Shown here: positions 1-64,000 of the stretch, one piece after another | How positions within the stretch are numbered: position 1 is the stretch's first letter | Layout of the letters: each line of letters begins with the position of its first letter | Source: a virus | Taxonomy: Duplodnaviria > Heunggongvirae > Uroviricota > Caudoviricetes | Length of the DNA: 64,000 nt | IMG/VR virus record: IMGVR_UViG_3300048850_000064 | Coordinates: 39,743-103,742 of that record | Strand: one strand, 5' to 3' | Position numbers and translations under genes: made by a program | Notes under the pieces: model-generated | The model's database searches: none | What the model was told of the DNA's origin: nothing | Seen by the model: only the letters and a program-made list of their open reading frames with translations

Positions 1-147
1 GGCGAGCACGCCAAGAAGCAGGAAGCTGCCGCGCGCAAGGCGGATGAGGAGAGCGCGCGTCTTGCTCGGGAAGCCGAAAGCCGCAAGTCGACTGCCGGCC
101 GCGCTTCCGAACTCGCCGACAAATATCGGGGTCTGATCGCCTCGTAA
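1..147 (+). CDS. 3' end of an upstream CDS (partial), K/E/A-rich tail
   Basis: Open frame from window edge to TAA at 145-147. Confidence 0.35.
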   Translation, partial: GEHAKKQEAAARKADEESARLAREAESRKSTAGRASELADKYRGLIAS

Positions 148-189
148 AAAAATCGTCGCTGCCTGCGACGTCCCTTGCAGAAAGTGCTA

Positions 190-235
190 TAACGAAAGAA
201 CGAAAGCACGAAAGAACGAAATTCTGACGTGCTCT
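190..235. repeat. Tandem 8-bp iterons ACGAAAG(A/C) x4
   Basis: 'gaaagaacgaaagcacgaaagaacgaaa' read directly; AAGCACGAAAG core recurs at ~49488, 52735, 55640(rc), 57580(rc). Confidence 0.55.
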
Positions 236-298
236 CGACCGCCCTCAAGGCACGAACCTGCGAACCTGCTATCTGCGAACCAAAGGATAAAGCGCAAA

Positions 299-1258
299 AT
301 GGCTCTCTCTCCCGAACTGCGTAAGCTCGTCTCCAACGCCGCGAACAAGTATTCGCGCTCGAGCGGATCGCGCATCAAGCCGAAGGAAGGTGCGAACCGC
401 TACCGTTTCTTCATTCCCGAAAAAGCTGAATGGCTCCCGGCCAACGGTCAGTTCTGGGCCGATCTCGGCGTCTACTGGATCAAGGCCGAGGAAAACGGCA
501 AGCCGCTCGCCGTCGTCGGCTCCAAGTCCGTCGTCTACCAGCAGCCCGACGAAATCGCGACCGCGATCGACCGCGCCATCCAGACGGCGATCGACGAGGA
601 TTCGAAGAAGCTCTACGAGAGCTGGCGCGCCAAGACGTCGATCCTGGTCAACGTCCTCGATCGTTCGAAGGGTTCCTCGAACCCGGATGAGCCGCAGATC
701 CTCGAGCTCTCGCCGACCACCTGGGGCAAGGTCATGGCTGTCATTCAGCAGTATGGCGACGAAGGTGAAGACGTGCTCGATCCGGTCAACGGCATCGACC
801 TCATCATCACCCGCTCCGGCAAGGGCCTCAACACCGAATATTCGGTCAACGTCGCTCCCGGCAAGTCGCAGCCCGTTCCGCCGGCCGCTCTCAAGGGCTC
901 GCACGACCTCGCCGCGCATATCGAGAAGGAGTTCTTCCGTGGTGACGAGCCGAAGGCGCTCGCTGCCATCGCGCAGATCTCCGGCGTTGCACTGCCGCGC
1001 CTGACGAGCGCAGCCGGCTCGGCCCGCACGCCGACCGCAGCTCTTTCGTCTGCCGCTGCAGCCGTCGAGGACGCTGACGAAGCCGAACTCGCCGCTGTTG
1101 CCGATCTCGACGACACGGTCGTCGAAGAGGTCGAAGAAGTGGTCGAGGAGAAGACGGCGGCTCCCACCCGCACCGCAGCGAAGGCGACCGCCAAGGCTGC
1201 TGCTGTGGAAGACGAGGACGATGTCGACGACATCCTCGCTGGTCTCGACGACCTCTAA
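299..1258 (+). CDS. Single-stranded DNA-binding protein-like (T7 gp2.5-style) with acidic C-terminal tail
   Basis: 319 aa ORF; C-terminus EDEDDVDDILAGLDDL typical of phage SSB acidic tails; first gene of early operon before exonuclease/RecA. Confidence 0.45.
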   Translation: MALSPELRKLVSNAANKYSRSSGSRIKPKEGANRYRFFIPEKAEWLPANGQFWADLGVYWIKAEENGKPLAVVGSKSVVYQQPDEIATAIDRAIQTAIDEDSKKLYESWRAKTSILVNVLDRSKGSSNPDEPQILELSPTTWGKVMAVIQQYGDEGEDVLDPVNGIDLIITRSGKGLNTEYSVNVAPGKSQPVPPAALKGSHDLAAHIEKEFFRGDEPKALAAIAQISGVALPRLTSAAGSARTPTAALSSAAAAVEDADEAELAAVADLDDTVVEEVEEVVEEKTAAPTRTAAKATAKAAAVEDEDDVDDILAGLDDL

Positions 1259-1408
1259 TCTTCAGTAGCCGACGGCGCCCCGTTTGCCGTTCTCCAGGGC
1301 GCCGTCACTTCGACCGCTTTCTCCTTCGGGCGGTCGATCAAGCGGGGCGGTGCGACAGGTATCTCGTTCGCGCCGCCCCTTGCTGTCTCAAGCACTGAGG
1401 ATTTCCGG

Positions 1409-2374
1409 ATGAATAGATATTTGCTGATCGACGGGCCGAACCTCACCCACGCCGCGCAAGGCGCGAAGAAGCTGACGGTGGGCGAGACGGAAGTCCAGGC
1501 GATCTACACCTTCCTGCGCATCATGCGCAGCCTCATGGGCACCTACGGCATGATGAAGCCGATCGTGCTCTGGGATGGCGCCTCGTGGCGCAAGATGCTG
1601 TTTCCCGAATACAAGGAAGGCCGCGAGAAGAACCACACGCCGGCCTATCAGAAGGCGCAGGCCGAAAAGGATTCTGCCAAGAAGCAGATGCCGGCGATCA
1701 AGAAGGCGCTGACGCTGATCGGCGTCGACCAGGTGCGCGCCTCGAACATGGAAGCCGACGACCTCGCTGCGATCCTCGCCGACCGTTACGTCGCCCGTGG
1801 CGACAAGGTGATGCTGATCTCCGGCGACAAGGACTGGATCCAGCTCGTCGGTCCCGGCATCTCCTGGTTCGACCCGATCAAGGATCGCAAGATCCGCAAG
1901 ATCGAGGACGTCAAGGAGCACCTCGGCTACGAGCTCGCCGATTTCAGCCAGTTCGTCGAAATGAAGGCGCTGATGGGCGATTCCGGCGACAGTGTGCCGG
2001 GTGTCGGCGGGATCGGCGACAAGGGCGCACAGGAATTCTTCCGAGCCTATACCTCGTGGGCGAACTTCTCCAACATGGCCCTCGACGGCTCCCTCGATAT
2101 CAACCTGGTCGGCCCGAAGTTTCGCAAGGCCCTGCAGTCGCTCGCCGACGACGAGGGCAAGCGCATCGCATTCGCGCGCAACATGAAGCTGGTCGACCTG
2201 CGCACCAAAGAGCGCCCCGATCCGATCAATCTGTCGATCACCAGGGGCGAGGCCGACAAGGGCCGCTTTGAGGAGTTCTGCCGGCGCCTCGTATTCCAGT
2301 CGATCCTCAAGGATCTCGACACCTGGCTTTCCGTCTTCGATGCGTTCCGGCCGCCGTGGGAGGACGCAGCATGA
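1409..2374 (+). CDS. 5'-3' exonuclease / flap endonuclease (PIN + H3TH, Pol I 5'-nuclease family)
   Basis: Motifs LIDGPNL, MEADDL, ISGDKDWIQL, GVGGIGDKGAQ characteristic of T5 D15/T4 RNaseH-type 5' nucleases. Confidence 0.8.
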   Translation: MNRYLLIDGPNLTHAAQGAKKLTVGETEVQAIYTFLRIMRSLMGTYGMMKPIVLWDGASWRKMLFPEYKEGREKNHTPAYQKAQAEKDSAKKQMPAIKKALTLIGVDQVRASNMEADDLAAILADRYVARGDKVMLISGDKDWIQLVGPGISWFDPIKDRKIRKIEDVKEHLGYELADFSQFVEMKALMGDSGDSVPGVGGIGDKGAQEFFRAYTSWANFSNMALDGSLDINLVGPKFRKALQSLADDEGKRIAFARNMKLVDLRTKERPDPINLSITRGEADKGRFEEFCRRLVFQSILKDLDTWLSVFDAFRPPWEDAA

Positions 2375-2577
2375 AGTGGTCGTTCGTCAAGTTTGAGTGG
2401 ATCGGAAGATCCGGCGCCGCAGAGGTCACGCTTCGGAAGCATCGCTGGTTCCGCAAGCCGGTTGAGCACAAGTTCCGCGGCCGCTGCACGGTCTGGCGGG
2501 ACACCGAGACCGGCCGGCGAGCGCCCCAGTATCTCGACATGTATCTGGCCGATATCTGGTCTTCGGAGGTAATATGA
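2371..2577 (+). CDS. Hypothetical small protein
   Basis: ATGA overlap with upstream stop at 2372-2374. Confidence 0.45.
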   Translation: MKWSFVKFEWIGRSGAAEVTLRKHRWFRKPVEHKFRGRCTVWRDTETGRRAPQYLDMYLADIWSSEVI

Positions 2578-3125
2578 ATCTTCACATCGAAAGACCCGAG
2601 GCGGCAGTCGAGCATCTGCGCACCTACGGCTATGCTCCCGGCGGGTATCTGTGCCGCTGCGCCGAGGAAAATTGCGAGAGCTACGACGGTATCCGGCAGC
2701 TCGACGAAACGCCCCGTCTCGGCACCTTTATCGGCGACAAGCGCGCCTGGCGCTGCCGGCCCTGCGCCGAGAAGCTGCTCGCCGAAAGCCTGGCAAGGAA
2801 GTCGGACGAGCCGGTGCGCATGCCGCAGCTCGTGCGCGACAAGATGGTGCCGCGCGAGGGCTACAACGAGACCAATCATCAGGTCTCAAGGCCGGTCGCC
2901 ATCGCGCTCCTCGTCGGCAAGCTGCACTCGGAAGTCGCCGAGCTCTCCCTCGATCTCACCAATCCGGACGAATATGGCGACGTCCTCGAGATCCTCATGT
3001 CGATCGCCAAGCTGAACGGTGTTTCCGCAAGCGCGATCGACGCGGCGCGCCAGCGCAAGACCGAAATCAAGGGCGGCTTCGAAACCGCTAATTTTTGGAC
3101 GCCAGAGGCATTCATAAATGACTGA
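2574..3125 (+). CDS. Cys-rich N-terminus + MazG-like nucleotide pyrophosphohydrolase domain protein
   Basis: C-terminal EVAEL...DEYGDVLEIL resembles MazG EExxE...D metal-binding helix pair; ATGA coupling. Confidence 0.4.
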   Translation: MNLHIERPEAAVEHLRTYGYAPGGYLCRCAEENCESYDGIRQLDETPRLGTFIGDKRAWRCRPCAEKLLAESLARKSDEPVRMPQLVRDKMVPREGYNETNHQVSRPVAIALLVGKLHSEVAELSLDLTNPDEYGDVLEILMSIAKLNGVSASAIDAARQRKTEIKGGFETANFWTPEAFIND

Positions 3126-3552
3126 TCAGACCGAAGACAGCAATCCCAAGCAGAAGATCGAGGCTGCGGTCAATCGCGCCGGCAAGTCCTTCGACACGCT
3201 GGTCAAGGAGATCGAGAAGATCGAAGGGCTTACGACCGAGCAGATCGAGCTCTCCTTCCGGCACCTGGCACATCTGCTCGAAATGGCTCGCCAGCGCGCC
3301 TTCTTCGCGCAGCAGGTCACCGGCTTCTCGCTCGACAAGCCGGTCATCTTCGACATGAGCACGATCCGGCCGGCCGTCGCACCGATCGCCTCGACCCGCC
3401 CGTCGCTCCCGCGCACCGCCGACGGCCTCATTCCCGGCGAGCGCCTGAGTGGATCCGGCCCGCGCCGGCGCCGCCCGCCGCCCATCGACAGTTTCGCCGA
3501 CGACGCCAAGGAAGCGGCGTCGAGCGACGAAGACGCATTCCTGGATGAATAG
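3118..3552 (+). CDS. Hypothetical protein
   Basis: 144 aa ORF, overlaps upstream stop by 8 nt. Confidence 0.5.
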   Translation: MTDQTEDSNPKQKIEAAVNRAGKSFDTLVKEIEKIEGLTTEQIELSFRHLAHLLEMARQRAFFAQQVTGFSLDKPVIFDMSTIRPAVAPIASTRPSLPRTADGLIPGERLSGSGPRRRRPPPIDSFADDAKEAASSDEDAFLDE

Positions 3553-3565
3553 AAGGAGATTTGAA

Positions 3566-4651
3566 ATGGCATCTGCAGAAGACATCGCCAAGGCGCTTGG
3601 CGACGTGGTTGGCGTCAGCGACGAGGAGTCGACCGTCAAGTCGTTCCTCGACACCGGCTATCCGGAGCTCAATCACGCGCTCTCGAACGGCTGGGACAGC
3701 GGCCTGCCGGTCGGGCGCTGCATCGAAATCTACGGGCCTGAATCGTCCGGCAAGACGGCCGTTGCCTCCGCCGCAATGATCGCGGCGCAGCGGCAGGGCG
3801 GTTTCGCCGGCTTCAACGACCATGAACGGTCGTTCCAGCAGTATCTCTCCGAAGGTCAGGGGCTCGATGCGCGCCCTGGTCGCTTCCTCTACAAGAAGCC
3901 CAAGACCTTCGAGGAGAGCCTCGAGATCGCCGTCAAGACGGCCGTGGTGCTGCGCGAGAAGGCGCTCATCGACGGCAATGCGCCGATCTGCTGGACCTTC
4001 GACTCCCTCGCTTCGATGGTGCCGCACTCGGCGATGTTCGACACCAAGGGTAAGGAAAAGGATCCGAGCAAGCGCTCGATGCACGACAACACCGCGCTGG
4101 CGCGTGCGACCTCGGCCCACTTCCCGGCCTTCGCCCAGCACTGCGACGATTACGGCATCTGCGCCCTGTTCCTCAACCAGATCCGCATGAATATCGGCGT
4201 CGTCTACGGTAATCCGGAGACCACGCCGGGCGGCAAGGCGCCGAAGTTCTACTTCTCGCAGCGCATCGCTTTGAAGGCGCAGAAGATCACCAAGGGCGAG
4301 GGTGACAACGCCGAGGTCATCGGCTCGCAGATCACGGCCAAGATCATCAAGAACAAGATCACCCGGCCGTTCCGCACCGCGACCTGGCGCTTCGAGTTCA
4401 AGCCCGATGGCACCGGCTATTTCAACGTCTACCGCTCGATGGTCGACTTCCTGGTCTCCGAGGGCAAGCTGAAGAAGTCCGGCGCCTATATCGAGTGGAT
4501 CGACGGCAAGAAATACTATGCCGGCCCGCTCGCTGCGAAACTCGAGGAGGAAGGTGCGATCAACGACCTCAAGGCACTGCTGCCGGCCGTCTACGAGCCC
4601 GCGGTCGTCGCCGAGCTCGATATCGAACCGACGCTCGAAGCTGCGGAGTAA
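3566..4651 (+). CDS. RecA-family recombinase (RecA/UvsX-like)
   Basis: RBS aaggag at 3553; Walker A CIEIYGPESSGKT identical to RecA core; ~360 aa. Confidence 0.8.
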   Translation: MASAEDIAKALGDVVGVSDEESTVKSFLDTGYPELNHALSNGWDSGLPVGRCIEIYGPESSGKTAVASAAMIAAQRQGGFAGFNDHERSFQQYLSEGQGLDARPGRFLYKKPKTFEESLEIAVKTAVVLREKALIDGNAPICWTFDSLASMVPHSAMFDTKGKEKDPSKRSMHDNTALARATSAHFPAFAQHCDDYGICALFLNQIRMNIGVVYGNPETTPGGKAPKFYFSQRIALKAQKITKGEGDNAEVIGSQITAKIIKNKITRPFRTATWRFEFKPDGTGYFNVYRSMVDFLVSEGKLKKSGAYIEWIDGKKYYAGPLAAKLEEEGAINDLKALLPAVYEPAVVAELDIEPTLEAAE

Positions 4652-4654
4652 GGC

Positions 4655-4870
4655 ATGAAATCCTACGACGTGCGGCTCGTCCGCACCGTCTCGCAGAAAG
4701 TCCGCACCACCGTCCCGGTTGAAGCCGGGACGGAGGCGGAAGCGATCACCAAGGCCAAGGCGAAAGCCGAAAATCATCCCGAGATCTGGTCCGTTACTTT
4801 GGGCGAGCGGGAAGTTTCCGGCGATATCGAAGTCGAGGCTGTGGAAGAAATCGTCGAGTTGGAAGAATGA
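4655..4870 (+). CDS. Hypothetical protein
   Basis: 71 aa ORF immediately after RecA-like gene. Confidence 0.45.
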   Translation: MKSYDVRLVRTVSQKVRTTVPVEAGTEAEAITKAKAKAENHPEIWSVTLGEREVSGDIEVEAVEEIVELEE

Positions 4871-4963
4871 ACGGCAAACGGCCGGGCAGGATTCACATTT
4901 TGTTCACGGGCTGCTATATGCTTTGCTATATCATTTCAACGTTTTGATACAGCGAGGCATATC

Positions 4964-5488
4964 GTGAAGGTCATCAGCATTTGGCAACCGTGGGCGTCAT
5001 TGGTCGTTCATGGCATGAAGTTCTTCGAGACCCGCACCTGGCCCGCTCCGAAATCGGTAATCGGCCAGACGCTCGGCATCGCCGCGACGAAGAGCATCAC
5101 GCCGGATCAGCGGTCGGCCTATGCCGATCCCGAGTTCCAGTTCTTCTACGAGCAGAGCGGGCTGCCGCCGCTCGAGGAGCTGCCGCGCGGCATGCTGCTT
5201 GGCACGGTGACGCTGGACTCGATCGAACAGGTTACGGAAGACTTCATCGAGGACATCACGCTCGAGGAACAGGCCTTCGGCTGGTATCAGCTCGGTGGCT
5301 ACGCCTGGCGCCTCAAGCATGCGCGTCCGTTGAAGCATCCAATCCCGATCCAGGGGAAACAGGGTATCTACGATTGGCGAGGTTTCGATGTTGGACAAGG
5401 CAAGGAAGCGTTTGAAGAAGGAAGGCTATCGGGAGGCCTTGATAAAGGTCGGCCGGCGGACCTACGGAGCAATATACACACACTCTAG
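4964..5488 (+). CDS. ASCH (PUA-like) domain protein
   Basis: N-terminus MKVISIWQPWASLVV matches ASCH signature; 3' end overlaps the next ORF by ~100 nt. Confidence 0.5.
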   Translation: MKVISIWQPWASLVVHGMKFFETRTWPAPKSVIGQTLGIAATKSITPDQRSAYADPEFQFFYEQSGLPPLEELPRGMLLGTVTLDSIEQVTEDFIEDITLEEQAFGWYQLGGYAWRLKHARPLKHPIPIQGKQGIYDWRGFDVGQGKEAFEEGRLSGGLDKGRPADLRSNIHTL

Positions 5489-5804
5489 CGGTGACAGCTT
5501 CTATCTGGCTTTCCGCCGCGCCAAGGACGTGTTCCGGGATGGCGAGTTGTCCATCTCGGACGCAGTGCGCAAGGGCAAGGCTATCTGGGCGCTCGACCAC
5601 GACACGCTTTTGAAGCTGCGCCGGCAGGGCGTCGAAAAGATCGGCATTCTCAACTACGACGACAACGAATCCTACTGGACCGACCTCGAGACCTATATGG
5701 ATTCCAAGGTCGCCCCGCCGCGCGACTATCGCCGGCGCGGTGGAGCCGTCCAGCGCTATCTCCCCTTTCATGCATTCGGCGAGCGCCGGCCTTTTCTGGC
5801 ATAG
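5388..5804 (+). CDS. Hypothetical protein (5' boundary uncertain)
   Basis: 138 aa ORF overlapping ASCH ORF in another frame. Confidence 0.35.
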   Translation: MLDKARKRLKKEGYREALIKVGRRTYGAIYTHSSGDSFYLAFRRAKDVFRDGELSISDAVRKGKAIWALDHDTLLKLRRQGVEKIGILNYDDNESYWTDLETYMDSKVAPPRDYRRRGGAVQRYLPFHAFGERRPFLA

Positions 5805-5845
5805 CGTAGTCAGTCACTAATAACTGATTGCATCCCGCTGCGCGC

Positions 5846-5883
5846 TTGCTATAACGATAATCGAAAGTCAGCAATGACTGATT
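5846..5883 (+). promoter_or_regulatory. Phage promoter/operator signature (TTGCTATAAC + AGTCAGCAATGACTGATT palindrome)
   Basis: Motif read directly; second imperfect palindrome at 5808-5829. Confidence 0.55.
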
Positions 5884-5902
5884 GGGAAGCGAGAGACACA
5901 AT

Positions 5903-6100
5903 ATGAAAACCACATTCCAGGTGCGCGCCGAGCGCACCGTCACCCTTGAAGATCTGCACATGCTGGAAGTGTTCGTCCTGCCCGAATACGAGATCGAGGC
6001 GGAGGACTGCGACGAGGCGCTCGAGGAGTTCTACTGGCACGCGCCGATCGTCGATCACTCCCACTTCACCGTCCAGATCGTCGGAGGACATGCCCGATGA
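5903..6100 (+). CDS. Hypothetical small acidic protein
   Basis: ATGA overlap with 6097 gene. Confidence 0.5.
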   Translation: MKTTFQVRAERTVTLEDLHMLEVFVLPEYEIEAEDCDEALEEFYWHAPIVDHSHFTVQIVGGHAR

Positions 6101-7182
6101 TCTACGGCATCGCCTCTGATCTGCACTGCCATGCCTGGTCGACGTTCGCGACGATCGACAGCGACGGTGTCAATTCGCGCCTGCGCATCATTCTTTCCGA
6201 GCTCGAGCGCACGGCCGCTGCCATCCAGAAGGCGGGCGGCAAGCTGCTCGTCATCGCCGGCGACATCTTCCACACCCGCGGCTCGCTCGATCCGGAAGTC
6301 CTCAATCCGACGCAGGACACCTTCCGCAAGATCCTCGATACCGGCGTCGAGATCGCCTTCATTCCCGGCAACCATGATCTGAAGGGTAAGGACGCCTCGG
6401 CGCTGACGAGCGGAGCCCAGACGCTCGGCGAGACCTTCTCGACCGAAGCGACGGTGCGACCCTTCAACGTTCCGGCGCGCTGGGACAACATCGCCTTCCT
6501 GCCGTGGCGCGAAAGCATTGACGAGCTGATCGCCTCGGCGCGCAAGCTTGCCGGCGAATGCGGTAGCCAGCTCAGCCAGACCGACCTGATCATCCACGCC
6601 GGCATCGATGGCACACTTGCGACCATGCCGCCGCGCGGACTGACGGCCGGCCGGCTCGCAGCGCTTGGCTTCCGGCGCGTCTTCGCCGGCCACTATCACC
6701 ATCACGTCGATCACGGCGGCGGGGTCTATTCGATCGGCGCGACGACGCACCAGACCTGGTCAGACGTCAATTCCAAGGCCGGCTTCCTGATCGTCAGCGA
6801 CGACAAGGTGCAGTTCCACGAAAGCCGTGCGCCGCGCTTCATCGATATTACCGGTATGGACGTCGAGGAGATGGAAGCGACCGTGCCGAACAACTATGCC
6901 CGCTTCCGCGGTGAGGGCTTTACGCCCGAGCAGCTCAAGGAGCTGAAGGAGTGGCTGTTCGAGGCCGGCGCCAAGGGCGTGTCGATCCAGGTGCCGAAGT
7001 CGACGACCATTGTCCGCACCGGCGCGACCGGCGCCAAGTCGAAGGCCGTCACCCTCGACCAGTCGGTGCTCGACTATGTCGACGCCGCAAAGGACATTCC
7101 GGCGCATATTGACCGCGATAGTATCAAGCGAGAATGCGCCGACGTCCTCTCAAGTGCCAAAGCAGTATACGAAGAAGCCTGA
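6097..7182 (+). CDS. Mre11/SbcD-like nuclease (calcineurin-like phosphoesterase; T4 gp47-like)
   Basis: DLHCH, GDIFH, IPGNHD metallophosphatase motifs; partner Rad50-like ATPase at 8909. Confidence 0.7.
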   Translation: MIYGIASDLHCHAWSTFATIDSDGVNSRLRIILSELERTAAAIQKAGGKLLVIAGDIFHTRGSLDPEVLNPTQDTFRKILDTGVEIAFIPGNHDLKGKDASALTSGAQTLGETFSTEATVRPFNVPARWDNIAFLPWRESIDELIASARKLAGECGSQLSQTDLIIHAGIDGTLATMPPRGLTAGRLAALGFRRVFAGHYHHHVDHGGGVYSIGATTHQTWSDVNSKAGFLIVSDDKVQFHESRAPRFIDITGMDVEEMEATVPNNYARFRGEGFTPEQLKELKEWLFEAGAKGVSIQVPKSTTIVRTGATGAKSKAVTLDQSVLDYVDAAKDIPAHIDRDSIKRECADVLSSAKAVYEEA

Positions 7183-7236
7183 CGCTTCCCGCAAGTGTCT
7201 ATGCTATAAAGATACTTAGAGACACAGGAGAACATA

Positions 7237-7614
7237 ATGACTCAGTTCTATACGGTTATTATCGAGAAGCGGCATGTAATCTCGAAGTTCGACGAGCGCG
7301 GCAGGAAGATCGGCGAGACCGAGACGACCGTCGAGCAGACCATCGCCGACCTGCCCTGGCAGACGGCGCAGATGTATCAGCAGAAGACGCCGTCCTGCCG
7401 GATCATCAAGCAGGACATGGCCGGCTTTGGCGACAAGCGCAATCACCGTGTCCGCTTCGGCGACACGAAAACTGGCAAGAGCCAGCGCGCCGAGCCGACC
7501 AAGCTCGACATGCCGGTCGCCAAGAAACCGACGGCCGCTCCCGGCGCTGGTCTGCGCAAGGCCGCAGAGACCGGCGATCTCGCAGCAGCCATCAACGCAG
7601 GAGAAGCAGCATGA
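7237..7614 (+). CDS. Hypothetical protein
   Basis: 125 aa; RBS-like caggag upstream. Confidence 0.5.
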   Translation: MTQFYTVIIEKRHVISKFDERGRKIGETETTVEQTIADLPWQTAQMYQQKTPSCRIIKQDMAGFGDKRNHRVRFGDTKTGKSQRAEPTKLDMPVAKKPTAAPGAGLRKAAETGDLAAAINAGEAA

Positions 7615-8051
7615 AGGCGATCGATATCGCAAAAGGCGTCCTGGAGTTGTTCCAGGACGATAAGGCGTGGCTGCAGGGCGATTTCGCCGGCTTCTACGTC
7701 GAGGAGAATGGAGAGACATACGTCGACACCTTCACGACGCCGGATAGTGACGACGCAACCTGTTACTGCCTGCAGGGTGCGGTCGACAAGGTCGCCGGCT
7801 ACTCGTTCTTCTCCAACGATCACGGCGACGACGTGATTGAGGAACAGCCCGAGATCGCCAAGGTGGCGATCACCATGATGACCGTGCTCGAGGAGCACCA
7901 CGAGGCGGTTGATCGCGAAGATGTAAAGCGCGTCTCCGACCGTTTCGAGCCAATTGTCTCCTGGAACGACCGCACTGGTCGAACGGTCGCCGAGGTGCGC
8001 GAGTTCGTCCGCGAGGTCATCGTCCGGCTCGAGAAGGAGACCGCAGAATGA
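7611..8051 (+). CDS. Hypothetical protein
   Basis: ATGA overlap at 7611-7614. Confidence 0.5.
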   Translation: MKAIDIAKGVLELFQDDKAWLQGDFAGFYVEENGETYVDTFTTPDSDDATCYCLQGAVDKVAGYSFFSNDHGDDVIEEQPEIAKVAITMMTVLEEHHEAVDREDVKRVSDRFEPIVSWNDRTGRTVAEVREFVREVIVRLEKETAE

Positions 8052-8389
8052 TGCGCGCCCCGCAGGACGAGGAATTCCTCAAGACCCGTCGTATCAGTGT
8101 CGGTCGGAAAGAGCTGACGATCCCGAAGGAAGGGATCGACGTGACGAACAATCCGGTCGTCGTCTCCTCCGGCGCCGCGCGCATGGAGATGCCCGCGACC
8201 ACATTCAAGTGGACGGTCAAGGCGGGCGACGACCTGGTGAAGGCATTGCGGCCGTATATCCACGAGCAGATCAAGGGCCTGCCGGCCAACCATTTCATCG
8301 CGATCGAGGGCGAGATTGGCTACAGCACCGCTCGCGAAGAGGTGCTCGAGGCCCTCAAGATCACGGTCATCGTTCCGGAGGCGCAGTGA
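8048..8389 (+). CDS. Hypothetical protein
   Basis: ATGA overlap. Confidence 0.5.
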   Translation: MMRAPQDEEFLKTRRISVGRKELTIPKEGIDVTNNPVVVSSGAARMEMPATTFKWTVKAGDDLVKALRPYIHEQIKGLPANHFIAIEGEIGYSTAREEVLEALKITVIVPEAQ

Positions 8390-8679
8390 TGGTGTTTCGG
8401 CTCGACGCACCGACAATCCCGCTCGACCAGATTCAGTGGGACGAGATAGGCGAGGATGGCGATCCGAAGCAGCGGCTGCTCGCCCATGTCCGGATCGGTT
8501 CGCTCGACATGCATCTGGAAGCCCGCGAGATCGACACTGACGGCGACGGTTATCAGACGACCAAGTGCTATTCGGACGATCACGACACGCTCTGCAATAT
8601 GAGCGACGTGCCAAGCTTCCAGACACTGATGATCAACGAGCGCGAATATTTCCTGTTCGCCCTGCCCTTCGGAGACTGA
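8389..8679 (+). CDS. Hypothetical protein
   Basis: TGATG coupling at 8387-8391. Confidence 0.45.
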   Translation: MVFRLDAPTIPLDQIQWDEIGEDGDPKQRLLAHVRIGSLDMHLEAREIDTDGDGYQTTKCYSDDHDTLCNMSDVPSFQTLMINEREYFLFALPFGD

Positions 8680-8681
8680 CG

Positions 8682-8912
8682 ATGGGCGACTGGGTAGCGC
8701 AGACACGCGGTAAGTATCGTGGTCGCGTCGGCGTGATTGTCGATGATGACGGACGCGGCTCGTATATCATCGTTCGCTTCGGCGCAGGCGGCCCGGAATC
8801 GGTGCTCAAGAGAACGTCCACGCGTCGCGCGACGCGGTCGGAGATTGCCGAAAAGCTCGGCTGCCGGCCGGTCGATCTTCCCTATTATCTCAAAGTGAGA
8901 CATCCCGAATGA
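8682..8912 (+). CDS. Hypothetical protein
   Basis: 76 aa ORF, ATGA overlap with 8909. Confidence 0.45.
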   Translation: MGDWVAQTRGKYRGRVGVIVDDDGRGSYIIVRFGAGGPESVLKRTSTRRATRSEIAEKLGCRPVDLPYYLKVRHPE

Positions 8913-10846
8913 AATTCACCAAGCTCCTACTCGAACAGTTTCTTGCCATCACCAAGGCCGAGATCAACCTCGCCGATCGCGGACTGATGCTCATCCAGGG
9001 CATCAACGAGGACGATTCCTCGGCCGAATCCAACGGCGCCGGCAAGTCCTCGCTCGCCGACGGGCTTTGCTGGGTGCTCTACGGCGAGACCGCCCGCGGC
9101 GTCTCCGGCGATGCCGTCATCAACGACAAGGCCGGCAAGGGCACGATGGGCCAGGTCGATATCGACGACGGCGACGACGTCTATCGCATCGCGCGCCATC
9201 GCAAGCATCCCAAGCACAAGAACAGCCTGACGGTTATGCACCTGGCGAAGGACGGCACGATCAACGAGCTGACCAAGGGCACCGACAAGCTGACGCAGGA
9301 AGTGGTCAACAGGATCGTCGGCGCATCCCTCGAGGTCTTCCGCGCGGCCGTCTATGCCGGCCAGGAGCTGATGCCGGATCTGCCGGCGATGACCGACAAG
9401 CAGCTCAAGGTGCTGATCGAAGAGGCGTCCGGCGTGACGCTGCTCGAGGAGGCTTACAGGCTGGCGCGCGACAAGCTTTCCGCAGCCAAAGCTGCACATT
9501 CAGAAGTGACTGACCAGACCGACAAGGCAGGTATGCGCAAGGACATGCTCGAGGACCAGGTCATCACGACCACGGCGCAGCGCGACGGCTGGGAGATCGA
9601 CCGCAAGACGAAGATCGCCACGCTGAAGGCCGAGGTCGGCATCCGCGTCGGCACGGTCAAGGATATCGACGCCGACATTGCCGCGATCGACGAGCCGGCG
9701 ATCGCCAAAGGACTTGCCGATTGCGATGCGAAGCTCGCGTCGCTGTCCGGCGAGCAGAAGACGCACAACGATCTCGCCCGAAAGGTGACGACCGCGCAGG
9801 GTGAAATCACCAATCATAGACGCTTCGCCGAGGCCTACAAGCGCGAGCATGAACAGATCCGCGATCAGATCGCGGCGCTCGACGCGACGGTCGGCACGCC
9901 CTGTCATGAATGCGGGCGCGAACACGACCGAGATACCATCGCCGTTCACAAGGCAGCCCTGGTCAAGAAGGCGGGTGAACTCGCCGAGCGCTTCAAGGAG
10001 TCCAAGGACAAGATGAAGCAGGCCACGGAAGACGCACAGAAGCTCGAGGGCGAGCTCCATGCGTTTGCTGCGTCGATGACTGACCCGAGCGCGATCAACG
10101 CTGAGCGAGCGTCCCTGCTCGGCCAGCAGCGCGCCTTGGACGACTTGAAGCGAAAGCGCGAAGTCGAAGCTGTGCAGGCGAAGAATCTCGCCAACCAGGC
10201 CAAGGAACTGACCGCAGCCGTCAACCCGCATCTTGCGACGCTCACCGACCTCGAGGCGAAGATCGCCAAGATCGACGCGGAGCTCGGCGTGCTTGCCGGC
10301 AAGCTGAAGGAAGAGGCCGGCAAGGTCGAGATTGCCGAGAGCGTCGTCAAGGTATTCTCGCCGGCCGGTGTCCGCGCCCACATTCTCGACGAGGTGACGC
10401 CGTTCCTGAACGCCCAGACGTCGAAATACCTGTCGATCATGTCCGACGACAATATCGAGGCGGTGTGGACGACGCTGGTGCCGAACTCCAAGGGCGAGCT
10501 TAAGGAGAAGTTCTCGATCGAGGTCACGAATGCTAAGGGTGCAAAATCCTTCGGTGGACTGTCGGGCGGCGAGAAGCGCAAGGTCCGGATCTGCACGGCG
10601 CTGGCACTCCAGGATCTCGTGGCGACCCGCGCGACGAAACCGATCGACCTCTTCATCGGCGACGAAATCGACAATGCGCTGGATCCCGCGGGTATCGAGC
10701 GGCTCACCCAGATCCTCGAGGACAAGGCGCGCGAGCGTGGCAGCGTCTTCGTGATCTCGCACAGCGATCTCAAGGATTGGGTATCTCAGGTCATCACCGT
10801 GAAGAAAAAAGACGGCGAGACCACGCTTCTCGAGGAGATCGCGTAA
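8909..10846 (+). CDS. Rad50/SbcC-like SMC ATPase (T4 gp46-like)
   Basis: Walker A NGAGKSS; long coiled-coil with CHECG zinc hook (~9901); C-terminal LSGGEKRKV signature and DEIDNALD Walker B/D-loop. Confidence 0.75.
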   Translation: MKFTKLLLEQFLAITKAEINLADRGLMLIQGINEDDSSAESNGAGKSSLADGLCWVLYGETARGVSGDAVINDKAGKGTMGQVDIDDGDDVYRIARHRKHPKHKNSLTVMHLAKDGTINELTKGTDKLTQEVVNRIVGASLEVFRAAVYAGQELMPDLPAMTDKQLKVLIEEASGVTLLEEAYRLARDKLSAAKAAHSEVTDQTDKAGMRKDMLEDQVITTTAQRDGWEIDRKTKIATLKAEVGIRVGTVKDIDADIAAIDEPAIAKGLADCDAKLASLSGEQKTHNDLARKVTTAQGEITNHRRFAEAYKREHEQIRDQIAALDATVGTPCHECGREHDRDTIAVHKAALVKKAGELAERFKESKDKMKQATEDAQKLEGELHAFAASMTDPSAINAERASLLGQQRALDDLKRKREVEAVQAKNLANQAKELTAAVNPHLATLTDLEAKIAKIDAELGVLAGKLKEEAGKVEIAESVVKVFSPAGVRAHILDEVTPFLNAQTSKYLSIMSDDNIEAVWTTLVPNSKGELKEKFSIEVTNAKGAKSFGGLSGGEKRKVRICTALALQDLVATRATKPIDLFIGDEIDNALDPAGIERLTQILEDKARERGSVFVISHSDLKDWVSQVITVKKKDGETTLLEEIA

Positions 10847-10861
10847 CCGGCAAGCAGTTTC

Positions 10862-10893
10862 TTGCTATAACGTAATCAGTAACTAATGACTGA
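10862..10893 (+). promoter_or_regulatory. Promoter/operator signature (TTGCTATAACG + TCAGTAACTAATGACTGA)
   Basis: Read directly. Confidence 0.55.
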
Positions 10894-11374
10894 TAGGGCC
10901 ATGACGAACGAAGAACTCACCATCGAGGTCGGCAAGAAGATCACGGAGCTTCTCAAGGAGTCCATCTTCGAGATCGACGGCACCCCGAAACTCACCGTGA
11001 AGCGGGAGGATGGCAATCCTCCCTATTCGAAGAAGGCCATGATCTCCGGCGCCGAGTTCATGCTGACCGACACCTATATGGGCTCGCGCGAGGGGCTGAT
11101 CCTCTGCTTCTCGCCGGTCGACGCGCAGCCGTTCACGGTCGAAATCCCGGCCAAGAAGGTCGACGACGTCTTTCAGAACTTTGGTTTTGAGCTCGCCCAG
11201 GCGCTCGAACCCGAGGCGCAGACCGTCGCCGTCGAGGACACGATGACGATCATCAACCAGATGGTCGGCCGGCTGCGCAAGCAGAAGCTCGCCGAGGCCG
11301 AGGAGGCGGAGGAGCGCGAGAAGAACCGCGTCGCCAATGCCTATGACGGCAACCCGCTTTTCGGAATGTTTTGA
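10886..11374 (+). CDS. Hypothetical protein
   Basis: 162 aa ORF (alternative start 10901). Confidence 0.5.
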   Translation: MTDRAMTNEELTIEVGKKITELLKESIFEIDGTPKLTVKREDGNPPYSKKAMISGAEFMLTDTYMGSREGLILCFSPVDAQPFTVEIPAKKVDDVFQNFGFELAQALEPEAQTVAVEDTMTIINQMVGRLRKQKLAEAEEAEEREKNRVANAYDGNPLFGMF

Positions 11375-11383
11375 GAGGTAGAA

Positions 11384-11968
11384 ATGACCAAAATCCTTAT
11401 CGCCGGCATGGACGGCAGCTTCGCCAATTTCGGCGTCGCCCGCATGATCCTCGATCTTGGGAGTAATCAGCTCCTGGTCGACGATCTGAATCTCACCAAG
11501 ACCGAGAAGAGCAAGGCGAAGACCGTGCGCGTCTCGTCCGACAACTTCCGGCGCTCGCAGGAGATCTACCAGGACGCGCTGCCCTTCCTCAACGGCTGCG
11601 TCGCCTGCTTTGCCGAAATCCCGTTCGGCGGCAAATCCTATGACGCCGTCCTTGGTTTTGGGATCACCATCGGCATCTATGCGGCACTGTCGCACGTCTG
11701 CCCGCTGATCGAGGTCTCGCCGATCGAGACGAAGAAGGCGACGGTCGGCACCCGCACCGCGTCGAAGCAGGAAATGATCGACTGGGCCTTCGAGACCTAC
11801 CCGAACGCACCATGGCTCCTGACCAAGCGGGGCGGCAAGATGGTGCCGGTGCTTGCGAACGAACATCTGGCCGACGCCTGCGCCATCGTGCATGCCGGCA
11901 TCAGGACACCGGCCTTTCAGCAGGTCAAGGCAATCCTCGCCGCGGGATCGACCGGCAAGGCAGCATAA
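11384..11968 (+). CDS. RuvC-like Holliday junction resolvase
   Basis: N-terminal ILIAGMDGS (catalytic Asp), C-terminal EHLADACAIVHAG resembles RuvC DAADALAIA motif. Confidence 0.5.
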   Translation: MTKILIAGMDGSFANFGVARMILDLGSNQLLVDDLNLTKTEKSKAKTVRVSSDNFRRSQEIYQDALPFLNGCVACFAEIPFGGKSYDAVLGFGITIGIYAALSHVCPLIEVSPIETKKATVGTRTASKQEMIDWAFETYPNAPWLLTKRGGKMVPVLANEHLADACAIVHAGIRTPAFQQVKAILAAGSTGKAA

Positions 11969-11990
11969 TTTTTATTTTGCAAGTCTGTTT

Positions 11991-12016
11991 AGTCAGTCAT
12001 TACTGACTTACTATAT
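11991..12016 (+). promoter_or_regulatory. Operator palindrome AGTCAGTCATTACTGACT + TACTATA
   Basis: Read directly. Confidence 0.5.
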
Positions 12017-12048
12017 CCGCCCCTCAAGAACGTTTGGAGCAACAAAAT

Positions 12049-14193
12049 ATGGGCATTCATCAGCCGGCTTTCGTCGGCCACAACCTCCTGCCGTCCGCAC
12101 GCGCGGCAATCGTCGAGCGGCGCACCTATCTGCGCCCTCTGAATGAGGAAGGAACCGTCTTCGAGACGCCGGAAGCAATGGTCGACCGGGTCATCGGTCA
12201 TCAGCGCTGGCTCTGGGAGAAGCAGGTCGGCCGCGCCCTCAAGCCGCATGAGGAAGCCGAGCTCGAGGAGCTGCGCGCCCTCATTGTCGAGCGCAAGCTT
12301 TCCATGTCCGGCCGCGTCAAGTGGATGGGCGGGACGGACCTGGTCAAGGAGCGCTCCTCGGCCGCCTTCAACTGCTCGTTCACCACGGTCAACACGCCGG
12401 CCGACCTGGTCGACGTCTTTTGGCTGCTGCTGCAGGGCTGCGGCGTCGGCTTCAAGCCCATTCCGGGCCTGCTCACCGGCTTCAACGAGAACCTCAAGGA
12501 GATCTCCGTCATCGGCTCGACGCGCGCCGACAAGGGCGGGGCTGAAGGCAACTCCGAGCATTACGATCCCGAGACCGGCGACTGGACGATCGTCGTCGGT
12601 GACAGCGCGAAAGCCTGGGCGAAGGCGCTCGGCAAGATCATGGCCGGCAAGTATCCGGCGAAGCGCATCGTCATCGATCTTCGGGAGCTGCGTCCGGGCG
12701 GCAAGCGCCTGAAGGGCTACGGCTGGCTCTCGTCCGGCTGGGAACCGCTGGCGAAGGCGTTGAAGCGGATCTGCCAGATCCTGATCTCGGCGGCCGGTCG
12801 CGTTCTGACCGCGCTCGAGATCGGCGACATCGTCAATTACCTCGGAACCGTGCTCTCCTCGCGCCGCTCCGCCCAGATCTGGATGCTCGATGATATCTCT
12901 TCGGAGATCGAAGGTTTCGTCGACTTCAAGGTCGATCGCTACACCTACTACCGCAAGGATGGATCGATCTGGCCGGTTCCTGCCGATTTCGACTGGTCGC
13001 ACCCGAAGGCGGACACGATTCTCGACCGGCTCGCGGCCGAAAACGGCGCCGAGAACAACGTCCAGCGCGAGCAGTCGAACAATTCCATCCTGTTCTGGTC
13101 GAAGCCGGCACGCGAGCGCATTGTCGATCTCCTGACCCGCATTCTCGCCGGCGGTGATCCGGGCTTCATCAACGCAGCGCACGCCAAGCGCCGCGCGCCC
13201 GATTTCGAAGGCGGCAATCCCTGCGCCGAGATCCTCCTGCCGTCGAAGGGCTTCTGCAACCTGGTCCAGGTCGTCTGGCACCGCTTCAACGGAAACTTCG
13301 AGGGCCTGCTCCGCGCGCAGTTTATCGCCGGTCGCGCCAACTATCGCCAGACCTGCGTGTCGATGCGTGACGGCGTGCTGCAGCTTGGCTGGAACGATAA
13401 CCAGCACCTGCTCCGGCTCTGCGGTGTCGCTCCGCTCGGCTATGTCTCCTGGGAAGGCATGGATAATGCCGACATGCTCGAGGCAGTGCGGGATGCGGCG
13501 ATAGCCGGCACGAACTCGATGGCTGACGAATTCGGCACTCCGCGGCCGCGGCGCGTCACCCAGGTCCAGCCGGGCGGCACGTCCTCGAAGCACCTCGGTC
13601 TTGAAGGTGACGAAGTTCATGAGGGCGCGCACCTGTCGCTGTCGCGCTGGATTTTCAACAACATGAACGTCACCAAGGGCGAGCCGCTGGTCGATGCGCT
13701 GCGTGCGGCCAACTACCAGATCACCGACCACCCGACCGATCCGACCGCGGTAATCGTCCGGATCCCGGTTGAGTATCCGCCGTCGCCGATGTTCACGCCG
13801 ATGACCATGACGATCAACGGCCGCGAGGAAGAGGTCGAGGTCAATATGGAGAGCGCGGTCAGCCAGCTCGAGCGCTACCGGATGCTGATGAAGCATTACG
13901 TCCAGCACAACTGCTCGATCACCATCTCCTTCGACGAGACCGAGATCGAGGCTATGGCCGACTGGTTCATGGACCACTGGGACGATTATGTCGGTGTGTC
14001 CTTCCTGCGTCGCAACGACCCGACCAAGTCGGCCGAGGATCTGGGCTTCAAATATCTGCCGCAGCAGGCCGTCTCGAAACGGATGTATGACGAATATGTC
14101 CGCACCCTTCTCCCGCTCGATCTGTCGCGCGACAACAGCCTCGACATGATCGACATGGGTGATTGTGCAACGGGGGCTTGTCCGATCAGATGA
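12049..14193 (+). CDS. nrdJ: Class II (adenosylcobalamin-dependent) ribonucleotide reductase
   Basis: GGNPCAEILLPSKGFCNL active-site motif of NrdJ; GGAG RBS 10 nt before ATG 12049 (ORF track TTG 12034). Confidence 0.7.
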   Translation: MGIHQPAFVGHNLLPSARAAIVERRTYLRPLNEEGTVFETPEAMVDRVIGHQRWLWEKQVGRALKPHEEAELEELRALIVERKLSMSGRVKWMGGTDLVKERSSAAFNCSFTTVNTPADLVDVFWLLLQGCGVGFKPIPGLLTGFNENLKEISVIGSTRADKGGAEGNSEHYDPETGDWTIVVGDSAKAWAKALGKIMAGKYPAKRIVIDLRELRPGGKRLKGYGWLSSGWEPLAKALKRICQILISAAGRVLTALEIGDIVNYLGTVLSSRRSAQIWMLDDISSEIEGFVDFKVDRYTYYRKDGSIWPVPADFDWSHPKADTILDRLAAENGAENNVQREQSNNSILFWSKPARERIVDLLTRILAGGDPGFINAAHAKRRAPDFEGGNPCAEILLPSKGFCNLVQVVWHRFNGNFEGLLRAQFIAGRANYRQTCVSMRDGVLQLGWNDNQHLLRLCGVAPLGYVSWEGMDNADMLEAVRDAAIAGTNSMADEFGTPRPRRVTQVQPGGTSSKHLGLEGDEVHEGAHLSLSRWIFNNMNVTKGEPLVDALRAANYQITDHPTDPTAVIVRIPVEYPPSPMFTPMTMTINGREEEVEVNMESAVSQLERYRMLMKHYVQHNCSITISFDETEIEAMADWFMDHWDDYVGVSFLRRNDPTKSAEDLGFKYLPQQAVSKRMYDEYVRTLLPLDLSRDNSLDMIDMGDCATGACPIR

Positions 14194-14786
14194 GTGGACT
14201 CGGCGCATCCATGGCCGGCGGAAATTCGTCCGCCGGCAGACGAAAAGACGACTTCTACGCCACGATTGACACCGACGTCACCGAGGGACTTTTGAAGCGG
14301 ATCTCGTTTGGCGATCGGAAGATCCATGAGTGCGCCGTAGGCACCGGCGAAATGGCCGAGGTTATCAAGGCCTACGGCTATGACGTCGTCGCATCCGACA
14401 TTGTCGATCGCGGCTATCCTGGAACGATGGTCATCGACTTCCGCCAGCTCGCCCAGCGGGCAGCGCCGGTCGTGATCACCAATCCGCCCTTTAACGTCGC
14501 GGCCGACTTTATCGAACACGGAATGGGTCAGCTCAAACTTGACGCAATGGCGCTGCTGTTAAAGTCGACCTTCTTCCACGCGGCCAAGCGAAAGCCGCTG
14601 TTCGTCAAGCATCCGCCCCTGTTCAAGCTCGACCTGCTCTGGCGACCGGACTTCTCCGGCGAGGGCTCTCCGACGATGGAGCTGTCCTGGTTCGTCTGGA
14701 AGCGCGGTCATCAGGGGTCGACTACCTACAATCTTATCGAAAAGCCGAGAGTCTCCCGACTGACTGAATGCTATAAAGCTAGTTAG
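14190..14786 (+). CDS. DNA N6-adenine/N4-cytosine methyltransferase
   Basis: VVITNPPF motif IV; ATGA overlap with nrdJ stop. Confidence 0.65.
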   Translation: MSGLGASMAGGNSSAGRRKDDFYATIDTDVTEGLLKRISFGDRKIHECAVGTGEMAEVIKAYGYDVVASDIVDRGYPGTMVIDFRQLAQRAAPVVITNPPFNVAADFIEHGMGQLKLDAMALLLKSTFFHAAKRKPLFVKHPPLFKLDLLWRPDFSGEGSPTMELSWFVWKRGHQGSTTYNLIEKPRVSRLTECYKAS

Positions 14787-14800
14787 TCAGTCATTACTGA
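14769..14800 (+). promoter_or_regulatory. Promoter/operator signature (TGCTATAAAG + AGTCAGTCATTACTGA)
   Basis: Read directly. Confidence 0.55.
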
Positions 14801-14816
14801 ACGAACGAAGGACACA

Positions 14817-15236
14817 ATGACGAAGACCGAAAATGAGGTGTTCGACCGCCTGCACCCGGATGACAAGCGCGCACTCAAGCGCTTCATGACCGGTCAGATC
14901 CAGAACATCCTGGCGAACGAATACGGTATCGGCGGCACCAAGACGCTGAAGGGTCAGGTCGAGCAAGCGATCGCCGAAGAGGTGCAGCGGCAGATCAATC
15001 GCCTGATGGATGGCGATCGGCTCATTGAGACGATCGCGGACAGGCTGGTCGCAACATACCATCGCCAGCGCGGAAAGGCGCAAGAGGAACTCAAGAACGC
15101 GATCCGTGAGGAGACCCGGAAAGCTATCGCGGACATCGTTGGCGAGGCTGCAGGTCGAGTTCAGATCAATCTTTCCATCGCTCAGGCTCCTACTCGGGAG
15201 CCTACCGACCAAAATCCCAACTTCGGAAGGTTTTAA
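14817..15236 (+). CDS. Hypothetical protein
   Basis: 139 aa. Confidence 0.5.
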   Translation: MTKTENEVFDRLHPDDKRALKRFMTGQIQNILANEYGIGGTKTLKGQVEQAIAEEVQRQINRLMDGDRLIETIADRLVATYHRQRGKAQEELKNAIREETRKAIADIVGEAAGRVQINLSIAQAPTREPTDQNPNFGRF

Positions 15237-16168
15237 TGTCGAAAGAACAGATGTTTGCAAAGGTCGTGCTCGCCAGCCGGCCGACCAATGGCGCTTCGCC
15301 GATCATCACCATTCACGCGCGCTACCCGCGCATCATCCACGCCGAGATCATGACGCACCGGGTCTTCTCCCGGAACGCTCGCTCCTCGCGCGCCGTGCCG
15401 GTCGCCACGATGCTCAAGGAGATCCGCGAGACGCCGTTCGTTCCGTGGCATTGGGGCAAGAACCAGAAGGGCATGCAGGCTTCGGAAGAATGCAATGCTA
15501 TGGTTGACCTTGGTGACACCATGTTTCGTGACATTGGTGATCCGCTCGTTAACGAAAGCGCCTGGAAGCTTGCTGCGAAATCGGCAGCGGACTTTGCTGA
15601 AGCCTTCTCTGACGCCGGCTATCACAAGCAGATTGCCAACCGGCTGATCGAGCCGTTCTCCTTCATCGACACGCTGATCACCTCGACGAGCTGGGCGAAC
15701 TTCCGGCACCTGCGCGAGCACAAGGACGCGGAGCCGCATTTCCAGGATCTCGCCAAGATGATTGGCAAGGCGATCGACGAGGCGGACTATCAGACGCTCG
15801 AGCCTGGCGCGTGGCACCTGCCCTATGTCACGCCGCATGAACTGGATATTCTCAAACTGGAGACTCTGCAGAAGCTCTCGGTCGCCCGCTGCGCCCGCAT
15901 CTCCTATGCGCCGTTCGACGGCGACGCGTCGATCGAGCGTGAATTGGAGCGCTACGACCTGCTCGTCGGCTCCTCGCCGCTGCACGCCTCGCCGGCCGAG
16001 CACCAGGCCACGCCTGACAAGCTGACTGGTCCGATCCGCGAGTCCTATCGCGGCGCGTCCGGCACCTACCGGACTTGGGAGAAGCCGCACCTCGCCGGCA
16101 ATCTCGGCCCCGGCTGGATCCAGTTCCGCAAGACGCTGCCTGGCGAGTATGTGGAGGACGCAGCATGA
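15236..16168 (+). CDS. thyX: Flavin-dependent thymidylate synthase (ThyX-like)
   Basis: THRVFSRNARSSRA resembles ThyX RHRx7S signature; nucleotide-metabolism neighbourhood. Confidence 0.5.
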   Translation: MSKEQMFAKVVLASRPTNGASPIITIHARYPRIIHAEIMTHRVFSRNARSSRAVPVATMLKEIRETPFVPWHWGKNQKGMQASEECNAMVDLGDTMFRDIGDPLVNESAWKLAAKSAADFAEAFSDAGYHKQIANRLIEPFSFIDTLITSTSWANFRHLREHKDAEPHFQDLAKMIGKAIDEADYQTLEPGAWHLPYVTPHELDILKLETLQKLSVARCARISYAPFDGDASIERELERYDLLVGSSPLHASPAEHQATPDKLTGPIRESYRGASGTYRTWEKPHLAGNLGPGWIQFRKTLPGEYVEDAA

Positions 16169-16422
16169 GGAAGATGCTGATCGCGGCCATGATCGCCAAC
16201 ATCATCGCGCTCGCCGCCTGTAACGATCCCCGCCCCGCCCGCACCTTCGCAGATGAGGACGAATGCGAGGACGCCGGCATGTCCGACGCCTTCTGCGACA
16301 CGCTGTTTCCCGAGGTCGAGGATTTCTTCGAGACGAAGAAAAAGAAGACCAAGCTGGCGAGCAAGCCGTCGAAATCGAAGCTCAGCTACGTCAGCCGGGC
16401 GCGCGTCTACAGTAAGAAATAG
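16165..16422 (+). CDS. Putative lipoprotein
   Basis: Signal + lipobox IALAAC; ATGA overlap. Confidence 0.45.
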   Translation: MRKMLIAAMIANIIALAACNDPRPARTFADEDECEDAGMSDAFCDTLFPEVEDFFETKKKKTKLASKPSKSKLSYVSRARVYSKK

Positions 16423-16432
16423 GATACTCGGA

Positions 16433-16684
16433 ATGAAGAAGGTTATTTTCGCGCTCGCCGCAATCACGCTCCTCGCCGGCTGTGGCGTCGATCCGCAGGA
16501 CGCCAGGCGCGCGCGCGAGGCGCAGGGCATCACCAAGGTCCAGGTTGGCGGATACGCCTGGTGGGGATGCTCGAGGGGCGACAATTTCCGCTCCGTCTTC
16601 ACCGGCATCGGTGTGAACGGCAAGCGCGTCTCCGGCGTCGTCTGCGGCGGATGGCTTAAGGGCGTGACCATTCGCTATGACTGA
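16433..16684 (+). CDS. Putative lipoprotein
   Basis: MKKVIFALAAITLLAGC lipobox. Confidence 0.5.
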   Translation: MKKVIFALAAITLLAGCGVDPQDARRAREAQGITKVQVGGYAWWGCSRGDNFRSVFTGIGVNGKRVSGVVCGGWLKGVTIRYD

Positions 16685-16871
16685 ACGGACCACCCTACCC
16701 GTCCTCATCGATGAACGTCCCGATGGCTTCTACTGGAAGATCGGCGACGATCCCGCCATCGAGTTCTTCGGTCCCTACCCCACCCAGGAGACCGCGCTCG
16801 CCGCGGTCGAAGACGCAATCGCCGGCGCCTATGCCGGCGCTCTCAATCTGTCTCTGTTCGGAGTGAAATAA
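16677..16871 (+). CDS. Hypothetical protein
   Basis: 64 aa. Confidence 0.4.
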
Positions 16872-16872
16872 T

Positions 16873-17340
16873 ATGGAAGCTTGGAACCCCCTCGCCGGCC
16901 TCGCCACAGTCAATGTTGACTGGAAGAAACTACACCCCGCGGCACAGGCGCCGGCCTACGGCTCCGACGAAGCGGCCGGCGCCGATCTCCATTCGGTGGA
17001 ATTTGCCCGCGTCCAGGCTGGCAATTCTCTGATGATCCCGACCGGCATCGCTATAGAGCTGCCAAGAGGTTTTGAGGCACAGGTGCGGCCGCGCTCCGGC
17101 CTGGCTGCCAATCACAAGATCACTGTGCTCAACACGCCCGGCACCATCGACAGCGACTATCGCGGCGAGATCAAGGTGATCCTTATGAATCACGGCCTCG
17201 AGGACTTCGACATCAAGCCCGGCGATCGAATTGCCCAGCTCGTCATCGTTCCGGTGTTCCGCGCTCGGTTCTTCGCCACGGGCGGCGTGCTCTCCGAGAC
17301 GGCGCGCGGTGCCGGCGGCTTTGGCTCGACAGGCGTCTGA
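16873..17340 (+). CDS. dut: dUTP diphosphatase
   Basis: dUTPase motifs [22 protein letters not shown]. Confidence 0.8.
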
Positions 17341-17350
17341 GGTAGCAAAC

Positions 17351-17971
17351 ATGCTCTACGGTTTCACAGGCGCTTCCCGCTCCGGCAAGACGACCACGGC
17401 GCAGGCCGTCGCCGACGATCTCGGCATTGAGTTCTATGCCACTTCGACCTCGGCCGTAGCCAAGGCGCATGGGTTTGACGCGGTCGCTCCCATGCCGCTC
17501 GCGCGTCGCCTCGAGCTGCAGCACATCCTCCTCGCCAATCACCTCGAGGAGATCGAAAAGCGGTCGCGGCCGCTGATCGTCGACCGCACGCCGCTCGACT
17601 TCCTCGCCTATGCGGCCTGCGAGTTCCACATGACCTCGCATATGCTCGCCGACCAGGAAACGACCGATCTTGCGGCGAGCTTCTACGAAATCTGCCTCGA
17701 CGCCGCGGCGAGATACTACGATTGCATTTACTACCTGTCGCAGCTCGACACCTACAAGGAGGAGCCCGACAAGCCGGCGCCGAACAAGGCGTTCCACCGG
17801 CACTACGACTTCGTCGTCCGTGGCGCGCTCGCCGAGCTTTCCGGCCGGATCAACATGGCGATCATCCACCCGAAGGATTTCGAGGATCGGCGTGAATGGA
17901 TCGGCGAGGATATTACCGAGCGCCTCGACGTCCTTGACAAGCTGCGCACTTCTTCGGTCTATCTGCACTAG
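17351..17971 (+). CDS. P-loop NTPase (nucleoside/nucleotide kinase-like)
   Basis: Walker A GASRSGKTT. Confidence 0.5.
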   Translation: MLYGFTGASRSGKTTTAQAVADDLGIEFYATSTSAVAKAHGFDAVAPMPLARRLELQHILLANHLEEIEKRSRPLIVDRTPLDFLAYAACEFHMTSHMLADQETTDLAASFYEICLDAAARYYDCIYYLSQLDTYKEEPDKPAPNKAFHRHYDFVVRGALAELSGRINMAIIHPKDFEDRREWIGEDITERLDVLDKLRTSSVYLH

Positions 17972-18060
17972 TCAGTCAGAAATGACTTGCACGCGGTAGC
18001 ATCTTCCGATAGTTACCGCGTGCACCCCTACGCGTTTTCGCTATAGTCATTAATGACTGA
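17969..18060 (+). promoter_or_regulatory. Two operator palindromes (AGTCAGTCAGAAATGACT; CGCTATAGTCATTAATGACTGA) flanking a 7-bp IR CGCGGTA...TACCGCG
   Basis: Read directly. Confidence 0.5.
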
Positions 18061-18097
18061 ACGTGAAGCGCAGACTTGAGACACAAGGGATAAACGA

Positions 18098-20467
18098 ATG
18101 CAAGTTTCCACGATTGCAGAGCTGGACACGCACGTCATCATCGGCGGTGGTGAAGCCAAAGCCTTCGGCATGGATGACTCGCCAGAGCTCTACGCCCTCC
18201 TCTCGGATAAGATCTACCGCGACAAGAAGCGCGCCGCGATGCGTGAGACGATCTGCAACGCCTGGGACGCGCATATCATGGTCGGCAAGACCGACGTGCC
18301 GGTCGAGATCACCGTCACCGATACCGAGATCGAGATCCGCGACTTCGGCCCGGGCATTCCGGACGATCTGATGCATCCGATCTATTGCGTCTATGGCAAG
18401 TCGACGAAGGTGAAGGACGCCAACCAGACGGGCGGCTTCGGCCTCGGTTCCAAAGCCCCCTTCGCCGTGACCGACCATTTCAACGTCGTCAGCCAGCACG
18501 CCGGCTTCAAGACGGTCTACGCCATCTCCCGAGGCGGTGCCACGACTGACGGAAAGCCCGACATGCGGGCAATGGTGCGCGTCCCGACCGATGCGACCGG
18601 GATCACCGTCACGATCCCGCTGCGCGACAAGAGTGCCCGCATTGACTTCGAGCAGCATATTCGCGCCGTCGTGAAGCAGGGCGGTATCCTTGCGAACCTG
18701 AATGGCATTCCGCTGGAGCGCTACGATTATGCCGAGGCGCGCAAGACCGAGTATTGCGTCCTGCCGTCGAGCAATTTCCATGAAGGTAAGGTCTACGTCC
18801 TTTACGGCACTGTCATGTATCCGCTGACGACGACGGACGAAAAGCTGCTCAAGCTCGCTAACGAGGCACTTCATTACACCGGCAGATATGCCGTCCTGGT
18901 GCTGATCGCGCCGCCCAACAGCGTCGGCGTTACACCCTCGCGCGAATCCCTCTCCTACTCCGATCTGACCGACGAGACGCTGAGGCGGCTGCTTACCAAG
19001 GCGCGCAAGCAGCTTGAAAGCGAAATTCCTGCCGCCCGCAAGCGCTATCTGGTGAAATGGATCGAAACGTATGGTCGGCAGGCGCTGAAATGCAATTTCT
19101 CCAGCGCAGGCGTCATCCCGGGAATTCTGTCGACGACGGCGATGATCGCGGACCATGCCGTCATGACGGATGTTCACTCGCACGCTCCCCTGTCCGTCGC
19201 TCGCCGGCAGTTGTGCAAGATCGCCGGCAAGATGTTCCGAGACGATCGCCGCTTCTACCGGCGCGCGATTAAGCGAAACGACACGGCCGCGGAATACAAT
19301 TTCAGGCGCACGGCCATGCCGATGATCCGCATCGCCTCGAAGATGGGCCTGCTGAAGGATCTGATGCTGTTCGATATCTATCGCTACAGCCTCGATCTTC
19401 CTGGCCCCAAGACCAAAAAGATCGGCGAGTTCTTACCCGAGGGTCACGTTTATCCGGTGCTCTGCGTGGCGCGCAACCTACGTGATCTGCGCCCGACCTT
19501 GAGCGGCATCAGGGGTAAGTTCTATGGCCGAGAGGAGAATCATTACATTCCGGGCGTCGTGTTGCGCCAGTGGACGGAGAAGAACCTGAAGACGCTGCGC
19601 GACTTGTGCGACCGCTACAAGATCGAGCTGGAAGTCTATGACTATGAGGAGGCCAAGCGAAATCGGGCGAAGCCCGTTCGGCGCGAAAAGATCGAGGAAA
19701 AGTATATTGCCCTCGAGGCCTACAATCACGGCTTCCGCAATGTTGTGCCGAGCTGCTCCGAGCCCGCTTTCTACATGATGACCTGGCAGCGGGACGATAA
19801 TCCGCGGCTCCCGTTCGATGCACATCTCGTCAAGAGTATCGCGGCGAAATACCCGAACACCGTTCTCATCACGACGAAACAGCAGGAGGAGAAGCTCAAG
19901 AAGATCGGCGTTCGCAACCTCGCAGAGGTCGCGGCTGAGCGCCTGGTCGAACTGACGAAGGTCCGCGAGGTCATCTATGGCGAAGCGATCCGGCATAGTC
20001 GGATGGTCTCGTCAAAGGATAGTATCCACTACAACAGCATCCCGGATGTGGCGCTGAAGCTGTCGAAAATGGACATGCGCCTCGCCAAGCTCCTCTTCCC
20101 GGACAGAGCGACGCCCGGTGACGCGCATAAGGAAGCAGCTCTGCTCTGGGACTTCCTGACCGGCGCCACCTCGCTTTCGGAAGAGACGCAGAAAATCGTC
20201 AACGAGGCGAGGGAAAAGCTTCGCAAGGTGAGTGCCGAAACCTTCAAGCCGGTTCGCGCGTCGGACCTCGAAAAGCGCTTCGAATACCTCGTCGTGCTGC
20301 GCGGCTCGAACATCATCGGCAGCACAAACTACAGCCCCAAAACCAAACTGGCTGACGACCTGATCGAAACGATCAAGTTTCTCCAGCGCCGTCATGCAAA
20401 GTCATTGGTGACTGATCACTCAAAGCCGGCCGTCGTGGTCGCAAACACTCTCAAGGAGGCAGCATGA
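18098..20467 (+). CDS. rIIA-like protein with N-terminal GHKL (Bergerat) ATPase domain
   Basis: N-box ETICNAWDA, G1 DFGPGI, G2 GGFGLGSKA; size ~790 aa. Confidence 0.5.
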   Translation: MQVSTIAELDTHVIIGGGEAKAFGMDDSPELYALLSDKIYRDKKRAAMRETICNAWDAHIMVGKTDVPVEITVTDTEIEIRDFGPGIPDDLMHPIYCVYGKSTKVKDANQTGGFGLGSKAPFAVTDHFNVVSQHAGFKTVYAISRGGATTDGKPDMRAMVRVPTDATGITVTIPLRDKSARIDFEQHIRAVVKQGGILANLNGIPLERYDYAEARKTEYCVLPSSNFHEGKVYVLYGTVMYPLTTTDEKLLKLANEALHYTGRYAVLVLIAPPNSVGVTPSRESLSYSDLTDETLRRLLTKARKQLESEIPAARKRYLVKWIETYGRQALKCNFSSAGVIPGILSTTAMIADHAVMTDVHSHAPLSVARRQLCKIAGKMFRDDRRFYRRAIKRNDTAAEYNFRRTAMPMIRIASKMGLLKDLMLFDIYRYSLDLPGPKTKKIGEFLPEGHVYPVLCVARNLRDLRPTLSGIRGKFYGREENHYIPGVVLRQWTEKNLKTLRDLCDRYKIELEVYDYEEAKRNRAKPVRREKIEEKYIALEAYNHGFRNVVPSCSEPAFYMMTWQRDDNPRLPFDAHLVKSIAAKYPNTVLITTKQQEEKLKKIGVRNLAEVAAERLVELTKVREVIYGEAIRHSRMVSSKDSIHYNSIPDVALKLSKMDMRLAKLLFPDRATPGDAHKEAALLWDFLTGATSLSEETQKIVNEAREKLRKVSAETFKPVRASDLEKRFEYLVVLRGSNIIGSTNYSPKTKLADDLIETIKFLQRRHAKSLVTDHSKPAVVVANTLKEAA

Positions 20468-21915
20468 GCAAGCTCCGAATTCTCGGCGCGATAACTTCGA
20501 ACTCCGGCGTCACCCTCTATCTCGAGGACGGCTCGGAGCTGAACTTGCCGAAAGACACGCAGCGCACCAAGGAAATTCTCGACGATATGGTCGAGGCGCT
20601 GAATCGAAAGGAATATGTCGAGATCGACACCTCGACCTTCTCGATCGAAAAGACGATCGAGGAAAAGACCAACGGCGTCGTGAAGTTCGTCCGCGGCAGG
20701 CTCTCGCAGCTCAAGGCGATGTTCGGCGGCAAGGCCGAAGAACCGAAGATGACGACCGTCGTGCTCGGCGTTGTGAAGCCGTCGGCTGATCCCGTCGCGC
20801 CGATCAACCACACACCGGTCGGAACGCCGGTCGCTCCGGTTGTTCAGCACCACTACGAGCCGGAAGAGTTGCACGCTGTCGTCAACGACAAGGTGATCCC
20901 CGGCGTCGAGGCCCTCACGCCCTATATGGACGCGATCAACAACGGCGAGGACGCCATCGGCTTCCAGAAGTTCATGGAGCGCATCGCGACCGTGATCGAC
21001 AAGCGTTCGCACTCGATCCAGGAGCTCCTCAACTTCATGCGCAATGGCGATCTGCCGATCGCTGATGATGGCTCAATCGTCGCTTACAAGGTGCTTCAGA
21101 GTGCACCGAACGGCTTCGTCGACTGCCACTCGAAGAAGGTGACGCAGAAGCTTGGCTCATTCGTCCAGATGGACGAGAAGCTGGTCGATCCCAATCGGCG
21201 CAACGAATGCTCGACCGGCCTGCATATCGCCCGGCGTGCCTATCTCAGCGGCTTCGGTGGCGACATCATCACACTGGTCAAGGTCGCTCCGGAGGACGTC
21301 ATCGCGGTCCCGCCCGGTGAGCCGAATAAGATGCGCGCCAAGGGCTACCATATCGTCGCCGTTCTGCCCGCAGAGGTCCACCCGACGCTTCGGCAGAACA
21401 AGCCGATGACCGGCAACGAAAAGGCGTCGAAGCTCCTGGCTGACGTCGTGAAGGGCAATCACACGCCGATCCTCGAATACGTCAACATCGGCGCAGCGAT
21501 GGGCGGGAAGGTCACCGTCACGCCGGTTGAAGGCGCGAGGAAGCTGCCGCGCGCGGCCGTTGGCACGTCCGGCGAGCTGAAGGCCCTCGATGACCGGCCG
21601 GTCTCTCCTGCCGAGGCGCCTGTCGAGGTCTCGATCAAGGAGCTGCGCAAGCGCGTCAGCGAGGCGGCCGCGACCGGCGACCTGAGTGCCGCGATCAATG
21701 CGCCGGCGGCTCCCGCCAAGTCCAAGAAGGCGTCGAAGCCGAAGGTCGAGAAGAAGGCTACTGCACCGAAGCCTGTCGCCGAAGCGTCGAAGCTGCCCGA
21801 CAACCACGTCACGGCGCTGGAGATGCGCAAGCAGGGCCTCTCCAACCGCGAGATCGAGCGCCAGCTCCACATCTGCCGCAAGACCCTGAAGAAGCTGTTC
21901 GACAAGCACGGCTGA
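20464..21915 (+). CDS. Hypothetical protein with C-terminal HTH (possible rIIB-like partner)
   Basis: ATGA-coupled to rIIA-like gene; C-terminal LSNREIERQLHICRKTL helix-turn-helix-like. Confidence 0.4.
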   Translation: MSKLRILGAITSNSGVTLYLEDGSELNLPKDTQRTKEILDDMVEALNRKEYVEIDTSTFSIEKTIEEKTNGVVKFVRGRLSQLKAMFGGKAEEPKMTTVVLGVVKPSADPVAPINHTPVGTPVAPVVQHHYEPEELHAVVNDKVIPGVEALTPYMDAINNGEDAIGFQKFMERIATVIDKRSHSIQELLNFMRNGDLPIADDGSIVAYKVLQSAPNGFVDCHSKKVTQKLGSFVQMDEKLVDPNRRNECSTGLHIARRAYLSGFGGDIITLVKVAPEDVIAVPPGEPNKMRAKGYHIVAVLPAEVHPTLRQNKPMTGNEKASKLLADVVKGNHTPILEYVNIGAAMGGKVTVTPVEGARKLPRAAVGTSGELKALDDRPVSPAEAPVEVSIKELRKRVSEAAATGDLSAAINAPAAPAKSKKASKPKVEKKATAPKPVAEASKLPDNHVTALEMRKQGLSNREIERQLHICRKTLKKLFDKHG

Positions 21916-21978
21916 TCCCACGCGAGCACGGTGGGGCGCGATAGCGCCCTACCCTCACCCACTGGAGCACAAGAACCC

Positions 21979-22680
21979 ATGAACGTCATGAACACCCTCA
22001 ACGGCGCCTCCCTCAAGATCGAGGAGCGCAAGCTCACCGATCGCCACGGTCGCCAGCGCGTCGGCAACTACATGCATTTGTCGAACGGCCGGAAATTCTT
22101 CCCGTTCGATCCGCGGCCCGACGAGGTCGACATCGAGGTCATCGCTCATCACCTGGCCTGTAACGGCCGCTGGCAGGGCGCGACGCAGCACAAGCGCTTC
22201 AAGAGCCGGATCTTCATGTCCGTCGCCGAGCATAGCGTCTATGTGGCGCGCTACGTCGCCGAGGAGCTCGGCCGGCCTGACCTCGAGCTTGAGGCGCTGC
22301 TGCACGACGGCTCCGAGGGATATATCGGCGATCTCATCCGGCCGCTCAAATACTCGCCCGAGTTCCGCGCGCCGTTCTTCGCGGTCGAGGAGATCAACGA
22401 GAAGGTGATCGGCAGTCGCTTCAACCTGATCTACCCGTTCCCGAAGGAGATCAAGCGCGCCGACGAGGCGGTGACCGAGGCTGAGCATCAGCAGATCATC
22501 TTCCGGCATCCCGAGGAAGAATGGGAAAGCGGCTTGCTGCACGAGACCAAGGTCTGCGCGCCCTACGACATCCAGATGCTGGATCCGTTCCCGGCCAAGG
22601 AGTTCTTCCTCGAAGCCTATTACCGCATCATCGCGCAGCGCGAAAAATACCGTTCGCTGCCGAGCGACTTCCGCGTCTGA
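21979..22680 (+). CDS. HD-domain phosphohydrolase (YfbR-like 5'-deoxynucleotidase)
   Basis: H...LLHDGSEGYIGDL HD motif. Confidence 0.6.
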   Translation: MNVMNTLNGASLKIEERKLTDRHGRQRVGNYMHLSNGRKFFPFDPRPDEVDIEVIAHHLACNGRWQGATQHKRFKSRIFMSVAEHSVYVARYVAEELGRPDLELEALLHDGSEGYIGDLIRPLKYSPEFRAPFFAVEEINEKVIGSRFNLIYPFPKEIKRADEAVTEAEHQQIIFRHPEEEWESGLLHETKVCAPYDIQMLDPFPAKEFFLEAYYRIIAQREKYRSLPSDFRV

Positions 22681-22683
22681 TCG

Positions 22684-22709
22684 CGCTATATAGTCAGTCA
22701 TGAGTGACG
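22684..22709 (+). promoter_or_regulatory. Promoter/operator signature (GCGCTATATAGTCAGTCATGAGTGAC)
   Basis: Read directly. Confidence 0.5.
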
Positions 22710-22957
22710 TAACGAAAGCATTAGAGAACGACGACTGGCCTGCGCTCACTGAGGAGCTTACCCGCAAGGGAGCGCAGGCCCTCGAGAAGTGGCTGGCGAA
22801 GCACGACGAGGGCAAGATCACCGACCGCGAACTCTACATCGTGGTCGACGCCCTCTGGGACACAATGTCCGGCCTTTGCGAACGAGCCTTCCTGCGCACG
22901 CTGGAAGCCATCCACCAAGAACTGAGGACGAAAAATGGAAAGCGCAAACGCTCTTAA
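22700..22957 (+). CDS. Hypothetical protein
   Basis: 85 aa. Confidence 0.5.
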   Translation: MSDVTKALENDDWPALTEELTRKGAQALEKWLAKHDEGKITDRELYIVVDALWDTMSGLCERAFLRTLEAIHQELRTKNGKRKRS

Positions 22958-23294
22958 AGTCGCCATCTATTCCGACATTGAGGCCGCGGAGAACGCTCTG
23001 AGGGAGGCGCAACGTTCCTATCTGAAGCGCTTCGGCTGGACGCAAACTTGCAACACGCCGGGTTCCTTCTGGCTCTGGATGCGCGATTTCGCCGCGGAAG
23101 ACAAACAGCGGCACGCCTGGTGGAAGAAGGCCAGCGCCGATCTCGCCGAGCTGCGCAAGAGGGGCCGCACGACACGGCGTCCGCCGAGCGAACCGAGACC
23201 CTACGGCGTGATCACGGCCGATACCGAGATGGCCGTGCAGATGACGGTTCGCACGCTCGACGACCAGTCGGAGCTCGCGGAGCGCGAGGAATGA
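22935..23294 (+). CDS. Hypothetical protein
   Basis: 119 aa. Confidence 0.5.
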   Translation: MESANALKVAIYSDIEAAENALREAQRSYLKRFGWTQTCNTPGSFWLWMRDFAAEDKQRHAWWKKASADLAELRKRGRTTRRPPSEPRPYGVITADTEMAVQMTVRTLDDQSELAEREE

Positions 23295-23860
23295 ACTTCG
23301 TCCTGCCCAGCGGCAAGTTTGACAAGGACCGGTGGATCAAGAGCGCGCTCAAGGCGAAGTATCTGATCTGCGAGGAAGACGGCACGATCTGGCGCCGGAA
23401 GTTCGCTTCCGCCGACGGAAAGCGCATGTCGGCCGAGGTCGTTCGCGTCAAGCCGCGCATTCATAAGAAGTCGGGCCGGGTCTATTTCAACATGACCTGG
23501 CTCGGCGTCACCAAGAGCGTGCTCGTCAACCGGGTGATCGCCTGGGCCTTCATTCCGAATCCGCTCAACCTGCCGCAGGTGAATCATATCGACGGCGATA
23601 AGGAGAATAACGCCTATCGGATGCCCGACGGTCGCATCCAGCTCGAATGGTCGACGGGCGGCGATAACGAGAAGCATGCCCATCGCACCGGCCTCAAGAG
23701 CGGCCGCGGCTCGCAGAACTCCAACGCCAAGCTGACGGCCAAGGATGTGCTCGAGATCCGCGCATCCGACGAAGACGACGCCACGATCGCCAAGCGCAAG
23801 GGCGTCGCCCGATCAACCATATCGAACATACGCCGAGAGAGGACGTGGACACACATATGA
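23291..23860 (+). CDS. HNH homing endonuclease
   Basis: VNHIDGDKENN HNH motif; ATGA overlap. Confidence 0.7.
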   Translation: MNFVLPSGKFDKDRWIKSALKAKYLICEEDGTIWRRKFASADGKRMSAEVVRVKPRIHKKSGRVYFNMTWLGVTKSVLVNRVIAWAFIPNPLNLPQVNHIDGDKENNAYRMPDGRIQLEWSTGGDNEKHAHRTGLKSGRGSQNSNAKLTAKDVLEIRASDEDDATIAKRKGVARSTISNIRRERTWTHI

Positions 23861-24204
23861 CCGACATTTTCGTATTTGGCTCAAACCTAGCCGGCCGTCA
23901 TGGCGCCGGTGCCGCGAAATTCGCAATGATGCGCCACGGCGCCATCTACGGCGAAGGCGTCGGCCTGCAAGGCCGCAGCTACGGCATTCCGACCAAGGAT
24001 GCCGCGATCCGCACCCTGCCGCTGCCGGCGATCGAGCAGTATGTCTGGAATTTCATCGAATTCGCCAAGGCCCGGCAGGACTTGACCTTCTACGTCACGC
24101 CGATCGGTTGCGGCCTCGCCGGCTACAAGCGCGAGCAGATCCGCCCCTTCTTCGAGAATATGCCGGCCAACTGCCGCTTCGCTGAAACTTGGGACGAGGA
24201 GTAA
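23857..24204 (+). CDS. Hypothetical protein
   Basis: ATGA overlap; conserved-looking FVFGSNLAGRHGAGAA segment of unknown family. Confidence 0.5.
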   Translation: MTDIFVFGSNLAGRHGAGAAKFAMMRHGAIYGEGVGLQGRSYGIPTKDAAIRTLPLPAIEQYVWNFIEFAKARQDLTFYVTPIGCGLAGYKREQIRPFFENMPANCRFAETWDEE

Positions 24205-24211
24205 GTCAGCA

Positions 24212-24430
24212 ATGACTGCACGTCTGGATCTAGGCCAAATGGCAGCGGAAGCCGGCGCATCCCGCTACGAGATCGTCCGTCAAAAGAAGCACATCATCGT
24301 GGACTTCCATTTTGCGGATATCGCCCCAGTCAGGGTGACGGTCTCCTCGTCCAATTCCGATCACCGTGGCTACAAGAACACGCTGGCCTGCCTCAAGCGG
24401 GCGGCCAAACAAAAGCGGGAGTTGCACTGA
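24212..24430 (+). CDS. Hypothetical protein
   Basis: Start codon lies inside palindrome AGTCAGCAATGACTG (24204-24218). Confidence 0.45.
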   Translation: MTARLDLGQMAAEAGASRYEIVRQKKHIIVDFHFADIAPVRVTVSSSNSDHRGYKNTLACLKRAAKQKRELH

Positions 24431-24714
24431 TGGCTTTTGGAGCACGGCAAGAGCAAGGCGTCTGGCGCATCTGTGAGCGCAAGGGCCGGACGATCAAGCA
24501 TATCAGCGAAAGACGGTGGCCCGATATCGAGGTGAAGTTCTCCGGTCGTGCGGCCGCGGAACGCTGCGCCCATGCGCTGAACGAAACCTGGTGGGAACAC
24601 TACGCCAGGAAGCGGCAGAAGACCGACGACGCCCATGTCGCCTGGGGCATGACCCAGATCATCCTCGAACACGGCGGCATCACGATGGATGAGTTTCAGA
24701 GGATGACGGCATGA
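24430..24714 (+). CDS. Hypothetical protein
   Basis: 94 aa. Confidence 0.45.
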   Translation: MAFGARQEQGVWRICERKGRTIKHISERRWPDIEVKFSGRAAAERCAHALNETWWEHYARKRQKTDDAHVAWGMTQIILEHGGITMDEFQRMTA

Positions 24715-24932
24715 GTTTCGAGGCAAAAATAACGGACAAGAAACTCACGTGGTTCGACGCGCTTGTCGCGCAGGGTCACACGCCGGTTCTCAACGAATGC
24801 GGCGATCTGGATGTCTTCGTCTGCAATGTCGGCCATCACAACGGTCCCGGCTGCTCGACCTGTCATTGGGACGACTGCTGGCACTGCCTCAAACCCACCG
24901 ATATTCCCAAATGCAAAGGAGAAAAGGCGTGA
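24711..24932 (+). CDS. Cys/His-rich small protein
   Basis: CGDLDVFVCNVGHHNGPGCSTCHWDDCWHC. Confidence 0.45.
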   Translation: MSFEAKITDKKLTWFDALVAQGHTPVLNECGDLDVFVCNVGHHNGPGCSTCHWDDCWHCLKPTDIPKCKGEKA

Positions 24933-25474
24933 TCATCGCCGGATTCGACACTGAAACTACCGGCCTCGAGCCAGGCGATCACCGCGTCATCGAGGTCTAT
25001 ATCGGCCTCTGGAAAGACGGCAAGCAGGTCTACGAATATGAGCGCCGCGTCGATCCGCAGCGCGCCATTGCAGCCGACGCCCAGCGCGTCCATGGCATCA
25101 GCTATGCGGACCTCGCCGGCAAGCCGACATTCGACGTGATCGCGCCGGACGTCCAGAAGGTGTTGGCGAAGGCCGACGTCTTCGTCGCCCACAATGCCAG
25201 CTTCGATATAGGCTTTCTCGATTTCGAGCTCCGCAAGGCCAAGCTGGCGCTCCCGAAGCGCACCGTCATCGACACCTTCACCGAGGCTGTCTGGTCGACG
25301 CCCGACGGCAAGAAGCCTAGCCTCAAGGAATTCTGCTTCGCCTGTGGCGTCGACTACGACGAGACCCGTGCGCACGCCGCTTCCTACGACGTGCGCGTGA
25401 TGATGGATGCGTTCCACAAAGCATTGCGGTGGGGCTATCTGTCCATTCCGACGGCCGCTGCAGTAGCCGCCTAA
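24929..25474 (+). CDS. DnaQ-like 3'-5' exonuclease (DEDDh)
   Basis: Exo I GFDTETTGL, Exo II VAHNASFDIGFL; GTGA overlap start. Confidence 0.7.
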   Translation: MIIAGFDTETTGLEPGDHRVIEVYIGLWKDGKQVYEYERRVDPQRAIAADAQRVHGISYADLAGKPTFDVIAPDVQKVLAKADVFVAHNASFDIGFLDFELRKAKLALPKRTVIDTFTEAVWSTPDGKKPSLKEFCFACGVDYDETRAHAASYDVRVMMDAFHKALRWGYLSIPTAAAVAA

Positions 25475-25574
25475 AGCCATGAGTTACCAGCCGAGTTCCA
25501 AGACTGCTTTTGCTATATCGATACTGTGAACAGCAAAGCGCAACGGCGCACGATACACGAAGGAGTGAAGTAAC

Positions 25575-26342
25575 ATGGCCGGAACTGCAGTAGCAACCAA
25601 GACGAAAACTGTCGCTGAACCGGAAGTCCTCGAGTCCATCCTCGACGACCTGGATCTCGATGATCTTCCAACCGAAATCGAGGCGCTCGACGAGGCCGTC
25701 GAGGAGGTCATCGTCGATGACGCCGAAGTCCTCGAGCATGAGGAGCTGCGCGACCTCGAGCTCGCCAGCGTCCGCGACGAGGCCTATGAGGAGCAGGAGT
25801 CGAAGGTCGACACCGCTGCTTCCGTAACCGAGACGACCGAGGCTGCCAAGAGCGCCAAGACGACGAAGGTCGTGAAGGCCAAGGCTGCCGGCGTCCCGCG
25901 CACCCCGCGCGTCGATCTCGCCTCTATGGATGCGTTCAACTTCATCCTCGAGGGCGACGCCGATTCCATGTCCGACGCGGACAAGGACGCGGCCAAGACC
26001 GCGACGCTGGCGCTGATGCCGAAGCAGAAGAAGATCGCCGAGAAGTTCGAGAACCTCTTCCAGGCGTTGAGCGCCGGCAAGCTGCCGTCGGTCTACGTGG
26101 TCCAGGCCTTCAAGCTGCTCGACAGCAAGAAGACCATGTCCTCGGCCGATCTCGTCGCCCACTTCAAAGGCTCTTACAAGCAGGGCACGGCGATGAGCCA
26201 GGCGGGGCAGATCCTCAACCTGTTCGACACGGTCAAGATTGCGACCCGGTCGAAGAACTCGCTGACATTGAATGCCGACAGCGTGCTCGCCGCGCGTATG
26301 CGCAATGCGATCGCCGCCTACGAGGCGAAGAAGGCCGCCTGA
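25575..26342 (+). CDS. Highly acidic hypothetical protein
   Basis: 255 aa, D/E-rich N-terminal half. Confidence 0.5.
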   Translation: MAGTAVATKTKTVAEPEVLESILDDLDLDDLPTEIEALDEAVEEVIVDDAEVLEHEELRDLELASVRDEAYEEQESKVDTAASVTETTEAAKSAKTTKVVKAKAAGVPRTPRVDLASMDAFNFILEGDADSMSDADKDAAKTATLALMPKQKKIAEKFENLFQALSAGKLPSVYVVQAFKLLDSKKTMSSADLVAHFKGSYKQGTAMSQAGQILNLFDTVKIATRSKNSLTLNADSVLAARMRNAIAAYEAKKAA

Positions 26343-26483
26343 TCATTCAATACTGAAACCCGCGGCGCCTCCCACCCGAGGCGTCGCATTTGAAGACCTC
26401 TGGTGAGCATTGTTTTGGTGACTTGTTTCACCTATGTTTCTGCAACCGTGCGGCGAAGGTGCCGTCATTGATGGATATTAGAA

Positions 26484-27359
26484 ATGGCTAATCGAGCGCC
26501 CACTCTTAAGGTCAAGCAGACCCTAACCAGCATCGTCGAGAACACACCGCTTTCGCAACCGCGCAAGGTAGCGGATATCGGCATCTCCGATGACGGCCGC
26601 GGCGTAAATAAGCTCTCGTTGAGCGGCGCCGACGCGTCCCTCTTCGAGATCCGCGGCAACGGCCTTTACCTGAAGGCGGGTGTGAAACTCGACTTCGAGA
26701 CGAACCCGTTCCTTGACGTCAAGATTGTGCTCGATGATCGTTCGATTGGGCGCGGCGCCGAGGCGACGAAATCGCTCAGGATCAGTGTTGCCGATCAGAT
26801 CGAGAAGTTCGGCACTGCCGGGAATGATAAGATGACCGGCACTTCCAAGGCCGATTATCTGGATGGTCGCGCGGGCAATGACGTGATCGACGCCGGCGCC
26901 GGGAACGACACGCTGATCGGTGGAACTGGTAATGACACCCTGATCGGCGGAGCTGGCGCCGACCGGCTCACCGGTGGGTCTGGCGACGACACCTTCGTCT
27001 TCAAGTCCATCACCGACTCGGCGAACGGCTGGTCAGGCTACGTGAATAATGTGGCCTATGGTCCTGCCTCTGGCGAAGGCTACCGCGACGTGATCACCGA
27101 TTTCGGTGGTAACGACCGTATCAGCCTTTCGGCGATCGACGCCAATACCAAGGTCGCCGGCGATCAGGTCTTCTCCTGGAAGGGGCTTGGCTCGTTCACG
27201 CGTAAACCCGGCGAGCTGATCTACAAGAAATTCGATGCCTCTGGCACGGCCAACGACAAGACGATCGTCTATGGCGATGTGAATGGCGACGGCCGCGCGG
27301 ATTTCCAGATCGAGCTGACCGGCTTAAAGACCCTCGATTCCGGCGACTTTTTCTTCTGA
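26484..27359 (+). CDS. RTX-type calcium-binding repeat protein
   Basis: Tandem GGxGxDxL nonapeptides (GTAGNDKMTG...GAGNDTLIGGTGNDTLIGGAGADRLTGGSGDD). Confidence 0.6.
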   Translation: MANRAPTLKVKQTLTSIVENTPLSQPRKVADIGISDDGRGVNKLSLSGADASLFEIRGNGLYLKAGVKLDFETNPFLDVKIVLDDRSIGRGAEATKSLRISVADQIEKFGTAGNDKMTGTSKADYLDGRAGNDVIDAGAGNDTLIGGTGNDTLIGGAGADRLTGGSGDDTFVFKSITDSANGWSGYVNNVAYGPASGEGYRDVITDFGGNDRISLSAIDANTKVAGDQVFSWKGLGSFTRKPGELIYKKFDASGTANDKTIVYGDVNGDGRADFQIELTGLKTLDSGDFFF

Positions 27360-27421
27360 TGTCGGAGGGAGCTATCTCCCTCCATTTTTCAACAGATACC
27401 ACCCGCTTTCCGAGCTCGCTT

Positions 27422-27457
27422 TTGCTATAACGCATATGTCAGTCAGTGATGACTGTA
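27422..27457 (+). promoter_or_regulatory. Promoter/operator signature (TTGCTATAACG + GTCAGTCAGTGATGACTGTA)
   Basis: Read directly. Confidence 0.55.
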
Positions 27458-27479
27458 TGAGACACAAGGAGATAGAGGG

Positions 27480-27854
27480 ATGGGAGCTTGCAGCTTCTAC
27501 AGCTACGTCGAGCGCAAGGGTAAGCCTGCCGGCTTTAACGAGCGTGTCGAGCGCGGCGTTAAACATCTGACTAAGCGATACGAGAACTGGCCGAATACCC
27601 AAGAGGCCTTCCGGCACGCCCGCGATGAGGCTGCGCACGAAAGCGGCCACGGCGGCTACAGCGGCACGATCGCCGAAAAGAACGACTTCACACGGATCAG
27701 CAAGGTTGCGAGCAAAGCCGAGGCCTACGAGCTGGCGAGCCGCATGATCGAGAACGACGACAGGCGCATCGCTGACAAATGGGGTCCGGCTGGGTGCATT
27801 GAGATTGCCGGCGACGAAGGTGGCTGGCTGTTCTTCGGCTTCGCATCGTCATGA
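27480..27854 (+). CDS. Hypothetical protein
   Basis: 124 aa. Confidence 0.5.
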   Translation: MGACSFYSYVERKGKPAGFNERVERGVKHLTKRYENWPNTQEAFRHARDEAAHESGHGGYSGTIAEKNDFTRISKVASKAEAYELASRMIENDDRRIADKWGPAGCIEIAGDEGGWLFFGFASS

Positions 27855-28033
27855 GCCCGGATTTCATCCAGTCGCTCACTGCACAAAGCGACAAGGCGAC
27901 GCGCGACCTGCACCGGAGCAATTCGGAGCAGGCGCTGCAGGCAATCATCGAGCTGATGCTCACCGATCATTCGACGGAAGAGGTCGTGGCGCGCTTGCGC
28001 GGCTGGGCCGACTACCTCGACGACCGGCACTAG
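27851..28033 (+). CDS. Hypothetical protein
   Basis: ATGA overlap. Confidence 0.4.
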   Translation: MSPDFIQSLTAQSDKATRDLHRSNSEQALQAIIELMLTDHSTEEVVARLRGWADYLDDRH

Positions 28034-28039
28034 GAGACC

Positions 28040-28489
28040 GTGATGACTGATTTTAAATCGCCAACGGGCGACCTGATCGTCGCCATTCTCGAAACGACGC
28101 CCTGCCGTGTGGGTATAACCAGCATCAGCGCGGATGGCCGCGAGGTTGAATACGATGGCACCGGCTCGCAGATGTTCTGGGACGACCAGAAGCCGGTCAA
28201 GCGCAATGATTCATATGTGTTCCTGGACGAGAACGGCGGGGAATGGACCTTCGATCAGCTCATTAAGGTCGAAGAAGAGGAAGAGCTTCAGACGCTGACC
28301 GTCACGGGCGCGGAGCGCGACACTATCCTCGCTGCGCTGCGCTACTGGCAGGAACGCCTCACGATCACGGACCCTCACGCCATCGAGGATGAAAGTGACC
28401 TATTGGTCGAAATTGCCACGAACGCCGGCACCCACCCTGCGCTCGATGCCGAGGCCATCGACGAACTCTGTGAGAGGATCAATGTCTAA
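28040..28489 (+). CDS. Hypothetical protein
   Basis: 149 aa. Confidence 0.5.
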   Translation: MMTDFKSPTGDLIVAILETTPCRVGITSISADGREVEYDGTGSQMFWDDQKPVKRNDSYVFLDENGGEWTFDQLIKVEEEEELQTLTVTGAERDTILAALRYWQERLTITDPHAIEDESDLLVEIATNAGTHPALDAEAIDELCERINV

Positions 28490-28775
28490 CCTGTTCCTGC
28501 TCACCGGCACTGATCCGGATGACTCCGAAAGCGACCGCACGCTCCTTGTGAGCGCCCACGACGCCGCAGAGGCCTTCCAGTTCTGGAAGACCTACTACTG
28601 GCAGGAAGATACGGATGAATTCGCCACCTATGACGGCGAGATCCTCGAGAACGATCCGGGTGGTGAGACGCTCCAGATTTGGATGGTCAAGCACGATCCG
28701 TTCCACGCAGGGCCGCTCGAATGGGACGGAACGCAATGCCGCTGTGTCGGCTACGTCAAACCTTCGGAGGTTTAG
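28482..28775 (+). CDS. Hypothetical protein
   Basis: Start MSNLFLL at 28482 overlapping upstream stop. Confidence 0.45.
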   Translation: MSNLFLLTGTDPDDSESDRTLLVSAHDAAEAFQFWKTYYWQEDTDEFATYDGEILENDPGGETLQIWMVKHDPFHAGPLEWDGTQCRCVGYVKPSEV

Positions 28776-28988
28776 ATGAACGATCTCACTGGTAAGCGTC
28801 GCTACCGCCTCGGCGGATTCTTCCGCCGCAAACTCATCCTGCAGGTCGAGTATCGCTGGCACTTCGACGTTTCGCACTACGGCGATCGCGCCTCCCGCAC
28901 AGCCTGGCGCGATGCAAAGGTCGAAGACCTCATGACGATTCAGGCCTGCCATACACCCTTCCCTATCGCGGAGCGAGACAACAAATGA
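28776..28988 (+). CDS. Hypothetical protein
   Basis: 70 aa. Confidence 0.4.
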   Translation: MNDLTGKRRYRLGGFFRRKLILQVEYRWHFDVSHYGDRASRTAWRDAKVEDLMTIQACHTPFPIAERDNK

Positions 28989-30403
28989 TCAACGGAAAGA
29001 CTCTGATCGACTGGGGCTTTCAGCCTGGTCCGCAGTTCAAGGCGATGATCGCCGAGGGTAACGAGCTGCGCAAGCGCGGCGTGGCCGACGACGAAATCAA
29101 GGAGCAGCTCAAGGATTATGTGCCGGCGCCGGTCGAGGAGATCTCGATGCGCACCAATAGGCTGCACTTCGGCGACTTCCTGAAGGACGGCATCAACCGG
29201 GCCAACGACGACGAGGTGATCAACTACTACGGTGTCGTCGGGCACATGGACGTGCTCATGCGCGTGCCGACGATCGTCCGTGGCGCGATCATGCCCGACG
29301 CCTGCCCTTCCGGCTCGGCGCCCGGCACGATCCCCGTAGGCGGCGTTGTGGCGACGGAGAACGCGATCCATCCGGGTTTCCACTCGGCCGACATCTGCTG
29401 CTCGATGGCGATCTCCGTCTTCAAGCGGCGCGAGGACGTCGGCCGCGTGCTCGATGCAGCGATGAAGGCGTCGCATTTCGGCGTTGGCAAGCGCACTGCG
29501 TCCGAGGTCCGACAGCACAAGGAGCTCGTCAACCTGGTCAACACCTTCGAGAACAACCCCTTCCTCAAGGGGCTCGAGGATTACGGCATTCACCACTTCA
29601 TGACCCAGGGCGACGGCAACCACTTCTTCTACGTCGGCGAGATCGAATCGACCGGTCAGTTGGCGATCGTCACGCATCACGGCTCACGCGGGCTGGGCGG
29701 CGGGCTCTACAAGCGCGGCAAGGCGGTCGCGCAGAAGCATACCGCTATCGTCGCACCGCGCGTCCCGCTCCACAACGCCTGGATCGATGCGGACACGCAG
29801 AACGGCCAGGACTACTGGTCGGCGTTGCAGACGGTGCGCCTGTGGACGAAGATGAACCACTTCGCCATCCACGACGCCGTTGCTAAGCGTATCGGCAATG
29901 CGGTCGTCGATCGCTGGTGGAACGAGCACAACTTCGTCTTCCAGAAGTCCGACGGCCTCTTCTATCACGCCAAGGGCGCGACGCCGTCCTATAGCGGCTT
30001 TGCGGCCGACGACAGCGGCGCCACGCTGATCCCGCTCAATATGGCGCAGCCGATCTTGATAACGCGCCATCGCAACAATGACGATGCCCTTGGCTTTGCT
30101 CCGCACGGCGCCGGCCGCAACCTGTCACGCACGGCACATATGAAGCGCCTGGCCGCGGAGTTCGGCGATCACCGGGGTCTTTCGCCGCGGGCGGTCGAGA
30201 CCATCATCGAACGCGAAACCAAGGGGCTCGACGTGCGCTTCTACACCGGCGTTGCCGACGTCTCGGAGCTGCCGAGCGCCTACAAGAACGCCGACCAGGT
30301 GCACAAGCAGATCGCCGGCCAGGGCCTCGCCCATGTCGCTGACCGGATCATGCCGCTCGGCTCGATCATGGCCGGCGAAATGAACTGGAATCGGAAGAGG
30401 TAG
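28985..30403 (+). CDS. rtcB: RtcB-family RNA 3'-phosphate/5'-OH ligase
   Basis: HHGSRGLG and HGAGRN metal-binding motifs; 472 aa typical size. Confidence 0.7.
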   Translation: MINGKTLIDWGFQPGPQFKAMIAEGNELRKRGVADDEIKEQLKDYVPAPVEEISMRTNRLHFGDFLKDGINRANDDEVINYYGVVGHMDVLMRVPTIVRGAIMPDACPSGSAPGTIPVGGVVATENAIHPGFHSADICCSMAISVFKRREDVGRVLDAAMKASHFGVGKRTASEVRQHKELVNLVNTFENNPFLKGLEDYGIHHFMTQGDGNHFFYVGEIESTGQLAIVTHHGSRGLGGGLYKRGKAVAQKHTAIVAPRVPLHNAWIDADTQNGQDYWSALQTVRLWTKMNHFAIHDAVAKRIGNAVVDRWWNEHNFVFQKSDGLFYHAKGATPSYSGFAADDSGATLIPLNMAQPILITRHRNNDDALGFAPHGAGRNLSRTAHMKRLAAEFGDHRGLSPRAVETIIERETKGLDVRFYTGVADVSELPSAYKNADQVHKQIAGQGLAHVADRIMPLGSIMAGEMNWNRKR

Positions 30404-30407
30404 AATC

Positions 30408-30803
30408 ATGTGGATCAACCTGGATGAGAAGCAGCTCGAACACGTCAAGGAGGCGATGATCGCCTTTGCGGAAGGCAACGAGCGCGACGCTAAGCTTTTC
30501 TGGACCGAGGAGCTGCGCAAGATCCGCGAGCGCCTGGAACAGGAAGCCAAGGATTATCGCATCATAGCGGATCGCGTCCAGGAGACCCTGAAGCCGGGCG
30601 CGAACGACGACGCTCTCCGCACGGCCGCTCACGAGAAGTATTCCGGTCTCGATAGCTCCCACCGCATCGATGACAACGAGCTGGATTGGGACGACGTGCC
30701 GACCGTCTCGGCCAGTGACGAAGGCGCCTACGTCATGGCCTGGCTCTGGGTCAGCAATGAGGAGGCCGGGATCGGCGAGGAGGACGACGATGACCGTGAG
30801 TGA
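30408..30803 (+). CDS. Hypothetical protein
   Basis: 131 aa. Confidence 0.5.
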   Translation: MWINLDEKQLEHVKEAMIAFAEGNERDAKLFWTEELRKIRERLEQEAKDYRIIADRVQETLKPGANDDALRTAAHEKYSGLDSSHRIDDNELDWDDVPTVSASDEGAYVMAWLWVSNEEAGIGEEDDDDRE

Positions 30804-31017
30804 AGCCTGGAACATGCGCTGCCCGAGCTGCGGCAAGGATGACGAGCTCGACGTCCAGATGAAGGTCTGGGGTCGCCTAAAATGCGACGGCACGGACTGT
30901 GATGCGTCCGTGGACGGCGATCACGAATGGTCTGACGAGTCGCTCTGCGCCTGCGGTAATTGCGGCTGGAGGGGCACTGTAGCCGAAGCCGAGATTCCGA
31001 AGGATGACGAGTCTTAG
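30790..31017 (+). CDS. Zinc-ribbon small protein
   Basis: CPSCG...CACGNCGW. Confidence 0.45.
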   Translation: MTVSEAWNMRCPSCGKDDELDVQMKVWGRLKCDGTDCDASVDGDHEWSDESLCACGNCGWRGTVAEAEIPKDDES

Positions 31018-31051
31018 GATCCACAAATAACCGAGAGCACCCCTCGTGCTT

Positions 31052-31083
31052 TCTGCTATATATCAATTCATCAATGACTGAAC
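31052..31083 (+). promoter_or_regulatory. Promoter/operator signature (TCTGCTATATATC + TCATCAATGACTGAA)
   Basis: Read directly. Confidence 0.5.
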
Positions 31084-31097
31084 AGAAGGAGTCAAGA

Positions 31098-31361
31098 ATG
31101 CATATCCAGAACGTCGCCCTTGCAGCTCAGGTTTCCGAACGCTTGACGGGCGTTCGCCGCTCGCTGATGGCGATCAAGGGACGTGAGCCGGAGTTCCGGC
31201 TGCCGGCCGGAGGCGAGCTCACGCAGGGCGCACGCGAGGCTATTCGCCACATCATTCTCGGCGACCTGGCACGCCAGGAGACCGAGCTGAGCGCCGGCCT
31301 TGAGGCCCTTGGTCTCGACACCGCGGCCGACAGCTTCATGAACGACCTGGCAGCGGCCTGA
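31098..31361 (+). CDS. Hypothetical protein
   Basis: aggag RBS at 31087; alt start 31074. Confidence 0.5.
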   Translation: MHIQNVALAAQVSERLTGVRRSLMAIKGREPEFRLPAGGELTQGAREAIRHIILGDLARQETELSAGLEALGLDTAADSFMNDLAAA

Positions 31362-31365
31362 TCCG

Positions 31366-31491
31366 ATGCCGCTTGTCGATCCGGCGTTCGAGCTCCTGGT
31401 GAGGTTCGCGATCGCCGGATCGGCGACCTTCCTGTGCGGCATAGGGCTTTCTGCCTGGCTGATCTGCCGCAGCTATCCACGGGGCAAATAG
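31366..31491 (+). CDS. Small membrane peptide (41 aa)
   Basis: Hand-translated MPLVDPAFELLVRFAIAGSATFLCGIGLSAWLICRSYPRGK; below ORF-track cutoff. Confidence 0.35.
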   Translation: MPLVDPAFELLVRFAIAGSATFLCGIGLSAWLICRSYPRGK

Positions 31492-31605
31492 ATGACAGCA
31501 CTCGCAGCAATTGGCGCGATCCTTGTGATTGCGCTGGTAATGCTCGGCGCCGACAGGGCGCTCGGGTTTTTCGACAAAAATGGCAAGAAAAGAAGGAGAT
31601 CGTAA
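31492..31605 (+). CDS. Small membrane peptide (37 aa)
   Basis: MTALAAIGAILVIALVMLGADRALGFFDKNGKKRRRS; TAGATG coupling. Confidence 0.35.
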   Translation: MTALAAIGAILVIALVMLGADRALGFFDKNGKKRRRS

Positions 31606-31606
31606 C

Positions 31607-32464
31607 TTGCAGAAATTGGTTCTTGGGGTCATCGGCGTGGCCGGACTGTTCGTCTTCCTCACGCTTTTCGGATCGTTCTACACGATCGACCAGGGCGAAC
31701 GCGGCGTCATCACGCGCAATGGCGCCGTGATTGGCTCGGCCGATCCGGGGCTGCACTTCAAGCTGCCCTTCGTCGACGCCGTGCATGAAATTTCGGTGCA
31801 GACCGCGGCCGTCGCCTTCGAAAACGAGCCGGTCTATTCCGCCGACCGTCAGTCGGCATCTGTGACCTTCTCGATCAACTATTCGGCGCTGCCGGGTGAG
31901 GTGAAGACGATCTACGCCCGCTACGGTTCACTGGAGAGCCTGGAATCGCGCGAACTTTCGCGCCAGGCCCGACAGCAGATCAAGAACGTGTTCGGCCAGT
32001 TTACCGCAGAGACGGCGATTCGCGAGCGAGGGCGGCTGAATGCCGAGGTCTACGACGCGCTCGCCAATCTCGGTGACGGGCTGATCAAGGTCGAAGGTTT
32101 GCAGATCGAGAATATCGACTTCTCCGACGCCGTCGAGACTGCCGCGGAGGATCGCGCAAAGGCCGAAATGAACGTCCAGACGAAGAAGCAGGAGCTGGAG
32201 AAGACGAAGGTCGAGGCGCAGATCACGGTGACCGAAGCCAAGGCGCGAGCCGACAGCGAAGTCGCAGCGGCCACGGCAAGAGCCGAGGCTAAGCGAATGG
32301 AAGGTGATGCCGAAGCTGCCGCTATCCGCGCGAAAGGCGATGCGCTGCGTGAGAATCCCGGTCTCGTCCAGCTCATTCAGGCAGAGCGTTGGGACGGGGT
32401 GCTGCCGACGACGATGGTGCCCGGCTCGACCGTGCCCTTCATGAACATGGCTGCGACCAACTAA
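31607..32464 (+). CDS. SPFH/band-7 (prohibitin/HflC-like) membrane protein
   Basis: N-terminal TM then SPFH-like core and long Ala/Glu-rich coiled coil; TTG 31607 after aaggag RBS (alt ATG 31580 overlaps upstream peptide). Confidence 0.55.
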   Translation: MQKLVLGVIGVAGLFVFLTLFGSFYTIDQGERGVITRNGAVIGSADPGLHFKLPFVDAVHEISVQTAAVAFENEPVYSADRQSASVTFSINYSALPGEVKTIYARYGSLESLESRELSRQARQQIKNVFGQFTAETAIRERGRLNAEVYDALANLGDGLIKVEGLQIENIDFSDAVETAAEDRAKAEMNVQTKKQELEKTKVEAQITVTEAKARADSEVAAATARAEAKRMEGDAEAAAIRAKGDALRENPGLVQLIQAERWDGVLPTTMVPGSTVPFMNMAATN

Positions 32465-32491
32465 TCGTCCTCCCAAGACGACAACTGAGGA

Positions 32492-32521
32492 AGGCGGGTT
32501 TTCGGACCCGCCTTTTCTTTT
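32492..32521 (+). terminator. Rho-independent terminator
   Basis: AGGCGGGT-tttcgg-ACCCGCCT followed by TTTTCTTTT. Confidence 0.7.
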
Positions 32522-32543
32522 GGGCGGCGCGTCCCATGGGAAT

Positions 32544-32834
32544 CTAACCCTTGTCGCGGTTCTTGAAGGCGGACACAGGGTCCGTCTCGAGGCTGCTGCC
32601 ATAGAGCTCGATAATCTGGTTGGCAGTGCCGGTGCAGGCAAAGCAGGGGCTGTCGCACTTGGCGCTGCAGAGGAGCTCGACGATCTGCCGGCGCGTTGGT
32701 TTCGCGGCGAGAGTTCGAAGCTTAAGGCCGAGAAACAGCGCCGTGTCCGGCGTCAATCGGACCTCCTTTCCGGCGTGACCGCGCGCCGTGAACAGATCGG
32801 CGAGCTCCGCCTCGGTCTTCCAGCCCCTGCCCAT
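32544..32834 (-). CDS. Hypothetical protein
   Basis: Minus-strand ORF, likely start MGRGWKTE. Confidence 0.4.
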   Translation of the reverse strand: MGRGWKTEAELADLFTARGHAGKEVRLTPDTALFLGLKLRTLAAKPTRRQIVELLCSAKCDSPCFACTGTANQIIELYGSSLETDPVSAFKNRDKG

Positions 32835-32836
32835 GG

Positions 32837-33025
32837 TCAGGCCGGAAGCGCGTTCGTGCCGTAGAGCAGCGCCTCGATGGCGAGCTGGCCGCAATCATTG
32901 CTGGCCTGGGCGAGGAAGGCCTCGCGGTCAAAGGTGAGATTGGAGCTCATGACGAAGTCCTCAATGGTCGCGAGGATGCGCTCGCGGAGTTGATCGGCGT
33001 GGTTCAGAAATTCTGTGCGCTGCAT
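32837..33025 (-). CDS. Hypothetical protein
   Basis: Minus-strand ORF abutting previous; start MQRTEFLN. Confidence 0.4.
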   Translation of the reverse strand: MQRTEFLNHADQLRERILATIEDFVMSSNLTFDREAFLAQASNDCGQLAIEALLYGTNALPA

Positions 33026-33168
33026 TTTTGTTCCCTGTTTGTTCACTAGGACCATATTCCTAGATTTCAACATGGAACGTGTCAACTCTTGCCTGCACTA
33101 CCCAGCCGAAAGCCAACAGAATTTTTGCGATAGTGCATCATCGACAACGAAATCAGCGGAGCTGAGCG

Positions 33169-33549
33169 ATGCAGATTTGGACGAAAGAGCGGGTGCAGGA
33201 GCTTCTCAAGGTCAGCGACAAGGCCGTCGCCCGCGCCATCCTCGCACTCTATTCCCGACAAACGGCCTCGGAGCAGGCCGGCGAGCAGACCGATGTCGAG
33301 AACGGCGTCGGCTTCAACAAGATCGACGCGCCGTTCCTGTCGTCGATCGCCAAGGCCCTGCCCCGCTACAACAACCACATGACCGAGCGCCAGCTCAGGA
33401 CGGCGCGCAAGATGCTGCCGAAATACTGGCGCCAGCTCTGCGAGATCGCCAATGAGCGCGAGGCGCAGAAAGAGCCCTCGGTCGACCCGGTCATCGCCGC
33501 CCAAAAGATCCAGGAAGCGCCGGCCCGGCAGTTCGGCCGCTTCTCCTGA
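33169..33549 (+). CDS. Hypothetical protein
   Basis: 126 aa. Confidence 0.5.
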   Translation: MQIWTKERVQELLKVSDKAVARAILALYSRQTASEQAGEQTDVENGVGFNKIDAPFLSSIAKALPRYNNHMTERQLRTARKMLPKYWRQLCEIANEREAQKEPSVDPVIAAQKIQEAPARQFGRFS

Positions 33550-33554
33550 TTCGC

Positions 33555-33594
33555 CAGTCATTGCTGACTGATTGGGGCGGCTACGCTATAATCG
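33555..33594 (+). promoter_or_regulatory. Operator palindrome CAGTCATTGCTGACTG + CGCTATAATCG
   Basis: Read directly. Confidence 0.5.
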
Positions 33595-33617
33595 CCGTTT
33601 TCAATCAGGAGGTAATG

Positions 33618-33746
33618 ATGAAGAAGAATCCGGTCGCCAAAGCGTTGCGTTCGCCCCATCTGCGGACGCAAGCCGTCAAGCCGAAGCGGGGCCGTGGCTC
33701 CTACAATCGGAAGAGGAAAAAGCTTGAGAGGGAGTTCACGCCATGA
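33618..33746 (+). CDS. arfA: ArfA-like alternative ribosome-rescue factor
   Basis: AGGAGG RBS; NPVAKALRSPHLRTQAVKPKRGRGSYNRKRKK parallels ArfA [28 protein letters not shown]. Confidence 0.45.
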   Translation: MKKNPVAKALRSPHLRTQAVKPKRGRGSYNRKRKKLEREFTP

Positions 33747-33815
33747 AGCCGATGCTATAACACTCGCAAAGCGCGATTCGCGCGCCGTCGAGACCTCGCG
33801 GGTGTTGGATAGAAA

Positions 33816-34061
33816 ATGCTGGATGTAATCGCCCTCTATATGACCGTGCAGATCCTCGGCGGAGCCCATCCTGAGGTGAAAATGCTGCCTGGCAATTTCA
33901 TGACCGTCGAGCAGTGCGAAAAGCTCTCGGCCATGGCGAACAAGATGGCGCCAGAGGCCAAGTTCGACAAGGGCCGGCCGGTCATCCAGGAATATGCGGA
34001 ATGCGTGCCGGTCACGGATCTCGCGCTCGAGCAGGCAAACAAGGTCATCAGTGGCAAATAG
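33816..34061 (+). CDS. Hypothetical secreted/membrane protein
   Basis: Hydrophobic N-terminus. Confidence 0.45.
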   Translation: MLDVIALYMTVQILGGAHPEVKMLPGNFMTVEQCEKLSAMANKMAPEAKFDKGRPVIQEYAECVPVTDLALEQANKVISGK

Positions 34062-34062
34062 C

Positions 34063-34092
34063 AAAAAGGCCCGCGATTACGGGCCTTTACGG
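34063..34092 (-). terminator. Hairpin terminator (strong for minus-strand gene, weak bidirectional)
   Basis: GGCCCG-cgattac-CGGGCC; on minus strand followed by TTTTTGC. Confidence 0.55.
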
Positions 34093-34094
34093 GG

Positions 34095-34328
34095 TTAGGC
34101 GGCTATGTCGAGCGCCTCCTTCTCTATCGCTTCGGGCCAACGGTTGCCGGCGTAACAGATGACCTCGCGGGCGAAAATTGTCGAATCGGTTGAAAACTGC
34201 TTGAAATAGGTAATCCAGTCGGCCCTGATACCTTCCGTCTCGAAGAACTCATCCGCCGCGGTGAGTATGTGATTCTGGAACCGTTCGACCAAATCCTCGA
34301 ACGACAGATCCTGTTGTGACGTTGCCAT
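34095..34328 (-). CDS. Hypothetical protein
   Basis: 77 aa minus-strand ORF. Confidence 0.45.
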   Translation of the reverse strand: MATSQQDLSFEDLVERFQNHILTAADEFFETEGIRADWITYFKQFSTDSTIFAREVICYAGNRWPEAIEKEALDIAA

Positions 34329-34500
34329 TTCTTTCTCGCATTACCCCGCCTAGTGGTTGAACTTTTATTTTCAAGGGAAATTGCCGGCACGGGGAAATTC
34401 ATCCTCGGGTCTCGCCGTCCGGTGCTACCGTCGATACGTAATCAGTTCGGATTAGGCAAGCGGATTTTTAGGGTTTTTAAACGATTTGCGACACCCCGCG

Positions 34501-34528
34501 AGTCAGTTGCTATAACTCTATTGTGACT
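34501..34528 (+). promoter_or_regulatory. Promoter signature AGTCAGTTGCTATAACTCTATTGTGACT
   Basis: Read directly. Confidence 0.45.
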
Positions 34529-34559
34529 TGAAAACGAATACCCGAAAAAGGAAGAAATT

Positions 34560-34877
34560 ATGAATAATGAAGCGCCGTCGTTCTTTTCACTTACACAGGG
34601 AACGCCGGCCGAGAATGTTGCCGAGCTGGGCGAGGTGACCTGTGGCGTGGTGCTCACACCCGACGGCTCCTTCCGGGTCTTTGCCAGCGGTATCGATGCC
34701 ACGGCGCTTGCCGGCGACGATCTCACCGTTGAGCAGGAAGCTCAGTTGGAGATGGGTCGTAAGCTGACAGCGCTTACATTGGCGCTTTCCAACGATCAGG
34801 TCATGGCCGTGTTACTCGATTTGGCCGGCAATCCTGATCTTGACCTGGAGAGCCTGACCGATGTCCCAGTCCACTAA
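34560..34877 (+). CDS. Hypothetical protein
   Basis: 105 aa. Confidence 0.5.
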   Translation: MNNEAPSFFSLTQGTPAENVAELGEVTCGVVLTPDGSFRVFASGIDATALAGDDLTVEQEAQLEMGRKLTALTLALSNDQVMAVLLDLAGNPDLDLESLTDVPVH

Positions 34878-35286
34878 GACCTTGCGCGAAATTCTGCTCG
34901 AAAGAGGCGGGCGCGCCCGAGCCCTCGATCCCGACGACGTCATGGAGACGATCCGCGACTTCCTGAAGGAAAGCCCTGAAGGTGTCGAGGAGCTGGCGCC
35001 GGGTATGGTGCTGAAGCCGAAGCCGCTCACCCGTGCCGCCCAGATCGGCAAGATGCACACCGCGGCGCTCGAGACGCGCCGCAAGCAGACGAAGGAGCGC
35101 TATGCCGAGCTGGTGCCGGTGGTGCAGGGCGCAATCGACGCCAATCCGAACATCACGCTGCGGCAGATCGCCGAGCTGCTCAACGACCGCGGCTTCAAGC
35201 CGGCGCGCGCGGCCGAGTGGACGCCCGGCACGGTCAGCTTTCTCATAAAGAATGCAGGAATAAAATATGAACCGCCTGAGACTTGA
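34861..35286 (+). CDS. Hypothetical DNA-binding-like protein
   Basis: C-terminal ITLRQIAELLNDRGFKPARAAEWTPGTV resembles recombinase-domain HTH. Confidence 0.4.
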   Translation: MSQSTKTLREILLERGGRARALDPDDVMETIRDFLKESPEGVEELAPGMVLKPKPLTRAAQIGKMHTAALETRRKQTKERYAELVPVVQGAIDANPNITLRQIAELLNDRGFKPARAAEWTPGTVSFLIKNAGIKYEPPET

Positions 35287-35503
35287 ATACGCCGCGGAGG
35301 CCTTCCTCGCCGGCATGAGGAAAGAATTCCTGAAACACCACCCGGGCCAGGACTGTCCGATCCGGGAATTTCGCGACTATACGCCAAGCGACCGCAGCAT
35401 CCTGATGCGCGCGGTCCTGGCGACGGCGACTGCGGTCAGCCCCGAACATGACGAGGCATTCTCCAAATGGCTCGAGCGCCGCCCGGAGAATGCGGCCGCC
35501 TGA
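35267..35503 (+). CDS. Hypothetical protein
   Basis: 78 aa. Confidence 0.4.
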   Translation: MNRLRLEYAAEAFLAGMRKEFLKHHPGQDCPIREFRDYTPSDRSILMRAVLATATAVSPEHDEAFSKWLERRPENAAA

Positions 35504-35571
35504 AATAACCGACCGACTTCCTTCTCTGTCAGCGCTATAGTCAGTCATGAATGAGTTGATAGGAGACGCGC

Positions 35572-35733
35572 ATGATTTTCCAGATGCTGTTTAACCAGGC
35601 ATTCGAGGCGGGCAGGATCCGCATCGTGCGCAAGCCCGACAGTTCCTACAGCATGCAGGTGCGCGTCTTTGGCGCCTGGTTCGGCATCGCCAACATCAAG
35701 GAATACGAGGTGAAAGAGAATGAGCGCCTATAA
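35572..35733 (+). CDS. Small hypothetical protein (53 aa)
   Basis: Hand-translated MIFQMLFNQAFEAGRIRIV...; downstream of promoter motif 35532-35555. Confidence 0.3.
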   Translation: MIFQMLFNQAFEAGRIRIVRKPDSSYSMQVRVFGAWFGIANIKEYEVKENERL

Positions 35734-35968
35734 CATCATCAAGGCGATCGAGGCCGAGGCTGTGACGCGCCGGCAGGAGGACAAGTCCGACGCCTACGAG
35801 CTGCGGATCCTCTTGCGCTGCGGCCGCGAGATTCGCTGCAGTCAGCATCGATCCGACTCCTACTTCCTCAAGGTCGAGGAGCTCGAGGATCACCTCGGCC
35901 TGCCGGTCAACCGGATCGCCTACCTGCCCTATGAGGCGATCGACAAGGTGGTGCCGAAATGGCTCTGA
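35720..35968 (+). CDS. Hypothetical protein
   Basis: 82 aa. Confidence 0.45.
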   Translation: MSAYNIIKAIEAEAVTRRQEDKSDAYELRILLRCGREIRCSQHRSDSYFLKVEELEDHLGLPVNRIAYLPYEAIDKVVPKWL

Positions 35969-36435
35969 CGGGTAAGAGTTTCAGCGGCCTGATCGTCGAC
36001 GAGTTCGACGACAAGACGGGGCTGTTCAAGCATGTCGGCGAAATCTTCGGAGCGCCACGCGGCGGGTTTACCCATTTCTGGCTCGACGAGTGGTCGAGCT
36101 TTTCCAAGGACATCTTCAAACTGGATCTGGACTGCGTCGCCACCTTCGAGGACGAGCGCGTGCCGGACGCTACGGTTAAGATCTACGAGAAGGGCTTCGA
36201 CAAGCACGATCCGCGTCATCCGAATCCGGCTGCCGGTCATCGGTCGACGAAAGCCTACACGCTCAAATGCGGCGACAGGCAGATCGGCGCGCCATTCGGC
36301 AATCTGCAGGCTGCCAAGATGAAGGCGAAGACCCTGCACGAGCGCATGGTCGAGGAGGTGCTGGCGCTGCGGCGCGAACAGGAGCTTGAAAAGCTGGCGA
36401 GCCAGGCCAGCAATCCGAAATTTGGGATGTTCTGA
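35959..36435 (+). CDS. Hypothetical protein
   Basis: 158 aa. Confidence 0.5.
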   Translation: MALTGKSFSGLIVDEFDDKTGLFKHVGEIFGAPRGGFTHFWLDEWSSFSKDIFKLDLDCVATFEDERVPDATVKIYEKGFDKHDPRHPNPAAGHRSTKAYTLKCGDRQIGAPFGNLQAAKMKAKTLHERMVEEVLALRREQELEKLASQASNPKFGMF

Positions 36436-36446
36436 GGAGTTAAAGG

Positions 36447-36751
36447 TGATCGTCGTTACCGATAAAATGACAGATGCTGCCGCCCGCGTCTTAAACAAGC
36501 GCCTGGCCGACGGAAGTGGCCTTCACGGCGTCTCCCGGGCGATGCTTGAAGCTGCTCTCGCCGTGGTCGAGGACGACCCGCCATTCGATCCTGCGACGCC
36601 GGTGCGGATCAGAAAGGGTTGCCGCTGGAAATCCGGCCCGGTGACTATTCACATGATCGACGGCCGCACCGCGCTCGTCAGCCGCACCAACTCCATTTCC
36701 CGCCAGAAATGGTGGATCAGCCTGGACAGCCTGGAAATCGCCCATGACTGA
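36447..36751 (+). CDS. Hypothetical protein
   Basis: GTG start after ggag RBS. Confidence 0.4.
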
Positions 36752-37085
36752 CGACGAGAAGAAGGCTAAGGTCCGCGAGCTCAACGACGAGCTCCGCACC
36801 AAGGGCGGGGCGCGCAACGGGAAGATCATCTTCACCGGCGCGCTCGGTCAGGATTCGGTCGAGAAGCGACTGATCGTCTATCGGGCGGCCCGTGCCTTCA
36901 ATACCTTCACCGAGCAAAACGACCCGCACGGCGAACATGACTTTGGGCGTTTCAACGTCGGCGACGAGGAGTTCATGTTCAAGTTCGACTACTTCGCCCT
37001 GGACGAAATGTTCGGTAGCGAACACCCCGAGGATCCGAATGCGACGATCCGGATAATGTCGATCTTCTACGCCTCGGACTACTGA
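36744..37085 (+). CDS. Hypothetical protein
   Basis: 113 aa. Confidence 0.5.
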   Translation: MTDDEKKAKVRELNDELRTKGGARNGKIIFTGALGQDSVEKRLIVYRAARAFNTFTEQNDPHGEHDFGRFNVGDEEFMFKFDYFALDEMFGSEHPEDPNATIRIMSIFYASDY

Positions 37086-37122
37086 GCTTCCGCTATAAAC
37101 CAGATGCTTCCCGACGAGTGAC

Positions 37123-37164
37123 GCGCTATAACGCAATTGTTCAGTCAGTCATTAATGATTGACT
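37123..37164 (+). promoter_or_regulatory. Promoter/operator signature (GCGCTATAACG + TCAGTCAGTCATTAATGATTGACT)
   Basis: Read directly; extra GCTATAAAC at 37091. Confidence 0.5.
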
Positions 37165-37322
37165 TTGTAATTGGCGAGCGATACGAAGCCTACAGAGGAG
37201 ACGGCATGACGAAGTTCTGATCGAAGCCCCGAAACACGACAGAGAAGCATACGGACTGACTTGGCACCGTGAGGCCCAGGCACCTTAGGCGAGAATTTGG
37301 ACATGGTTCTCGATCGGTCAAA

Positions 37323-37573
37323 CCAATTCGCCCGAATGGGCAACGAGCTGGGGTGTGGGATCGATAAAGGTCTCGCCGGCACAGGCCGAGATAAACGCTC
37401 TCGGTAGCTCCAAACAAGTCCCGCCGTCTCTCAGGCTAAGGCAGGGTAGTCCGGAACGCCCTTCTGGTGCCAGGAGTGGTCCGTATGAGAGCAAGTGACC
37501 AAGGCTCGCGCAAAGCCAAGGTCCGAGAGGTTCAACTCCTCGGCGGGGCTCCAAATTCGCCCGAATGGGCACG
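37323..37573. repeat. Pair of 23-bp direct repeats (CCAA(A)TTCGCCCGAATGGGCA(A/C)CG) bracketing ~200 bp in a 550-bp ORF-free region
   Basis: Copies at 37323-37345 and 37551-37573. Confidence 0.6.
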
Positions 37574-37642
37574 CCTGGCGCTGAATAGCGACGGCGACGA
37601 TCATCAGTCATAACTGACTAACCGAGAGGAGACACGGTTATC

Positions 37643-37948
37643 ATGACGAGCCGCCCTATACGTCCGGAAGAGGTCGCCGAAATGAAGGTCGACAGCTTCC
37701 CCGACGAGGTGTTCGAGATTTTCAATCTGCTGATCACCCAGCATTTCGACCATGGATGCGCCCGTATCGAGCAGAGAGACGTCCTTGCGGAGCTCGAAGT
37801 AAGACTGCCGACGCTGAGCCGTGGCGACATCTTCGCGCGCGGCTACCTGAACGTCGAGGACGTCTATCGAGCGGCCGGCTGGAAGGTTGCCTATCGCAAG
37901 CCCGATTATACCGAGACCTTCCCTGCTTACTACGAGTTCCGCAAATGA
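37643..37948 (+). CDS. Hypothetical protein
   Basis: 101 aa. Confidence 0.5.
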   Translation: MTSRPIRPEEVAEMKVDSFPDEVFEIFNLLITQHFDHGCARIEQRDVLAELEVRLPTLSRGDIFARGYLNVEDVYRAAGWKVAYRKPDYTETFPAYYEFRK

Positions 37949-38148
37949 CCGGTCTCGAGATTGTCGGCGCCTCGGCGATCTACATCGTGTGCCTGATCTT
38001 GGCCGGCTATGCCGCGGCTGCCGTCAGCGCTTACCTCAACCGCAGAGGCGGTCTGGAGTCGATCATCTGGGTCGTTCTTCCGGCTTTCATCATCTGGTTC
38101 GCCGGCGCCGTCGTCGGCCTGGTTCTGTTCGGGAGGATGCTGACATGA
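37945..38148 (+). CDS. Small membrane protein (two TM)
   Basis: ATGA overlap; hydrophobic. Confidence 0.5.
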   Translation: MTGLEIVGASAIYIVCLILAGYAAAAVSAYLNRRGGLESIIWVVLPAFIIWFAGAVVGLVLFGRMLT

Positions 38149-38294
38149 AGATCCGTTGCGACAACTGCAACTGGACTGGCCGAGACGGTGATCTCACCGA
38201 GGCCGAATGCTGCCCGCGATGCTTCGAGAAAACCTATTTGCGCCTGCACTGCTCGCCGGCGCCGCTTCCCGCTCATCCGCCGCTAAGTGCCTGA
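38145..38294 (+). CDS. Zinc-ribbon peptide
   Basis: CDNCNW...CCPRC; ATGA overlap. Confidence 0.45.
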   Translation: MKIRCDNCNWTGRDGDLTEAECCPRCFEKTYLRLHCSPAPLPAHPPLSA

Positions 38295-38473
38295 TATTGC
38301 CAGCCGAATACCAATTCTGAACGCGCTAAATTGAATTATCGAAAGCGCGAAAAGGAGACACACATGCAATGGATCGCAAAGCTGCTGCCTGATGGCTACT
38401 GGTGGAACGGCATCGAAGTCAAAGGCACCTGGCGTCCCTATTACCGCGTCGGCCGTGCCGGCAACTGCCTGCG

Positions 38474-38671
38474 GTTCTAGCCATGCTCGCCTATTACGTC
38501 AGCAAGGCGAAGAAGGGCGTCTGGGTCATCACCCAGGTTCAGCCCGGCTGGATCAATCCGCTGCCGAACAGCTATCCGTCGCGCGACGCCGCGGCGACAG
38601 CCGCAAACGAGCTCGCCGGCCCGGATGGGTCGGTGACGATCGTCAAACCGAAAAAGAAGGAACTGCACTGA
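38474..38671 (+). CDS. Hypothetical protein
   Basis: 65 aa. Confidence 0.4.
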   Translation, partial: VLAMLAYYVSKAKKGVWVITQVQPGWINPLPNSYPSRDAAATAANELAGPDGSVTIVKPKKKELH

Positions 38672-38922
38672 TGAGCGGCTGGACCGACGAGCAGAAGCAG
38701 CGCCGCATGGCACGCGACGCAGCGATGATCCTACACCCGGATCGTTGGCCCCTTCCCTTCCTGTTCGTCAAGTCGCAGCCCTGGGTGACAGAGGCTGCCG
38801 GCGGCCGGATGCGCTCCGGTCGGCTCGAGCGAGAGGATCTCCTCACCGTTCACACTGAGGACGGCACCGTCGAGATCTTCGGCTCGATCGAGCAGTTGGT
38901 CGAAATGTGGAGTGTCGATTGA
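38671..38922 (+). CDS. Hypothetical protein
   Basis: TGATG coupling. Confidence 0.45.
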   Translation: MSGWTDEQKQRRMARDAAMILHPDRWPLPFLFVKSQPWVTEAAGGRMRSGRLEREDLLTVHTEDGTVEIFGSIEQLVEMWSVD

Positions 38923-39155
38923 TGGCTGTCGCAAGCGATCCGAAGATCATGGCGCGGGAGATCTTCCTCGCCTACGCCGACCTGGCTCGCTACGGCGACA
39001 AGGCGCGGCATGTAATCGACGGCATTAACGCCGGCGATATGGACGACATGCCGATGCTGCAGATTGCGGCGCTGGCGATCGAGACGGAGCGGAAACGGGC
39101 GGCCGGCACGGTCGACCCGCTGGCCGCCTTTATGCGCGAAGCGGGGTTGGAATGA
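38922..39155 (+). CDS. Hypothetical protein
   Basis: TGATG coupling. Confidence 0.45.
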   Translation: MAVASDPKIMAREIFLAYADLARYGDKARHVIDGINAGDMDDMPMLQIAALAIETERKRAAGTVDPLAAFMREAGLE

Positions 39156-39508
39156 AGATCGTTAACCGTAAGACCTTTCTGACTCTGCCGGCAGGCACGG
39201 TCTATCTGCAGGCGTTTGAGCCCTGGGTCTGGGAAGACATCAAGGTGAAGGGCGATACGCTGCACACCGAAGGCGCCGGCGATTGGGTCGAGCTCGACCT
39301 TACCTATTTCGAGAACGACGGCTCGACCCAGTATTTCGATCGCCTGGACGAGATGAAGGATAGCGGCGCCTCCTACCCGCTCGACCTCGAAACCACGGGT
39401 CGCGACGGCATGTTCGAGATGCGCTCCCTGTTCATGATCTACGAGCGCACCGACGTCGAGAAATTGCGCGACCTGTTCGCCAGCCTGGTCGAGAGGGCGC
39501 CAGCATGA
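39152..39508 (+). CDS. Hypothetical protein
   Basis: ATGA overlap. Confidence 0.5.
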   Translation: MKIVNRKTFLTLPAGTVYLQAFEPWVWEDIKVKGDTLHTEGAGDWVELDLTYFENDGSTQYFDRLDEMKDSGASYPLDLETTGRDGMFEMRSLFMIYERTDVEKLRDLFASLVERAPA

Positions 39509-39756
39509 GGTGCGACCAGTGCAGATTCTGGACTGCTAAGGAGAATATCGAGGATACCGATGCGCAGCTCGTCGGCGTGCGAAGGTGCACCAGGGTTCTC
39601 GAGCTCTGGCAGGCGACCGAGTGGGACGACGATTGCGAGCGCGTTCTGAAACCCGGCTTCGAGGAGCAGAAAATGTTCGTGATGGACGGATCTTGCTACG
39701 CGGCGCACCTCTACACGCGGCCGGAGTTCTTCTGTGCTCATTTCGAGGTGATCTGA
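39505..39756 (+). CDS. Cys-rich hypothetical protein
   Basis: ATGA overlap. Confidence 0.45.
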   Translation: MRCDQCRFWTAKENIEDTDAQLVGVRRCTRVLELWQATEWDDDCERVLKPGFEEQKMFVMDGSCYAAHLYTRPEFFCAHFEVI

Positions 39757-40148
39757 TGCCCCAGGGTGGACGTTACATCCTTTGCGATCGCTGCAAGGTC
39801 AGCACCTTTTCGCTCAATCTGCCGTGGCCTCACGACGGAACGACGATGCAGGCGGCGCAAGAGGCCGGTTGGAAGGCCGACGGGAACTATGACCTATGTC
39901 CGTCGTGCCTCGAGCCCTACGCCGAGTTCGACGACTGTGTCTGGACCGGACCTTATTGCAGCAGCAAGAAGGCAATGGACGAAATGCGCAGGCTCGCCGG
40001 AGAGCACGACCTTGGCTTCCTCTACAATCCCGGTGGTGGACAGTTCACCCGGCGAGGGGATCGCTTCAATTGTCAGATTACGACCTGCGACGACGTGCTG
40101 GATCTCAACACGCTGCGCAGGGCGCTGGAAAACGCGGGGAGAAAGTGA
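39756..40148 (+). CDS. Cys-rich hypothetical protein
   Basis: CDRC...CPSC pairs. Confidence 0.45.
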   Translation: MPQGGRYILCDRCKVSTFSLNLPWPHDGTTMQAAQEAGWKADGNYDLCPSCLEPYAEFDDCVWTGPYCSSKKAMDEMRRLAGEHDLGFLYNPGGGQFTRRGDRFNCQITTCDDVLDLNTLRRALENAGRK

Positions 40149-40357
40149 TGGGTGTCTGGCGATATTGCGACAAGTGCGGTGCAGGCCAGGACCAGATCAC
40201 CCTCGAGGAGCTCGAGGCGATTTCCTACAGCGAAACCGCCAAGGTCGAGTGCACGCATTGTCACGCCGACCGCGGCGATGATACGCCGGAGCTGCGGTTC
40301 AACCTGCTTTTGATCGAGGTGATCGGGTTGCGAAAGGAGGTCGAGGCGCTGAAATAG
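40148..40357 (+). CDS. Zinc-ribbon small protein
   Basis: CDKCG...CTHCH. Confidence 0.45.
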   Translation: MGVWRYCDKCGAGQDQITLEELEAISYSETAKVECTHCHADRGDDTPELRFNLLLIEVIGLRKEVEALK

Positions 40358-40392
40358 AGATGCCTGGCACTCAACGAGGAGGTCTGTAACGC

Positions 40393-40800
40393 ATGAAATC
40401 GCCAAAAGAGATCGACACCATCATCGGCCGAAACCTTCGCCGGATGCGAGAGCTTCGCGGCTTGAATCAGATCGACCTCGGAAAGGCGCTCGGTATCGGC
40501 TTTGCGCAGGTTCAGAAATACGAAGCGGCACGAAGCGAGCTGACGGTCAGCAAGATCGTCATCCTCGCGGGCATCCTCGACTGCGCCATCGATGACTTCT
40601 TCGCCGGCGTCGAAGATGGTGACCGAAGCGCCAGGATTCTAGCCCGGGCGAGCATGCAAGCGGTGAGGGTTGCGACGAATTTCGACAAGATCGCCGCGGC
40701 TGACCAACGTAACGCGTTGGCGATCTTGGTCGCCCGTATGGCGAAGGAACAACCAGATATGCCGGAGCAAGTCGCCGCTCCTGAAGGTGAAAGGGTATAG
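40393..40800 (+). CDS. XRE-family HTH transcriptional regulator (Cro/CI-like)
   Basis: LRRMRELRGLNQIDLGKALGIGFAQVQKYEAA HTH_3 pattern. Confidence 0.6.
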   Translation: MKSPKEIDTIIGRNLRRMRELRGLNQIDLGKALGIGFAQVQKYEAARSELTVSKIVILAGILDCAIDDFFAGVEDGDRSARILARASMQAVRVATNFDKIAAADQRNALAILVARMAKEQPDMPEQVAAPEGERV

Positions 40801-40827
40801 CTATCGATACTGGACAGTTATCGATAG
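40801..40827. promoter_or_regulatory. Inverted-repeat operator CTATCGATA-N9-TATCGATAG
   Basis: Perfect 9-bp arms right at stop of XRE regulator. Confidence 0.55.
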
Positions 40828-40934
40828 TGAGACCGCGGCGCCGGATCCCATGGCAGTGACGGAAGCGGAGATTCCCTTTGCTTCCGTTAAGGATTTGTTA
40901 ACCAATGTTTTCAACCACTTGTTAAGGAGCGGAA

Positions 40935-41444
40935 ATGACCGAGAAGATCCTGCGCGAGGCGCTGCTTGCGGTCCAGACCTGGGCCGAACAGCGCTGCCCT
41001 TGCAAGAACGAGCAGCCGAACCCCTGCCCGCTCTGCGGCGCCGACGCCAACAAGCCGAGCGACGTCTGCCTGTCGGCGGAAAACACATTGCCGCGGCATC
41101 TGCGCGTGGCGATCAACCAGGCTCTTGCAGCTACCCGCTCATCCGCTATCGGTGAAGGGAGCCGCGTGGAGGGGCTTCCCACATCGGGAGACATCATCTC
41201 TAGAAAATTCCAAGCGTTCGATCTGTATTGCGACGAGCACCCAGAATTTACCGGTGAGTGGCAAGACCTCTCCACCGAAACGCAAGATCATTACCTTTCC
41301 GCCCTCCGCTCCCCACCAGAGCCCCGCGGATGGTTCGTCAAAGACTTCGCGGACGGCTGGATATATTTCGACAATGAGGCCGACGCGAAGCGACAGGTCG
41401 ACGCGACCGGCGCTATAATGCTTGCCGGTTACCTCCCGAGGTAA
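40935..41444 (+). CDS. Hypothetical protein
   Basis: 169 aa. Confidence 0.5.
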   Translation: MTEKILREALLAVQTWAEQRCPCKNEQPNPCPLCGADANKPSDVCLSAENTLPRHLRVAINQALAATRSSAIGEGSRVEGLPTSGDIISRKFQAFDLYCDEHPEFTGEWQDLSTETQDHYLSALRSPPEPRGWFVKDFADGWIYFDNEADAKRQVDATGAIMLAGYLPR

Positions 41445-41561
41445 CGGCCATCGGAACAAACTGGGTCTTAACGCCTTTCACGTAAAATTTGTTGAGTTCC
41501 TACTGTGAATGTGTGCATATAGCTCACATCTATTGCCCGAGACGGGCACACGGAGTTGATC

Positions 41562-41717
41562 ATGATTATGCGCCAGCGCGTCACCACGCGCACGCCCCGC
41601 CAGAAGCCGGAAGTCAAGTTCGAGGCACGCCCGAAAAAGCGGCCGACGGACTATGCTGCCGTGGCGAAGGATCTGATCAAGCGCTACCCGCAGGTGATGG
41701 CGCATCTTGCCAAATGA
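41562..41717 (+). CDS. Putative antitoxin of Doc (Phd-like role, 51 aa)
   Basis: Hand-translated MIMRQRVTTRTPRQKPEVKFEARPKKRPTDYAAVAKDLIKRYPQVMAHLAK; ggag RBS; overlaps doc start by 11 nt. Confidence 0.35.
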   Translation: MIMRQRVTTRTPRQKPEVKFEARPKKRPTDYAAVAKDLIKRYPQVMAHLAK

Positions 41718-42117
41718 GCCTATCTGGCTGCCCAGGCAAGCCGTAATAGACATCAACCGTGAAGTTGTCGAGGCGACAGGGGAGAATCACGCTCTCCTGT
41801 TTCCCGACAAGCTTGAGAGCGCCCTCGCCCGGCCCATCAACGCCTATTTCTACGAAGAGACCTATGACGTGGTCTCCCTTACGGTGAACCTCATGGTCGC
41901 GATCGGCCAGGCGCACGCCTTCGAGCAAGGCAACAAGCGCACCGCGTTCATCTCCGGCCTCGCCTTCCTCGGCGACAACGGCTACGCCTTCGTCCACCCC
42001 GACACCACCCCGTTCGCCATGGATATTGAGGCGGTCATCACCAGGGAAATGTCACCTGGCGAGTTCGAGGAATATTTCGCTCACTGGGTCGTGCCGCTTC
42101 CCGAGGACGAAGACTGA
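41707..42117 (+). CDS. doc: Doc (death-on-curing) family toxin, Fic fold
   Basis: HAFEQGNKRTAF matches Doc/Fic H-x-F-x-D/N-G-N-K-R motif; TTG start. Confidence 0.7.
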   Translation: MPNEPIWLPRQAVIDINREVVEATGENHALLFPDKLESALARPINAYFYEETYDVVSLTVNLMVAIGQAHAFEQGNKRTAFISGLAFLGDNGYAFVHPDTTPFAMDIEAVITREMSPGEFEEYFAHWVVPLPEDED

Positions 42118-42193
42118 GGCTCTTGACGGCGCCGGATCCCGCGGCATCTCATGCTGTATGGCAAAGGCGCGATCGCAGCCACCTATAGATCCC

Positions 42194-43123
42194 ATGCCGC
42201 TCCGGATCGAGCCGTGCGTTCCGCTTCTTGCCAAGGAGGCGCCACGGGGCGACCGCTGGATCCACGAAATCAAATGGGATGGTTATCGGGTGATGGTGCA
42301 TATCCAGCCCGACCGCGTCCGCATCCTTTCCCGCAACGGCAACGACTGGACGAAGCGCTTTCCCTCGATCGTCGCGGCCGCGGAGAGCCTGCGCCCTGCG
42401 ACCATGATCCTCGACGGCGAGGCCGTGGTGCTCGACGAGCAGGGCAGATCGGATTTCGGGCTGCTGCAGCACGCGCTGGGCGGCCAGGGCGGCAAACGCA
42501 ATGCCGGCGCTGCTCTCCTCTACGCCTTCGACCTGCTTTATCTGAACGGGCACGATCTGCGGCCGCGCCGGCTGCGGGATCGCCGAATAATGCTCGAGGA
42601 GGTTTTGCACGACCAGCAAGGCGCCATCCTTCTCTCCCAGGCTACCGCCGGCGATGGCCCTGCCCTCTTCGAGGCGGCCTGTGACCATGGGCTCGAGGGC
42701 ATCGTCAGCAAGGATGTAACCAAGCCCTATCACTCCGGTCGTTCAAACGACTGGCTCAAGATCAAATGCGTCCAGCGCGACAAGTTCCTGATCATCGGCT
42801 ACGAGCCATCCGCGGCGCTACCGACGGCGATCGGCCGGCTGCTCCTGGCCGCCCGGAAAGGCGACCAGCTCGTCTATGTGGGCAGCGTCGGGACGGGATG
42901 GAGCAATCGCATGTCCTTCGAGCTGAAACAGCTCCTAGACCTCATCCACGCCGATGAGAAACCGGTCGCGCATCGGCGCAAGGGTGCGATTTTCACCCAG
43001 CCGCTGCTCGTGGCCGAAATCGAATACCGCGCCTGGACCAAGGACAACAAGCTGCGCCACCCCTCATTCAAGGGCGTCGACCAGGCGACGGAAGAGGTCG
43101 AGATCTACAGCCTCGGCGAATGA
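42194..43123 (+). CDS. ATP-dependent DNA ligase (LigD/LigC ligase-domain type)
   Basis: Motif I EIKWDGYR, III LDGEAVV, IV EGIVSK, V WLKIK. Confidence 0.75.
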   Translation: MPLRIEPCVPLLAKEAPRGDRWIHEIKWDGYRVMVHIQPDRVRILSRNGNDWTKRFPSIVAAAESLRPATMILDGEAVVLDEQGRSDFGLLQHALGGQGGKRNAGAALLYAFDLLYLNGHDLRPRRLRDRRIMLEEVLHDQQGAILLSQATAGDGPALFEAACDHGLEGIVSKDVTKPYHSGRSNDWLKIKCVQRDKFLIIGYEPSAALPTAIGRLLLAARKGDQLVYVGSVGTGWSNRMSFELKQLLDLIHADEKPVAHRRKGAIFTQPLLVAEIEYRAWTKDNKLRHPSFKGVDQATEEVEIYSLGE

Positions 43124-43143
43124 CTATCCGCACGATGCCAGCC

Positions 43144-43169
43144 GCACGCCACGTCAGCCTGTGAGATTG
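43144..43169 (+). promoter_or_regulatory. Class-2 promoter-like motif GCACGCCACGTCAGCCTGTGAGATTG
   Basis: Family members at 44638, 47076, 48248, 48637. Confidence 0.4.
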
Positions 43170-43574
43170 TAAATCATCAACAGAGCGAACGAACGAGAGC
43201 GAGCGCAGCGACAAATGACCTGGAATTACTGACGCGGGTGGCTCCCGCCGAACTAACAGCCCGGCCCGGATAAAGCCGTCATCCCACATACGGTAGGCGT
43301 AGCTGATACAGAGGCAGGCGATGGAGCCGGAAGCCTCGGCACGCTGATCCCGATTGTCGCCCACTCACTTAGAGATCCGGGGTGAAATTTCTGCCTGTAT
43401 GCCTCACAGGGTCCGGCTAGACCGGCCGTAGGTGTTGTCACAGTGAATGCCGCTTGAGTGCTCACGATCCACTCCTAGATCCGTATCCCGCTGCCTTTTG
43501 ATGCCGACGCAAGCACGAAGGAGTGATGACGGTGCGGAGTGTGATCAATGAACACTCGGTAAGGAGAGACGCCG

Positions 43575-43865
43575 ATGACCAATTATCTCCGCAAAATGCT
43601 GAACGCCGCTTCCGGCGAGGGCTTCAAGTTCGAGGTTCAAGGAGGCGGTGACGAGGCCGACTATATCGGCCATCACCCCGCCGGCGCCGAGGAGGCTCTC
43701 GTTGCCGTGGAAGAGGCCGAGCTGATCCTCTTCGATGCCGAGGGCAAGAAGGTGGCATGGGCCTTGATCCTGCCCGGCCTGGCACCCGACGAGGTCGTCG
43801 CCGATTGCGGCGCCGGTGACTGGATCGATAAATGGTGGAGCCGGAACGCCGTAGCCGCGGCTTAA
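43575..43865 (+). CDS. Hypothetical protein
   Basis: 96 aa, ggagag RBS. Confidence 0.5.
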   Translation: MTNYLRKMLNAASGEGFKFEVQGGGDEADYIGHHPAGAEEALVAVEEAELILFDAEGKKVAWALILPGLAPDEVVADCGAGDWIDKWWSRNAVAAA

Positions 43866-44113
43866 CCCGGCCTGGTAGCAAAAGGCGTGGAACTTTACCT
43901 CTATTACGTGCGTTCCACCGCTGCCGGCAAAACCCCTTGAGCCGGCGCGACGGCATGTCTCTTGCCTGTCGACAGCCGGGAGCGAATGCGCTGACCTCGC
44001 CTGCTGCTCCCGGCACCCGCCGCTCTCAATCCTTCAGTTACCGACCGATCTCCAATCGAGCCATTGCTATAACGCAATCATCGAAAGTAAAGCGCACTGC
44101 GCAGGAGAGATAG

Positions 44114-44359
44114 ATGGAAAACCTGGTGAACGAAGCGGTTATCGAACCGGAAGACGGTTTCTCGTTCGACGCATACGAATTCTCAGACAACCTTGAGCCC
44201 CTCACCAAACGCGCCAGTGACGAAGGCGAGCACTTTCCGGCCATCTTCTTCCGAAATCGCTCTACCGGAATGCTCTACGTCGCCAAGCGCATGACGCTGG
44301 TCAAGGGTGACCAGTCGGACGGCTCAAGCAATTGGGAAATCGTCGTCGATATCGAGTGA
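44114..44359 (+). CDS. Hypothetical protein
   Basis: 81 aa; GCTATAACG motif at 44064. Confidence 0.5.
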   Translation: MENLVNEAVIEPEDGFSFDAYEFSDNLEPLTKRASDEGEHFPAIFFRNRSTGMLYVAKRMTLVKGDQSDGSSNWEIVVDIE

Positions 44360-44637
44360 CCGCTTCGGCCTCGAGGCGAAATCGGCTATCCAGGCTCGAA
44401 CGCTGAGAAGGGCCTGACAACGCGCAGCCGGCGGTCGTGTTGGTCATAAACAACACCGGCAGTCAGGGGCACCTGGGTCGTTTCTGCCCAAACGCTGACC
44501 TGGCCCGAGGGGAGTGGGAGGGTGTTGCCGCACCCTCCCCTCGGTTCCCTATAGAGAGCCATGGCGCGGCAATGCCACAATCTTCCACGGATAAATTGTG
44601 CCATCCGTGCCCTGCAGTTACCAACCGAACGCCGTTG

Positions 44638-44653
44638 CAGCCTGTGCGATAAG
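44638..44653 (+). promoter_or_regulatory. Class-2 promoter-like motif CAGCCTGTGCGATAAG
   Basis: Read directly. Confidence 0.4.
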
Positions 44654-44688
44654 AGAGCATCAGCAACGCGAGAGCACCGAGAACAGCG

Positions 44689-45009
44689 ATGACCGCACGC
44701 ACCTACGAACTCTACATCAGCCGCGACGCCGACTCGCACACGACCGACCACGACATCTTCTGCCTGCTCTCCGAGTTCCTGGCGCAGCCAATCCTGGCGA
44801 CAGGCTCGGGCACCGGATGCGGCACGCGCGATCTTGATTTTCGCCTCGAGGCCGATCTGACCGAGGTCCAGGTCGTGGATCTGCAGTGCCGGATCCGCAA
44901 CCGCTGCGAAGACGAGACCATCGACGTCATTTACGAGGAATGGCCTGAAGGCAGTGGTCATGACGAGCCGATCATTGCCTATTACGGCGACGGAGCGCTG
45001 ATCGCATGA
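44689..45009 (+). CDS. Hypothetical protein
   Basis: 106 aa. Confidence 0.5.
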   Translation: MTARTYELYISRDADSHTTDHDIFCLLSEFLAQPILATGSGTGCGTRDLDFRLEADLTEVQVVDLQCRIRNRCEDETIDVIYEEWPEGSGHDEPIIAYYGDGALIA

Positions 45010-45215
45010 CCGGCTTCACCTGCCGCGGCTGCGAGAAATCCGACAGACTCTATGAAGACAGCCACGGCGTCTTCTGTGGGCGCTGCGGCCCCTCGGTCGG
45101 CGTCAAGAACAGCGCCTTCAAGATAATCTGGTATGCCGGCTTGACCGTCGACCAGGAAGGTAAGATCACTCACTACGGGCCGGACGGCGCCGGCGGACTG
45201 AGGAAGAAGATATGA
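45006..45215 (+). CDS. Zinc-finger small protein
   Basis: CRGC...CGRCG. Confidence 0.45.
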   Translation: MTGFTCRGCEKSDRLYEDSHGVFCGRCGPSVGVKNSAFKIIWYAGLTVDQEGKITHYGPDGAGGLRKKI

Positions 45216-45454
45216 CCAGACAGAAGGTAGCGCCGGTCGAAATCTACAAGGTGCTGAAACGCGCCCTGGACAACGGCACACTCGATCGCGACCATCTCTC
45301 GAGCCTAGCCAGGGAGATCTCCGACCTGCCACTCTCCACAGTGGAGGACGAGGAAGCCACAATGGCCGTCGTCGCTGCGGAGATGAAGGATATTGCCAAC
45401 GAGCTCGACCTCAAGGTCGTGATCAACGGCCGCATCTACCCGGAGACACCATGA
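45212..45454 (+). CDS. Hypothetical protein
   Basis: ATGA overlap. Confidence 0.45.
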   Translation: MTRQKVAPVEIYKVLKRALDNGTLDRDHLSSLAREISDLPLSTVEDEEATMAVVAAEMKDIANELDLKVVINGRIYPETP

Positions 45455-45663
45455 CCATCTACACCATCCACGCCGACGGCGACGCCAACTTCTACACCAT
45501 CCTCAAGGACAAGAACTGGTTCGCCCGGATTCAGTTCAACGGCGAGCTCATGGTCGAGCGCCAGGAGGAAATTGCCAAGCTCATCGCCAACGTCTTAACT
45601 GACCAGGAGACCGAGACCATGCTGCGCGAGCGCGGCTTTGCACTACCAAAGGAGAGACTATGA
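45451..45663 (+). CDS. Hypothetical protein
   Basis: ATGA overlap. Confidence 0.45.
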   Translation: MTIYTIHADGDANFYTILKDKNWFARIQFNGELMVERQEEIAKLIANVLTDQETETMLRERGFALPKERL

Positions 45664-45875
45664 CCCAATACCGCGTAAGCCTCGAGATCACCGTCGAGGC
45701 CGAGGATCCGCAACAGGCCGCCCTCGAAGCCTACAAGCAACTGGCGACCGAGGAGCTGCCGCTCACCTACTCGGTCAAGGATCCGGCCTCGAGCGCCACG
45801 GACGTCACGCTCAAGAGAGACGAGGCAGACGAATACGCCGGCATCGATATGCCGCCCTTAGGCTTCATGGGCTAA
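45660..45875 (+). CDS. Hypothetical protein
   Basis: ATGA overlap. Confidence 0.45.
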   Translation: MTQYRVSLEITVEAEDPQQAALEAYKQLATEELPLTYSVKDPASSATDVTLKRDEADEYAGIDMPPLGFMG

Positions 45876-46845
45876 GCCAGCACCTCTGCCGTGGCGTCTA
45901 CAACAGGTCCACTTCCGGTCAGGCCAGAAAGACCATAGTTTACGCCACGGACAACAGATTTTATCAAGCCACTTGAACCATCAAGTGAATAACCAGCACC
46001 AAGGTTTTCCGCGGGTTTACCTCCCAACACCCGCAAAATCATTTCAGCAAGCGTCAACCCGTCTGACCCTGCAATCAAAACAGCGCTCATTTCGGCCAGG
46101 GAAGCTCCAGGGCTCGATCCGACACTCTCCGACGTAGAACGACGCAGAAAACTCGCAAACGCTCACCAGCGCGCTCCCTAGAGAGAAAACACGAAAGCAA
46201 TAAGGAACGAAGGCCAGTAAGGGCGAATAGATATCCAGAGAGCACCGGACCTATAGAGCCCGACAGCAGCAAGCGCATAAGGGAGCACCACGGTCATAGA
46301 GAGCAACAGAGAGCCCATGGACCTATAGAGCCACGGTTATAACCAATCCGCGAGAAAGGTAATAACGAGAGAGGGGATATGTCAGAGAGGTGTGTCTGCG
46401 CGGGAGGTTCCGCGCCACGCCTCACCCACATCCCGACCCCTCGCCCCTGTCCACCCCTTCCCTCGCCTGACCACGGACACCCTGAAGCTCCCGCCCTTCG
46501 CCTGTTTCATCCCATCGCGAACAAAGCTATACAGAGCATGAGACGAGCGCTTGTGTCCGAAGCAGCTCTTTCCGGCCGATGTCATTGTCCAGCCGGAACT
46601 CTTGGAAGCGTTGCAACCATCCAGGCGGACAATGGGTGCACCTTGGCCGGGCTCCTCGACAGAGGATGCTCGGCTTCTTTTTGGCGATTCCAGGAACCAA
46701 GGCGTATAGAGCCCCAGCGATCGGCCCATGGGTTGAGCCCGTGCCGGACCATGGTCGACCGAGGTGAACCGTGGTCTTTCTGATCGACCGCGGCTGACCA
46801 TGGAGTGCCGGAGATCGTTACGCCTGCGAAACGAAAATCCGGGAG

Positions 46846-46897
46846 CGTTTTCGTATAATACTATCTACTATCTAGGTATCTAACATCTATACGAAAC
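46846..46897. repeat. IR-flanked AT-rich element (CGTTTTCGTATA-N30-TATACGAAAC)
   Basis: Second copy at 61617-61671. Confidence 0.6.
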
Positions 46898-47075
46898 CAA
46901 GGCGAAAAAGAGTCTGGATTAAGACAGGCTCGCCACATTCTCCCTGGCTCATTCTCCGGCACTGACCACCCTTCCCGGCCCTATAGAGAGCCCATGGTTC
47001 ACCATGGCGTGCCGGCCGCGGCTCCCAGCCGTGCCTCGCCTTGCCGGAGCTCCGATTTGCCTGCCCTTGCCGTTC

Positions 47076-47126
47076 GCACGCCACGACAGCCTGTGCGATA
47101 CAGATCATGTCAGCAATGACTGACAG
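47076..47126 (+). promoter_or_regulatory. Class-2 motif GCACGCCACGACAGCCTGTGCGATACA followed by operator palindrome TGTCAGCAATGACTGACA
   Basis: Read directly. Confidence 0.45.
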
Positions 47127-47147
47127 CAACGCTCACGAAGGAGAGAC

Positions 47148-48008
47148 ATGATGAGCAAGCGCAAGATCAAGACCATCGAGCACGCCGTCGAAGTGATCGA
47201 ACAAGACACCGCCCCGGTTCTCGAGGGCGACAGCACCTATCTGACGCTCGAGGACCACAAGGCGATCATGGCCGACTACGAAGAGTTGGCAGCCGCCGAC
47301 GTTGCGACCGTCGCCGCCCTCGAGGCAATCGAAGAGGCTGTTGCCGAGCAGTCCGAGGAAGCGCCGGCCGGTGAGCCGGATCATCAGCCGAGCCTGCTCG
47401 AGCTCGTCGCCTCGGTCGAGCAGGATCCGGAGGATCTCGACACCGCCCGCAAGCAGGTCGCTGCCGCCTTCGACACCCGGGCAGACTTCGAGCGCAAGAA
47501 GAACCCGGACAACGAGTCGATCCAGACGAGCCTGAAGAAGAGCCGGGCGAAGCTGACCCAGGGGCGCTCGGTGGCGATCCTGATGTCGGCGGGTGCCGCA
47601 CCCGACTTCATCACCCGGTCGACGAATGAAGGCTCCGCCTACAACGTCTACGCGGCCGACAAGGTCGCCGACCTCGTCAACGCCTTGAACTCCGGCGTGA
47701 TCGGCAACGCCATCAACAACGCCGTCTGCCGCTCGCTCTTCAGGTTCCGGGCCGCGGGCGAGGCCTTCACCGGCGAGATGGCGCGTGCCGCAGCGTCCGA
47801 CAAGCTGCGTGTCCAGGGCACGATCGCCAAGCTGCTCGTCCGGCACACGGTGTCGCCGTCGACCGCACCGACCCAGGCGTCGTCGACGATGCAGGCACTG
47901 CAGACGCTCGGCATCGTCAAGAACACCGGCACGACGCGCGCCCCGGTCTATGCACTGACCGACAGCCCGGCAGCAAAGCGGCTCGAAGCCGTCGTGATGG
48001 CCGCATAA
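47148..48008 (+). CDS. Hypothetical protein (286 aa)
   Basis: gaaggagag RBS. Confidence 0.55.
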   Translation: MMSKRKIKTIEHAVEVIEQDTAPVLEGDSTYLTLEDHKAIMADYEELAAADVATVAALEAIEEAVAEQSEEAPAGEPDHQPSLLELVASVEQDPEDLDTARKQVAAAFDTRADFERKKNPDNESIQTSLKKSRAKLTQGRSVAILMSAGAAPDFITRSTNEGSAYNVYAADKVADLVNALNSGVIGNAINNAVCRSLFRFRAAGEAFTGEMARAAASDKLRVQGTIAKLLVRHTVSPSTAPTQASSTMQALQTLGIVKNTGTTRAPVYALTDSPAAKRLEAVVMAA

Positions 48009-48294
48009 CAAGAGGAGGATGAAGAAAGAGGCTCGCTTAGGCGGGCCTTTTTCGTGTCTGGCACGGGACCATGGCTTGCCCTGGCGCGGTTGCTAGGAAC
48101 CTTGGGCTTCCGTGGGCTCCGCCGACTGGAACCACGGGCGAGGAACCAAGACAGGCCCACCATAGAAAGCCGGTCCAGGCAGCCCGAGGCGGACCATGGC
48201 TCGCCGGGGCGTCGGGGAAGCCTCGAGATGCCAGCCGAGTGCCGTTCGAGCCTGTGCGACAGTTCTCATGCGTCAAGTGACGAGGAGACGAGAC

Positions 48295-48513
48295 ATGCGC
48301 CTGCCCGAATACGTCCACGAAGCCAACGTCGCCGGCCTCGAGCAGGCCAATGCCAAGCCGGTGAAGAAGACGCCGCGGCCCGACAACTGCCCGGAGCCCG
48401 CCTGGATCGCCCAACGCATCCGCGAGCTCGACGGCAATCTCAGCGCCCAGGAAGCCCTGTTCTACGCCCTGCCGCTCGAGGTGCAGGACGAGGTCTGGAA
48501 GCACCTGGCCTGA
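48295..48513 (+). CDS. Hypothetical protein
   Basis: gaggagacgagac RBS; class-2 motif at 48248. Confidence 0.45.
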   Translation: MRLPEYVHEANVAGLEQANAKPVKKTPRPDNCPEPAWIAQRIRELDGNLSAQEALFYALPLEVQDEVWKHLA

Positions 48514-48684
48514 CCCAGGAACCAGGCGTGCTCCGGCGCTCCTGGTTGCTCTTCCGGGCGACAGCGACCGTGGCAGACCATGGCGGGCCGCGGCTCCCGC
48601 CTGAAGCGTTGCCTCGAGATGCCACCCGACTGCCTCTGAAGCGCGTGCGATGACAGTGATGCAACGTAAACAAGAGAGAACGAC

Positions 48685-48840
48685 ATGACCTACGAAGTAG
48701 TCGAATACAAGAACGGCCAGCGCAAGGTGCACCTGTCGACAGACGACCGGTTCGAAGCGCGCGACGAGTTCAGGTGGCTCGAGGACCGCAAAGAGCAGCA
48801 CGACGCGACCATGGGCACGATCAAGATCGAGACGAAGTGA
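48685..48840 (+). CDS. Small hypothetical protein (51 aa) MTYEVVEYKNG...
   Basis: Hand-translated; class-2 motif at 48637. Confidence 0.35.
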   Translation: MTYEVVEYKNGQRKVHLSTDDRFEARDEFRWLEDRKEQHDATMGTIKIETK

Positions 48841-48847
48841 GGTGAAG

Positions 48848-49192
48848 ATGACCTACGAAGAAGCAGCCGCGGTCAAGACGCTGACCAGAGAAGAGATCGG
48901 ACAGCTCTGGTCCGCCTACTATGGCATCATACCGAACACCGAGGTAGATGACGGCATCGCTACTCCTTGGCGTCGCACCATGCTCGAGGCACTGATTAAG
49001 ACGGCGCCTCTGAGTTACAGGCGTGCGCTGGTGAACGTCGAAGGTAACGAGTTCACAGGCTTCTTTCCGTGGAAAGACGAACGCGACAACGACCGGCTCG
49101 TGCAGATCGCGATCGCCGACAACGACGAGACCTGTATGTGCGACGCAGAGGTCTCTGACTGGTCCTGGTATCTCTCGTCGAAAATCGACTGA
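48848..49192 (+). CDS. Hypothetical protein (MTYEEAAAV...)
   Basis: Shares MTYE start with upstream small gene. Confidence 0.45.
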   Translation: MTYEEAAAVKTLTREEIGQLWSAYYGIIPNTEVDDGIATPWRRTMLEALIKTAPLSYRRALVNVEGNEFTGFFPWKDERDNDRLVQIAIADNDETCMCDAEVSDWSWYLSSKID

Positions 49193-49527
49193 AGCAAGGC
49201 GAGCTCCGGCTCGCCTTTCGCATGACCGGAATCAGCCATGGTCCGGTCTGGTCCCGGCCAGGCCAGGCGGTCCCGTGGCAGCCAGGCCAGGAACCAAGCG
49301 CGTGCGACCACGGTCTTTCGGCACCCAGGCACCCCGCGGCCCTACCATGGCGCGCCCTCCCCTACCCTCAACCTCGGCAACCCATGGCTCGGCGGCTCCC
49401 GCCGGAGGCTCAGCCTGCGGCCGTAACGCGCCGTCACTTGCCGACCGAGCGCCTGATTTCAGCGTGCAATAGTGTTTTCGTGCTTAGACGAAAGCACGAA
49501 AGCAACGCTAATCAGGAGACAACGAAA

Positions 49528-49803
49528 ATGCTCAAGACCTCGACCCGCTTCTCGCCCTCGATCGTTCGCGCCGCTGAAGAGCTCGAAGCAGCCTGCGCGC
49601 TCTTCCAGATCTCGCCGAACTCGAAGCATGCCGAGTATCAGCCGACTCACAGCGACATGCTCAGGCACTGCTTCCGGCACGCTGCCGGCTTCGTCTCGCC
49701 CCTCGGCGAGAAGTCGATGGCACTCGTCGGCGAATGCATGCAGGCGCTCAGAGACGAACGCGTGCGCTCATTCGCCATGAAGCGCGCAGCACTCGCTGCC
49801 TGA
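49528..49803 (+). CDS. Hypothetical protein
   Basis: caggagac RBS; preceded by IR TTTTCGTGCTT-agacg-AAAGCACGAAAG. Confidence 0.45.
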   Translation: MLKTSTRFSPSIVRAAEELEAACALFQISPNSKHAEYQPTHSDMLRHCFRHAAGFVSPLGEKSMALVGECMQALRDERVRSFAMKRAALAA

Positions 49804-49820
49804 CGCGCCGGAGAGATCAG

Positions 49821-50000
49821 ATGAACCAGATCTTCGTTCCGGCAATCGACTTCAGCTCAGCGCGCGAAAGGCGCGCTGCAGCCGAGCGTGCGGCCAAGGT
49901 CAAGCGCCGGCAGTTCATCAAAGAGGTCGTAATCGACATCGTCGGCCTTGGCTGTCTCGCCTGGTGCGCCTACGTCGCGATCGACCTCGCCCTCTTCTAG
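49821..50000 (+). CDS. Small membrane protein
   Basis: ggagag RBS; C-terminal TM. Confidence 0.4.
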   Translation: MNQIFVPAIDFSSARERRAAAERAAKVKRRQFIKEVVIDIVGLGCLAWCAYVAIDLALF

Positions 50001-50167
50001 TCGACCAGGAGCTCGCCGGGGCTAGGAACCGGTGGGCTCCAAGGGAGCCGCCGGGCGGCCGGCAACGCCAGGAACCGACCGCGGCATTTCCAGGAACCGG
50101 CACATCCACGGCTCACCATGGCTCCTACCGCGGCTCCCGCGCCACGCGCGGGCCGCGCGCCTCGCTC

Positions 50168-50212
50168 GTAGTTACGCTTCGCGTGCTCGTCTGCGCTTCA
50201 AAGCGTAACTAC
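50168..50212. repeat. 12-bp inverted repeat GTAGTTACGCTT-N21-AAGCGTAACTAC at left edge of low-GC island
   Basis: Read directly. Confidence 0.6.
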
Positions 50213-50614
50213 ATCTCTAGCGCTCAATACGCGCGCAACATGCGAACGACGTCTATTTCGTCTCGCTTATAAACACGCGCTGTATAGCGCATATTACGAT
50301 TGTCTAAATAAGCAGCGATTTGTGCTTTCGCTTGCTTGCGCGCGCGCTCACGTTCACGCTTGCGTCTGACAGTTTCTGTCACGTCGATCGATGATTTAGA
50401 CATTGCTAAATCTTTCGCGCTGACGTCTGTAATAAGCGCTCATGCGCTTGCGCTTGTCGCGCTCACGCAATGCGCGTCGAAGATCGTTGTTTGCTTTGCG
50501 CGTGTTAAGCAGCGCTGCTTTCAATCTCAGATATATTAGCATGTTCTTGAATCTCGCTTTCGAGTGAAACGAAAGAATGACGCGCTGCAGAGCGCGTCAT
50601 TCATAAGTGACTGA

Positions 50615-51205
50615 TTATTGAGCGTAACGTTCAAGAATCGCTTGTGTCAGTTTCGAGTCTGTATTGAGCGCGTAAACGTCTTTCGTCGACGTTTCGCGCA
50701 AGATATCGAGTGCACACAATGCTTTCAAAGACATCGATGCTTGACGTTTTGCAGCGCTCACGATTGTTTCGCGACGTGAGATATACTTTTCTCTTTCTTT
50801 CGCGACTTCAATCGCTTTGTCTTTCTTGCTTGTGCACGACGCGTAAGCATCGTTGCGCGTCATCGTGAGACTATCACGATGCAGATTGATTGCAGTTTCA
50901 AGCACAGTTCTTGCATTGTCTGTCTTGATATTAGCAACTGCTTTGAAAGCGAACTGCAGATAATCTGCAGTTCTAGCAATCGCTTTCATGCAAAACTTCG
51001 AATTTACATTCTCGTAAGCGTTGATGAATGCAGAGCTCATGTCTTGCTGCGCAAGCAGCGCGACGAATTGTGTGCTCGCATAGACTTGCTTTGCTTTCTT
51101 CAACAGAGCAATTGATGCATCGCATGCAGTTGCTTTCTCTTGCGTCTCGAAAGCGATACGAGTTTCGATAGCAGCGACGAAAGAGTTTACAGTTTCGTTT
51201 GTCAT
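50615..51205 (-). CDS. Hypothetical alpha-helical protein encoded in low-GC island
   Basis: 196 aa minus-strand ORF; local GC ~45% vs ~62% elsewhere. Confidence 0.5.
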   Translation of the reverse strand: MTNETVNSFVAAIETRIAFETQEKATACDASIALLKKAKQVYASTQFVALLAQQDMSSAFINAYENVNSKFCMKAIARTADYLQFAFKAVANIKTDNARTVLETAINLHRDSLTMTRNDAYASCTSKKDKAIEVAKEREKYISRRETIVSAAKRQASMSLKALCALDILRETSTKDVYALNTDSKLTQAILERYAQ

Positions 51206-51783
51206 TGTCTTGTCTCTCTTGTTTAACGTTGACTGTTTTATTGTTGTTTCATTCTGTCATGTCGCGCAAAGCGCAAAGCGCTTGCGTCGAAGATGATCTA
51301 TTCAGTTGTCAAAGAGCGCTGCATTTCTGCAGTGACTCTTTCTTCGCATGTTTCTGTGTGAGTCGTCAAGTGACTTTATGCGCTTGTGACTTAAAATATG
51401 TGCTTTTCTGCGATAGCGTTTAGTTCGCTCATAGAGACGCATAGACGCGCGTTCTTGCTTGTGTGTCGCGAGATACTCACTTGTGCGTCTATCGCGCTCT
51501 ACGCGCTTGTGTGTGCGATTGTGCGTCTATCGCGTCTGTCACTGTCATTGCACGTTGCTTGCTTGTCATCGTCGCGCTGATCGTCGCGCGCTCGACATGA
51601 TCGACGCCCGATCCCTCCTAGAGAATTAGCGAAGTCTTAGAAAATGCGACGTGACGTGATCCGGATGCCGCCTGTCACCCTCGTCTCCCCGGTTCCTATC
51701 CACCTCTGTCTGTGGGCTGCCCAGGAAGGTCCGGATCTTTGCGGTGGATCGACGGATGGTTGGTTGCTTGGTGGTTGATGGTG

Positions 51784-51804
51784 ATCAGTCACTATTGACT
51801 GACT
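51784..51804 (+). promoter_or_regulatory. Operator palindrome ATCAGTCACTATTGACTGACT
   Basis: Read directly. Confidence 0.45.
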
Positions 51805-52016
51805 ACGGTCGCGCCGGCTACATTGGGCGAAATCGTTCTTGCACGAATGGACGAAGGCCCGATGCTCTACTTTACGATCCTGATGTTCTGCCTGCTCGGT
51901 CAGGCGCTGCTCTGCTTCGCTCCGCCCTTCCCTGTCTGCCACTGCCGCTCCTGGCGTGATCTCGTCGACCTCGAACGGATCCGCCGGCTGTTGCGTCGCT
52001 AACCCCTGAGGATCCG

Positions 52017-52253
52017 ATGGCGGAAAATCTGAAACCACCCATGACGGCCGAAGCCTTCGACGAGGCGGCCAACAAGGCTTGCGACGAGATCATCGCGGCG
52101 ATTGCCGCGGCCAAGGCCCGGTTCCAGGAGTTGCTCGAGCCGTTGCTTGACGAGGCCGAGCAGGCAGGCGTCCCGCCGCATCTCATCGCCTCCTCGCTGA
52201 TGGCCGTAGCGCGGCGCCTCAATGAGGCCGGTGAAGTGCTGCAGGCCGGCTGA
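52017..52253 (+). CDS. Hypothetical protein
   Basis: 78 aa. Confidence 0.45.
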   Translation: MAENLKPPMTAEAFDEAANKACDEIIAAIAAAKARFQELLEPLLDEAEQAGVPPHLIASSLMAVARRLNEAGEVLQAG

Positions 52254-52810
52254 TGACCACGATCTGTTTTCGCGCCGGGGTGATGGCGACCGACAGCCGC
52301 GCCTATTCCGGCGACAAGATGCCGATCGGCGAGAAGAAGAAGCTGCACCGGCTGTCGAACGGCGCCCTGGTCGGCTCGAGTTCGCGGATCGTCGGCAATA
52401 CCGATTCCTTTGCCGCCTGGTGCCAGGCTGCGATCGACGACGGCCAGGATCTGCCGCGCATTGCCTCGGGCACCGATTACGGCGTCCAGGCGCTCTTGGT
52501 CTGGACCGATGGCACGGTGCACTACTGGAACGACGGCACCACCTGGACCGGGCCGCTCGAGGCGGATTTCTTCGCCATCGGTTCCGGCGAACAGTTCGCC
52601 TTCGGCGCCATGAAGGCCGGTGCGACAGCCGAGGAAGCCGTCAGGATCGCCTCGGAATGCGATCCCTGGACGGGCGGCCGGATCCAGACGGTTACTTTCG
52701 AGCCTTCGTTAAAGCCCGAACGCAAGAAAGCACGAAAGAGAGCCGGGCAGGGGCCGAGCTTCCATCCGCGTTCGCCTATGGGTGCCGAGTTTGAGGAGTT
52801 CGAGGAATGA
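52253..52810 (+). CDS. HslV/proteasome-beta-like Ntn-hydrolase peptidase
   Basis: N-terminal MTTI, ATDSRA and FFAIGSGEQFAFGA parallel HslV MTTIV, AGDGQAT, IAIGSGGPYA. Confidence 0.5.
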   Translation: MTTICFRAGVMATDSRAYSGDKMPIGEKKKLHRLSNGALVGSSSRIVGNTDSFAAWCQAAIDDGQDLPRIASGTDYGVQALLVWTDGTVHYWNDGTTWTGPLEADFFAIGSGEQFAFGAMKAGATAEEAVRIASECDPWTGGRIQTVTFEPSLKPERKKARKRAGQGPSFHPRSPMGAEFEEFEE

Positions 52811-53004
52811 GCCAGGCTGCGATCCATCTCGAGCGCCGGCTGTTCCTGTCCGAGGACGGCGATGTCTTCCCGATCACCAATCTCTACGACGCCGAGGGCG
52901 ATGAGACCGACGATATCGGCGAGGCTGTCGCGGCCGTCGCCGGCACGGAAGGTCGCTGGTTCGCCTTCCGACTCGATGATTTCGAAACCACGCCCGTCAA
53001 CTGA
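52807..53004 (+). CDS. Hypothetical protein
   Basis: ATGA overlap. Confidence 0.4.
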   Translation: MSQAAIHLERRLFLSEDGDVFPITNLYDAEGDETDDIGEAVAAVAGTEGRWFAFRLDDFETTPVN

Positions 53005-53012
53005 GGTTCGCG

Positions 53013-53183
53013 ATGCTCGAAATACTCCGCCTGATTCTGCTCGTCATTCTCGAAGCGCCATTGCTGGTGCTCCTGTTCGCGCTGCTGGTGCTGATGTGCG
53101 CCTGCGTCGCCGTCATCATGCTCGTCGGCTGGCTCTTGGGCTTCGTGAAGCCGAAAAAGTGGAGCATTCCTTTCGCGAGATAG
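53013..53183 (+). CDS. Small hydrophobic membrane protein (56 aa)
   Basis: Hand-translated MLEILRLILLVILEAPLLVLLFALLVLMCAC... Confidence 0.35.
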   Translation: MLEILRLILLVILEAPLLVLLFALLVLMCACVAVIMLVGWLLGFVKPKKWSIPFAR

Positions 53184-53192
53184 CGAAAGCGC

Positions 53193-53381
53193 TCAGTCGT
53201 TCTTTCTGGCTTTCTCGTTCAGTCTGCGCGCCCATGCCTGGGCTTGCGGCAGGGAAAGCTTCCAAAGGAGCATGAAGCGACCTTCCACCTCGACTTCGGC
53301 CGGCCCGCCGGTTCTGGCATCGATCACATGCCATGATCCGTCTTCGTGCTGGCTCAAGCTGTATCGCGAAAGATCGCTCAT
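53193..53381 (-). CDS. Small protein, paralog-tail of ParG-like gene
   Basis: Ends ...NEKARKND like the 53394 gene. Confidence 0.4.
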   Translation of the reverse strand: MSDLSRYSLSQHEDGSWHVIDARTGGPAEVEVEGRFMLLWKLSLPQAQAWARRLNEKARKND

Positions 53382-53393
53382 GCCCGAATTCCG

Positions 53394-53648
53394 TCAATCG
53401 TTCTTTCTGGCTTTCTCGCGCTTCCACGCCTCGAAGGCTTGCTCGAGCAGGCCTTTCAGCTTCAGGCCGTTGACCGCGGCCGTCACCTTCATTTCGTGGG
53501 CGAGCTCCGGCGATACCTTGAAATTCAGGTCGACGTATTTCTTCTCGCGGATGTTGTCGGGTGCTGCAGCCGGCTGAATGGTCGGGATTTCGCCCAAGCC
53601 CGTCGCAAAGCCGGCACGGGCGCGAGGTCTGACGGGTGCCTTGGTCAT
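53394..53648 (-). CDS. ParG-like small partition DNA-binding protein
   Basis: 84 aa immediately downstream of parA, overlapping by 4 nt. Confidence 0.45.
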   Translation of the reverse strand: MTKAPVRPRARAGFATGLGEIPTIQPAAAPDNIREKKYVDLNFKVSPELAHEMKVTAAVNGLKLKGLLEQAFEAWKREKARKND

Positions 53649-54301
53649 GCGGGTGTTGCCTCCTGGTCTTCCAGTTCATTTGCGCGGGTGACGATCTCGG
53701 TTGCGAGCGTCTCGGCGCGTTCGTTGAGCGACGGGTGATCGGTCTCGGAGACCGCGGCGCCGATACCCTGAGCGTTGTGATAGCTGGTCTTTACCGGCAG
53801 ATCCGTCTCGGCATAGCGAAAACCGGCCGCGGTGATGAAGTCCTGGGCGTTTCTGAGCGCCGGCGCCGAGCCGATCGTCTGGTTGATGACGAAGAGCAGC
53901 CGGTCGCGCTTGACGCCCTTGGCGACGAGCTCGTTGGCAAACATCACTTGCGGCCGCAGGTCGTCGACCGAGACGCCGGTCGGAATGACGTTGAGGAGCG
54001 CCACCCGGGCCGCTTCCAGCGAGGTCGTGTCGGAATCGGGCTTGCCATCGACGACGATCAGGTCGTGGCTTTCCCGGGCAAGCGCCTTGACCGAGGAGAA
54101 CGGCTCGGCCGCGATCTGCGGCTCGAGGCTGTTGACCATCCGCAGCGCCACCCAGTCGACCGAGGTTTTCTGCTTGGTGTTGAAGTCGGCGATCTTCACC
54201 GACCAGCCGGCAGACGCATAGGTCCGGGCAATGAGCCGGGCGATCGTCGATTTGCCGACGCCGCCCTTTTGCGAGAGACAGGTGATGATGAGCGCGGCCA
54301 T
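53645..54301 (-). CDS. parA: ParA-family partition ATPase
   Basis: Deviant Walker A SQKGGVGKST; ~218 aa type-Ib size. Confidence 0.7.
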   Translation of the reverse strand: MAALIITCLSQKGGVGKSTIARLIARTYASAGWSVKIADFNTKQKTSVDWVALRMVNSLEPQIAAEPFSSVKALARESHDLIVVDGKPDSDTTSLEAARVALLNVIPTGVSVDDLRPQVMFANELVAKGVKRDRLLFVINQTIGSAPALRNAQDFITAAGFRYAETDLPVKTSYHNAQGIGAAVSETDHPSLNERAETLATEIVTRANELEDQEATPA

Positions 54302-54370
54302 AATTCGTTCTTTCGCTAGTTCGTGCGAGCCATATTTCGGGCAAGAACGTAAACGATTCGTTTAGGCAGC

Positions 54371-54398
54371 GCAAAAAAAGAGCCCGTCAGGCGGGCTC
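54371..54398 (-). terminator. Rho-independent terminator (minus strand)
   Basis: GAGCCCG-cctga-CGGGCTC followed by U7 on minus strand. Confidence 0.65.
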
Positions 54399-54950
54399 GA
54401 AACCCTCGAGGTCGAAGAGCATTTCGTATTCGTCGAGGCTGACCTTGATCGTCTTCCAGGTGAAGATGATCGCGTCGTTACGATGGTCGTCCGTCCGCTC
54501 AAAGTCCGGCGAGACGTTGTTCCTGGTGCAGAAGTCGGCGATCCTGCGGAACTCGTCGCCTGACGATTTGAGCTCGAATTTGCTCAGTTCCGCCCTGCGG
54601 ATGAAGGCGGGGCGCATGATCCCGTAATCGTCGCGGATCTCGACCGCTCCTCCGCGCCGGCGGGTCTGACAGTCGAGATAGCCGACCATGCGCTTCTCGA
54701 CCCAGACCTGAACACGCTCTCTCGTGAAGATGTCGATAGGGTAGGGGTCCAGGGGATCGGGCTCCGGCGCGTGCAGAGCTTCGATAGCGTCCTCGAGCAT
54801 CTCCCTGGTAAGGGTGGAACCGCCGATCCTGTCTGCGGTGATGGAGTTGGCAATCATCTTCTCGGCCGAGATTGCCGTCGGCCGCAACATGCCGACGCCG
54901 TGATGCCAGGTCGTGCTCGTCAAGGCACCGAAGGGGTCCGGCTTCGTCAC
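54387..54950 (-). CDS. Hypothetical protein
   Basis: GTGA overlap with upstream gene at 54947-54950. Confidence 0.45.
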   Translation of the reverse strand: MTKPDPFGALTSTTWHHGVGMLRPTAISAEKMIANSITADRIGGSTLTREMLEDAIEALHAPEPDPLDPYPIDIFTRERVQVWVEKRMVGYLDCQTRRRGGAVEIRDDYGIMRPAFIRRAELSKFELKSSGDEFRRIADFCTRNNVSPDFERTDDHRNDAIIFTWKTIKVSLDEYEMLFDLEGFEPA

Positions 54951-55537
54951 AGCGCGATCTCCGTATGATTGCCGATCACCGCGATCAGCTTGTCGGCCAG
55001 GTCGCGCCGGGCCTCTTCCTTCGACAGGCCGCGCGCCAGGCCGTCGTTCTGGATCCGCGCCTGGCAATAGGCGTTGTTGTAGGCGTCGAAGGGATAGATC
55101 GAAGGCGGGGCGAGGGGATTGACGATCTCGATGACGAGCGCGCCGCGGTCGCGCCAGTATTTGCCCTGCTCACGACGCACCGAGCCAAAGACGGAATAGC
55201 TGCCCTTCGGCCGGGCATGATGGCTCATCATCGGGATGACCTCGCCACCGAACTTGTCCTCGAAGGCATTGCCGATCTCACCGAGGATCTCGCGGACCTG
55301 CCACTTGCGGCCGTTGATCTCGACATATTCGAGCTTGCCTTCCTGGGTGAAGACCTGGTGCGCGGTGAGGCCGAGATAGTCCATGGCGATCTTGCGCAGC
55401 GGCAGGCCGTCGTCGGCGAGCTCGTGACCGTAGATCTCGTTGATGATCTCTGCAGCCGTCGACTTGCCGGAGGTCGGATTGCCGCAGAGCGCGATGATCT
55501 TCGGCAGGGTGACGAGCGGGAAGGGGGATGCGTTCAA
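54947..55537 (-). CDS. P-loop dNMP-kinase-like protein
   Basis: Walker A CGNPTSGKST. Confidence 0.5.
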   Translation of the reverse strand: MNASPFPLVTLPKIIALCGNPTSGKSTAAEIINEIYGHELADDGLPLRKIAMDYLGLTAHQVFTQEGKLEYVEINGRKWQVREILGEIGNAFEDKFGGEVIPMMSHHARPKGSYSVFGSVRREQGKYWRDRGALVIEIVNPLAPPSIYPFDAYNNAYCQARIQNDGLARGLSKEEARRDLADKLIAVIGNHTEIAL

Positions 55538-55557
55538 GGGAGCGTCTCCTGTGAGAA

Positions 55558-55584
55558 AGTCAGTAATGACTGACTATATAGCGG
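55558..55584 (-). promoter_or_regulatory. Promoter/operator signature on minus strand (rc CCGCTATATAGTCAGTCATTACTGACT)
   Basis: Read directly. Confidence 0.55.
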
Positions 55585-55612
55585 GCGACGCGAAGTTCGT
55601 CGGGGCAGGGCG

Positions 55613-55822
55613 CTAATTCGCCTTTTCGGGCGATCTTTCTTTCGTGCTTTCGTCCATGACTGCGCGCAGCCGGGTGACTGTCGCCTTCAGCCGGCGCTTG
55701 AGCTCGCGGTTTTCCATGGTCAGCCGATCGACCTCGGCTGCCAGGTGGTCGTTGCTGAGCACGGACTTGCCGCGCGCGTCGAAGAAGTGGACCGGGTCGC
55801 GAAGTCTACTGAAGTGCTTCAA
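55613..55822 (-). CDS. Hypothetical coiled-coil protein
   Basis: 69 aa ORF. Confidence 0.35.
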   Translation of the reverse strand: MKHFSRLRDPVHFFDARGKSVLSNDHLAAEVDRLTMENRELKRRLKATVTRLRAVMDESTKERSPEKAN

Positions 55823-55979
55823 CGGTGACGCCTCGCTCCTTGAGGATCGACTGGACGAGTGCCGCCTGGCGCCGATGCTGCTTGGCCCACTGCGGGTCGT
55901 CGGTGGTCGCGGCCGCCCAGTTCAGCCGGTGGAACTGATGCTTGAGCTCGGTCGTGCTCATCTTGCGGTAACTGCTCAT
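55806..55979 (-). CDS. Small hypothetical protein (57 aa)
   Basis: Hand-translated MSSYRKMSTTELKHQFHRLNWAAATTDDPQW...; ATGA overlap with helicase stop. Confidence 0.35.
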   Translation of the reverse strand: MSSYRKMSTTELKHQFHRLNWAAATTDDPQWAKQHRRQAALVQSILKERGVTVEALQ

Positions 55980-57562
55980 GCTGCTTTCCTTTTCTCGAAG
56001 ATCGACCAGTCGAGCTTGGTGACGATGCCCTCGGCAAAGCCGGGCGTCTGCTCGACGATCAGCCGGCGCGCCTTTGCGTGCTCGGCCAGTTTGACGTTCA
56101 TGTTCACGGAATAATCGATGCAGAAGGAGACGTTCGGCCCGACCTTCTTGGCGCGCAGCACGCGGCCGATGCGCTGGCGGGTCGCGACCTCGGCCTTTCC
56201 ACCGCCGAGCTGCTGCAGGAGCCCGATCGCCGGCACGTCGACGCCGACGTCGAGGATTGAGGTGCCGATGACGACGTCATATTCGCCGGCCGCAAGCTGC
56301 CTAAGCACCTTCTTGCGCTCGTCGTTGTCGTTCTCGCCCTTGAGGAAGATCGCCCGAAGCCCGGCCTTCCTGTAGGCAGCCTCGACCGCGGCGCCGTGCT
56401 CCTTGAGGCGGAGGAGGGCGAGCACCGGCAGCCCGTATTTCTTCGCCATCAGTGCATCGCCGATCGCGTCGGCCAGCATGAACTCGTTCTGCTTGTAGCC
56501 GAGCTCATAGGCGCGCTCCCACGGCGAGGTGCGGTAGAGCTTCGGATGCGGCTTGCAGTCCCGGAACAGGAAATAGGGCTTTGCCAGGATGCCGCGGTCG
56601 ATCAGCATCTTCTCGGAGATCTTGATCAGCACCGGGCCGAAGGCGGCCATCAGCCGCATATTGTCCTCGGCCGAGTCGCGCATGAACGGCGTTGCGGTGA
56701 GCGCGACCCGGATCGTCGCGTTCTTGCAGTGCTTGAGGATCCGGAAGTAGCTGTCGCCACCGGCCTCGTGCGCCTCCTCGCCGATGACGATCTCGATCAT
56801 CTCCAGCACCTTGAGGATCTGGTTTCGCTTTTTCGTCTTTTCGTCGAATCGTTCTTTCGCGATTGCCCGAATCTCGTCCCAGGTGAGATCGGCGCTCTTT
56901 TTCTTGGAGCGATGGATCGACTTGACGACGGCGCGATGCTCGGCCTCGAGGTCCGGCTCCTCGAGGGCTGCGACCAGCGTCTGCACCATGCCGAGATTGA
57001 CGCCCTTCGTCACCTTGAACTCGCCGTCACCGATGATGCCGGTATTGAGCCGCAGCTCGTCGAGCTGATCCTTCATCTGATAGAGCAGCACGCCGCGGGT
57101 GGTCAGAAACAGCGTCATGCGCCGGTAGCGCGCCATCACCAGCTTGGCGATCTTCGACTTTCCGCCACCCGTTGCGACCTGGATGATGCCGCGGCCGTGC
57201 TTTTCGACCTGGCGCAGCGCCCGGACCTGGTAGTCGTAGCGCGGATCGTCGTTGCCGAATTCGTCGACGATCGGGTTTTCCGGCCCGAGCGGGGTTACGT
57301 GCGGCTTGCGGATGAGCTGGACCTGATGGCCGCGGCGCGTCAGCTCCGAATGCACCAGGAAGACGAAGCCGGCCGGAAACGAATGAGTGCGGAACTCGTA
57401 GAAGGACGAGCGGCCGTCCCAGGAGCCGGTGTTGAATGCAAACGAGCGATCGGCGCCGTCGACCATGTAGGAGAGCAGCTCGGAGACGAGGTTCGCGATC
57501 TCCTTGGGCGGATCCATCAGTCTTGCTACGACTGCATTGTGGGCGAGTTTTACCAGTGCCAT
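55976..57562 (-). CDS. Superfamily-2 DEAD/DEAH-box helicase
   Basis: Motif I ATGGGKS, II GEEAHE, helicase C-terminal GRVLR. Confidence 0.65.
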   Translation of the reverse strand: MALVKLAHNAVVARLMDPPKEIANLVSELLSYMVDGADRSFAFNTGSWDGRSSFYEFRTHSFPAGFVFLVHSELTRRGHQVQLIRKPHVTPLGPENPIVDEFGNDDPRYDYQVRALRQVEKHGRGIIQVATGGGKSKIAKLVMARYRRMTLFLTTRGVLLYQMKDQLDELRLNTGIIGDGEFKVTKGVNLGMVQTLVAALEEPDLEAEHRAVVKSIHRSKKKSADLTWDEIRAIAKERFDEKTKKRNQILKVLEMIEIVIGEEAHEAGGDSYFRILKHCKNATIRVALTATPFMRDSAEDNMRLMAAFGPVLIKISEKMLIDRGILAKPYFLFRDCKPHPKLYRTSPWERAYELGYKQNEFMLADAIGDALMAKKYGLPVLALLRLKEHGAAVEAAYRKAGLRAIFLKGENDNDERKKVLRQLAAGEYDVVIGTSILDVGVDVPAIGLLQQLGGGKAEVATRQRIGRVLRAKKVGPNVSFCIDYSVNMNVKLAEHAKARRLIVEQTPGFAEGIVTKLDWSIFEKRKAA

Positions 57563-57616
57563 CGTCTATTCTTGCTTTCGTGCTTTATTGCGGGCCTTGC
57601 CTAGTGCTTCATACGT

Positions 57617-57648
57617 GATATATAGTCAGTCATCAATGACTGACTGAG
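57617..57648. promoter_or_regulatory. Divergent promoter region with palindrome TATATAGTCAGTCATCAATGACTGACTGA
   Basis: Between minus helicase gene and plus 57657 gene. Confidence 0.55.
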
Positions 57649-57656
57649 GATTTACC

Positions 57657-58394
57657 TTGTCGTATCCGAAATACGCGATAGTCGACTCAGGCGAGCTGAC
57701 CCCGCCGCCCTCCAATCCCAACATCATGACGCCCGAGAACGAGGCCAAGCTCGAGGCGTCGATCAAACGCTTCGGCTTCTTCCGCCCGGTGATCGTGCGC
57801 GAGCTGGAGGACAAGCTCGAGATCGTCGGTGGCGAGCATCGCTGGGAGATCGCCCGGCGCCACGGCATGAAGGTGCCGATCATGAATCTCGGGCCGATCT
57901 CCGACCAGGAAGCGCGCGAGATTCTCTTGGCAGACAATGCCCGTTACGGCGTCGACGACACACTGTCGCTCGCCGAATTCCTCAAGGAGATGGGGGATGT
58001 TGCCGTCGACGATCTGCAAGACTTCCTGCCCTATACTGAAACCGATCTCACTGAAATTTTCTCGTCAGTAGATATAGCGCTCGACGATCTGGATATCGCG
58101 GAAAGCTTTGAAAAAGACGAGGAAAAAGACGCCGAACCGCCGGCCGTCAAGGCACCGAAGACCCATACGATCATGCGCTTCAAGGTTGCGCTCGCCGATG
58201 CCGAGCGGCTGACCGAGGTGATCGCCAAGACCCAGAAGCATCACGGCTACACCACGGCCGACGAACTGACCAATGCCGGCGACGCGCTGGTGCACCTGGT
58301 CTTCGGCTCGACCGCCCGGATTGAGCCCGCGGAAGAGCCCGCCTTCGAGCTCGACGACATCGACGAAATCGACCTCGAGGATCTGGGCGAATGA
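57657..58394 (+). CDS. ParB-like nuclease domain protein
   Basis: IVGGEHRWEIARRHG ParB/Srx motif. Confidence 0.55.
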   Translation: MSYPKYAIVDSGELTPPPSNPNIMTPENEAKLEASIKRFGFFRPVIVRELEDKLEIVGGEHRWEIARRHGMKVPIMNLGPISDQEAREILLADNARYGVDDTLSLAEFLKEMGDVAVDDLQDFLPYTETDLTEIFSSVDIALDDLDIAESFEKDEEKDAEPPAVKAPKTHTIMRFKVALADAERLTEVIAKTQKHHGYTTADELTNAGDALVHLVFGSTARIEPAEEPAFELDDIDEIDLEDLGE

Positions 58395-58570
58395 AGCCGA
58401 AATTCGAGGAATGCACCGACTGCCGCTACTTCATCGCCCGAGGCAAGGTCGCCAATCCGGCCTGCGGCGAGTGCGGTAGCGGGCAGTTCTTCGAGGAGCG
58501 CGTTCGCGAGCGCCGGCCCTCCAATGACGAACTCATGACCATTTTTGGGAGAATGCACGATGACGACTGA
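58391..58570 (+). CDS. Zinc-ribbon small protein
   Basis: CTDCRY...CGECG. Confidence 0.4.
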   Translation: MKPKFEECTDCRYFIARGKVANPACGECGSGQFFEERVRERRPSNDELMTIFGRMHDDD

Positions 58571-59231
58571 GGCTCTGCCGGTCGAGCTGTGGGAAACCGA
58601 CCGCCTCGTTCCATACGAGAAGAACGCCAAGAAGCATCCGGAAGAGCAGATCGAGAAGCTGGCGAAAGCCATCGAGCGCTTCGGGTGGGATCAGCCGATC
58701 GTCGTCGACAAGGACGGCGTCATCATCAAGGGCCACGGCCGGCGCCTGGCTGCGCTGAAGCTTGGTCGCAAGAAGGTGCCGGTGGTCATCCGCCGCGACC
58801 TGTCGCCGGCCGAATGCGATGCGCTGCGGCTTTCCGACAACCGCGTCGTGTCGACCGACTACGACATGGATCTCGTCAATGAGGAGCTCGCCCGGTTTGC
58901 CGACGACACCGACCTGATCGGCGCCATCGGCTTCGATGCCCGCGAGCTTGAATTCGCGATCGGCGACATCGCCGCGATGGACGAGACGATCTTCGTCGAC
59001 GACATCGCCACGGCCGTCGAGGAGCAGAAGACCGAGACCGACCGCAAGGCCGGCGAGGCCGACGACATCGCCGCACCCGTCGCCGACGCCTTCGGCTTCA
59101 AGCGCGTCACCATCGCCCAGTCGCGCGAGATCCGCGGCTACATGTCGAAGATCGAGGCCACGACCGGCAAGCAGGGCGTCGATGCCCTGCTGCACTTCTT
59201 CGGCGACGCCGCTTCCGTTCTGGGGATTTAG
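58560..59231 (+). CDS. ParB-like nuclease domain protein (second copy)
   Basis: IIKGHGRRLAALKLG, DNR. Confidence 0.55.
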   Translation: MTTEALPVELWETDRLVPYEKNAKKHPEEQIEKLAKAIERFGWDQPIVVDKDGVIIKGHGRRLAALKLGRKKVPVVIRRDLSPAECDALRLSDNRVVSTDYDMDLVNEELARFADDTDLIGAIGFDARELEFAIGDIAAMDETIFVDDIATAVEEQKTETDRKAGEADDIAAPVADAFGFKRVTIAQSREIRGYMSKIEATTGKQGVDALLHFFGDAASVLGI

Positions 59232-59237
59232 TAAGTC

Positions 59238-59639
59238 ATGAATGACATACCGGACAATGTCATCGCCCTGCGCTCGAAGAAGTCGCTCGCCGAAACAGAG
59301 GCGGCCGAGCTCGAGGCGATCGAGAAATCCAACCAGGCGGAGATCGCCACAAACCTCGCCTGGTTCGACAAGATCCGCGAGAACATTGCGGCCGGCCATT
59401 TCACCATGCCTTTCGTCATCGCCTATGCGCCGGACGCCGGGCTGTTTCTCTGCGACTTCGTAGCGCCGGAGTCCGGTATCTCCGCCTCGCTGGCGCGCGA
59501 ATACATGGCCCAGCTCGAACTGGCGAAGCTCTCGATGGCCGAAATAGCCTCGATGGGACCGGTGCTGCAGGTCGACGGCAGCATTCTCGACCAGACGGCC
59601 GCGGCCGAAGCCGAGCCGGAAGGGGAGGGCGACGAATGA
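59238..59639 (+). CDS. Hypothetical protein
   Basis: Start inside palindrome TAAGTCATGAATGACATA. Confidence 0.45.
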   Translation: MNDIPDNVIALRSKKSLAETEAAELEAIEKSNQAEIATNLAWFDKIRENIAAGHFTMPFVIAYAPDAGLFLCDFVAPESGISASLAREYMAQLELAKLSMAEIASMGPVLQVDGSILDQTAAAEAEPEGEGDE

Positions 59640-60277
59640 CCGAATACGTCATCGACCGCGCCTTCACCTCCTCGGTCGCGCGCACCGAGCGCGTGCTCGA
59701 GGTCGCCGAGGCCTTCGGTCTTGGTCTCTCGGAGAAGAAGTTCGTCATCTACGACAAGCTGGCGCTGACCATCAACCAGGGCGACGTCGTCTACATCACT
59801 GGTCAGTCGGGCTCGGGCAAGTCGCTGCTCCTGAAAGACCTGATGGCGCAGATGAAGACCGATCTCAAGGTCGCCGACCTCAATGAGATCGCGCTCGATC
59901 CGGACCTGCCGGTGATCGACCAGCTCGGCAGGAACACCGTGCATGCGACGGAGCTTCTGGCGAAGGCCGGCATCTCGGACGCCTGGATCTACATCCGCAA
60001 GCCCGGCGAGCTCTCCGACGGCCAGCGCTACCGGCTGAAGCTCGCGAAGATCATGGAGCAGGACGCCGACGTCTGGGTCGCCGACGAGTTCGGCGCCGTG
60101 CTCGACCGCGTCACAGCAAAGGTGGTGGCGTTTAACGTCCAGAAGGTCGCCCGGACACTGGGTAAGACGCTGATGGTCGCCACGACCCACACCGACCTGG
60201 TCGAGGAGCTCGGCCCGGATCTCACCATCACCAAGCGCTTCCGCGAGCGCGTCGATATCGAGGAGAAGGCGGTATGA
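59636..60277 (+). CDS. Stand-alone ABC-type ATPase
   Basis: Walker A GQSGSGKS, signature LSDGQRYR, Walker B VWVADEF. Confidence 0.6.
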   Translation: MTEYVIDRAFTSSVARTERVLEVAEAFGLGLSEKKFVIYDKLALTINQGDVVYITGQSGSGKSLLLKDLMAQMKTDLKVADLNEIALDPDLPVIDQLGRNTVHATELLAKAGISDAWIYIRKPGELSDGQRYRLKLAKIMEQDADVWVADEFGAVLDRVTAKVVAFNVQKVARTLGKTLMVATTHTDLVEELGPDLTITKRFRERVDIEEKAV

Positions 60278-60471
60278 CCATCGCCTGGCTTGGCGCCGTC
60301 CTGGTCGCGCTGGTCTATGTGCTGGCGACATTTCTCGTCCTCGCCCTCGTCGGCTGGGCGGTCTTTCTGTTCGTTTCGTTTCTGCTGCGCGACATGCACG
60401 CTCATCTGAGCGAGCTTTTCGTCAAAGACGATGCAGGATCGATCAGGGATGAGCGAGGGCTGCGTCCGTGA
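60274..60471 (+). CDS. Small membrane protein
   Basis: Two hydrophobic helices; ATGA overlap. Confidence 0.45.
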   Translation: MTIAWLGAVLVALVYVLATFLVLALVGWAVFLFVSFLLRDMHAHLSELFVKDDAGSIRDERGLRP

Positions 60472-61358
60472 GCATTTCTGATACCGAGACACTCGTCGAA
60501 CGAAACGCGAGCCCACGGGCTCGTTTTTCGCTTGCGGACGAAATGATCGTCGAGCGCGGCACCAAGGCCGACTGGGATCTGCTGCACGATCTCCACTACA
60601 AGGCGGAGAAGCTGCCGCTCGGCCCGCGCTTCTGGCGCCTGTCGCTGCATGGCGAGACGATCGGCGTGCTCGTCACCGGTTGTCCGAAGGGGATGCTGCG
60701 CGAGCGCCACATGATCTTTCCGCGGCTGAAGCCCCAGGGCGGCGAGACCAGGCTCGTCAACACCACCCGCTACCGCTTCATCAACGACAATTTCCGGGTG
60801 ATCAGCCGCTTCGTCATCGACACGATGTATCGCGGCATCGGCGCCGGCTACCGGATGATGAATCTGGTCTCCAGGATCGAGGGTAACACCTACATGGAGA
60901 TCCAGTCGTCGATGTCGAAGTTCAATCTGTTCGGCCAGAAGGCCGGCTTTCGCTTCGCGCCGCCGATGAGCGCCAACAAGTTCGACGCCGGCATGAAGTT
61001 CTTCCGCTCGCACTTTGCGGCCAATCCGCAGGACTACATGGCGCTGGTCGCCGAGATCGAGGCGACGCCCGAGCCCGGCCGCACCAGGCTGATCGACGCC
61101 TGCAGAACCTTCTACCTGAAGAACTCGGCGCTCGAGAACACGGGTGCAACCCGCGACCGGGCCGAGGGCAGGGTGGCAGCGATGACCCCGACCGAGGTGA
61201 TCAAGGGTATCCAGCAGATGGCGCTCGCCTCGCCGATGTATGGCATCTGGAAGTGCCCGGATTTGAAGGGCAGCGTGCCTGAGCGCCTGCCGCTGACCGC
61301 GTTCGACTGGCAGGGCGCCAGCGAGCCGCTGAAACTGCCGGAAGGGTTCGTGTCGTGA
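60468..61358 (+). CDS. Hypothetical protein (296 aa)
   Basis: GTGA/ATGA-coupled to ABC ATPase operon. Confidence 0.5.
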   Translation: MSISDTETLVERNASPRARFSLADEMIVERGTKADWDLLHDLHYKAEKLPLGPRFWRLSLHGETIGVLVTGCPKGMLRERHMIFPRLKPQGGETRLVNTTRYRFINDNFRVISRFVIDTMYRGIGAGYRMMNLVSRIEGNTYMEIQSSMSKFNLFGQKAGFRFAPPMSANKFDAGMKFFRSHFAANPQDYMALVAEIEATPEPGRTRLIDACRTFYLKNSALENTGATRDRAEGRVAAMTPTEVIKGIQQMALASPMYGIWKCPDLKGSVPERLPLTAFDWQGASEPLKLPEGFVS

Positions 61359-61606
61359 ACGCCAGGCTGACCCGGAAACAGCGTGCCATCCTCGAATGCG
61401 TGTTGAAGGCGGCCGACGCCGGCAACTTCTACAACATCCGCGAGCTGCACGCGACGCTGCCCTACGAGAACCACTACGGTTCGTTCCGGTGCAGCATCAA
61501 GTTTCTGGAGAAGCACAGGCTGATCGAAAAGGAACCGGCCGGAAGAAGTTCGCTGATCAAGCCTACTTCTCTTGCCTATGTGTGGCTGAGACGTGCCGGA
61601 GCATGA
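61355..61606 (+). CDS. Hypothetical protein
   Basis: 83 aa. Confidence 0.45.
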   Translation: MNARLTRKQRAILECVLKAADAGNFYNIRELHATLPYENHYGSFRCSIKFLEKHRLIEKEPAGRSSLIKPTSLAYVWLRRAGA

Positions 61607-61616
61607 GATCCGGATC

Positions 61617-61671
61617 CGTTTTTCGTATAGATATTAGATTCTAACTAATAACTATATTTATACGAAAACGC
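61617..61671. repeat. IR-flanked AT-rich element (CCGTTTTTCGTATA-N28-TATACGAAAACG)
   Basis: Paralog of 46846-46897; upstream of terminase genes. Confidence 0.6.
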
Positions 61672-61755
61672 TTCCGGATTTTAGTTCAACCTTGAACATT
61701 CTCCGGCACGAAAAGGCTGCGAGGGTTGAGAATAGGACTTATCCGGTTTAGGATG

Positions 61756-61776
61756 TTAAGTCATTACTGACTGACT
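61756..61776 (+). promoter_or_regulatory. Operator palindrome TTAAGTCATTACTGACTGACT
   Basis: Read directly. Confidence 0.5.
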
Positions 61777-61788
61777 AGAGTTGAAAAC

Positions 61789-62496
61789 ATGAGCGATGAA
61801 ACACTCTCCGGCCCGATTGAAGACGAGGAGCTCGCGGCTCTCGACGACGATGCCGTTGCCGAGGACGACGCCGCCGATCCGGCGCATGAGGCGAAGAAGG
61901 ACAAGCGTCTGACCGAGGCGGAGAAGGCCGAGATTCGCGAACTGTTCGAACTCGGCAAGATGCGCATGGGCGAGCTGGCGACCAAATACGGCGTCACCCG
62001 CCAGGCGCTGTTCAAGTGGTTCAAGAAGGACGGCATCGTCTATGGCTCGCGCGCTCACGAGATCGCCGCGGCCATATCGTCCGGGCTGAAGAAGGCCGAG
62101 GCGACCCATGCCGAGCGCTACGCCGAAAAGCGCATGGAGTGGATCGAGGAGAGTCGCGTCCAGGGCTACAAGGATCTCAAGCAGGCGATCATGATCGTCA
62201 AGAAGACGCTCGCCGACGCGGTAGTCTCCAAGGCGCCGCTGGGCTCGATCGACGACGACCTGAAGGCGCTGACGCGCTATCACCGGATGCTCGAGAACAA
62301 CGCGGCCGCCCGGCTGAAGCTGCTCGATGCCGACAACGTCGTCGACGAAAAGGATCTGCCGAAGCTGCAGATCGAGGATCTGACCGTCGACAAGATCGTC
62401 GAGTTCCACAAGAACAACGGCATCACCGACGAGGAGGAGCTCGACGCGATCATCAATCGGTTCGCCAATCCGCTCGGAGAGGCGCCGGAAGAATGA
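61789..62496 (+). CDS. Terminase small subunit (HTH-containing)
   Basis: Immediately upstream of terL with ATGA overlap; MGELATKYGVTRQALFKWF HTH. Confidence 0.5.
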   Translation: MSDETLSGPIEDEELAALDDDAVAEDDAADPAHEAKKDKRLTEAEKAEIRELFELGKMRMGELATKYGVTRQALFKWFKKDGIVYGSRAHEIAAAISSGLKKAEATHAERYAEKRMEWIEESRVQGYKDLKQAIMIVKKTLADAVVSKAPLGSIDDDLKALTRYHRMLENNAAARLKLLDADNVVDEKDLPKLQIEDLTVDKIVEFHKNNGITDEEELDAIINRFANPLGEAPEE

Positions 62497-63749
62497 CGCT
62501 TTTCCTGCATCCCGGTCAGAAGATGGTGATCCGCGATCCGCGGCGCTTCCGCGTCGTGGTCGCCGGCCGGCGCTGGGGCAAGACCCAGGTGTCGAAGGCC
62601 GCGCTGATCAGGGCTGCCGTCGAGAAGAACAACCAGCTCGTCTGGTATGTGGCGCCGACCTACCAGATGGCCCGCGGCATTCTCTGGGACGACCTGAAGA
62701 ATTCGATCCCGCGCGCCTTCGTCAAGTCGATCCACGAGACGCGCCTGTCCATCCGGCTGATCAACGGCTCGAAGATCGAGCTGAAGGGCGCCGACAAGCC
62801 CGATACGCTGCGCGGCGTCGGTATTCACTTTCTGGTCATCGACGAGGCCCAGGACATCAAGGAAGAGACCTGGACGCTGGTCCTGCGCCCGACGCTGTCG
62901 ACGACGGCCGGCCGGGTGGTCTTCATCGGCACGCCGAAGTCGTTCAACTGGCTCTACGACCGCTATGTCGACGGCCAGCGCGGCGACACCTATCTCGACG
63001 ACAAGGGCAAGCTGCAGGTCAATCCCTGGAAGAGCTGGCAGTTCCCGACCGTCACCTCGCCGTTCATCCCGCCGTCGGAAATCCACCAGGCGCGCCGCGA
63101 CCTCGACCCGAAATCCTTCAAACAGGAATACGAGGCCTCCTTCGAGACGATGGCCGGCCGCGTCTATTACGGCTTCGACCGGCGCACCCATGTCGGCGAC
63201 TATCCGTTCAACCCGCACCTGCCGATCAAGATCGGCATGGACTTCAACATCAACCCGATGTCGGCCGTGGTCATGCAGGAGCAGGCCAATGGCGAGATCT
63301 GGGCGGTCGACGAGATCATCCTGCAGGGCTCGAACACCCAGGAGACGGCCGACGAGATTTCGCGCCGCTACTGGCGCCATATGAACCAGATCACCATCTA
63401 CCCCGACCCGGCCGGCAACAACCGCAACCACGACCGCGGCGAGAGCTCGCTGCAGATCCTGCGCGAGGCCGGCTTCAAGAGGCTGATGTTCCGGCGCAAG
63501 CATCCGGCCGTCGCCGACCGCGTCAACTCGGTCAACCGGCTGCTGATCGACGCCGAGGGCACCATTCGCTTCAAGGTCAACCGGATCTGCAAGCATACGA
63601 TCGAGGCGCTGGAGCAGACGATCTACAAGGAAGGCTCGCGCGAGGTCGACAAGAAGGCCGGCGTCGAACACCCGGCCGACGCGCTCGGCTATTTCGCAGA
63701 ATACGAGCATCCGGTGATCTTGCGGCAGATCGCAGGGGTCTCCATTTAG
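62493..63749 (+). CDS. Terminase large subunit
   Basis: Walker A VVAGRRWGKT, Walker B LVIDEAQD, C-terminal nuclease-like region. Confidence 0.75.
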   Translation: MTLFLHPGQKMVIRDPRRFRVVVAGRRWGKTQVSKAALIRAAVEKNNQLVWYVAPTYQMARGILWDDLKNSIPRAFVKSIHETRLSIRLINGSKIELKGADKPDTLRGVGIHFLVIDEAQDIKEETWTLVLRPTLSTTAGRVVFIGTPKSFNWLYDRYVDGQRGDTYLDDKGKLQVNPWKSWQFPTVTSPFIPPSEIHQARRDLDPKSFKQEYEASFETMAGRVYYGFDRRTHVGDYPFNPHLPIKIGMDFNINPMSAVVMQEQANGEIWAVDEIILQGSNTQETADEISRRYWRHMNQITIYPDPAGNNRNHDRGESSLQILREAGFKRLMFRRKHPAVADRVNSVNRLLIDAEGTIRFKVNRICKHTIEALEQTIYKEGSREVDKKAGVEHPADALGYFAEYEHPVILRQIAGVSI

Positions 63750-63780
63750 TCTTGCTAGTCAGTCAGTAATGACTTAATAT
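63750..63780 (+). promoter_or_regulatory. Promoter/operator signature CTTGCTAGTCAGTCAGTAATGACTTAATAT
   Basis: Read directly. Confidence 0.5.
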
Positions 63781-63795
63781 CAAGCTTCATTTGGG

Positions 63796-64000
63796 AAGAA
63801 GAACGTGTCGGCTGCTGTCAAAAACAAGGACATTCTCAGGGACTTCTACGATCGGCGCCATCCTGGTTTTCATGCCAAGGTGGGTCATTGGACGTTCCTG
63901 AAGCAGACCTACCAGGGCGGCCGCGAGTGGTTCGCCTCGAACGTCTTCAAGTTCCACAAGGAAGGTAAGGACGAGTTCGCCGACCGCGTCGCGCGCGCCT
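63796..64000 (+). CDS. 5' part of next CDS (possibly portal; partial)
   Basis: GTG start, open to window end; position after terL. Confidence 0.35.

Follow-up and report, generated by a model that had tools for sequence, protein, structure and literature searches.

The window, the whole 64-kb stretch of viral DNA analysed here, raises the question of what its recurring palindrome, AGTCAGTCAT-nn-ATGACTGACT, does and what recognises it. A preliminary description had judged the motif too frequent for chance. This was borne out: the window contains 24 strong copies and two weak ones, compared with ~0.1 in shuffles. With at most two mismatches, TCAGTCATNNATGACTGA had 14 matches versus 0.00 in 100 dinucleotide shuffles, and the 22-mer AGTCAGTCATNNATGACTGACT, with at most 5 mismatches in 20, matched 25 sequence windows versus 0.1 in block shuffles. 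A PWM scan was sharply bimodal. The 24 strong sites scored 21.6-35.2, the weak copies at 20396 and 9494 scored 17.2 and 14.1, respectively, and no other position in the window scored 10 or more; shuffle maxima had a mean of 10.5. All 22 coordinates listed previously were real to within a few bases, and two strong sites, at 3106 and 50595, had been missed. The copies are given below, with centres relative to predicted transcription starts.

3106-3127 (+): palindrome AGGCATTCATAAATGACTGATC at a gene junction; ATG 3118 starts ORF 3118-3552; terminator-like hairpin 3072-3089 just 5′; no promoter recognised
5808-5829 (+): palindrome AGTCAGTCACTAATAACTGATT after terminator-like hairpin 5776-5789; right end abuts −35 TTGCAT of the promoter at 5848; paired with 5862, 54 bp centre to centre
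5862-5883 (+): palindrome 3′ of promoter TTGCAT-16-TATAAC (GCTATAAC, 5848-5855); centre ~+11; ATG 5903 lies 20 nt downstream (small ORF, then SbcD-like gene)
10874-10895 (+): palindrome 3 nt 3′ of TGCTATAAC (10864-10871); centre ~+7; before ORF 10901-11374
11991-12012 (+): palindrome with 2 mismatches before ribonucleotide reductase gene (12049); −10-like TACTAT/TATATC at right end; centre ~−22
14785-14806 (+): palindrome 3′ of TGCTATAAA (14770-14777); centre ~+12; additional half-site ACTGACTGA just 5′ of the −10; before ORF 14817, then ThyX-like gene
17970-17991 (+): palindrome 3′ of TTGACA-18-TCTATC; centre ~+11; first of two before rIIA
18041-18062 (+): palindrome, left arm overlapped by −10 CGCTATAGT; 47 nt (centre to start) before rIIA (18098); preceded by terminator-like hairpin 18017-18034
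22692-22713 (+): palindrome, left arm overlapped by GCTATATA/TATAGT (22685-); centre ~+2 to +4; contains ATG 22700 of ORF 22700-22957
24200-24221 (+): palindrome at a gene junction; ATG 24212 starts ORF 24212-24430; no promoter recognised
27437-27458 (+): palindrome 3′ of TGCTATAAC (27424-27431); centre ~+10; before ORF 27480
31062-31083 (+): palindrome, left arm overlapped by TGCTATATA (31055-); centre ~+4; before ORF 31098
33552-33573 (+): palindrome whose right arm CTGACT is the −35, 17 bp before GCTATAAT (33585-33592); centre ~−37; before ORF 33615
35539-35560 (+): palindrome, left arm overlapped by GCGCTATAGT; before ORF 35572
37143-37164 (+): near-perfect palindrome (1 mismatch) 3′ of GCTATAAC (37125-37132); centre ~+15; heads a ~430-nt stretch without coding signal
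37602-37623 (+): palindrome 31 nt (centre to start) before ORF 37643; no strong promoter recognised
47104-47125 (+): palindrome 34 nt before family-conserved ORF 47148-48008; weak −10 only (TGC-GATACA)
50595-50616 (no strand): palindrome at 3′ end of minus-strand ORF 50615-51205; left boundary of a low-G+C island; ortholog in Shinella plasmid (2546)
51783-51804 (+): palindrome whose right arm TTGACT is the −35, 18 bp before TACATT; centre ~−37; before ORF 51847; right boundary of the low-G+C island
55554-55575 (−): palindrome at minus-strand promoter GCTATATA (55582-55575); centre ~+4; before ORFs 54947-55537 and 54387-54950, which a terminator then parts from parA
57624-57645 (no strand): palindrome AGTCAGTCATCAATGACTGACT, the sole perfect copy, between helicase operon (−) and ParB_N-protein operon (+, start 57657); promoter TTGCCT-16-TATATA in this divergent region; centre ~+4
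59230-59251 (+): palindrome at a gene junction; ATG 59238 starts ORF 59238-59639; Shinella plasmid ortholog (10686)
61755-61776 (+): palindrome 3′ of TTGAGA-17-TAGGAT; centre ~+5; before small-terminase-like ORF 61789
63757-63778 (+): palindrome forming the 17-bp spacer of TTGCTA-17-TAATAT; centre ~−19.5; before the gene that follows the large terminase (63805); orthologous site of relatives has the same architecture
20396-20417 (+): weak copy (PWM 17.2) within rIIA 3′ end, 58 nt before rIIB start
9494-9515 (+): weak copy (PWM 14.1) within SbcC-like gene, possibly by chance

The palindrome had been called perfect, which holds for the single copy at 57624. Typically, one arm is good and the other poor. 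The layout comprises two AGTCA/TGACT cores ~9 bp apart within a 22-bp dyad. Of the 24 copies, 22 have A at position 12 but only 11 have T at the symmetric position 11; a purely symmetric dimer site does not account for this. None of the 24 strong sites lies in a gene interior, though interior coding sequence makes up 80% of the window (binomial p ~1e-17). Start codons follow the palindromes by 17-54 nt or, in three to four cases, lie inside them: the right-arm ATG is the start codon at 3118, 24212 and 59238, the latter two already noted in the preliminary description, and at 22700 the ATG falls in the left arm and centre. Terminator-like hairpins occur directly 5′ of three palindromes. Occurrence on both strands, also claimed there, comes down to a single minus-strand site at 55554 and the divergent region at 57624.

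GCTATAA occurs 13 times versus 1.4 expected, on the plus strand only. The relaxed form GCTATA[AT] occurs 18 times on the plus strand and three times on the minus strand, each 15-63 nt before a co-oriented start codon, and is preceded by T in 13 of 18 cases, yielding TGCTATAA, an extended −10. This box resembles a standard sigma-70-type extended −10 (TGnTATAAc) and not a phage-dedicated one; it matches the alphaproteobacterial housekeeping consensus, GCTANAWC. Palindrome-free boxes in the window lie at 186, 4913/4925, 7203, 25512 (GCTATATC), 33754, 34509, 37092, 41412 and 44066. Those at 7203, 25512 (originally placed at 25508) and 44066 had been recognised before. Seven precede genes as follows.

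186-193 (+): −10 TGCTATAAC, no palindrome; before ssb-like gene (299)
7203-7210 (+): −10 TGCTATAAA, no palindrome; before ORF 7237
25512-25519 (+): −10 TGCTATATC, no palindrome; before ORF 25575
33754-33761 (+): −10 TGCTATAAC, no palindrome; before ORF 33816
34509-34516 (+): −10 TGCTATAAC, no palindrome; before ORF 34560
41412-41419 (+): −10 GCTATAAT, no palindrome; before a small ORF and Doc-toxin pair (41562-42117)
44066-44073 (+): −10 TGCTATAAC, no palindrome; before ORF 44114

According to a crude sigma-70 promoter model, whose promoters and transcription starts are predictions from sequence, 12 of 24 palindromes scored above the 95th percentile of random positions and five of 24 had nothing convincing; the gene-facing strand outscored its complement with marginal significance (Wilcoxon p=0.048). 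Predicted centres fall at +2 to +15 at ~14 sites, near −20 in the −35/−10 spacer at two, and over the −35, near −37 to −43, at three. Five sites are gene junctions, where the palindrome covers the ribosome-binding site or start codon. Spacer-type promoters have near-consensus −35 and −10 hexamers 17 bp apart. The palindrome had been placed usually 3-10 bp downstream of GCTATAA. Five sites conform; at some five to six, TATAGT/TATATA overlaps the left arm, and the remaining sites are arranged differently, so a fixed operator spacing from the −10 does not hold. Overall, the geometry relative to the predicted sigma-70-type core promoters is consistent with repression.

An RNA hairpin had been suggested as an alternative, and the palindrome could in principle act in a 5′-UTR or intercistronic transcript in processing, stability or translation. 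Its distance from start codons (17-54 nt), its inclusion of three or four of them and the strand-specific A at position 12 would suit such a role. However, arm pairing over the 24 copies was 70.0% versus 73.5% in column shuffles, with 498 of 500 shuffles at or above the observed value. No compensatory changes between arms were detected among the 24 copies, covariation being below that of shuffles. G-U and A-C mismatches were about equally frequent (13 vs 16), and no Rfam family matched the palindrome. Since the arms degenerate independently, commonly leaving one good and one poor, and show neither compensatory changes, a G-U bias nor an Rfam match, these data point to a protein site on DNA. 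Moreover, at sites with TATAGT across the left arm, transcription is predicted to start within the palindrome itself, so that the hairpin could not form in RNA, and the A-rich variants found in relatives would give a weak stem. We consider action in RNA very improbable, and the palindrome is likely a protein operator at the DNA level.

The window belongs to a ~115-kb alphaproteobacterial plasmid-prophage of the pLM21S1/RHEph10 family, resembling RHEph10-type Rhizobium phages and 115-120-kb plasmids that include pLM21S1. The pLM21S1 group has been described as plasmid-like prophages, and pLM21S1 was not inducible with mitomycin C (PMC4447125). A palindrome of this kind was present in every relative examined, at orthologous positions between genes (portal, terminase, ParB-like gene, RNR and rIIA), with each lineage having its own version: TAAGTAAG, TAAGTCAG, TCAGTCAA, TAAATCAA and TAACTAAC versus TCAGTCAT in this element. 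All sites of an element change version together. In the complete Shinella plasmid there are ~40 palindromes, some of them ahead of structural genes.

We propose, with a probability of about 0.68, that the palindromes are operators for one element-encoded, sequence-specific dimeric (or dimer-of-dimers) repressor of a multi-operator regulon; control through them is probably negative. Of the original proposal, the promoter with an overlapping operator for one global dimeric regulator is the best supported reading, the phage-dedicated box being dropped. The operator would overlap the core of a host-type sigma-70 promoter (TGCTATAAc extended −10, TATAGT, or −35/−10 pairs), and the bound repressor would keep RNA polymerase from binding, from forming the open complex or from escaping. 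At gene junctions, it might act as a roadblock. The ~40 sites per genome would shut down almost every replication, nucleotide-metabolism and structural operon, most likely while the element persists as a plasmid-prophage, with palindrome-free promoters (toxin-antitoxin, parA and several small-gene operons) staying active. The lineage-specific palindromes would then confer different immunity specificities. Prophage immunity is a somewhat better guess for the role than a lytic temporal switch; lysogeny is deduced from plasmid-type genes only, since pLM21S1 was not induced by mitomycin C and RHEph10-type phages were isolated as infectious virions. Such a regulon would be comparable to the multi-operator phage immunity of P1 C1 or the stoperators of L5. 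Control of some two dozen operons by one repressor would be of a known kind, not yet described for this virus family.

The palindrome might instead be a positive promoter element for the element's own sigma factor or activator, marking one temporal class. In relatives, a gene for a sigma-70-family protein adjoins cobS/dnaE and an arm reads TATAAGT, which is −10-like. Several sites are without a good −35. The Lpa activator of P1 acts at late promoters through a 9-bp inverted repeat near −22. By contrast, position relative to the −10 here ranges from ~−43 to +15, a spread too wide for any activator or sigma element, and a centre at +2 to +15 is what is typically seen for repressors. The sites precede replication, nucleotide-metabolism and structural genes alike and therefore mark no single temporal class. 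The spacer-type promoters are already near consensus, and symmetric arm conservation would be superfluous for a promoter. A positive element thus appears quite unlikely. Even less probable is a host global regulator through which the element senses host physiology. No convincing regulator is encoded among the window ORFs, and the binder is a candidate only, as such a regulator would allow. However, even related elements in closely related hosts have different palindromes, which change in concert within each element, as would be expected if the specificity were element-encoded. Palindrome divergence also follows that of an HTH domain encoded by the element.

Dispersed sites for a partition protein, acting as both centromere-like sites and global operators in the manner of RK2 KorB or pSM19035 omega, are a minor possibility. 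The protein would be an 84-aa RHH (ParG/omega-like) encoded downstream of parA or one of two ParB_N proteins. A type-Ib-like parA and small RHH gene pair lies at 53645-54301 and 53394-53648. The RHH β-strand reads N-F-K in every ..GTCA.. lineage and T/S-F-N/K in nearly every ..GTAA.. lineage (G-F-R in L045), with at least two co-transitions with the motif on the helicase tree, and this protein tracks one motif position as well as the HTH protein described below. Yet its β-strand classes also track a shorter repeat, TAGCGA versus TAGCTA, found in the parA promoter and nearby arrays, where a type-Ib operator/centromere is expected; the parA promoter itself is without the palindrome and insulated by a terminator. 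As to ParB_N, the sole perfect palindrome lies 23 nt before the first such gene, whose product topped the helicase-neighbourhood proteins in partial correlation with the motif (0.35), but this was no better than the values for terminase or ABC ATPase. No HTH is recognisable in this ParB_N protein, and all motif classes share its conserved C-terminal segment LTNAGDALVHLL.

Which protein, then, would be the repressor? Two proteins put forward earlier are disfavoured. The XRE protein (40393-40800) is absent from 79 related loci, including a complete relative with ~40 palindromes, and the C-terminal HTH of rIIB (ICRKTLKKLFDKHG; gene 20464-21915) is invariant across lineages with different palindromes. 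A family-conserved Cro/C1-type HTH protein of ~135 aa is encoded divergently from repC in relatives. Its gene was found in 37 of 40 RepC-anchored loci and, for this element, is placed by synteny ~10 kb upstream of the window. In partial Mantel tests (n=27), in which co-variation was read from relatives, the candidate gene being outside the window, and is confounded by shared ancestry, the HTH DNA-binding region correlated with the motif given RepC (r=0.49, p=0.001), as did the helix-3 region given the same protein's C-terminal domain (0.43, p=0.001). Given helix 3, neither the C-terminal domain (0.09, p=0.106) nor RepC (0.11, p=0.057) reached p<0.05. In most such loci, the HTH gene has a weak hybrid operator upstream and the best operators (0-1 mismatch) just downstream. 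Given this co-variation of its DNA-binding region with the motif and the placement of the best operators around its gene, the repC-linked HTH protein is the best candidate for the binder, at what we judge to be even odds.

The palindrome was over-represented in the window beyond shuffled sequence, as the preliminary description had claimed. Allowing at most 2 mismatches, the 18-mer TCAGTCATNNATGACTGA yielded 14 matches versus 0.00 in dinucleotide shuffles; the 22-mer AGTCAGTCATNNATGACTGACT, with at most 5 mismatches in 20, yielded 25 windows versus 0.1. Its arms in this window read AGTCAGTCAT-nn-ATGACTGACT. A PWM built from curated palindrome copies and scanned over the window returned 24 sites of 21.6–35.2 bits and two weak ones, at 20396 (17.2 bits) and 9494 (14.1 bits). 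The remainder scored below 10 bits, and the maxima in shuffled sequence averaged 10.5. The coordinates first listed were all right to within a few bases, and two copies, 3106 and 50595, had been overlooked. The term 'perfect palindrome' fits a single copy, at 57624, and a fixed spacing of 3–10 bp downstream of the −10-like box was overstated. All 24 strong palindromes lie outside gene interiors, with interior coding sequence making up 80% of the window (p ~1e-17), and the distance from the palindrome centre to the start codon is mostly 17–54 nt.

The −10-like box held up as well: GCTATAA occurs 13 times in the window versus 1.4 expected, on the + strand only. The form GCTATA[AT] occurs 18 times on the + strand and 3 times on the − strand, every time with a co-oriented start codon 15–63 nt downstream. 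In 13 of the 18 + strand copies the box is preceded by T, giving the extended −10 sequence TGCTATAA. The enrichment of the hexamer, its co-orientation with genes and the short distance to start codons all point to an extended −10 element of the alphaproteobacterial sigma-70 type.

Scanned with generic E. coli-type promoter rules, 20 kb gave 1 promoter-like site versus 4.2 in shuffles; these rules (T at hexamer position 6, 9/12 matches) miss the window's promoters. We therefore used a relaxed sigma-70 model, which is crude, and grouped the sites from its output together with inspection of the sequence itself. Under this model, the promoter scores of 12 of the 24 sites exceeded the 95th percentile for random positions, versus 1.2 expected, and sites scored higher when read along the gene than on the opposite strand (p=0.048). 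By model or inspection, and given the crudeness of the former, about 19 of the 24 palindromes overlap a promoter-like element, with centres at +2 to +15, near −20 or near −37.

Palindromes (start coordinates) grouped by position relative to promoter-like elements
5862, 10874, 14785, 27437, 37143: group a; separate upstream TGCTATAA(C/A) box, palindrome centre at +7 to +15
17970: group a; after TTGACA-18-TCTATC
18041, 22692, 31062, 35539, 55554, 57624: group b; TATAGT/TATATA −10 over the first three bases of the palindrome, centre at ~+2 to +5
61755: group b; after TTGAGA-17-TAGGAT
63757 (TTGCTA-17-TAATAT), 11991: group c; palindrome forms the 17-bp −35/−10 spacer, centre at ~−20
33552, 51783, 5808: group d; −35 formed or abutted by the right arm (TTGACT or CTGACT)
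3106, 24200, 59230, 37602, 50595: group e; no recognised promoter; palindrome at a gene junction, where it covers the ribosome-binding site or start codon, or at the 3′ end of a gene
47104: weak −10 only

In group b the start would fall within the palindrome. The group c architecture also occurs at several structural-gene promoters of the complete Shinella zoogloeoides plasmid (NZ_CP132310.1), such as TTGCAC-17-TATTAT and TTGCAA-17-TAGTAT. Sites 3106, 5808 and 18041 are each immediately preceded by a terminator-like hairpin. Judging from established promoter architecture, a protein bound at the positions of groups a–d would obstruct RNA polymerase, and we know of no activator that works with its centre at +2 to +15. 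Overlap with the core promoter or start region is consistent with the palindromes being repressor operators.

Conservation within the palindrome bears on whether DNA or RNA is recognised. If the copies were selected as RNA hairpins, as the preliminary description had offered as an alternative, their arms should retain pairing. Among the 24 gene-oriented copies, 70.0% of stem cells are paired versus 73.5% after shuffling of the 3′ letters between copies, and 498 of 500 shuffles paired at least as well as observed. Only two pairs show a double change in any form, the covariation score is below the shuffle mean, and G-U and A-C mismatches are equally common (13 vs 16). Individual copies tend to have one good and one poor arm. 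An Rfam search of the window returned no family match at default thresholds. With neither compensatory change nor a curated match, we rejected a structured RNA element, be it a hairpin, a processing site or an Rfam family. What is conserved is a core, A5-G-T-C-A9 and T14-G-A-C-T18, with half-sites ~9 bp apart; T7, A9, T14 and A16 are invariant, and A5, C8, A12 and G15 are conserved in at least 90% of copies. These AGTCA/TGACT cores thus appear to be what the two subunits of a DNA-binding dimer read rather than a selected stem: the half-sites are conserved as sequence and not as pairing partners, as in the operator of a putative dimeric repressor. One feature departs from symmetry. Position 12 is A in 22 of the 24 gene-oriented copies, while no more than 11 of the 24 have T at position 11, its symmetric partner; a symmetric dimer site gives no explanation for this strand-specific asymmetry. 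On a less likely reading, the asymmetry and the right-arm ATGs that act as start codons could reflect an added RNA-level or initiation-level layer.

The window has a G+C content of ~61% and carries nearly all of its genes on the + strand. It encodes a UvsX/RecA-like recombinase, an SbcCD-like nuclease, ribonucleotide reductase (RNR), rIIA, rIIB, RtcB, a helicase and the large terminase, as well as ParA, two ParB_N proteins, a Doc toxin fragment, a DNA ligase and one XRE protein. Among sequenced relatives, it is closest to the Rhizobium phages RHEph10, RHph_N1_10, RHph_Y2_11, V1VFA-S and B1VFA, and related 115–120-kb plasmids occur in Sinorhizobium (pLM21S1), Shinella, Methylobacterium, Pararhizobium and Rhizobium. 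All are distant, with 74–82% DNA identity over short stretches. The collections searched contained no relative closer than ~70–76% protein identity, and an exact-protein lookup of the terminase returned no match. Synteny with the complete Shinella plasmid is extensive. We compared family traits, namely a size of ~115–120 kb, the synteny of helicase, ParB_N, terminase, parA, rIIA/B and RNR, and the RepC module (the window does not extend to repC). Its similarity in DNA and protein to phages of the RHEph10 type, to pLM21S1 and to the Shinella plasmid, and the gene order it shares with them, identify the element, at the level of sequence, as a plasmid-prophage of the pLM21S1/RHEph10 type. pLM21S1 and RHEph10 are described as archetypes of a group of plasmid-like prophages whose members have a RepC replicon and carry a partition system (PMC4447125; PMC5537653; PMC7969092). 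The papers describing them do not mention the repeated palindrome (PMC4447125, PMC5537653, PMC7969092), a literature search with the motif sequence found nothing relevant, and regulation of the family is not described in the literature searched.

We then followed the motif through 63 loci around the helicase orthologue, from genomes, viral contigs and metagenomes, and 51 around cobS and repC. In most loci of judgeable length, the top over-represented words form a palindrome of the same build and register, and its sequence is lineage-specific.

Palindrome sequence by lineage
Many loci, including the Shinella plasmid: (A/G)TAAGTAA(G/T)-nn-...
Related loci L005, L027, L038 and L042: TATAAGTCAG-nn-CTGACTTATA
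RHEph10-type, with related loci L010 and L011: TCAGTCAAT-ATTGACTGA
Related locus L032: AGTAAATCAAT-ATTGATTTACT
Related locus L054: AATAACTAAC-nn-...

The palindromes occupy orthologous positions, among them upstream of the gene after terminase, the small terminase gene, the first ParB_N gene, RNR, rIIA and the minus-strand operon after helicase, and at both edges of a low-G+C island. The complete Shinella plasmid contains ~40, many of them preceding genes for capsid and tail. Within each lineage, dozens of sites have thus changed together, the signature of co-evolution with a putative element-borne, trans-acting, sequence-specific factor.

The best candidate for this factor is a Cro/C1-type HTH protein of ~135 aa, encoded in 12 of 12 cobS-anchored loci (including the Shinella plasmid) and 37 of 40 repC-anchored loci. 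Its gene is divergent from a small RHH gene and repC and lies ~4 kb upstream of cobS, the sigma gene and dnaE. The window holds no homologue; by synteny, the gene is predicted ~10 kb to its left. In most of the 37 loci, operators surround the gene: a weak hybrid site 60–150 nt upstream of the start, the best operator of the locus (0–1 mismatch) directly after the stop codon and terminator, and another ~300 nt beyond this downstream site. Classes of the helix-3 region match the palindrome classes; ..GTCA.. palindromes go with a helix-3 region of non-Asn type. In partial Mantel tests against motif divergence over 27 non-redundant loci, the HTH region gave r of 0.41–0.49 versus 0.09–0.11 for controls, values that are confounded by shared ancestry.

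Partial Mantel tests against motif divergence (27 non-redundant loci)
HTH DNA-binding region, given RepC: partial r 0.49, p 0.001
Helix-3 region, given the C-terminal domain of the same protein: partial r 0.43, p 0.001
C-terminal domain, given helix 3: partial r 0.09, p 0.106
RepC, given helix 3: partial r 0.11, p 0.057

Because shared ancestry is only partly controlled, this co-variation is suggestive of binding by the repC-linked HTH protein and not proof of it.

Other proteins fared less well. The preliminary description had put forward the XRE protein (40393–40800) and the HTH-tailed rIIB product (20464–21915). The former, whose gene adjoins the Doc toxin gene, has no homologue in any related locus, including the complete Shinella plasmid with its ~40 palindromes. 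The latter has a tail that is identical across lineages with differing palindromes. We discarded both as regulators. The last 30 residues of rIIB, HTH-like and strongly conserved (GxSNRxIExxLHICRKTLKKLFDKHG), are common to RHph_Y2_11 and an IMG/VR relative. The first ParB_N protein (57657–58394) is universal, has no recognisable HTH and has a C-terminal segment conserved across all motif classes; its partial correlation with the motif, 0.35, is not above that of terminase or an ABC ATPase, and we consider it an unlikely binder. Of the ParB_N sequence, the N-terminal domain alone matches solved ParB/Noc structures. We give low weight to a cI-like repressor encoded by the 196-aa ORF 50615–51205 (−) of the low-G+C island: it is fast-evolving, has no Pfam, PHROG or PDB match, and its detectable homologues come from lineages whose motifs are of other classes.

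The 84-aa RHH protein whose gene follows parA is a closer contender. Its β-strand is N-F-K in all lineages with a ..GTCA.. palindrome and T/S-F-N/K in almost all ..GTAA.. lineages, the exception being G-F-R in one related locus (L045), with at least two co-transitions on the helicase tree. The same β-strand classes also track TAGCGA versus TAGCTA repeats, which fill the parA promoter and nearby arrays; in the window this promoter has its own upstream terminator and no 22-bp palindrome. Since these repeats occupy the expected type-Ib site and the parA promoter is palindrome-free, the RHH protein is more likely a partition protein for the TAGCGA/TAGCTA repeats than the palindrome binder. For the same reason we rejected the palindrome as an operator or centromere of a type Ib (ParG/omega-like) RHH protein. 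The repeats (window 54302–54390, with orthologues in L003–L059) are TAGCGA/GAACGA here and TAGCTA in many relatives, where large arrays of the units ATAGCTAT, TAGCTAAA and TTAGCGAA lie near parA. They probably serve a type-Ib-like system as its partition operator or centromere. None of the host-factor motifs considered (CcrM GANTC, CtrA TTAA-N7-TTAA, LexA GTTC-N7-GTTC, IHF, RirA and the Pho box), fits the palindrome.

Several known systems are of comparable design. In the plasmid-prophage P1, one repressor, C1, acts on many operators scattered over a ~90–120-kb genome; these are asymmetric 17-mers, ATTGCTCTAATAAATTT, and late genes are controlled indirectly through Lpa. The element studied here is likewise a plasmid-prophage, with one repressor proposed for many scattered operators. 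Unlike those of C1, its operators are symmetric and also lie directly at structural-gene promoters, and by comparison of operator sequence and symmetry alone it is not a P1 C1 immunity system. The Streptomyces phage phiC31, which integrates into the chromosome, has a 17-bp inverted repeat (CIR) bound by its repressor at ~18 intergenic positions near early promoters. The palindromes resemble CIRs as inverted repeats at many intergenic sites near promoters but differ in sequence, host, phage family and repressor type. The OB operators of the ParB-family protein KorB of RK2 and the heptads of the RHH protein omega of pSM19035 couple global repression with partition from many promoter sites. ParB_N and RHH proteins are encoded here too; unlike KorB and omega, however, the RHH protein points to the TAGCGA repeat and the ParB_N proteins have no recognisable HTH, and a KorB/omega-like coupling to partition is not supported. 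Phage L5 and its Cluster A relatives, some of which are extrachromosomal with parABS, carry 20–30 operators or stoperators over the whole genome, and their site motifs differ by lineage and correlate with repressor distance, giving different immunities (PMC6550527). L5 stoperators are asymmetric 13-bp sites, oriented with transcription, mostly off promoters, that block elongation (PMC6550527). The present element shares the many genome-wide sites and the lineage-specific motifs, which may co-vary with its candidate repressor. By contrast, its sites are 22-bp dyads, ~19 of 24 on promoter-like elements, so that an L5-type stoperator identity was rejected, and the proteins are unrelated as far as tested. 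The proposed palindrome regulon is functionally of the same kind as those of L5/Cluster A, P1 C1 and the phiC31 CIRs, and a member of none of them.

Taken together, we propose that one element-encoded dimeric repressor would act on ~40 dyad operators per genome, 24 of them in the 64-kb window, and shut off nearly every operon: replication, nucleotide metabolism, packaging and virion structure. Operator-free promoters, serving the Doc toxin module, parA and several small-gene operons, would stay active.

Promoters without the palindrome
186, 7203, 25512, 33754, 34509, 41412, 44066

The palindromes may alternatively serve an early-to-late switch during lytic growth. Silencing in the plasmid-prophage state is the most economical reading, because parA and the RHH gene are present here, repC in relatives, and toxin-antitoxin genes accompany them. 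It is improbable that the binder has a dual function, either linking silencing of the whole genome to plasmid segregation or copy control, as KorB and omega do for their plasmids, or acting oppositely according to site position. In the second version, it could repress at +2 to +15 and remodel or activate the spacer-type structural-gene promoters near −20, so that a single protein with a single motif would time the entire phage programme. Returning to prophage silencing, induction of pLM21S1 with mitomycin C failed (PMC4447125), a result that would fit the absence of a LexA-like cleavage domain from the repC-linked HTH protein.

Plasmid-prophages of this type appear widespread in Rhizobiales and other Alphaproteobacteria, and we recovered ~100 related loci from isolates, viral contigs and metagenomes. 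The palindrome offers a ready-made map of the family's transcription units, a testable candidate for the master repressor and a simple marker by which to recognise and classify the family in metagenomes. Lineage-specific operators imply distinct immunity groups, and their variants form a natural series for studying the evolution of immunity specificity, as stoperators do for Cluster A mycobacteriophages. Operator-promoter cassettes with their cognate repressor could be used as orthogonal regulated promoters for rhizobia. The regulon concept is familiar; this example is unusually complete, with structural genes included, is widespread, and comes with specificity variants and a concrete candidate regulator.

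Two palindrome-bounded stretches differ from the rest of the window. The first, 37165–37600, lies between palindromes 37143 and 37602 and comprises ~430 nt without coding signal: GC3 in its ORFs is 0.54–0.57, versus 0.7–0.9 in sampled typical high-G+C genes and 0.46 in the low-G+C ORF 50615–51205. It is driven by a predicted GCTATAAC promoter at 37125. Within it lie a duplicated segment, AATTCGCCCGAATGGGCA, and a degenerate structure that resembles a tRNA and ends in CCA. ARAGORN found nothing in the window at default thresholds and a tRNA-Ala-like sequence at 37478–37553 at a relaxed threshold only; Rfam gave no match to the stretch, which may be a decayed tRNA or an uncharacterised RNA. The second is the low-G+C island, 50200–51800 (~52% vs 61%), with inverted AT skew and palindromes 50595 and 51783 as its exact bounds. 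Its minus-strand operon encodes the 196-aa fast-evolving helical protein and two small basic ORFs, and it contains repeat units, among them TTGTGCGTCTATCGCG (twice) and ATAGACGC. The Shinella plasmid has the same island arrangement with an unalignable gene.

Further elements recur around promoters and starts. The string GAGACAC(A)/GGAGAGACA lies immediately 5′ of start codons (5885–5902, 7211–7236, 14807–14816, 18080–18097, 27459–27479, 37624–37642 and 47135–47147), downstream of many palindromes and also of palindrome-free promoters, and the Shinella plasmid has it too. The string may act as a leader motif or as an extended ribosome-binding motif. Three copies of the leader GAAAGAACGAA follow the promoter at 186 (194–230), and one directly precedes the parA start (54303–54320). 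A conserved promoter cassette at 5828–5850, TTGCATCCC..GCTGCGC(G)CTTG, has a palindrome on either side and recurs non-orthologously in Rhizobium phage RHph_Y2_11 (L001 393–414 and 22764–22787), as though a promoter-operator module had spread by copying within the genome. The family has its own sigma-70-family protein, encoded between cobS/MoxR and dnaE (L067 25362–26018; L001 1688–2323, outside the window); despite this, the structural-gene promoters look like ordinary −35/−10 promoters. Finally, ORF 26484–27359 is an unusual gene for a phage to carry: its product has RTX calcium-binding nonapeptide repeats and a region resembling the serralysin C-terminus, and no homologue was detected in the two relatives compared.

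Follow-up and report, generated by a model that had tools for sequence, protein, structure and literature searches.

A predicted 42-residue ArfA-like peptide encoded by a ~116-kb phage

A 42-codon gene at positions 33618-33746 (+ strand) of the window, the 64,000-nucleotide stretch of viral DNA analysed here, is probably expressed by the phage and codes for a minimal ArfA-family peptide, one that would provide constitutive, tmRNA-independent ribosome rescue of the RF2 type. The region around the gene reads caGGAGGtaATGATGAAGAAGAAT, and the encoded peptide is MKKNPVAKALRSPHLRTQAVKPKRGRGSYNRKRKKLEREFTP. We infer RF2-dependent rescue from homology together with the anatomy of the gene. In the literature, ArfA is viewed as a narrow back-up system of the Gamma- and Betaproteobacteria that is silenced by tmRNA. 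The window gene differs from textbook ArfA in its regulatory design, with an ordinary stop codon and minimal length, and in its host range, phages of Alphaproteobacteria; it belongs to a large and mostly unstudied set of phage ArfA genes that lack the tmRNA gate.

The large ORFs of the window match a UvsX-like recombinase, an SbcCD-like (gp46/47) nuclease, ribonucleotide reductase, rIIA, rIIB, RtcB, a helicase and an ATP-dependent DNA ligase, and the genes are densely packed and mostly on the same strand. The RtcB gene has 75-80% DNA identity (megablast) to Rhizobium phages RHph_N1_10, V1VFA-S and B1VFA (116-122 kb), and a protein identical to that of the window is on record from a 115,768-bp JGI contig. 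Because of this gene content and these megablast relatives, we regard the window as part of a ~116-kb lytic phage with a T4-like replication module and a Rhizobiales-type host. No tRNA or tmRNA genes were found in the window, and an Rfam search of it gave no matches.

The arfA-like ORF has ATG codons at 33615 and 33618 and ends with the TGA at 33744-33746. A Shine-Dalgarno sequence, AGGAGG (33607-33612, + strand), lies 5 nt from the ATG at 33618 and 2 nt from the ATG at 33615, and both it and the start are identical in L007, the closest relative. The start at 33618 is favoured because its spacer to AGGAGG is 5 nt. An earlier reading of this DNA, made from the sequence only, had pointed to a 42-aa ORF behind a perfect AGGAGG ribosome binding site (RBS), and the ORF is present at 33618-33746. 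While that interval does encode 42 aa, the peptide string that the sequence-only reading wrote out has 43 (MM...) and begins at the ATG at 33615. The IMG gene call for the protein is a 61-aa version with a TTG start, which is also in the mechanical ORF list. This version, starting from the TTG at 33561, was rejected, as its frame is disrupted in L007 by an indel just upstream of the RBS; because the indel breaks the upstream frame, we take the short 42-aa form to be the gene. No contig gave an exact match to the 61-aa IMG protein. An antisense ORF of 168 aa (33558-34064) failed the third-position GC test and was set aside.

The peptide matches the Pfam ArfA family, PF03889, with 27.2 bits against a curated gathering threshold of 25.5 (E=2.6e-6), a margin of just 1.7 bits, and the alignment places peptide residues 4-36 on profile positions 11-43 of 44. 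The Pfam profile search that had been suggested as a check on the ArfA assignment was, in short, positive, and the PF03889 label is also precomputed on the identical protein in a public collection. When phmmer was run against all PDB sequences, the sole matches were the E. coli ArfA chains 5H5U, 5MDV, 5U4I, 5MGP and 7OJ0; the alignment, peptide 2-36 against E. coli ArfA 11-45, is ungapped, with a modest pairwise E of 0.008. Scanning 1.84 billion representative proteins exhaustively with HMMER gave 38 relatives at E<=1e-3, all of 34-90 aa, with the consensus NPxAKALRSPxLRxxxVKPKKGKGSYxRK. A profile made from the relatives, with the window peptide and E. coli ArfA excluded, scored E. coli ArfA at 42.4 bits, and the top of 10,000 shuffles, in which both peptides were shuffled, reached 16.0 bits. 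A profile of 11 relatives, run against the PDB, likewise recovered ArfA chains only (E=2.6e-5), the next match being at E~1. The likeness to the functional core of E. coli ArfA that the earlier reading had noticed is thus real, being ungapped over ArfA 11-45 and not an effect of composition, which the shuffle control excludes. Given the Pfam, PDB and shuffle-control results, the homology of the predicted peptide to ArfA is well supported.

NCBIfam gave no match to the peptide, and PHROGs gave just weak matches to families without assigned function. A single-sequence word-indexed search returned the query itself alone, the relatives having come from the exhaustive HMMER search. A consensus peptide query matched nothing in a phage collection, probably because of low-complexity masking. 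The Pfam family DUF7230 (PF23876), considered further below, scored 8.9 bits with the window peptide (E=2.3; threshold 27 bits), over the N-terminal 15 residues only.

ArfA folds on the ribosome only. The roles of individual residues in E. coli ArfA were taken from a review (PMC8012679), and E. coli numbers exceed those of the window peptide by 10. The core, encoded by 33624-33722 (+ strand), can be aligned to residues ~12-45 of E. coli ArfA with no gap and includes the helix, L15, T17-V20, RGRGSYNRK and KK. Positions kept with respect to E. coli are P23, F25 (as L), R26, V29, K34-G-K-G-S-Y39 and R41-K42, and the conserved non-basic positions, in window numbering, are N4, P5, A7, L10, P13, L15, G25, G27, S28 and Y29. 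E. coli residues 15-24, a short helix at the decoding centre, correspond to window P5-H14; F25, an RF2 contact, corresponds to L15, where the family has L, F or Y; and Q27-E30, the strand added to the RF2 beta-sheet, correspond to T17-Q-A-V20 (PMC8012679). The middle part of the peptide (L15, T17-V20) would therefore appear compatible with RF2 contact. The basic C-terminal KGKGSY, which loops into the mRNA entry channel, is represented by RGRGSY, the basic channel contacts R41-K42 by R31-K32, and the KH motif, which binds a channel pocket, by KK (PMC8012679). RGRGSYNRK pairs column for column with KGKGSYMRK, and across the family there is little or no variation at G25, G27 and R31.

The N-terminus is where the two peptides part. 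About 46-48 residues of E. coli ArfA are visible in structures, and residues 1-14 become ordered with the RF2 switch loop on RF2 opening (PMC8012679). The window peptide has MKK before the equivalent of N14, and a counterpart of E. coli residues 1-10 is missing. In addition, A18, needed for RF2 activation (PMC8012679), is replaced by K8. An equally short N-terminus is found in 33 of 69 viral relatives and in the chromosomal alphaproteobacterial relatives, and the long N-terminus and A18 are features of the E. coli mechanism that are not known to define the ArfA family.

In bacteria, RNase III or an intrinsic terminator leaves the arfA message truncated within its ORF; because of this truncation, the product is tagged by tmRNA, unless trans-translation is saturated, and the last 17-18 residues of ArfA are hydrophobic and dispensable (PMC8012679). 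The window gene shares with E. coli ArfA (YhdL; PF03889) a small, basic product and a post-core tail similar in length to that of the mature truncated form; it differs in encoding 42 aa rather than 72, in having an ordinary stop, and in lacking both the RNase III/terminator hairpin and the hydrophobic C-terminal extension. The TGA comes ten residues past the conserved R-K, making the peptide roughly as long as E. coli ArfA in its mature, truncated form. A terminator-like site or ArfA-type regulatory hairpin was looked for within the arfA ORF and not found, the search for an ArfA-type hairpin or terminator having extended past the ORF as well, and folding of the 233-nt transcript region was no better than that of shuffles (z = 0.13). 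The first terminator-like element downstream of arfA is outside the ORF, a G+C-rich hairpin at 34065-34088 between the convergent genes 33816-34061 (+ strand) and 34095-34328 (- strand). With an ordinary stop and no internal terminator or hairpin, the peptide is expected to be made at its active length and should escape tagging by tmRNA-SmpB. Among 69 distinct viral relatives, the tail beyond the K42 equivalent has a median of 9 residues, and is of 12 residues or fewer in 42; an ordinary stop soon after the core is typical of the viral genes.

Upstream, a gap of 65 nt contains a sigma-70-like promoter candidate, CTGACT-17 nt-TATAAT (33564-33592, + strand; 10/12 matches), which L007 has nearly base for base; CATAAT and TACAAT are found at a comparable distance upstream of arfA in L100 and L101. 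The promoter stays a candidate because consensus matches in the surrounding 20 kb were not above chance. Upstream, arfA adjoins a gene for a 126-aa protein (33169-33549, + strand), as it also does in L007 and L100-L102. Downstream is the 81-aa gene at 33816-34061, which probably shares the arfA transcript.

The sequence-only reading would have been weakened had the ORF not been conserved in related phages; we found syntenic orthologs under purifying selection. P0002, the closest relative at 73% identity, is encoded on a 1.7-kb contig with the gene order 120-aa gene, arfA, 81-aa gene and minus-strand gene, that is, with the same neighbours as in the window, and the changes in the arfA ORF of L007 are mostly synonymous or conservative. 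The order RtcB, Band_7, arfA, DUF3768 is common to L007, L008/L009 and L100-L102. Orthologs occupy the same position in the 115.9-kb contigs L008/L009, in L021 (a 119.9-kb IMG/VR contig) and in L100-L102, contigs of 117-119 kb in 'Mesorhizobium sp.' genome bins; at least five divergent relatives share this position. The Mesorhizobium-bin contigs belong to the same phage family as the window and have its gene order, and their arfA ortholog has ~50-60% identity over the core. Pairwise dN/dS values over the 31-codon core were 0.12-0.35, and between L100 and L101 arfA has 4 synonymous changes and no non-synonymous one. In phage RHph_N1_10, RtcB and DUF3768 are present and no arfA-like ORF was found in the 15 kb after RtcB. 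Because this phage lacks it, we interpret arfA as an accessory gene of a family of ~116-120 kb phages of Rhizobiales-type hosts. The SPFH/Band_7 (prohibitin-like) protein gene, at 31580-32464 (+ strand) in the window, is a conserved landmark between RtcB and arfA that is kept in all arfA-bearing relatives and absent from RHph_N1_10. The RtcB-arfA interval in the relatives is apparently a variable accessory region; in L008/L009 (1657-4698) it contains genes for NMNAT-NUDIX and NAMPT, which look like counter-defence genes that restore NAD.

The gene for the RtcB RNA ligase (28985-30403, + strand; phrog_1075, E=4e-90) lies 3.2 kb upstream of arfA on the same strand, close by, as had been noted earlier. 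The earlier reading linked the two genes in a defence against host RNA-cleaving systems. In its strongest form this explanation makes the peptide a dedicated partner of RtcB, with RtcB re-ligating nuclease-cut tRNAs or mRNAs while the ArfA-like peptide clears the stalled ribosomes, and as such we think it unlikely. The conserved RtcB-arfA order in relatives speaks for the link, but at least seven unrelated small genes separate the two, and RHph_N1_10 has its RtcB without arfA. In Caulobacter phage Cr30 and the related contig L020, arfA lies between two RNA ligase genes, and the NAMPT and NMNAT-NUDIX genes of the L008/L009 interval are similar to known NAD-restoring counter-defence genes; yet RtcB/Rnl homologs adjoin arfA in just two lineages of ~70 distinct viral loci, most loci lack an RNA-repair gene within 5 kb, and the literature searched names no defence system countered in this way. 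Because of the RtcB of RHph_N1_10, the intervening genes and the many loci without an RNA-repair neighbour, the proposed counter-defence pairing is retained as a possibility. At 4 of 40 loci the arfA-like gene lies within a tRNA array (L036, L046, L055 and L060; 7-17 tRNA genes), and the tRNA-array and RNA ligase contexts fit a role in translation or RNA damage.

A different explanation is that the peptide occupies the A site and the mRNA channel when they are empty, possibly binding RF2 as well, without bringing about release, so acting as a blocker of trans-translation or as an RF2 trap; phage proteins would then be spared ssrA tagging, or host termination would be disturbed, and there would be no rescue. 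The main reason to keep a peptide that binds but does not activate under consideration is the short N-terminus, which lacks the stretch that becomes ordered along with the RF2 switch loop, together with the Lys at the A18 position, given that ArfA(A18T) binds and recruits RF2 without activating it (PMC8012679). Constitutive synthesis from an mRNA with a stop codon and the overlap of the ArfA and SmpB binding sites (PMC8012679) would also suit a blocker. On the other hand, the chromosomal relatives of the Caulobacterales and Hyphomonadaceae are equally short at the N-terminus, and their hydrophobic tail or in-ORF terminator marks them as tmRNA-gated back-up rescue factors; within the family, conservation is highest in the N-terminal NPxAKALRSPxLR, which fits a specific protein partner such as RF2; and a blocker would make phage translation stall too. 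We judge a blocker or trap to be decidedly improbable. Least credible of all is that the ORF arose by chance, or encodes a basic low-complexity peptide, for nucleic-acid binding or packaging, unrelated to ribosome rescue. The peptide is indeed short and rich in lysine and arginine, and its pairwise E to E. coli ArfA is modest, but the outcome of the shuffle control (42 vs 16 bits), the restriction of PDB profile matches to ArfA, the conservation of non-basic positions, the purifying selection and the conserved gene order already disfavour such a reading.

If the peptide is a rescue factor, as we think probable, it would act on ribosomes that have stalled on reaching the 3' end of a truncated mRNA. 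Its basic C-terminal half (KPKRGRGSYNRKRKK) would probably insert into the mRNA entry channel, which is empty in such ribosomes, and RF2 would then hydrolyse the peptidyl-tRNA, leaving a ribosome that can be recycled. The phage would in this way supply constitutive, tmRNA-independent rescue in a class of hosts that reportedly has only tmRNA and ArfB. A likely benefit would be that ribosomes stay in supply during the cutting of host and phage mRNAs, whether by phage-induced decay of host mRNA or by RNA-targeting host defences. ArfA-RF2 pairs are reported to be species-specific, and so it is not a given that the peptide works with RF2 from hosts whose lineage lacks ArfA. If the peptide is active, phages rewire ribosome quality control during infection, and a protein of 42 residues would be an easy reagent for RF2 recruitment in Alphaproteobacteria.

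Relatives of the window gene are widespread in viruses. Confirmed relatives, found with two narrow peptide patterns, are present on at least 314 IMG/VR contigs, and a search of 5.8 billion proteins gave 3,135 profile matches among the candidates scored. Nearly all of the profile-matched proteins are labelled PF03889, and many carry the JGI name 'stalled ribosome alternative rescue factor ArfA'. IMG names the identical window protein ArfA, and NCBI names the Mesorhizobium-bin ortholog 'ribosome alternative rescue factor ArfA' (RWB95602.1 and others). The window gene is therefore a confirmation of existing automatic annotation and not a discovery. The earlier statement that such peptides are rarely annotated is right for several published phage genomes, which miss the gene, but wrong for IMG and NCBI PGAP; because these annotate it routinely, the novelty of the gene had been overestimated.

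Unannotated ArfA-like ORFs were found in Caulobacter phage Cr30 (L002 2950-3103), flanked by the two RNA ligase genes; in Agrobacterium phage OLIVR5 (L001 3001-3147), as well as OLIVR6 and relatives; and in Ochrobactrum phage ORM_20 (L004 3001-3198). The OLIVR5 and ORM_20 ORFs lie opposite annotated minus-strand genes, and in Roseobacter phage CRP-212 the ORF (L005 ~2995-3120) is beneath the annotated gp38 CDS. Other cultured phages with a copy are Brevundimonas phage Bajun, Pelagibacter phage HTVC027P and ~69 Acinetobacter T4-like phages. Among published cases, g10 of Citromicrobium phage RXM was noted as ArfA (PMC8953757), and gp30 of pelagiphage HTVC027P is ArfA, reported to be highly expressed early and late (PMC12753301). 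Like the window protein, both of these and the Mesorhizobium-bin ArfA are PF03889 members in phages of Alphaproteobacteria. The earlier phage ArfA reports rest on annotation or transcript levels, and our literature search found no functional study of any phage ArfA.

In cellular genomes, ArfA is reported to be confined to the Gammaproteobacteria and (some) Betaproteobacteria, and one survey found arfA in 0 of 2,376 Alphaproteobacteria (PMC11633108). The window gene thus differs from bacterial arfA in being phage-borne, in a host class reported to lack arfA. Our scan of 185,579 species genomes, based on an 11-sequence alignment and on the N-terminal pattern only, gave 9 confirmed loci: 4 in Caulobacterales/Hyphomonadaceae, 1 in an unclassified Pseudomonadota bin and 4 in CPR bacteria. 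The same N-terminal pattern scan found no locus in the Rhizobiales among these genomes. Because only the N-terminal pattern was used, the cellular and viral counts are not directly comparable. In the CPR loci L016-L019 (Paceibacteria and Saccharibacteria bins), the small ORFs resemble the family in the N-terminal half alone (NPIAKALRSPxLRxRVV), their C-terminal part being different.

Members of DUF7230 (PF23876) include Acinetobacter Acj9p003 (L003 2989-3120), the OLIVR5-type ORFs and chromosomal ORFs of the Caulobacterales/Hyphomonadaceae. Their N-terminal half, NPxAKALRSPxLRxQxVK, and their basic tail, Y-x-RK, are shared with the phage ArfA clade; they differ in having KKVYSRK, without the G-K-G of KGKGSY. 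A profile of the phage ArfA clade scored DUF7230-type sequences at 34-49 bits, and the DUF7230 profile scored Acj9p003 at 45.4 bits and L012 at 33.1 bits. These scores suggest that DUF7230 is a branch of the ArfA superfamily that has gone unrecognised. Chromosomal genes of this type in the Caulobacterales/Hyphomonadaceae are at L012 (3989-4153), L013, L014 and L011, and some chromosomal members retain the non-stop design. The L014 ORF (4001-4162), on a Hyphomonadaceae chromosome, has an in-ORF terminator at 4107-4135 with an 11-bp stem and a T-run, and chromosomal relatives in the Caulobacterales have hydrophobic C-terminal tails, for example AAFFICSFI.

A broader interpretation, which we put forward tentatively and hold to be doubtful as a whole, is that the minimal ArfA with a stop codon is mainly a viral invention, or a tool spread by viruses, for taking over ribosome rescue, that DUF7230 is a second branch, and that the beta/gamma-only distribution is an artefact of missed small ORFs. 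The users would be phages of Alphaproteobacteria and of marine bacteria, and the gene would give them a constitutive bypass of tmRNA tagging, or even a shut-off of trans-translation, in hosts lacking ArfA.

Phages carry tmRNA genes. The window gene is like these and the phage tRNA arrays in being an accessory gene that would sustain the translation apparatus during infection, though the molecule and the step differ. BrfA of Bacillus and ArfT of Francisella are, like ArfA, small peptides that depend on a release factor for rescue and probe the mRNA channel when it is empty, BrfA being RF2-specific and tmRNA-gated (PMC8012679). No sequence relationship of the window peptide to BrfA or ArfT was detected, and their N-terminal architecture is unlike that of the window peptide.

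Some viral relatives are longer than the window peptide. The marine viral contigs L030, L033 and L048 encode the ArfA core followed by a C-terminal extension of ~65 aa (…GQWSARKAQMLAKQYK…) that has no Pfam match; P0149, a protein of this kind of 118 aa, is on 60 contigs, including Tara contigs; and L025/L026 join the core to a different extension of ~110 aa. Elsewhere in the window, a segment of ~1.8 kb (~50000-51800) has a GC content of 0.52 against ~0.61, a reversed AT skew and only short scattered repeats; no ORF backed by third-position GC, tRNA or Rfam match was found in it, and, lying ahead of a minus-strand gene block, it may be a regulatory or origin region. The gene at 26484-27359 encodes a 291-aa protein with RTX calcium-binding repeats (HemolysinCabind, E=7.5e-20) and a serralysin C-terminal-like region, an unusual cargo for a phage.

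Follow-up and report, generated by a model that had tools for sequence, protein, structure and literature searches.

Described Doc Modules and Their Antitoxins

In textbook Doc modules, the antitoxin consists of a DNA-binding domain and a disordered toxin-binding tail, and the phd-doc module of P1 stabilises the plasmid prophage by addiction. Smaller inhibitors are found in other systems. PaaA2 (paaR2-paaA2-parE2) and epsilon (omega-epsilon-zeta) are small, largely disordered proteins with no DNA-binding domain that serve in toxin neutralisation only. VbhA and YhfG, the class I Fic antitoxins, contribute an (S/T)xxxE(G/N) helix that blocks ATP binding in AMPylating Fic proteins. In Phd, residues 52-73 form two helices, kinked at residue 64, and this segment alone binds and inhibits Doc (PMC9207808). 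The segment, Phd-C, is a transferable neutralising element, such that a SUMO-fused Phd-C is enough to neutralise Doc (PMC10440598). It also hangs on the Panacea domain of PanA(Phd-C)-Doc from Corynebacterium doosanense (NetFlax, PMC10440598), where it is insufficient alone without a stabilising tag (PMC10440598). Fic/Doc enzymes differ in chemistry (PMC10440598), and elongation factor Tu (EF-Tu) is named here as the Doc target on the basis of secondary citations (PMC9207808, PMC10440598).

The locus considered here lies on the plus strand of the window, by which we mean the whole stretch of 64 kb of viral DNA that was analysed, and consists of a putative antitoxin gene at 41562..41717 and a doc toxin gene at 41707..42117. 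We think it likely that the two form a type II toxin-antitoxin module in which Doc is paired with a minimal, neutralising-only antitoxin, to which it is translationally coupled, and which has a role in stabilising a plasmid prophage. The likeness to P1 phd-doc would extend to the antitoxin-then-toxin order, the single operon, and the location on a phage of plasmid lifestyle. Set beside the textbook antitoxins, the partner in this module appears to represent a natural family that keeps only the tail half and is coupled to the toxin through a near-invariant overlapping TTG.

A Doc-Family Protein with a Variant Motif

By sequence profiles and predicted fold, the 136-aa product of 41707..42117 (plus strand), whose sole in-frame start is the TTG at 41707, is a Doc-family protein of the Fic fold. 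It scores 44.7 bits against Pfam Fic (PF02661; curated cut-off 24) and 60.3 bits against NCBIfam TIGR01550 DOC_P1 (curated cut-off 38.65), and it matches phrog_577 'Doc-like toxin' at 3.8e-22. Based on these scores, the Doc match is beyond chance. The AF2 model (pLDDT 94.6) has the all-alpha Doc fold, and in the PDB it is closest to five P1 Doc chains, each taken from a Phd-bound structure (3KH2, 3DD7, 3K33), with TM of 0.75-0.88 and rmsd of 1.8-2.4 A. P1 Doc is matched with an E of about 1e-4, whereas AMPylating Fic proteins reach only 1e-2 or worse. The preliminary description had already named this product as Doc, and with the curated cut-offs passed and the fold closest to P1 Doc, that assignment stands. 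An antisense ORF at 41677-41997 was rejected as a gene, its GC pattern (0.79/0.41/0.60) being the shadow of doc.

The catalytic motif HAFEQGNKR (His70, Asn76, Lys77, Arg78) was read from the sequence at 41914..41940 on the plus strand, and residues 70-81 as a whole read HAFEQGNKRTAF (nt 41914-41949). In a phmmer alignment to P1 Doc, HAFEQGNKRTA pairs with HIFNDANKRTA, and H70, N76, K77, and R78 align to H66...N-K-R. The Doc-specific G-N-K-R, with Lys in place of the second Gly of the Fic motif, is thus present together with the catalytic His, and both the Doc fold and the H-x-F-x-x-G/A-N-K-R motif are shared with P1. F72, E73, N76, K77, R78, and T79 do not vary across 120 Doc homologues, in which H70 and Q74 reach at least 90% conservation. 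The published Doc consensus is HXFX(D/N)(A/G)NKR (PMC13034048), and Gln74, at motif position 5, is neither the D nor the N of that consensus (PMC13034048); P1 Doc has D there. The motif had earlier been given as H-x-F-x-[DE]-G-N-[GK]-R, which is correct as to a Doc/Fic motif but not as to its fifth residue, since Q stands there and the E occupies the fourth ('x') position. Gln74 is a conservative amide variant of Asn, and a Gln outside the consensus at this position could mean that Doc activity or metal binding differs.

If so, the Doc of this clade might not be an EF-Tu kinase toxin at all but a protein that acts differently or on another target, or that is barely or not toxic; the small protein would then be a regulatory or chaperone-like partner and not an antidote. 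This is what the conservation of Gln74 in at least 90% of the clade, against D/N in the consensus (PMC13034048), and the known chemical diversity of Fic/Doc enzymes (PMC10440598) would suggest. In addition, many members of the family lie at a fixed chromosomal site in related metagenome-assembled genomes, flanked by a glutathione-reductase-like gene and DAHP synthase, a location that is unusual for a purely selfish module. However, the Doc-specific Lys of G-N-K-R is conserved along with the catalytic His, Asn, and Arg, the fold is far closer to P1 Doc than to AMPylating Fic proteins, and Gln is conservative relative to the allowed Asn. Moreover, one prophage copy (L099) has kept the small ORF while its doc has an in-frame deletion of exactly the catalytic core GNKRTAFISGL. 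Loss of the core with the partner retained is expected of a decaying harmful activity, and the sequence of this copy hints at such decay. We consider it very unlikely that the Doc of this clade is something other than an EF-Tu kinase toxin.

The Small Upstream Gene and Its Family

The small gene (41562..41717, plus strand) encodes a 51-aa protein, MIMRQRVTTRTPRQKPEVKFEARPKKRPTDYAAVAKDLIKRYPQVMAHLAK, of an unnamed Doc-associated family. It begins with an ATG at 41562 and comprises 51 codons, its TGA ending at 41717, and a GGAG Shine-Dalgarno sequence lies at 41552..41555 on the plus strand, 6 nt 5' of the ATG. The coordinates, the GGAG, the codon count, and the 11-nt overlap with doc reported in the preliminary description all agree with a re-reading of the sequence; its label 'unannotated' does not, as JGI and PGAP call the small ORF or its homologues 'hypothetical protein'. 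Three lines of evidence indicate that the ORF is real: its GC3 of 0.80 is that of local genes, gene callers found it in two independent datasets, and conserved homologues stand upstream of Doc elsewhere. The 51-aa protein had no match in Pfam or NCBIfam (both at E up to 1), nor in PHROG, PADLOC, or the PDB. Searches of phage records gave no match to the module by blastn and only noise to the small protein by tblastn, and an Rfam scan of 41000-42600 yielded no RNA family and no sign of an RNA antitoxin.

We define the family of short Doc partners by the pattern x-A-[RK]-P, 5-8 residues, D-[YWH], a helix, R-[YF]-P-K, 4 residues, and L-A-[KE]-stop, together with a position directly upstream of a Doc gene such that stop and start overlap. 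The small protein of the window scores 85 bits against the family profile, and both the adjacency and an 11-nt overlap are found here. The family emerged only with an alignment query and a profile scan, which gave 243 clusters and 266 representative clusters, respectively, all of them unnamed; the 51-aa protein as a single-sequence query retrieved only itself. A family member adjoins Doc in every locus examined. Homologues of 50-53 aa with the same 11-nt overlap occur on Sinorhizobium plasmids, in Mesorhizobium prophages, on a Peteryoungia chromosome, and at metagenomic chromosomal loci. When genomes and viral contigs were scanned for Doc with the 120-sequence Doc alignment as query, the HMM detected, for most of the Docs at the genome loci that scored above about 150 bits (clade profile), a partner gene whose end lies 10 nt inside doc. 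Several of the Docs for which the HMM found no partner do have one, divergent in sequence but with A[RK]P...LAK laid out as in the family.

The 11-nt overlap TTGCCAAATGA (41707..41717, plus strand) places the doc TTG inside the Leu-Ala-Lys-stop of the small ORF, which sets the locus apart from P1 phd-doc. The junction C-TTG-CCR-AAT-GA is kept in 36 of the 38 distinct junction sequences from related loci, and no nucleotides of the locus are better conserved than those of the overlap and the TTG start. Judged from the nucleotide sequence, doc appears to be translationally coupled to the small ORF. Such strong conservation of the junction would also be seen if the 51-codon ORF were a mere leader that brings ribosomes to the doc TTG, with a peptide that has no function of its own. 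The poor conservation of the N-terminal 19 residues fits that explanation, as do the differences between the window and Sinorhizobium copies, which have no strong third-position bias (9/8/11 and 10/9/13). By contrast, most differences between the S. meliloti and S. medicae copies fall on third codon positions (4/3/15), and residues 20-51 are strongly conserved as protein across 120 members, with P24, P43, and L49 invariant. The same tail is also found on long partners and on DNA-binding antitoxins of related Docs, and its helices are predicted at pLDDT above 90. A leader without a functional peptide thus seems extremely improbable to us.

A Predicted Toxin-Binding Tail

In the AF2 model of the small protein, residues 1-30 are disordered and without secondary structure, followed by a helix at 31-41, a kink at Pro43, and a second helix at 43-50, with pLDDT of 92-93 over 31-50. 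These helices, together with the tail matrix described below, delimit a predicted toxin-binding element at 41649..41714 (plus strand) that ends in L-A-K; the conservation of this terminal L-A-K is forced in part by the overlapping doc start. Upstream of it lies a conserved F/L-x-A-[RK]-P segment (residues 20-24; 41619..41633, plus strand), which the column profile assigns to the short antitoxin family only. Among 120 family members, this profile has L/F at position 20, A22 in 118, R/K at position 23, and P24 in all 120, and the A-[RK]-P segment is also visible in the divergent partners.

Docs that are 30-45% identical to that of the window, and that have FEQGNKRT in common with it, occur in Alphaproteobacteria and other soil bacteria with PGAP-annotated antitoxins of the AbrB/MazE, Phd/YefM, and RHH types. 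The tails of these antitoxins (e.g. ...ARRSFRKYADTYKALAK) resemble that of the small protein (...DLIKRYPQVMAHLAK), and their genes, like the small ORF, end at or over the doc start. Unlike the short family, they have a folded N-terminal DNA-binding domain, in place of which the short family has a disordered basic stretch and A-[RK]-P. Long partners of about 130-205 aa end in the same tail as the small protein. A matrix anchored at the C-terminus was built from the tails of Doc antitoxins of the AbrB, Phd, and RHH types; of 1347 window ORFs, the small ORF scores highest on it, and it keeps that rank when the four overlap-encoded residues are omitted. Used without anchoring, the matrix gives scores as high as that of the small ORF at 10 of 87,096 positions. 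A local HMM made from the tails (24 residues) of Doc antitoxins that bind DNA gave the small ORF an E of 3 at rank 4, which is not significant, so that of the two tail tests only the anchored matrix separates it. As far as matrix and model can tell, the C-terminal helix-kink-helix of the small protein is similar to the tails with which established types of Doc antitoxin bind their toxin. The antitoxin-toxin arrangement that had been proposed for this locus gains support from a conserved, coupled upstream partner whose tail is like that of Doc antitoxins.

The relationship to Phd itself is of a different kind. The partner has 51 aa compared with the 73 aa of P1 Phd, and the N-terminal Phd/YefM DNA-binding fold is absent from it by Pfam, NCBIfam, hhalign, and AF2. 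A comparison of the family profile with P1 Phd by hhalign gave a probability of 0.1%, and the family matrix scores the P1 Phd tail no better than 40% of random positions. These negative results bear out the earlier remark that the small protein does not resemble Phd, and on their account we do not claim direct homology. The Phd tail, for which 3DD7 chain B was the comparison structure, neutralises through a kinked C-terminal helix of about 22 residues (PMC9207808), and the helix-kink-helix predicted for the small protein may be its counterpart. The idea of a short, transferable C-terminal helical Doc neutraliser is also common to PanA(Phd-C)-Doc (PMC10440598), but the small protein is little more than the element. 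Like VbhA and YhfG, it is encoded directly upstream of a Fic-fold enzyme. Unlike them, its 51-aa sequence has no (S/T)xxxE(G/N) inhibitory helix motif, on which ground inhibition of the VbhA/YhfG type was rejected, and the toxin is of the Doc type.

Regulation and Proposed Mechanism

Neither in the window nor in related loci is a regulator gene conserved beside the Doc-partner pair. Each related locus has other genes upstream: a transposase, phage genes, a redox enzyme, or a divergent gene. In the window, an HTH_3 gene lies at 40393-40800, two genes upstream of the pair; a three-component system using it was rejected because the neighbours are not conserved across loci. This distinguishes the pair from the PaaA2 and epsilon systems, in which the third gene is a repressor and the toxin families are different ones. 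As the small protein has no DNA-binding domain and no regulator is conserved beside the pair, classical transcriptional autoregulation by the antitoxin is unlikely, and so, in contrast to P1 phd-doc, is autoregulation by conditional cooperativity.

We propose that Doc most likely phosphorylates EF-Tu and stops translation, as its homology to P1 Doc would predict. Its 51-aa minimal antitoxin would comprise a basic disordered N-terminal half, the family-specific A-R-P segment, and the C-terminal helix-kink-helix, and the predicted structure and tail similarity suggest that this tail folds into the Doc groove like the C-terminal 22 residues of Phd in P1. Translation of doc would proceed by coupling, from a weak TTG start within the last codons of the antitoxin, and coupling may keep toxin output at or below antitoxin output. 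As with phd-doc in P1, the most likely role of the module would be post-segregational growth arrest that stabilises the plasmid prophage.

A more specific version of this proposal, which we regard as quite unlikely, is that the small protein represents an undescribed, mostly alphaproteobacterial class of Doc antitoxins without autoregulation. It would combine a Phd-C-like kinked helix with an additional, near-invariant A-[RK]-P-(V)-x-G segment as pseudo-substrate in the active site, like G-R-T382-V-G of EF-Tu with Pro for the phospho-acceptor Thr, and the toxin-antitoxin ratio would be set purely by termination-reinitiation at the near-invariant TTG.

Were the neutralising function of the small protein confirmed, the family would offer a natural minimal Doc inhibitor of about 30 residues, which bears on work with Phd-derived peptide inhibitors, and a test case for toxin-antitoxin balance without autoregulation. 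Confirmation would also give a name to several hundred 'hypothetical proteins' beside annotated Docs on rhizobial plasmids, prophages, and chromosomes.

The Host Element and the Role of the Module

The terminase of the window is 64-65% identical to those of RHEph10 and RHph_N1_10, and its ParA-like protein is 58-62% identical to those of RHEph10-group phages; two ParB_N proteins are also encoded in the window. Moreover, circular plasmids of 115-119 kb from Shinella, Pararhizobium, and Sinorhizobium sp. LM21 (pLM21S1) carry terminase homologues at 58-62% identity. It has been proposed that pLM21S1 and RHEph10 are archetypes of plasmid-like prophages (PMC4447125). No replication gene or Rep domain was found among the ORFs scanned in the 64 kb window. 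From these similarities we conclude that the host is probably a rhizobial phage of about 116 kb that belongs to the RHEph10/pLM21S1 group and persists as a plasmid. The plasmid-prophage state had been suggested in the preliminary description, and the RHEph10-like terminase, the ParA-like protein, and the terminase homologues on circular plasmids provide outside support for it. Because the host element falls in this group of plasmid-like prophages, the addiction reading is plausible.

Two other viral contigs, of 116-121 kb, have flanking genes in common with the window and encode Doc with a short partner in the corresponding variable region. Doc modules are present there in at least three members of this rhizobial phage-plasmid lineage. 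If confirmed, the P1 pattern of a Doc module on a plasmid-living phage would extend to an unrelated lineage. Cultured relatives, which are plasmid-like, are without the Doc module, and therefore the module is accessory and not needed for their maintenance. The variable region also holds an HTH regulator and a LigD-like ligase, and the best matches of this ligase are temperate Sinorhizobium phages.

In such a setting, a real toxin-antitoxin pair could have been selected for lysogen defence, by abortive infection or superinfection exclusion, or for competition between mobile elements, rather than for plasmid addiction. The pair sits in variable cargo beside the accessory regulator and ligase, and PHROGs places Doc-like toxins in the class 'moron, auxiliary metabolic gene and host takeover'. 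In Mesorhizobium, close homologues lie next to or near lysozyme and integrase genes at the termini of integrative prophages, for which plasmid addiction is irrelevant, and the cultured plasmid-like relatives are maintained without the module. Yet neither protein matched a PADLOC defence model, no sensor or trigger component is evident, and in P1, the precedent for a plasmid prophage with a Doc module, the role is addiction. The fixed chromosomal sites between housekeeping genes fit neither defence nor addiction specifically. On balance, we consider selection for defence or competition unlikely, and stabilisation of the plasmid prophage is the role that we favor for the module.

Elements Flanking the Gene Pair

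An inverted repeat at 41423..41450, with 13-nt arms that are 85% complementary and a 2-nt loop, spans the stop of the ORF at 40935-41444. No T-run follows it and the terminator scan did not flag it; as a terminator-like hairpin, it may make the toxin-antitoxin pair a transcription unit of its own. A putative promoter, read from the sequence with low confidence, lies at 41492..41521 (plus strand; TTGAGT, 18-nt spacer, CATATA). A strict sigma-70 scan did not report this promoter, its only hit being GCGACA-18-TATAAT at 41390-41419, but the plasmid loci of S. meliloti and S. medicae retain both hexamer regions of 41492..41521. An 8-nt direct repeat at 41590 and 41625 was treated as chance. Just 5' of the Shine-Dalgarno sequence, the 5' leader contains a short hairpin, TGCCCGAGACGGGCA (41534..41548, plus strand), and the S. 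meliloti p_3 locus has this hairpin too.

A Doc-Type Toxin and Its Overlapping Partner

On sequence grounds, the gene pair appears to be a genuine Doc-type toxin–antitoxin module with an antitoxin from a reduced and unnamed family. On the plus strand, a small ORF of 51 codons runs from an ATG at 41562 to a TGA at 41715–41717, with a GGAG ribosome-binding site (41552–41555, plus strand) 6 nt ahead of it. The doc gene (41707–42117, plus strand, 136 aa) begins with a TTG at 41707, the only in-frame start downstream of the preceding stop, and the two genes overlap by 11 nt (TTGCCAAATGA). Residues 70–81 of the doc product are HAFEQGNKRTAF. The coordinates, ribosome-binding site, and overlap in the preliminary description are therefore correct. 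The Doc motif that it cited, H-x-F-x-[DE]-G-N-[GK]-R, is likewise present, except that position 5 is Gln and a Glu occupies the free position 4. The base composition of the small ORF is that of local genes (GC3 0.80, GC2 0.43). An antisense ORF at 41677–41997 was rejected, its base composition being that of a shadow frame. An inverted repeat with 13-bp arms (41423–41450) lies over the stop of the ORF upstream, and a small GC hairpin in the small-ORF leader (41534–41548) is common to the Sinorhizobium meliloti plasmid locus.

The downstream product belongs to the Doc family and has the Fic fold, as had been proposed. It scores 44.7 bits against Pfam Fic (curated threshold 24) and 60.3 bits against NCBIfam TIGR01550, "death-on-curing family toxin" (curated threshold 38.65), and it matches phrog_577, "Doc-like toxin," in PHROGs. 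A sequence search of solved structures returned only P1 Doc and one other Doc, with HAFEQGNKRTA of the window's Doc aligned on HIFNDANKRTA of P1 Doc. The AlphaFold2 model, for which an alignment of 120 homologues served as input, has a mean pLDDT of 94.6, and in a comparison with the PDB the first five places all go to chains of P1 Doc in complex with Phd (3KH2, 3DD7, 3K33; TM 0.75–0.88, rmsd ~2 Å), with AMPylating Fic proteins ranking far below. F72, E73, N76, K77, R78, and T79 do not vary among the 120 homologues, and conservation reaches 90% or more at H70 and Q74. Set against the published consensus HXFX(D/N)(A/G)NKR (PMC13034048), the Gln at the D/N position reads as a consistent, conservative departure of this Doc clade. 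Doc of P1 and of Salmonella phosphorylates EF-Tu and thereby blocks translation (PMC9207808, PMC10440598), and the window's Doc would be expected to do the same; a different activity tied to Gln74 strikes us as improbable. In a Mesorhizobium-type prophage (Logan contig SRR7077373; L099:6001–7626), the small ORF is intact, and the 122-aa Doc homologue, which shares 52% identity with the window's Doc, has lost the catalytic core, precisely GNKRTAFISGL, through an in-frame deletion. This single case looks like what the loss of a harmful activity would produce.

Distribution of the Partner Family

Searches of Pfam, NCBIfam, PHROGs, PADLOC, and PDB sequences yielded no match to the small protein. 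Sinorhizobium plasmids found by DNA similarity carry a 50-aa "hypothetical protein" and a "death-on-curing family toxin" in their PGAP annotation, with the same 11-nt overlap and with proteins 66–74% identical to those of the window. Among contigs encoding Doc homologues, the same pair is found in Mesorhizobium prophages, close to lysozyme and integrase genes, and on a Peteryoungia chromosome; it also occurs in metagenomic chromosomal loci, with a glutathione-reductase-like gene on one side and a DAHP synthase on the other. Across several related genomes (L011–L014, L097, and L098), this site is fixed, the DAHP synthase is of class II, and a MazE/PemK pair is sometimes close by; such synteny is unusually stable for a toxin–antitoxin module.

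An alignment query with the family returned 243 clusters, none named and none with a Pfam domain, and scanning 1.84 billion representatives with the family profile gave 266 clusters (E ≤ 1e-3). The family core is [LF]-x-A-[RK]-P-x5-D-[YWH]-x2-L-x-[RK]-[ED]-x-I-x-R-[YF]-P-K-[IV]-x3-L-A-[KE]-stop; all of 120 family sequences have P24, P43, and L49 (numbered as in the window), and the first ~19 residues are variable. Short forms measure 47–100 aa and long forms ~130–190 aa (P0243–P0255 and similar), and the motif always stands at the extreme C-terminus in both. The N-terminal extension of the long forms, apparently mostly helical judging from sequence, has no Pfam match. A further long partner, of 205 aa, is encoded ahead of doc in Rhizobium phage RHph_Y3_1 (L016:175–792). 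In two proteins, P0337 and P0347, the small-ORF tail continues directly into the Doc N-terminus (...RAALRNEPRWLP...), so that each is either an antitoxin–toxin fusion that arose naturally, by an indel within the overlap, or the product of a sequencing error. The part of the family profile that covers the tail hits two large proteins in separate stretches (nine in P0264, 728 aa; five in P0384, 3503 aa), which may be repeats or low complexity.

Among 80 genome loci retrieved with the Doc alignment, most Docs scoring above ~150 bits on the profile of Docs related to the window's have an HMM-detectable partner ending 10 nt into doc, and in several cases missed by the HMM the partner is recognisably related, showing A-[RK]-P and ...K-T-x-x-x-L-A-K. 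The junction C-TTG-CCR-AAT-GA, in which the TTG start of doc lies within the partner's Leu-Ala-Lys/Glu-stop, is present in 36 of 38 distinct junction sequences, and the stop is always TGA. This conserved junction, together with the partner association, suggests that, as a rule, translation of doc begins at a weak start codon lying inside the end of the partner gene. Such a layout would be expected for termination–reinitiation coupling, which would set the ratio of toxin to antitoxin protein.

A Probable Reduced Antitoxin

In the same broad group, genes for more distant Docs follow those for AbrB/MazE-, Phd/YefM-, or ribbon-helix-helix-type antitoxins, as assigned from N-terminal sequences and in agreement with PGAP names on plasmids. 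The tails of these partners (e.g., ...ARRSFRKYADTYKALAK or ...LKRNAAVYKELAK) lie at or over the doc start. We built a C-terminus-anchored scoring matrix from 22 tails of DNA-binding antitoxins of Docs, with the small family left out, and the small ORF ranked first among 1347 window ORFs (13.9 bits vs. −7.7 for the runner-up). The last four residues are constrained by the overlapping doc start and were therefore removed; the small ORF still ranked first, and out of 87,096 unanchored positions only 10 equalled or exceeded its score. Used in a local HMM search, the 22 tails gave no significant match to the small ORF, and comparison with P1 Phd found no detectable similarity, as the preliminary description had stated, so our claim is limited to a likeness with the antitoxin tails of the closer Docs. 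The conserved partner, its overlap, and its antitoxin-like tail agree with the antitoxin–toxin arrangement originally proposed; that the small ORF is a mere leader peptide is very improbable indeed.

AlphaFold2 gives residues 1–30 of the small protein no secondary structure, followed by a helix at 31–41, Pro43, and a helix at 43–50 (pLDDT >90). In P1 and Salmonella Phd, residues 52–73 neutralise Doc and likewise form two helices, with a kink between them at position 64; as an isolated peptide, these residues come close to full-length Phd in both binding and inhibition of Doc (PMC9207808; peptide complex, PDB 3DD7). A Corynebacterium Doc is neutralised by a "Phd-C" element fused to an unrelated protein (PMC10440598). 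Most simply read, the 51-aa protein would be scarcely more than a Phd-C-like neutralising element plus a conserved A-R-P segment, and its helix-kink-helix would neutralise Doc in the Phd groove. A mimicry of the EF-Tu loop G-R-T382-V-G by A-R-P-(V)-x-G (EF-Tu sequence checked) is speculative and rather doubtful. The small protein lacks a DNA-binding domain, and since the upstream neighbours of the pair differ in every locus examined, no separate regulator is conserved beside it.

The Carrier Element

The window encodes a large terminase, gp32-, RecA-, Mre11-, and Rad50-like proteins, a helicase, and ribonucleotide reductase and ThyX-like enzymes. Phage accessory genes include an RtcB RNA ligase (28985–30403) and an SPFH/Band 7 protein (31580–32464), and an RTX-type calcium-binding repeat protein (HemolysinCabind, Peptidase_M10_C) lies at 26484–27359. 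A ParA-like ATPase (53394–54301, minus strand; phrog_164) is followed by an 84-aa ORF, labelled ParG in the preliminary description, that matches only PHROGs of unknown function, and two ParB_N-domain proteins are encoded at 57657–58394 and 58545–59231 (plus strand). No replication gene was found within the 64 kb window. The terminase is 64–65% identical to those of Rhizobium phages RHEph10 and RHph_N1_10 (~115 kb) and 58–62% identical to genes on 115–119 kb circular plasmids of Shinella, Pararhizobium, and Sinorhizobium sp. LM21. The ParA-like protein is 58–62% identical to its counterparts in the RHEph10 phage group, across which its gene is conserved. The LM21 plasmid pLM21S1 and RHEph10 have been put forward as archetypes of plasmid-like prophages that possess RepC-type replication and partition modules (PMC4447125). 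The carrier thus belongs to a phage-plasmid group, and this kinship supports the earlier suggestion of a plasmid prophage. The module would stabilise such a prophage post-segregationally, through an antitoxin that is presumably labile; a role in defence or exclusion is less likely, though it deserves some weight.

The Doc module is absent from the related RHEph10-group phages and plasmids and is accessory to the phage lineage. Directly 3′ of doc lies a LigD-type (NHEJ) ATP-dependent DNA ligase (42194–43123; TIGR02779, 306 bits); among phages, it is matched best in temperate Sinorhizobium and Rhizobium phages rather than in the RHEph10 clade. A ligase also adjoins the Doc module, in differing order, in the L099 prophage, where it is LigD-like, follows Doc, and is only 32% identical to the window's, and in the viral contig L115; this may be chance, or the two may recur together as cargo. 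L115 and a second IMG/VR viral contig, L103 (120,831 and 116,399 nt, respectively), have flanking small genes in common with window 36.6–39.9 kb and 45.5–48.0 kb, and from these sequences both are probably sister phage-plasmids of the window's phage. In the same variable region, each carries a Doc 47–50% identical to the window's with a short A[RK]P...LAK partner, which argues that Doc modules are recurrent cargo of this phage lineage.
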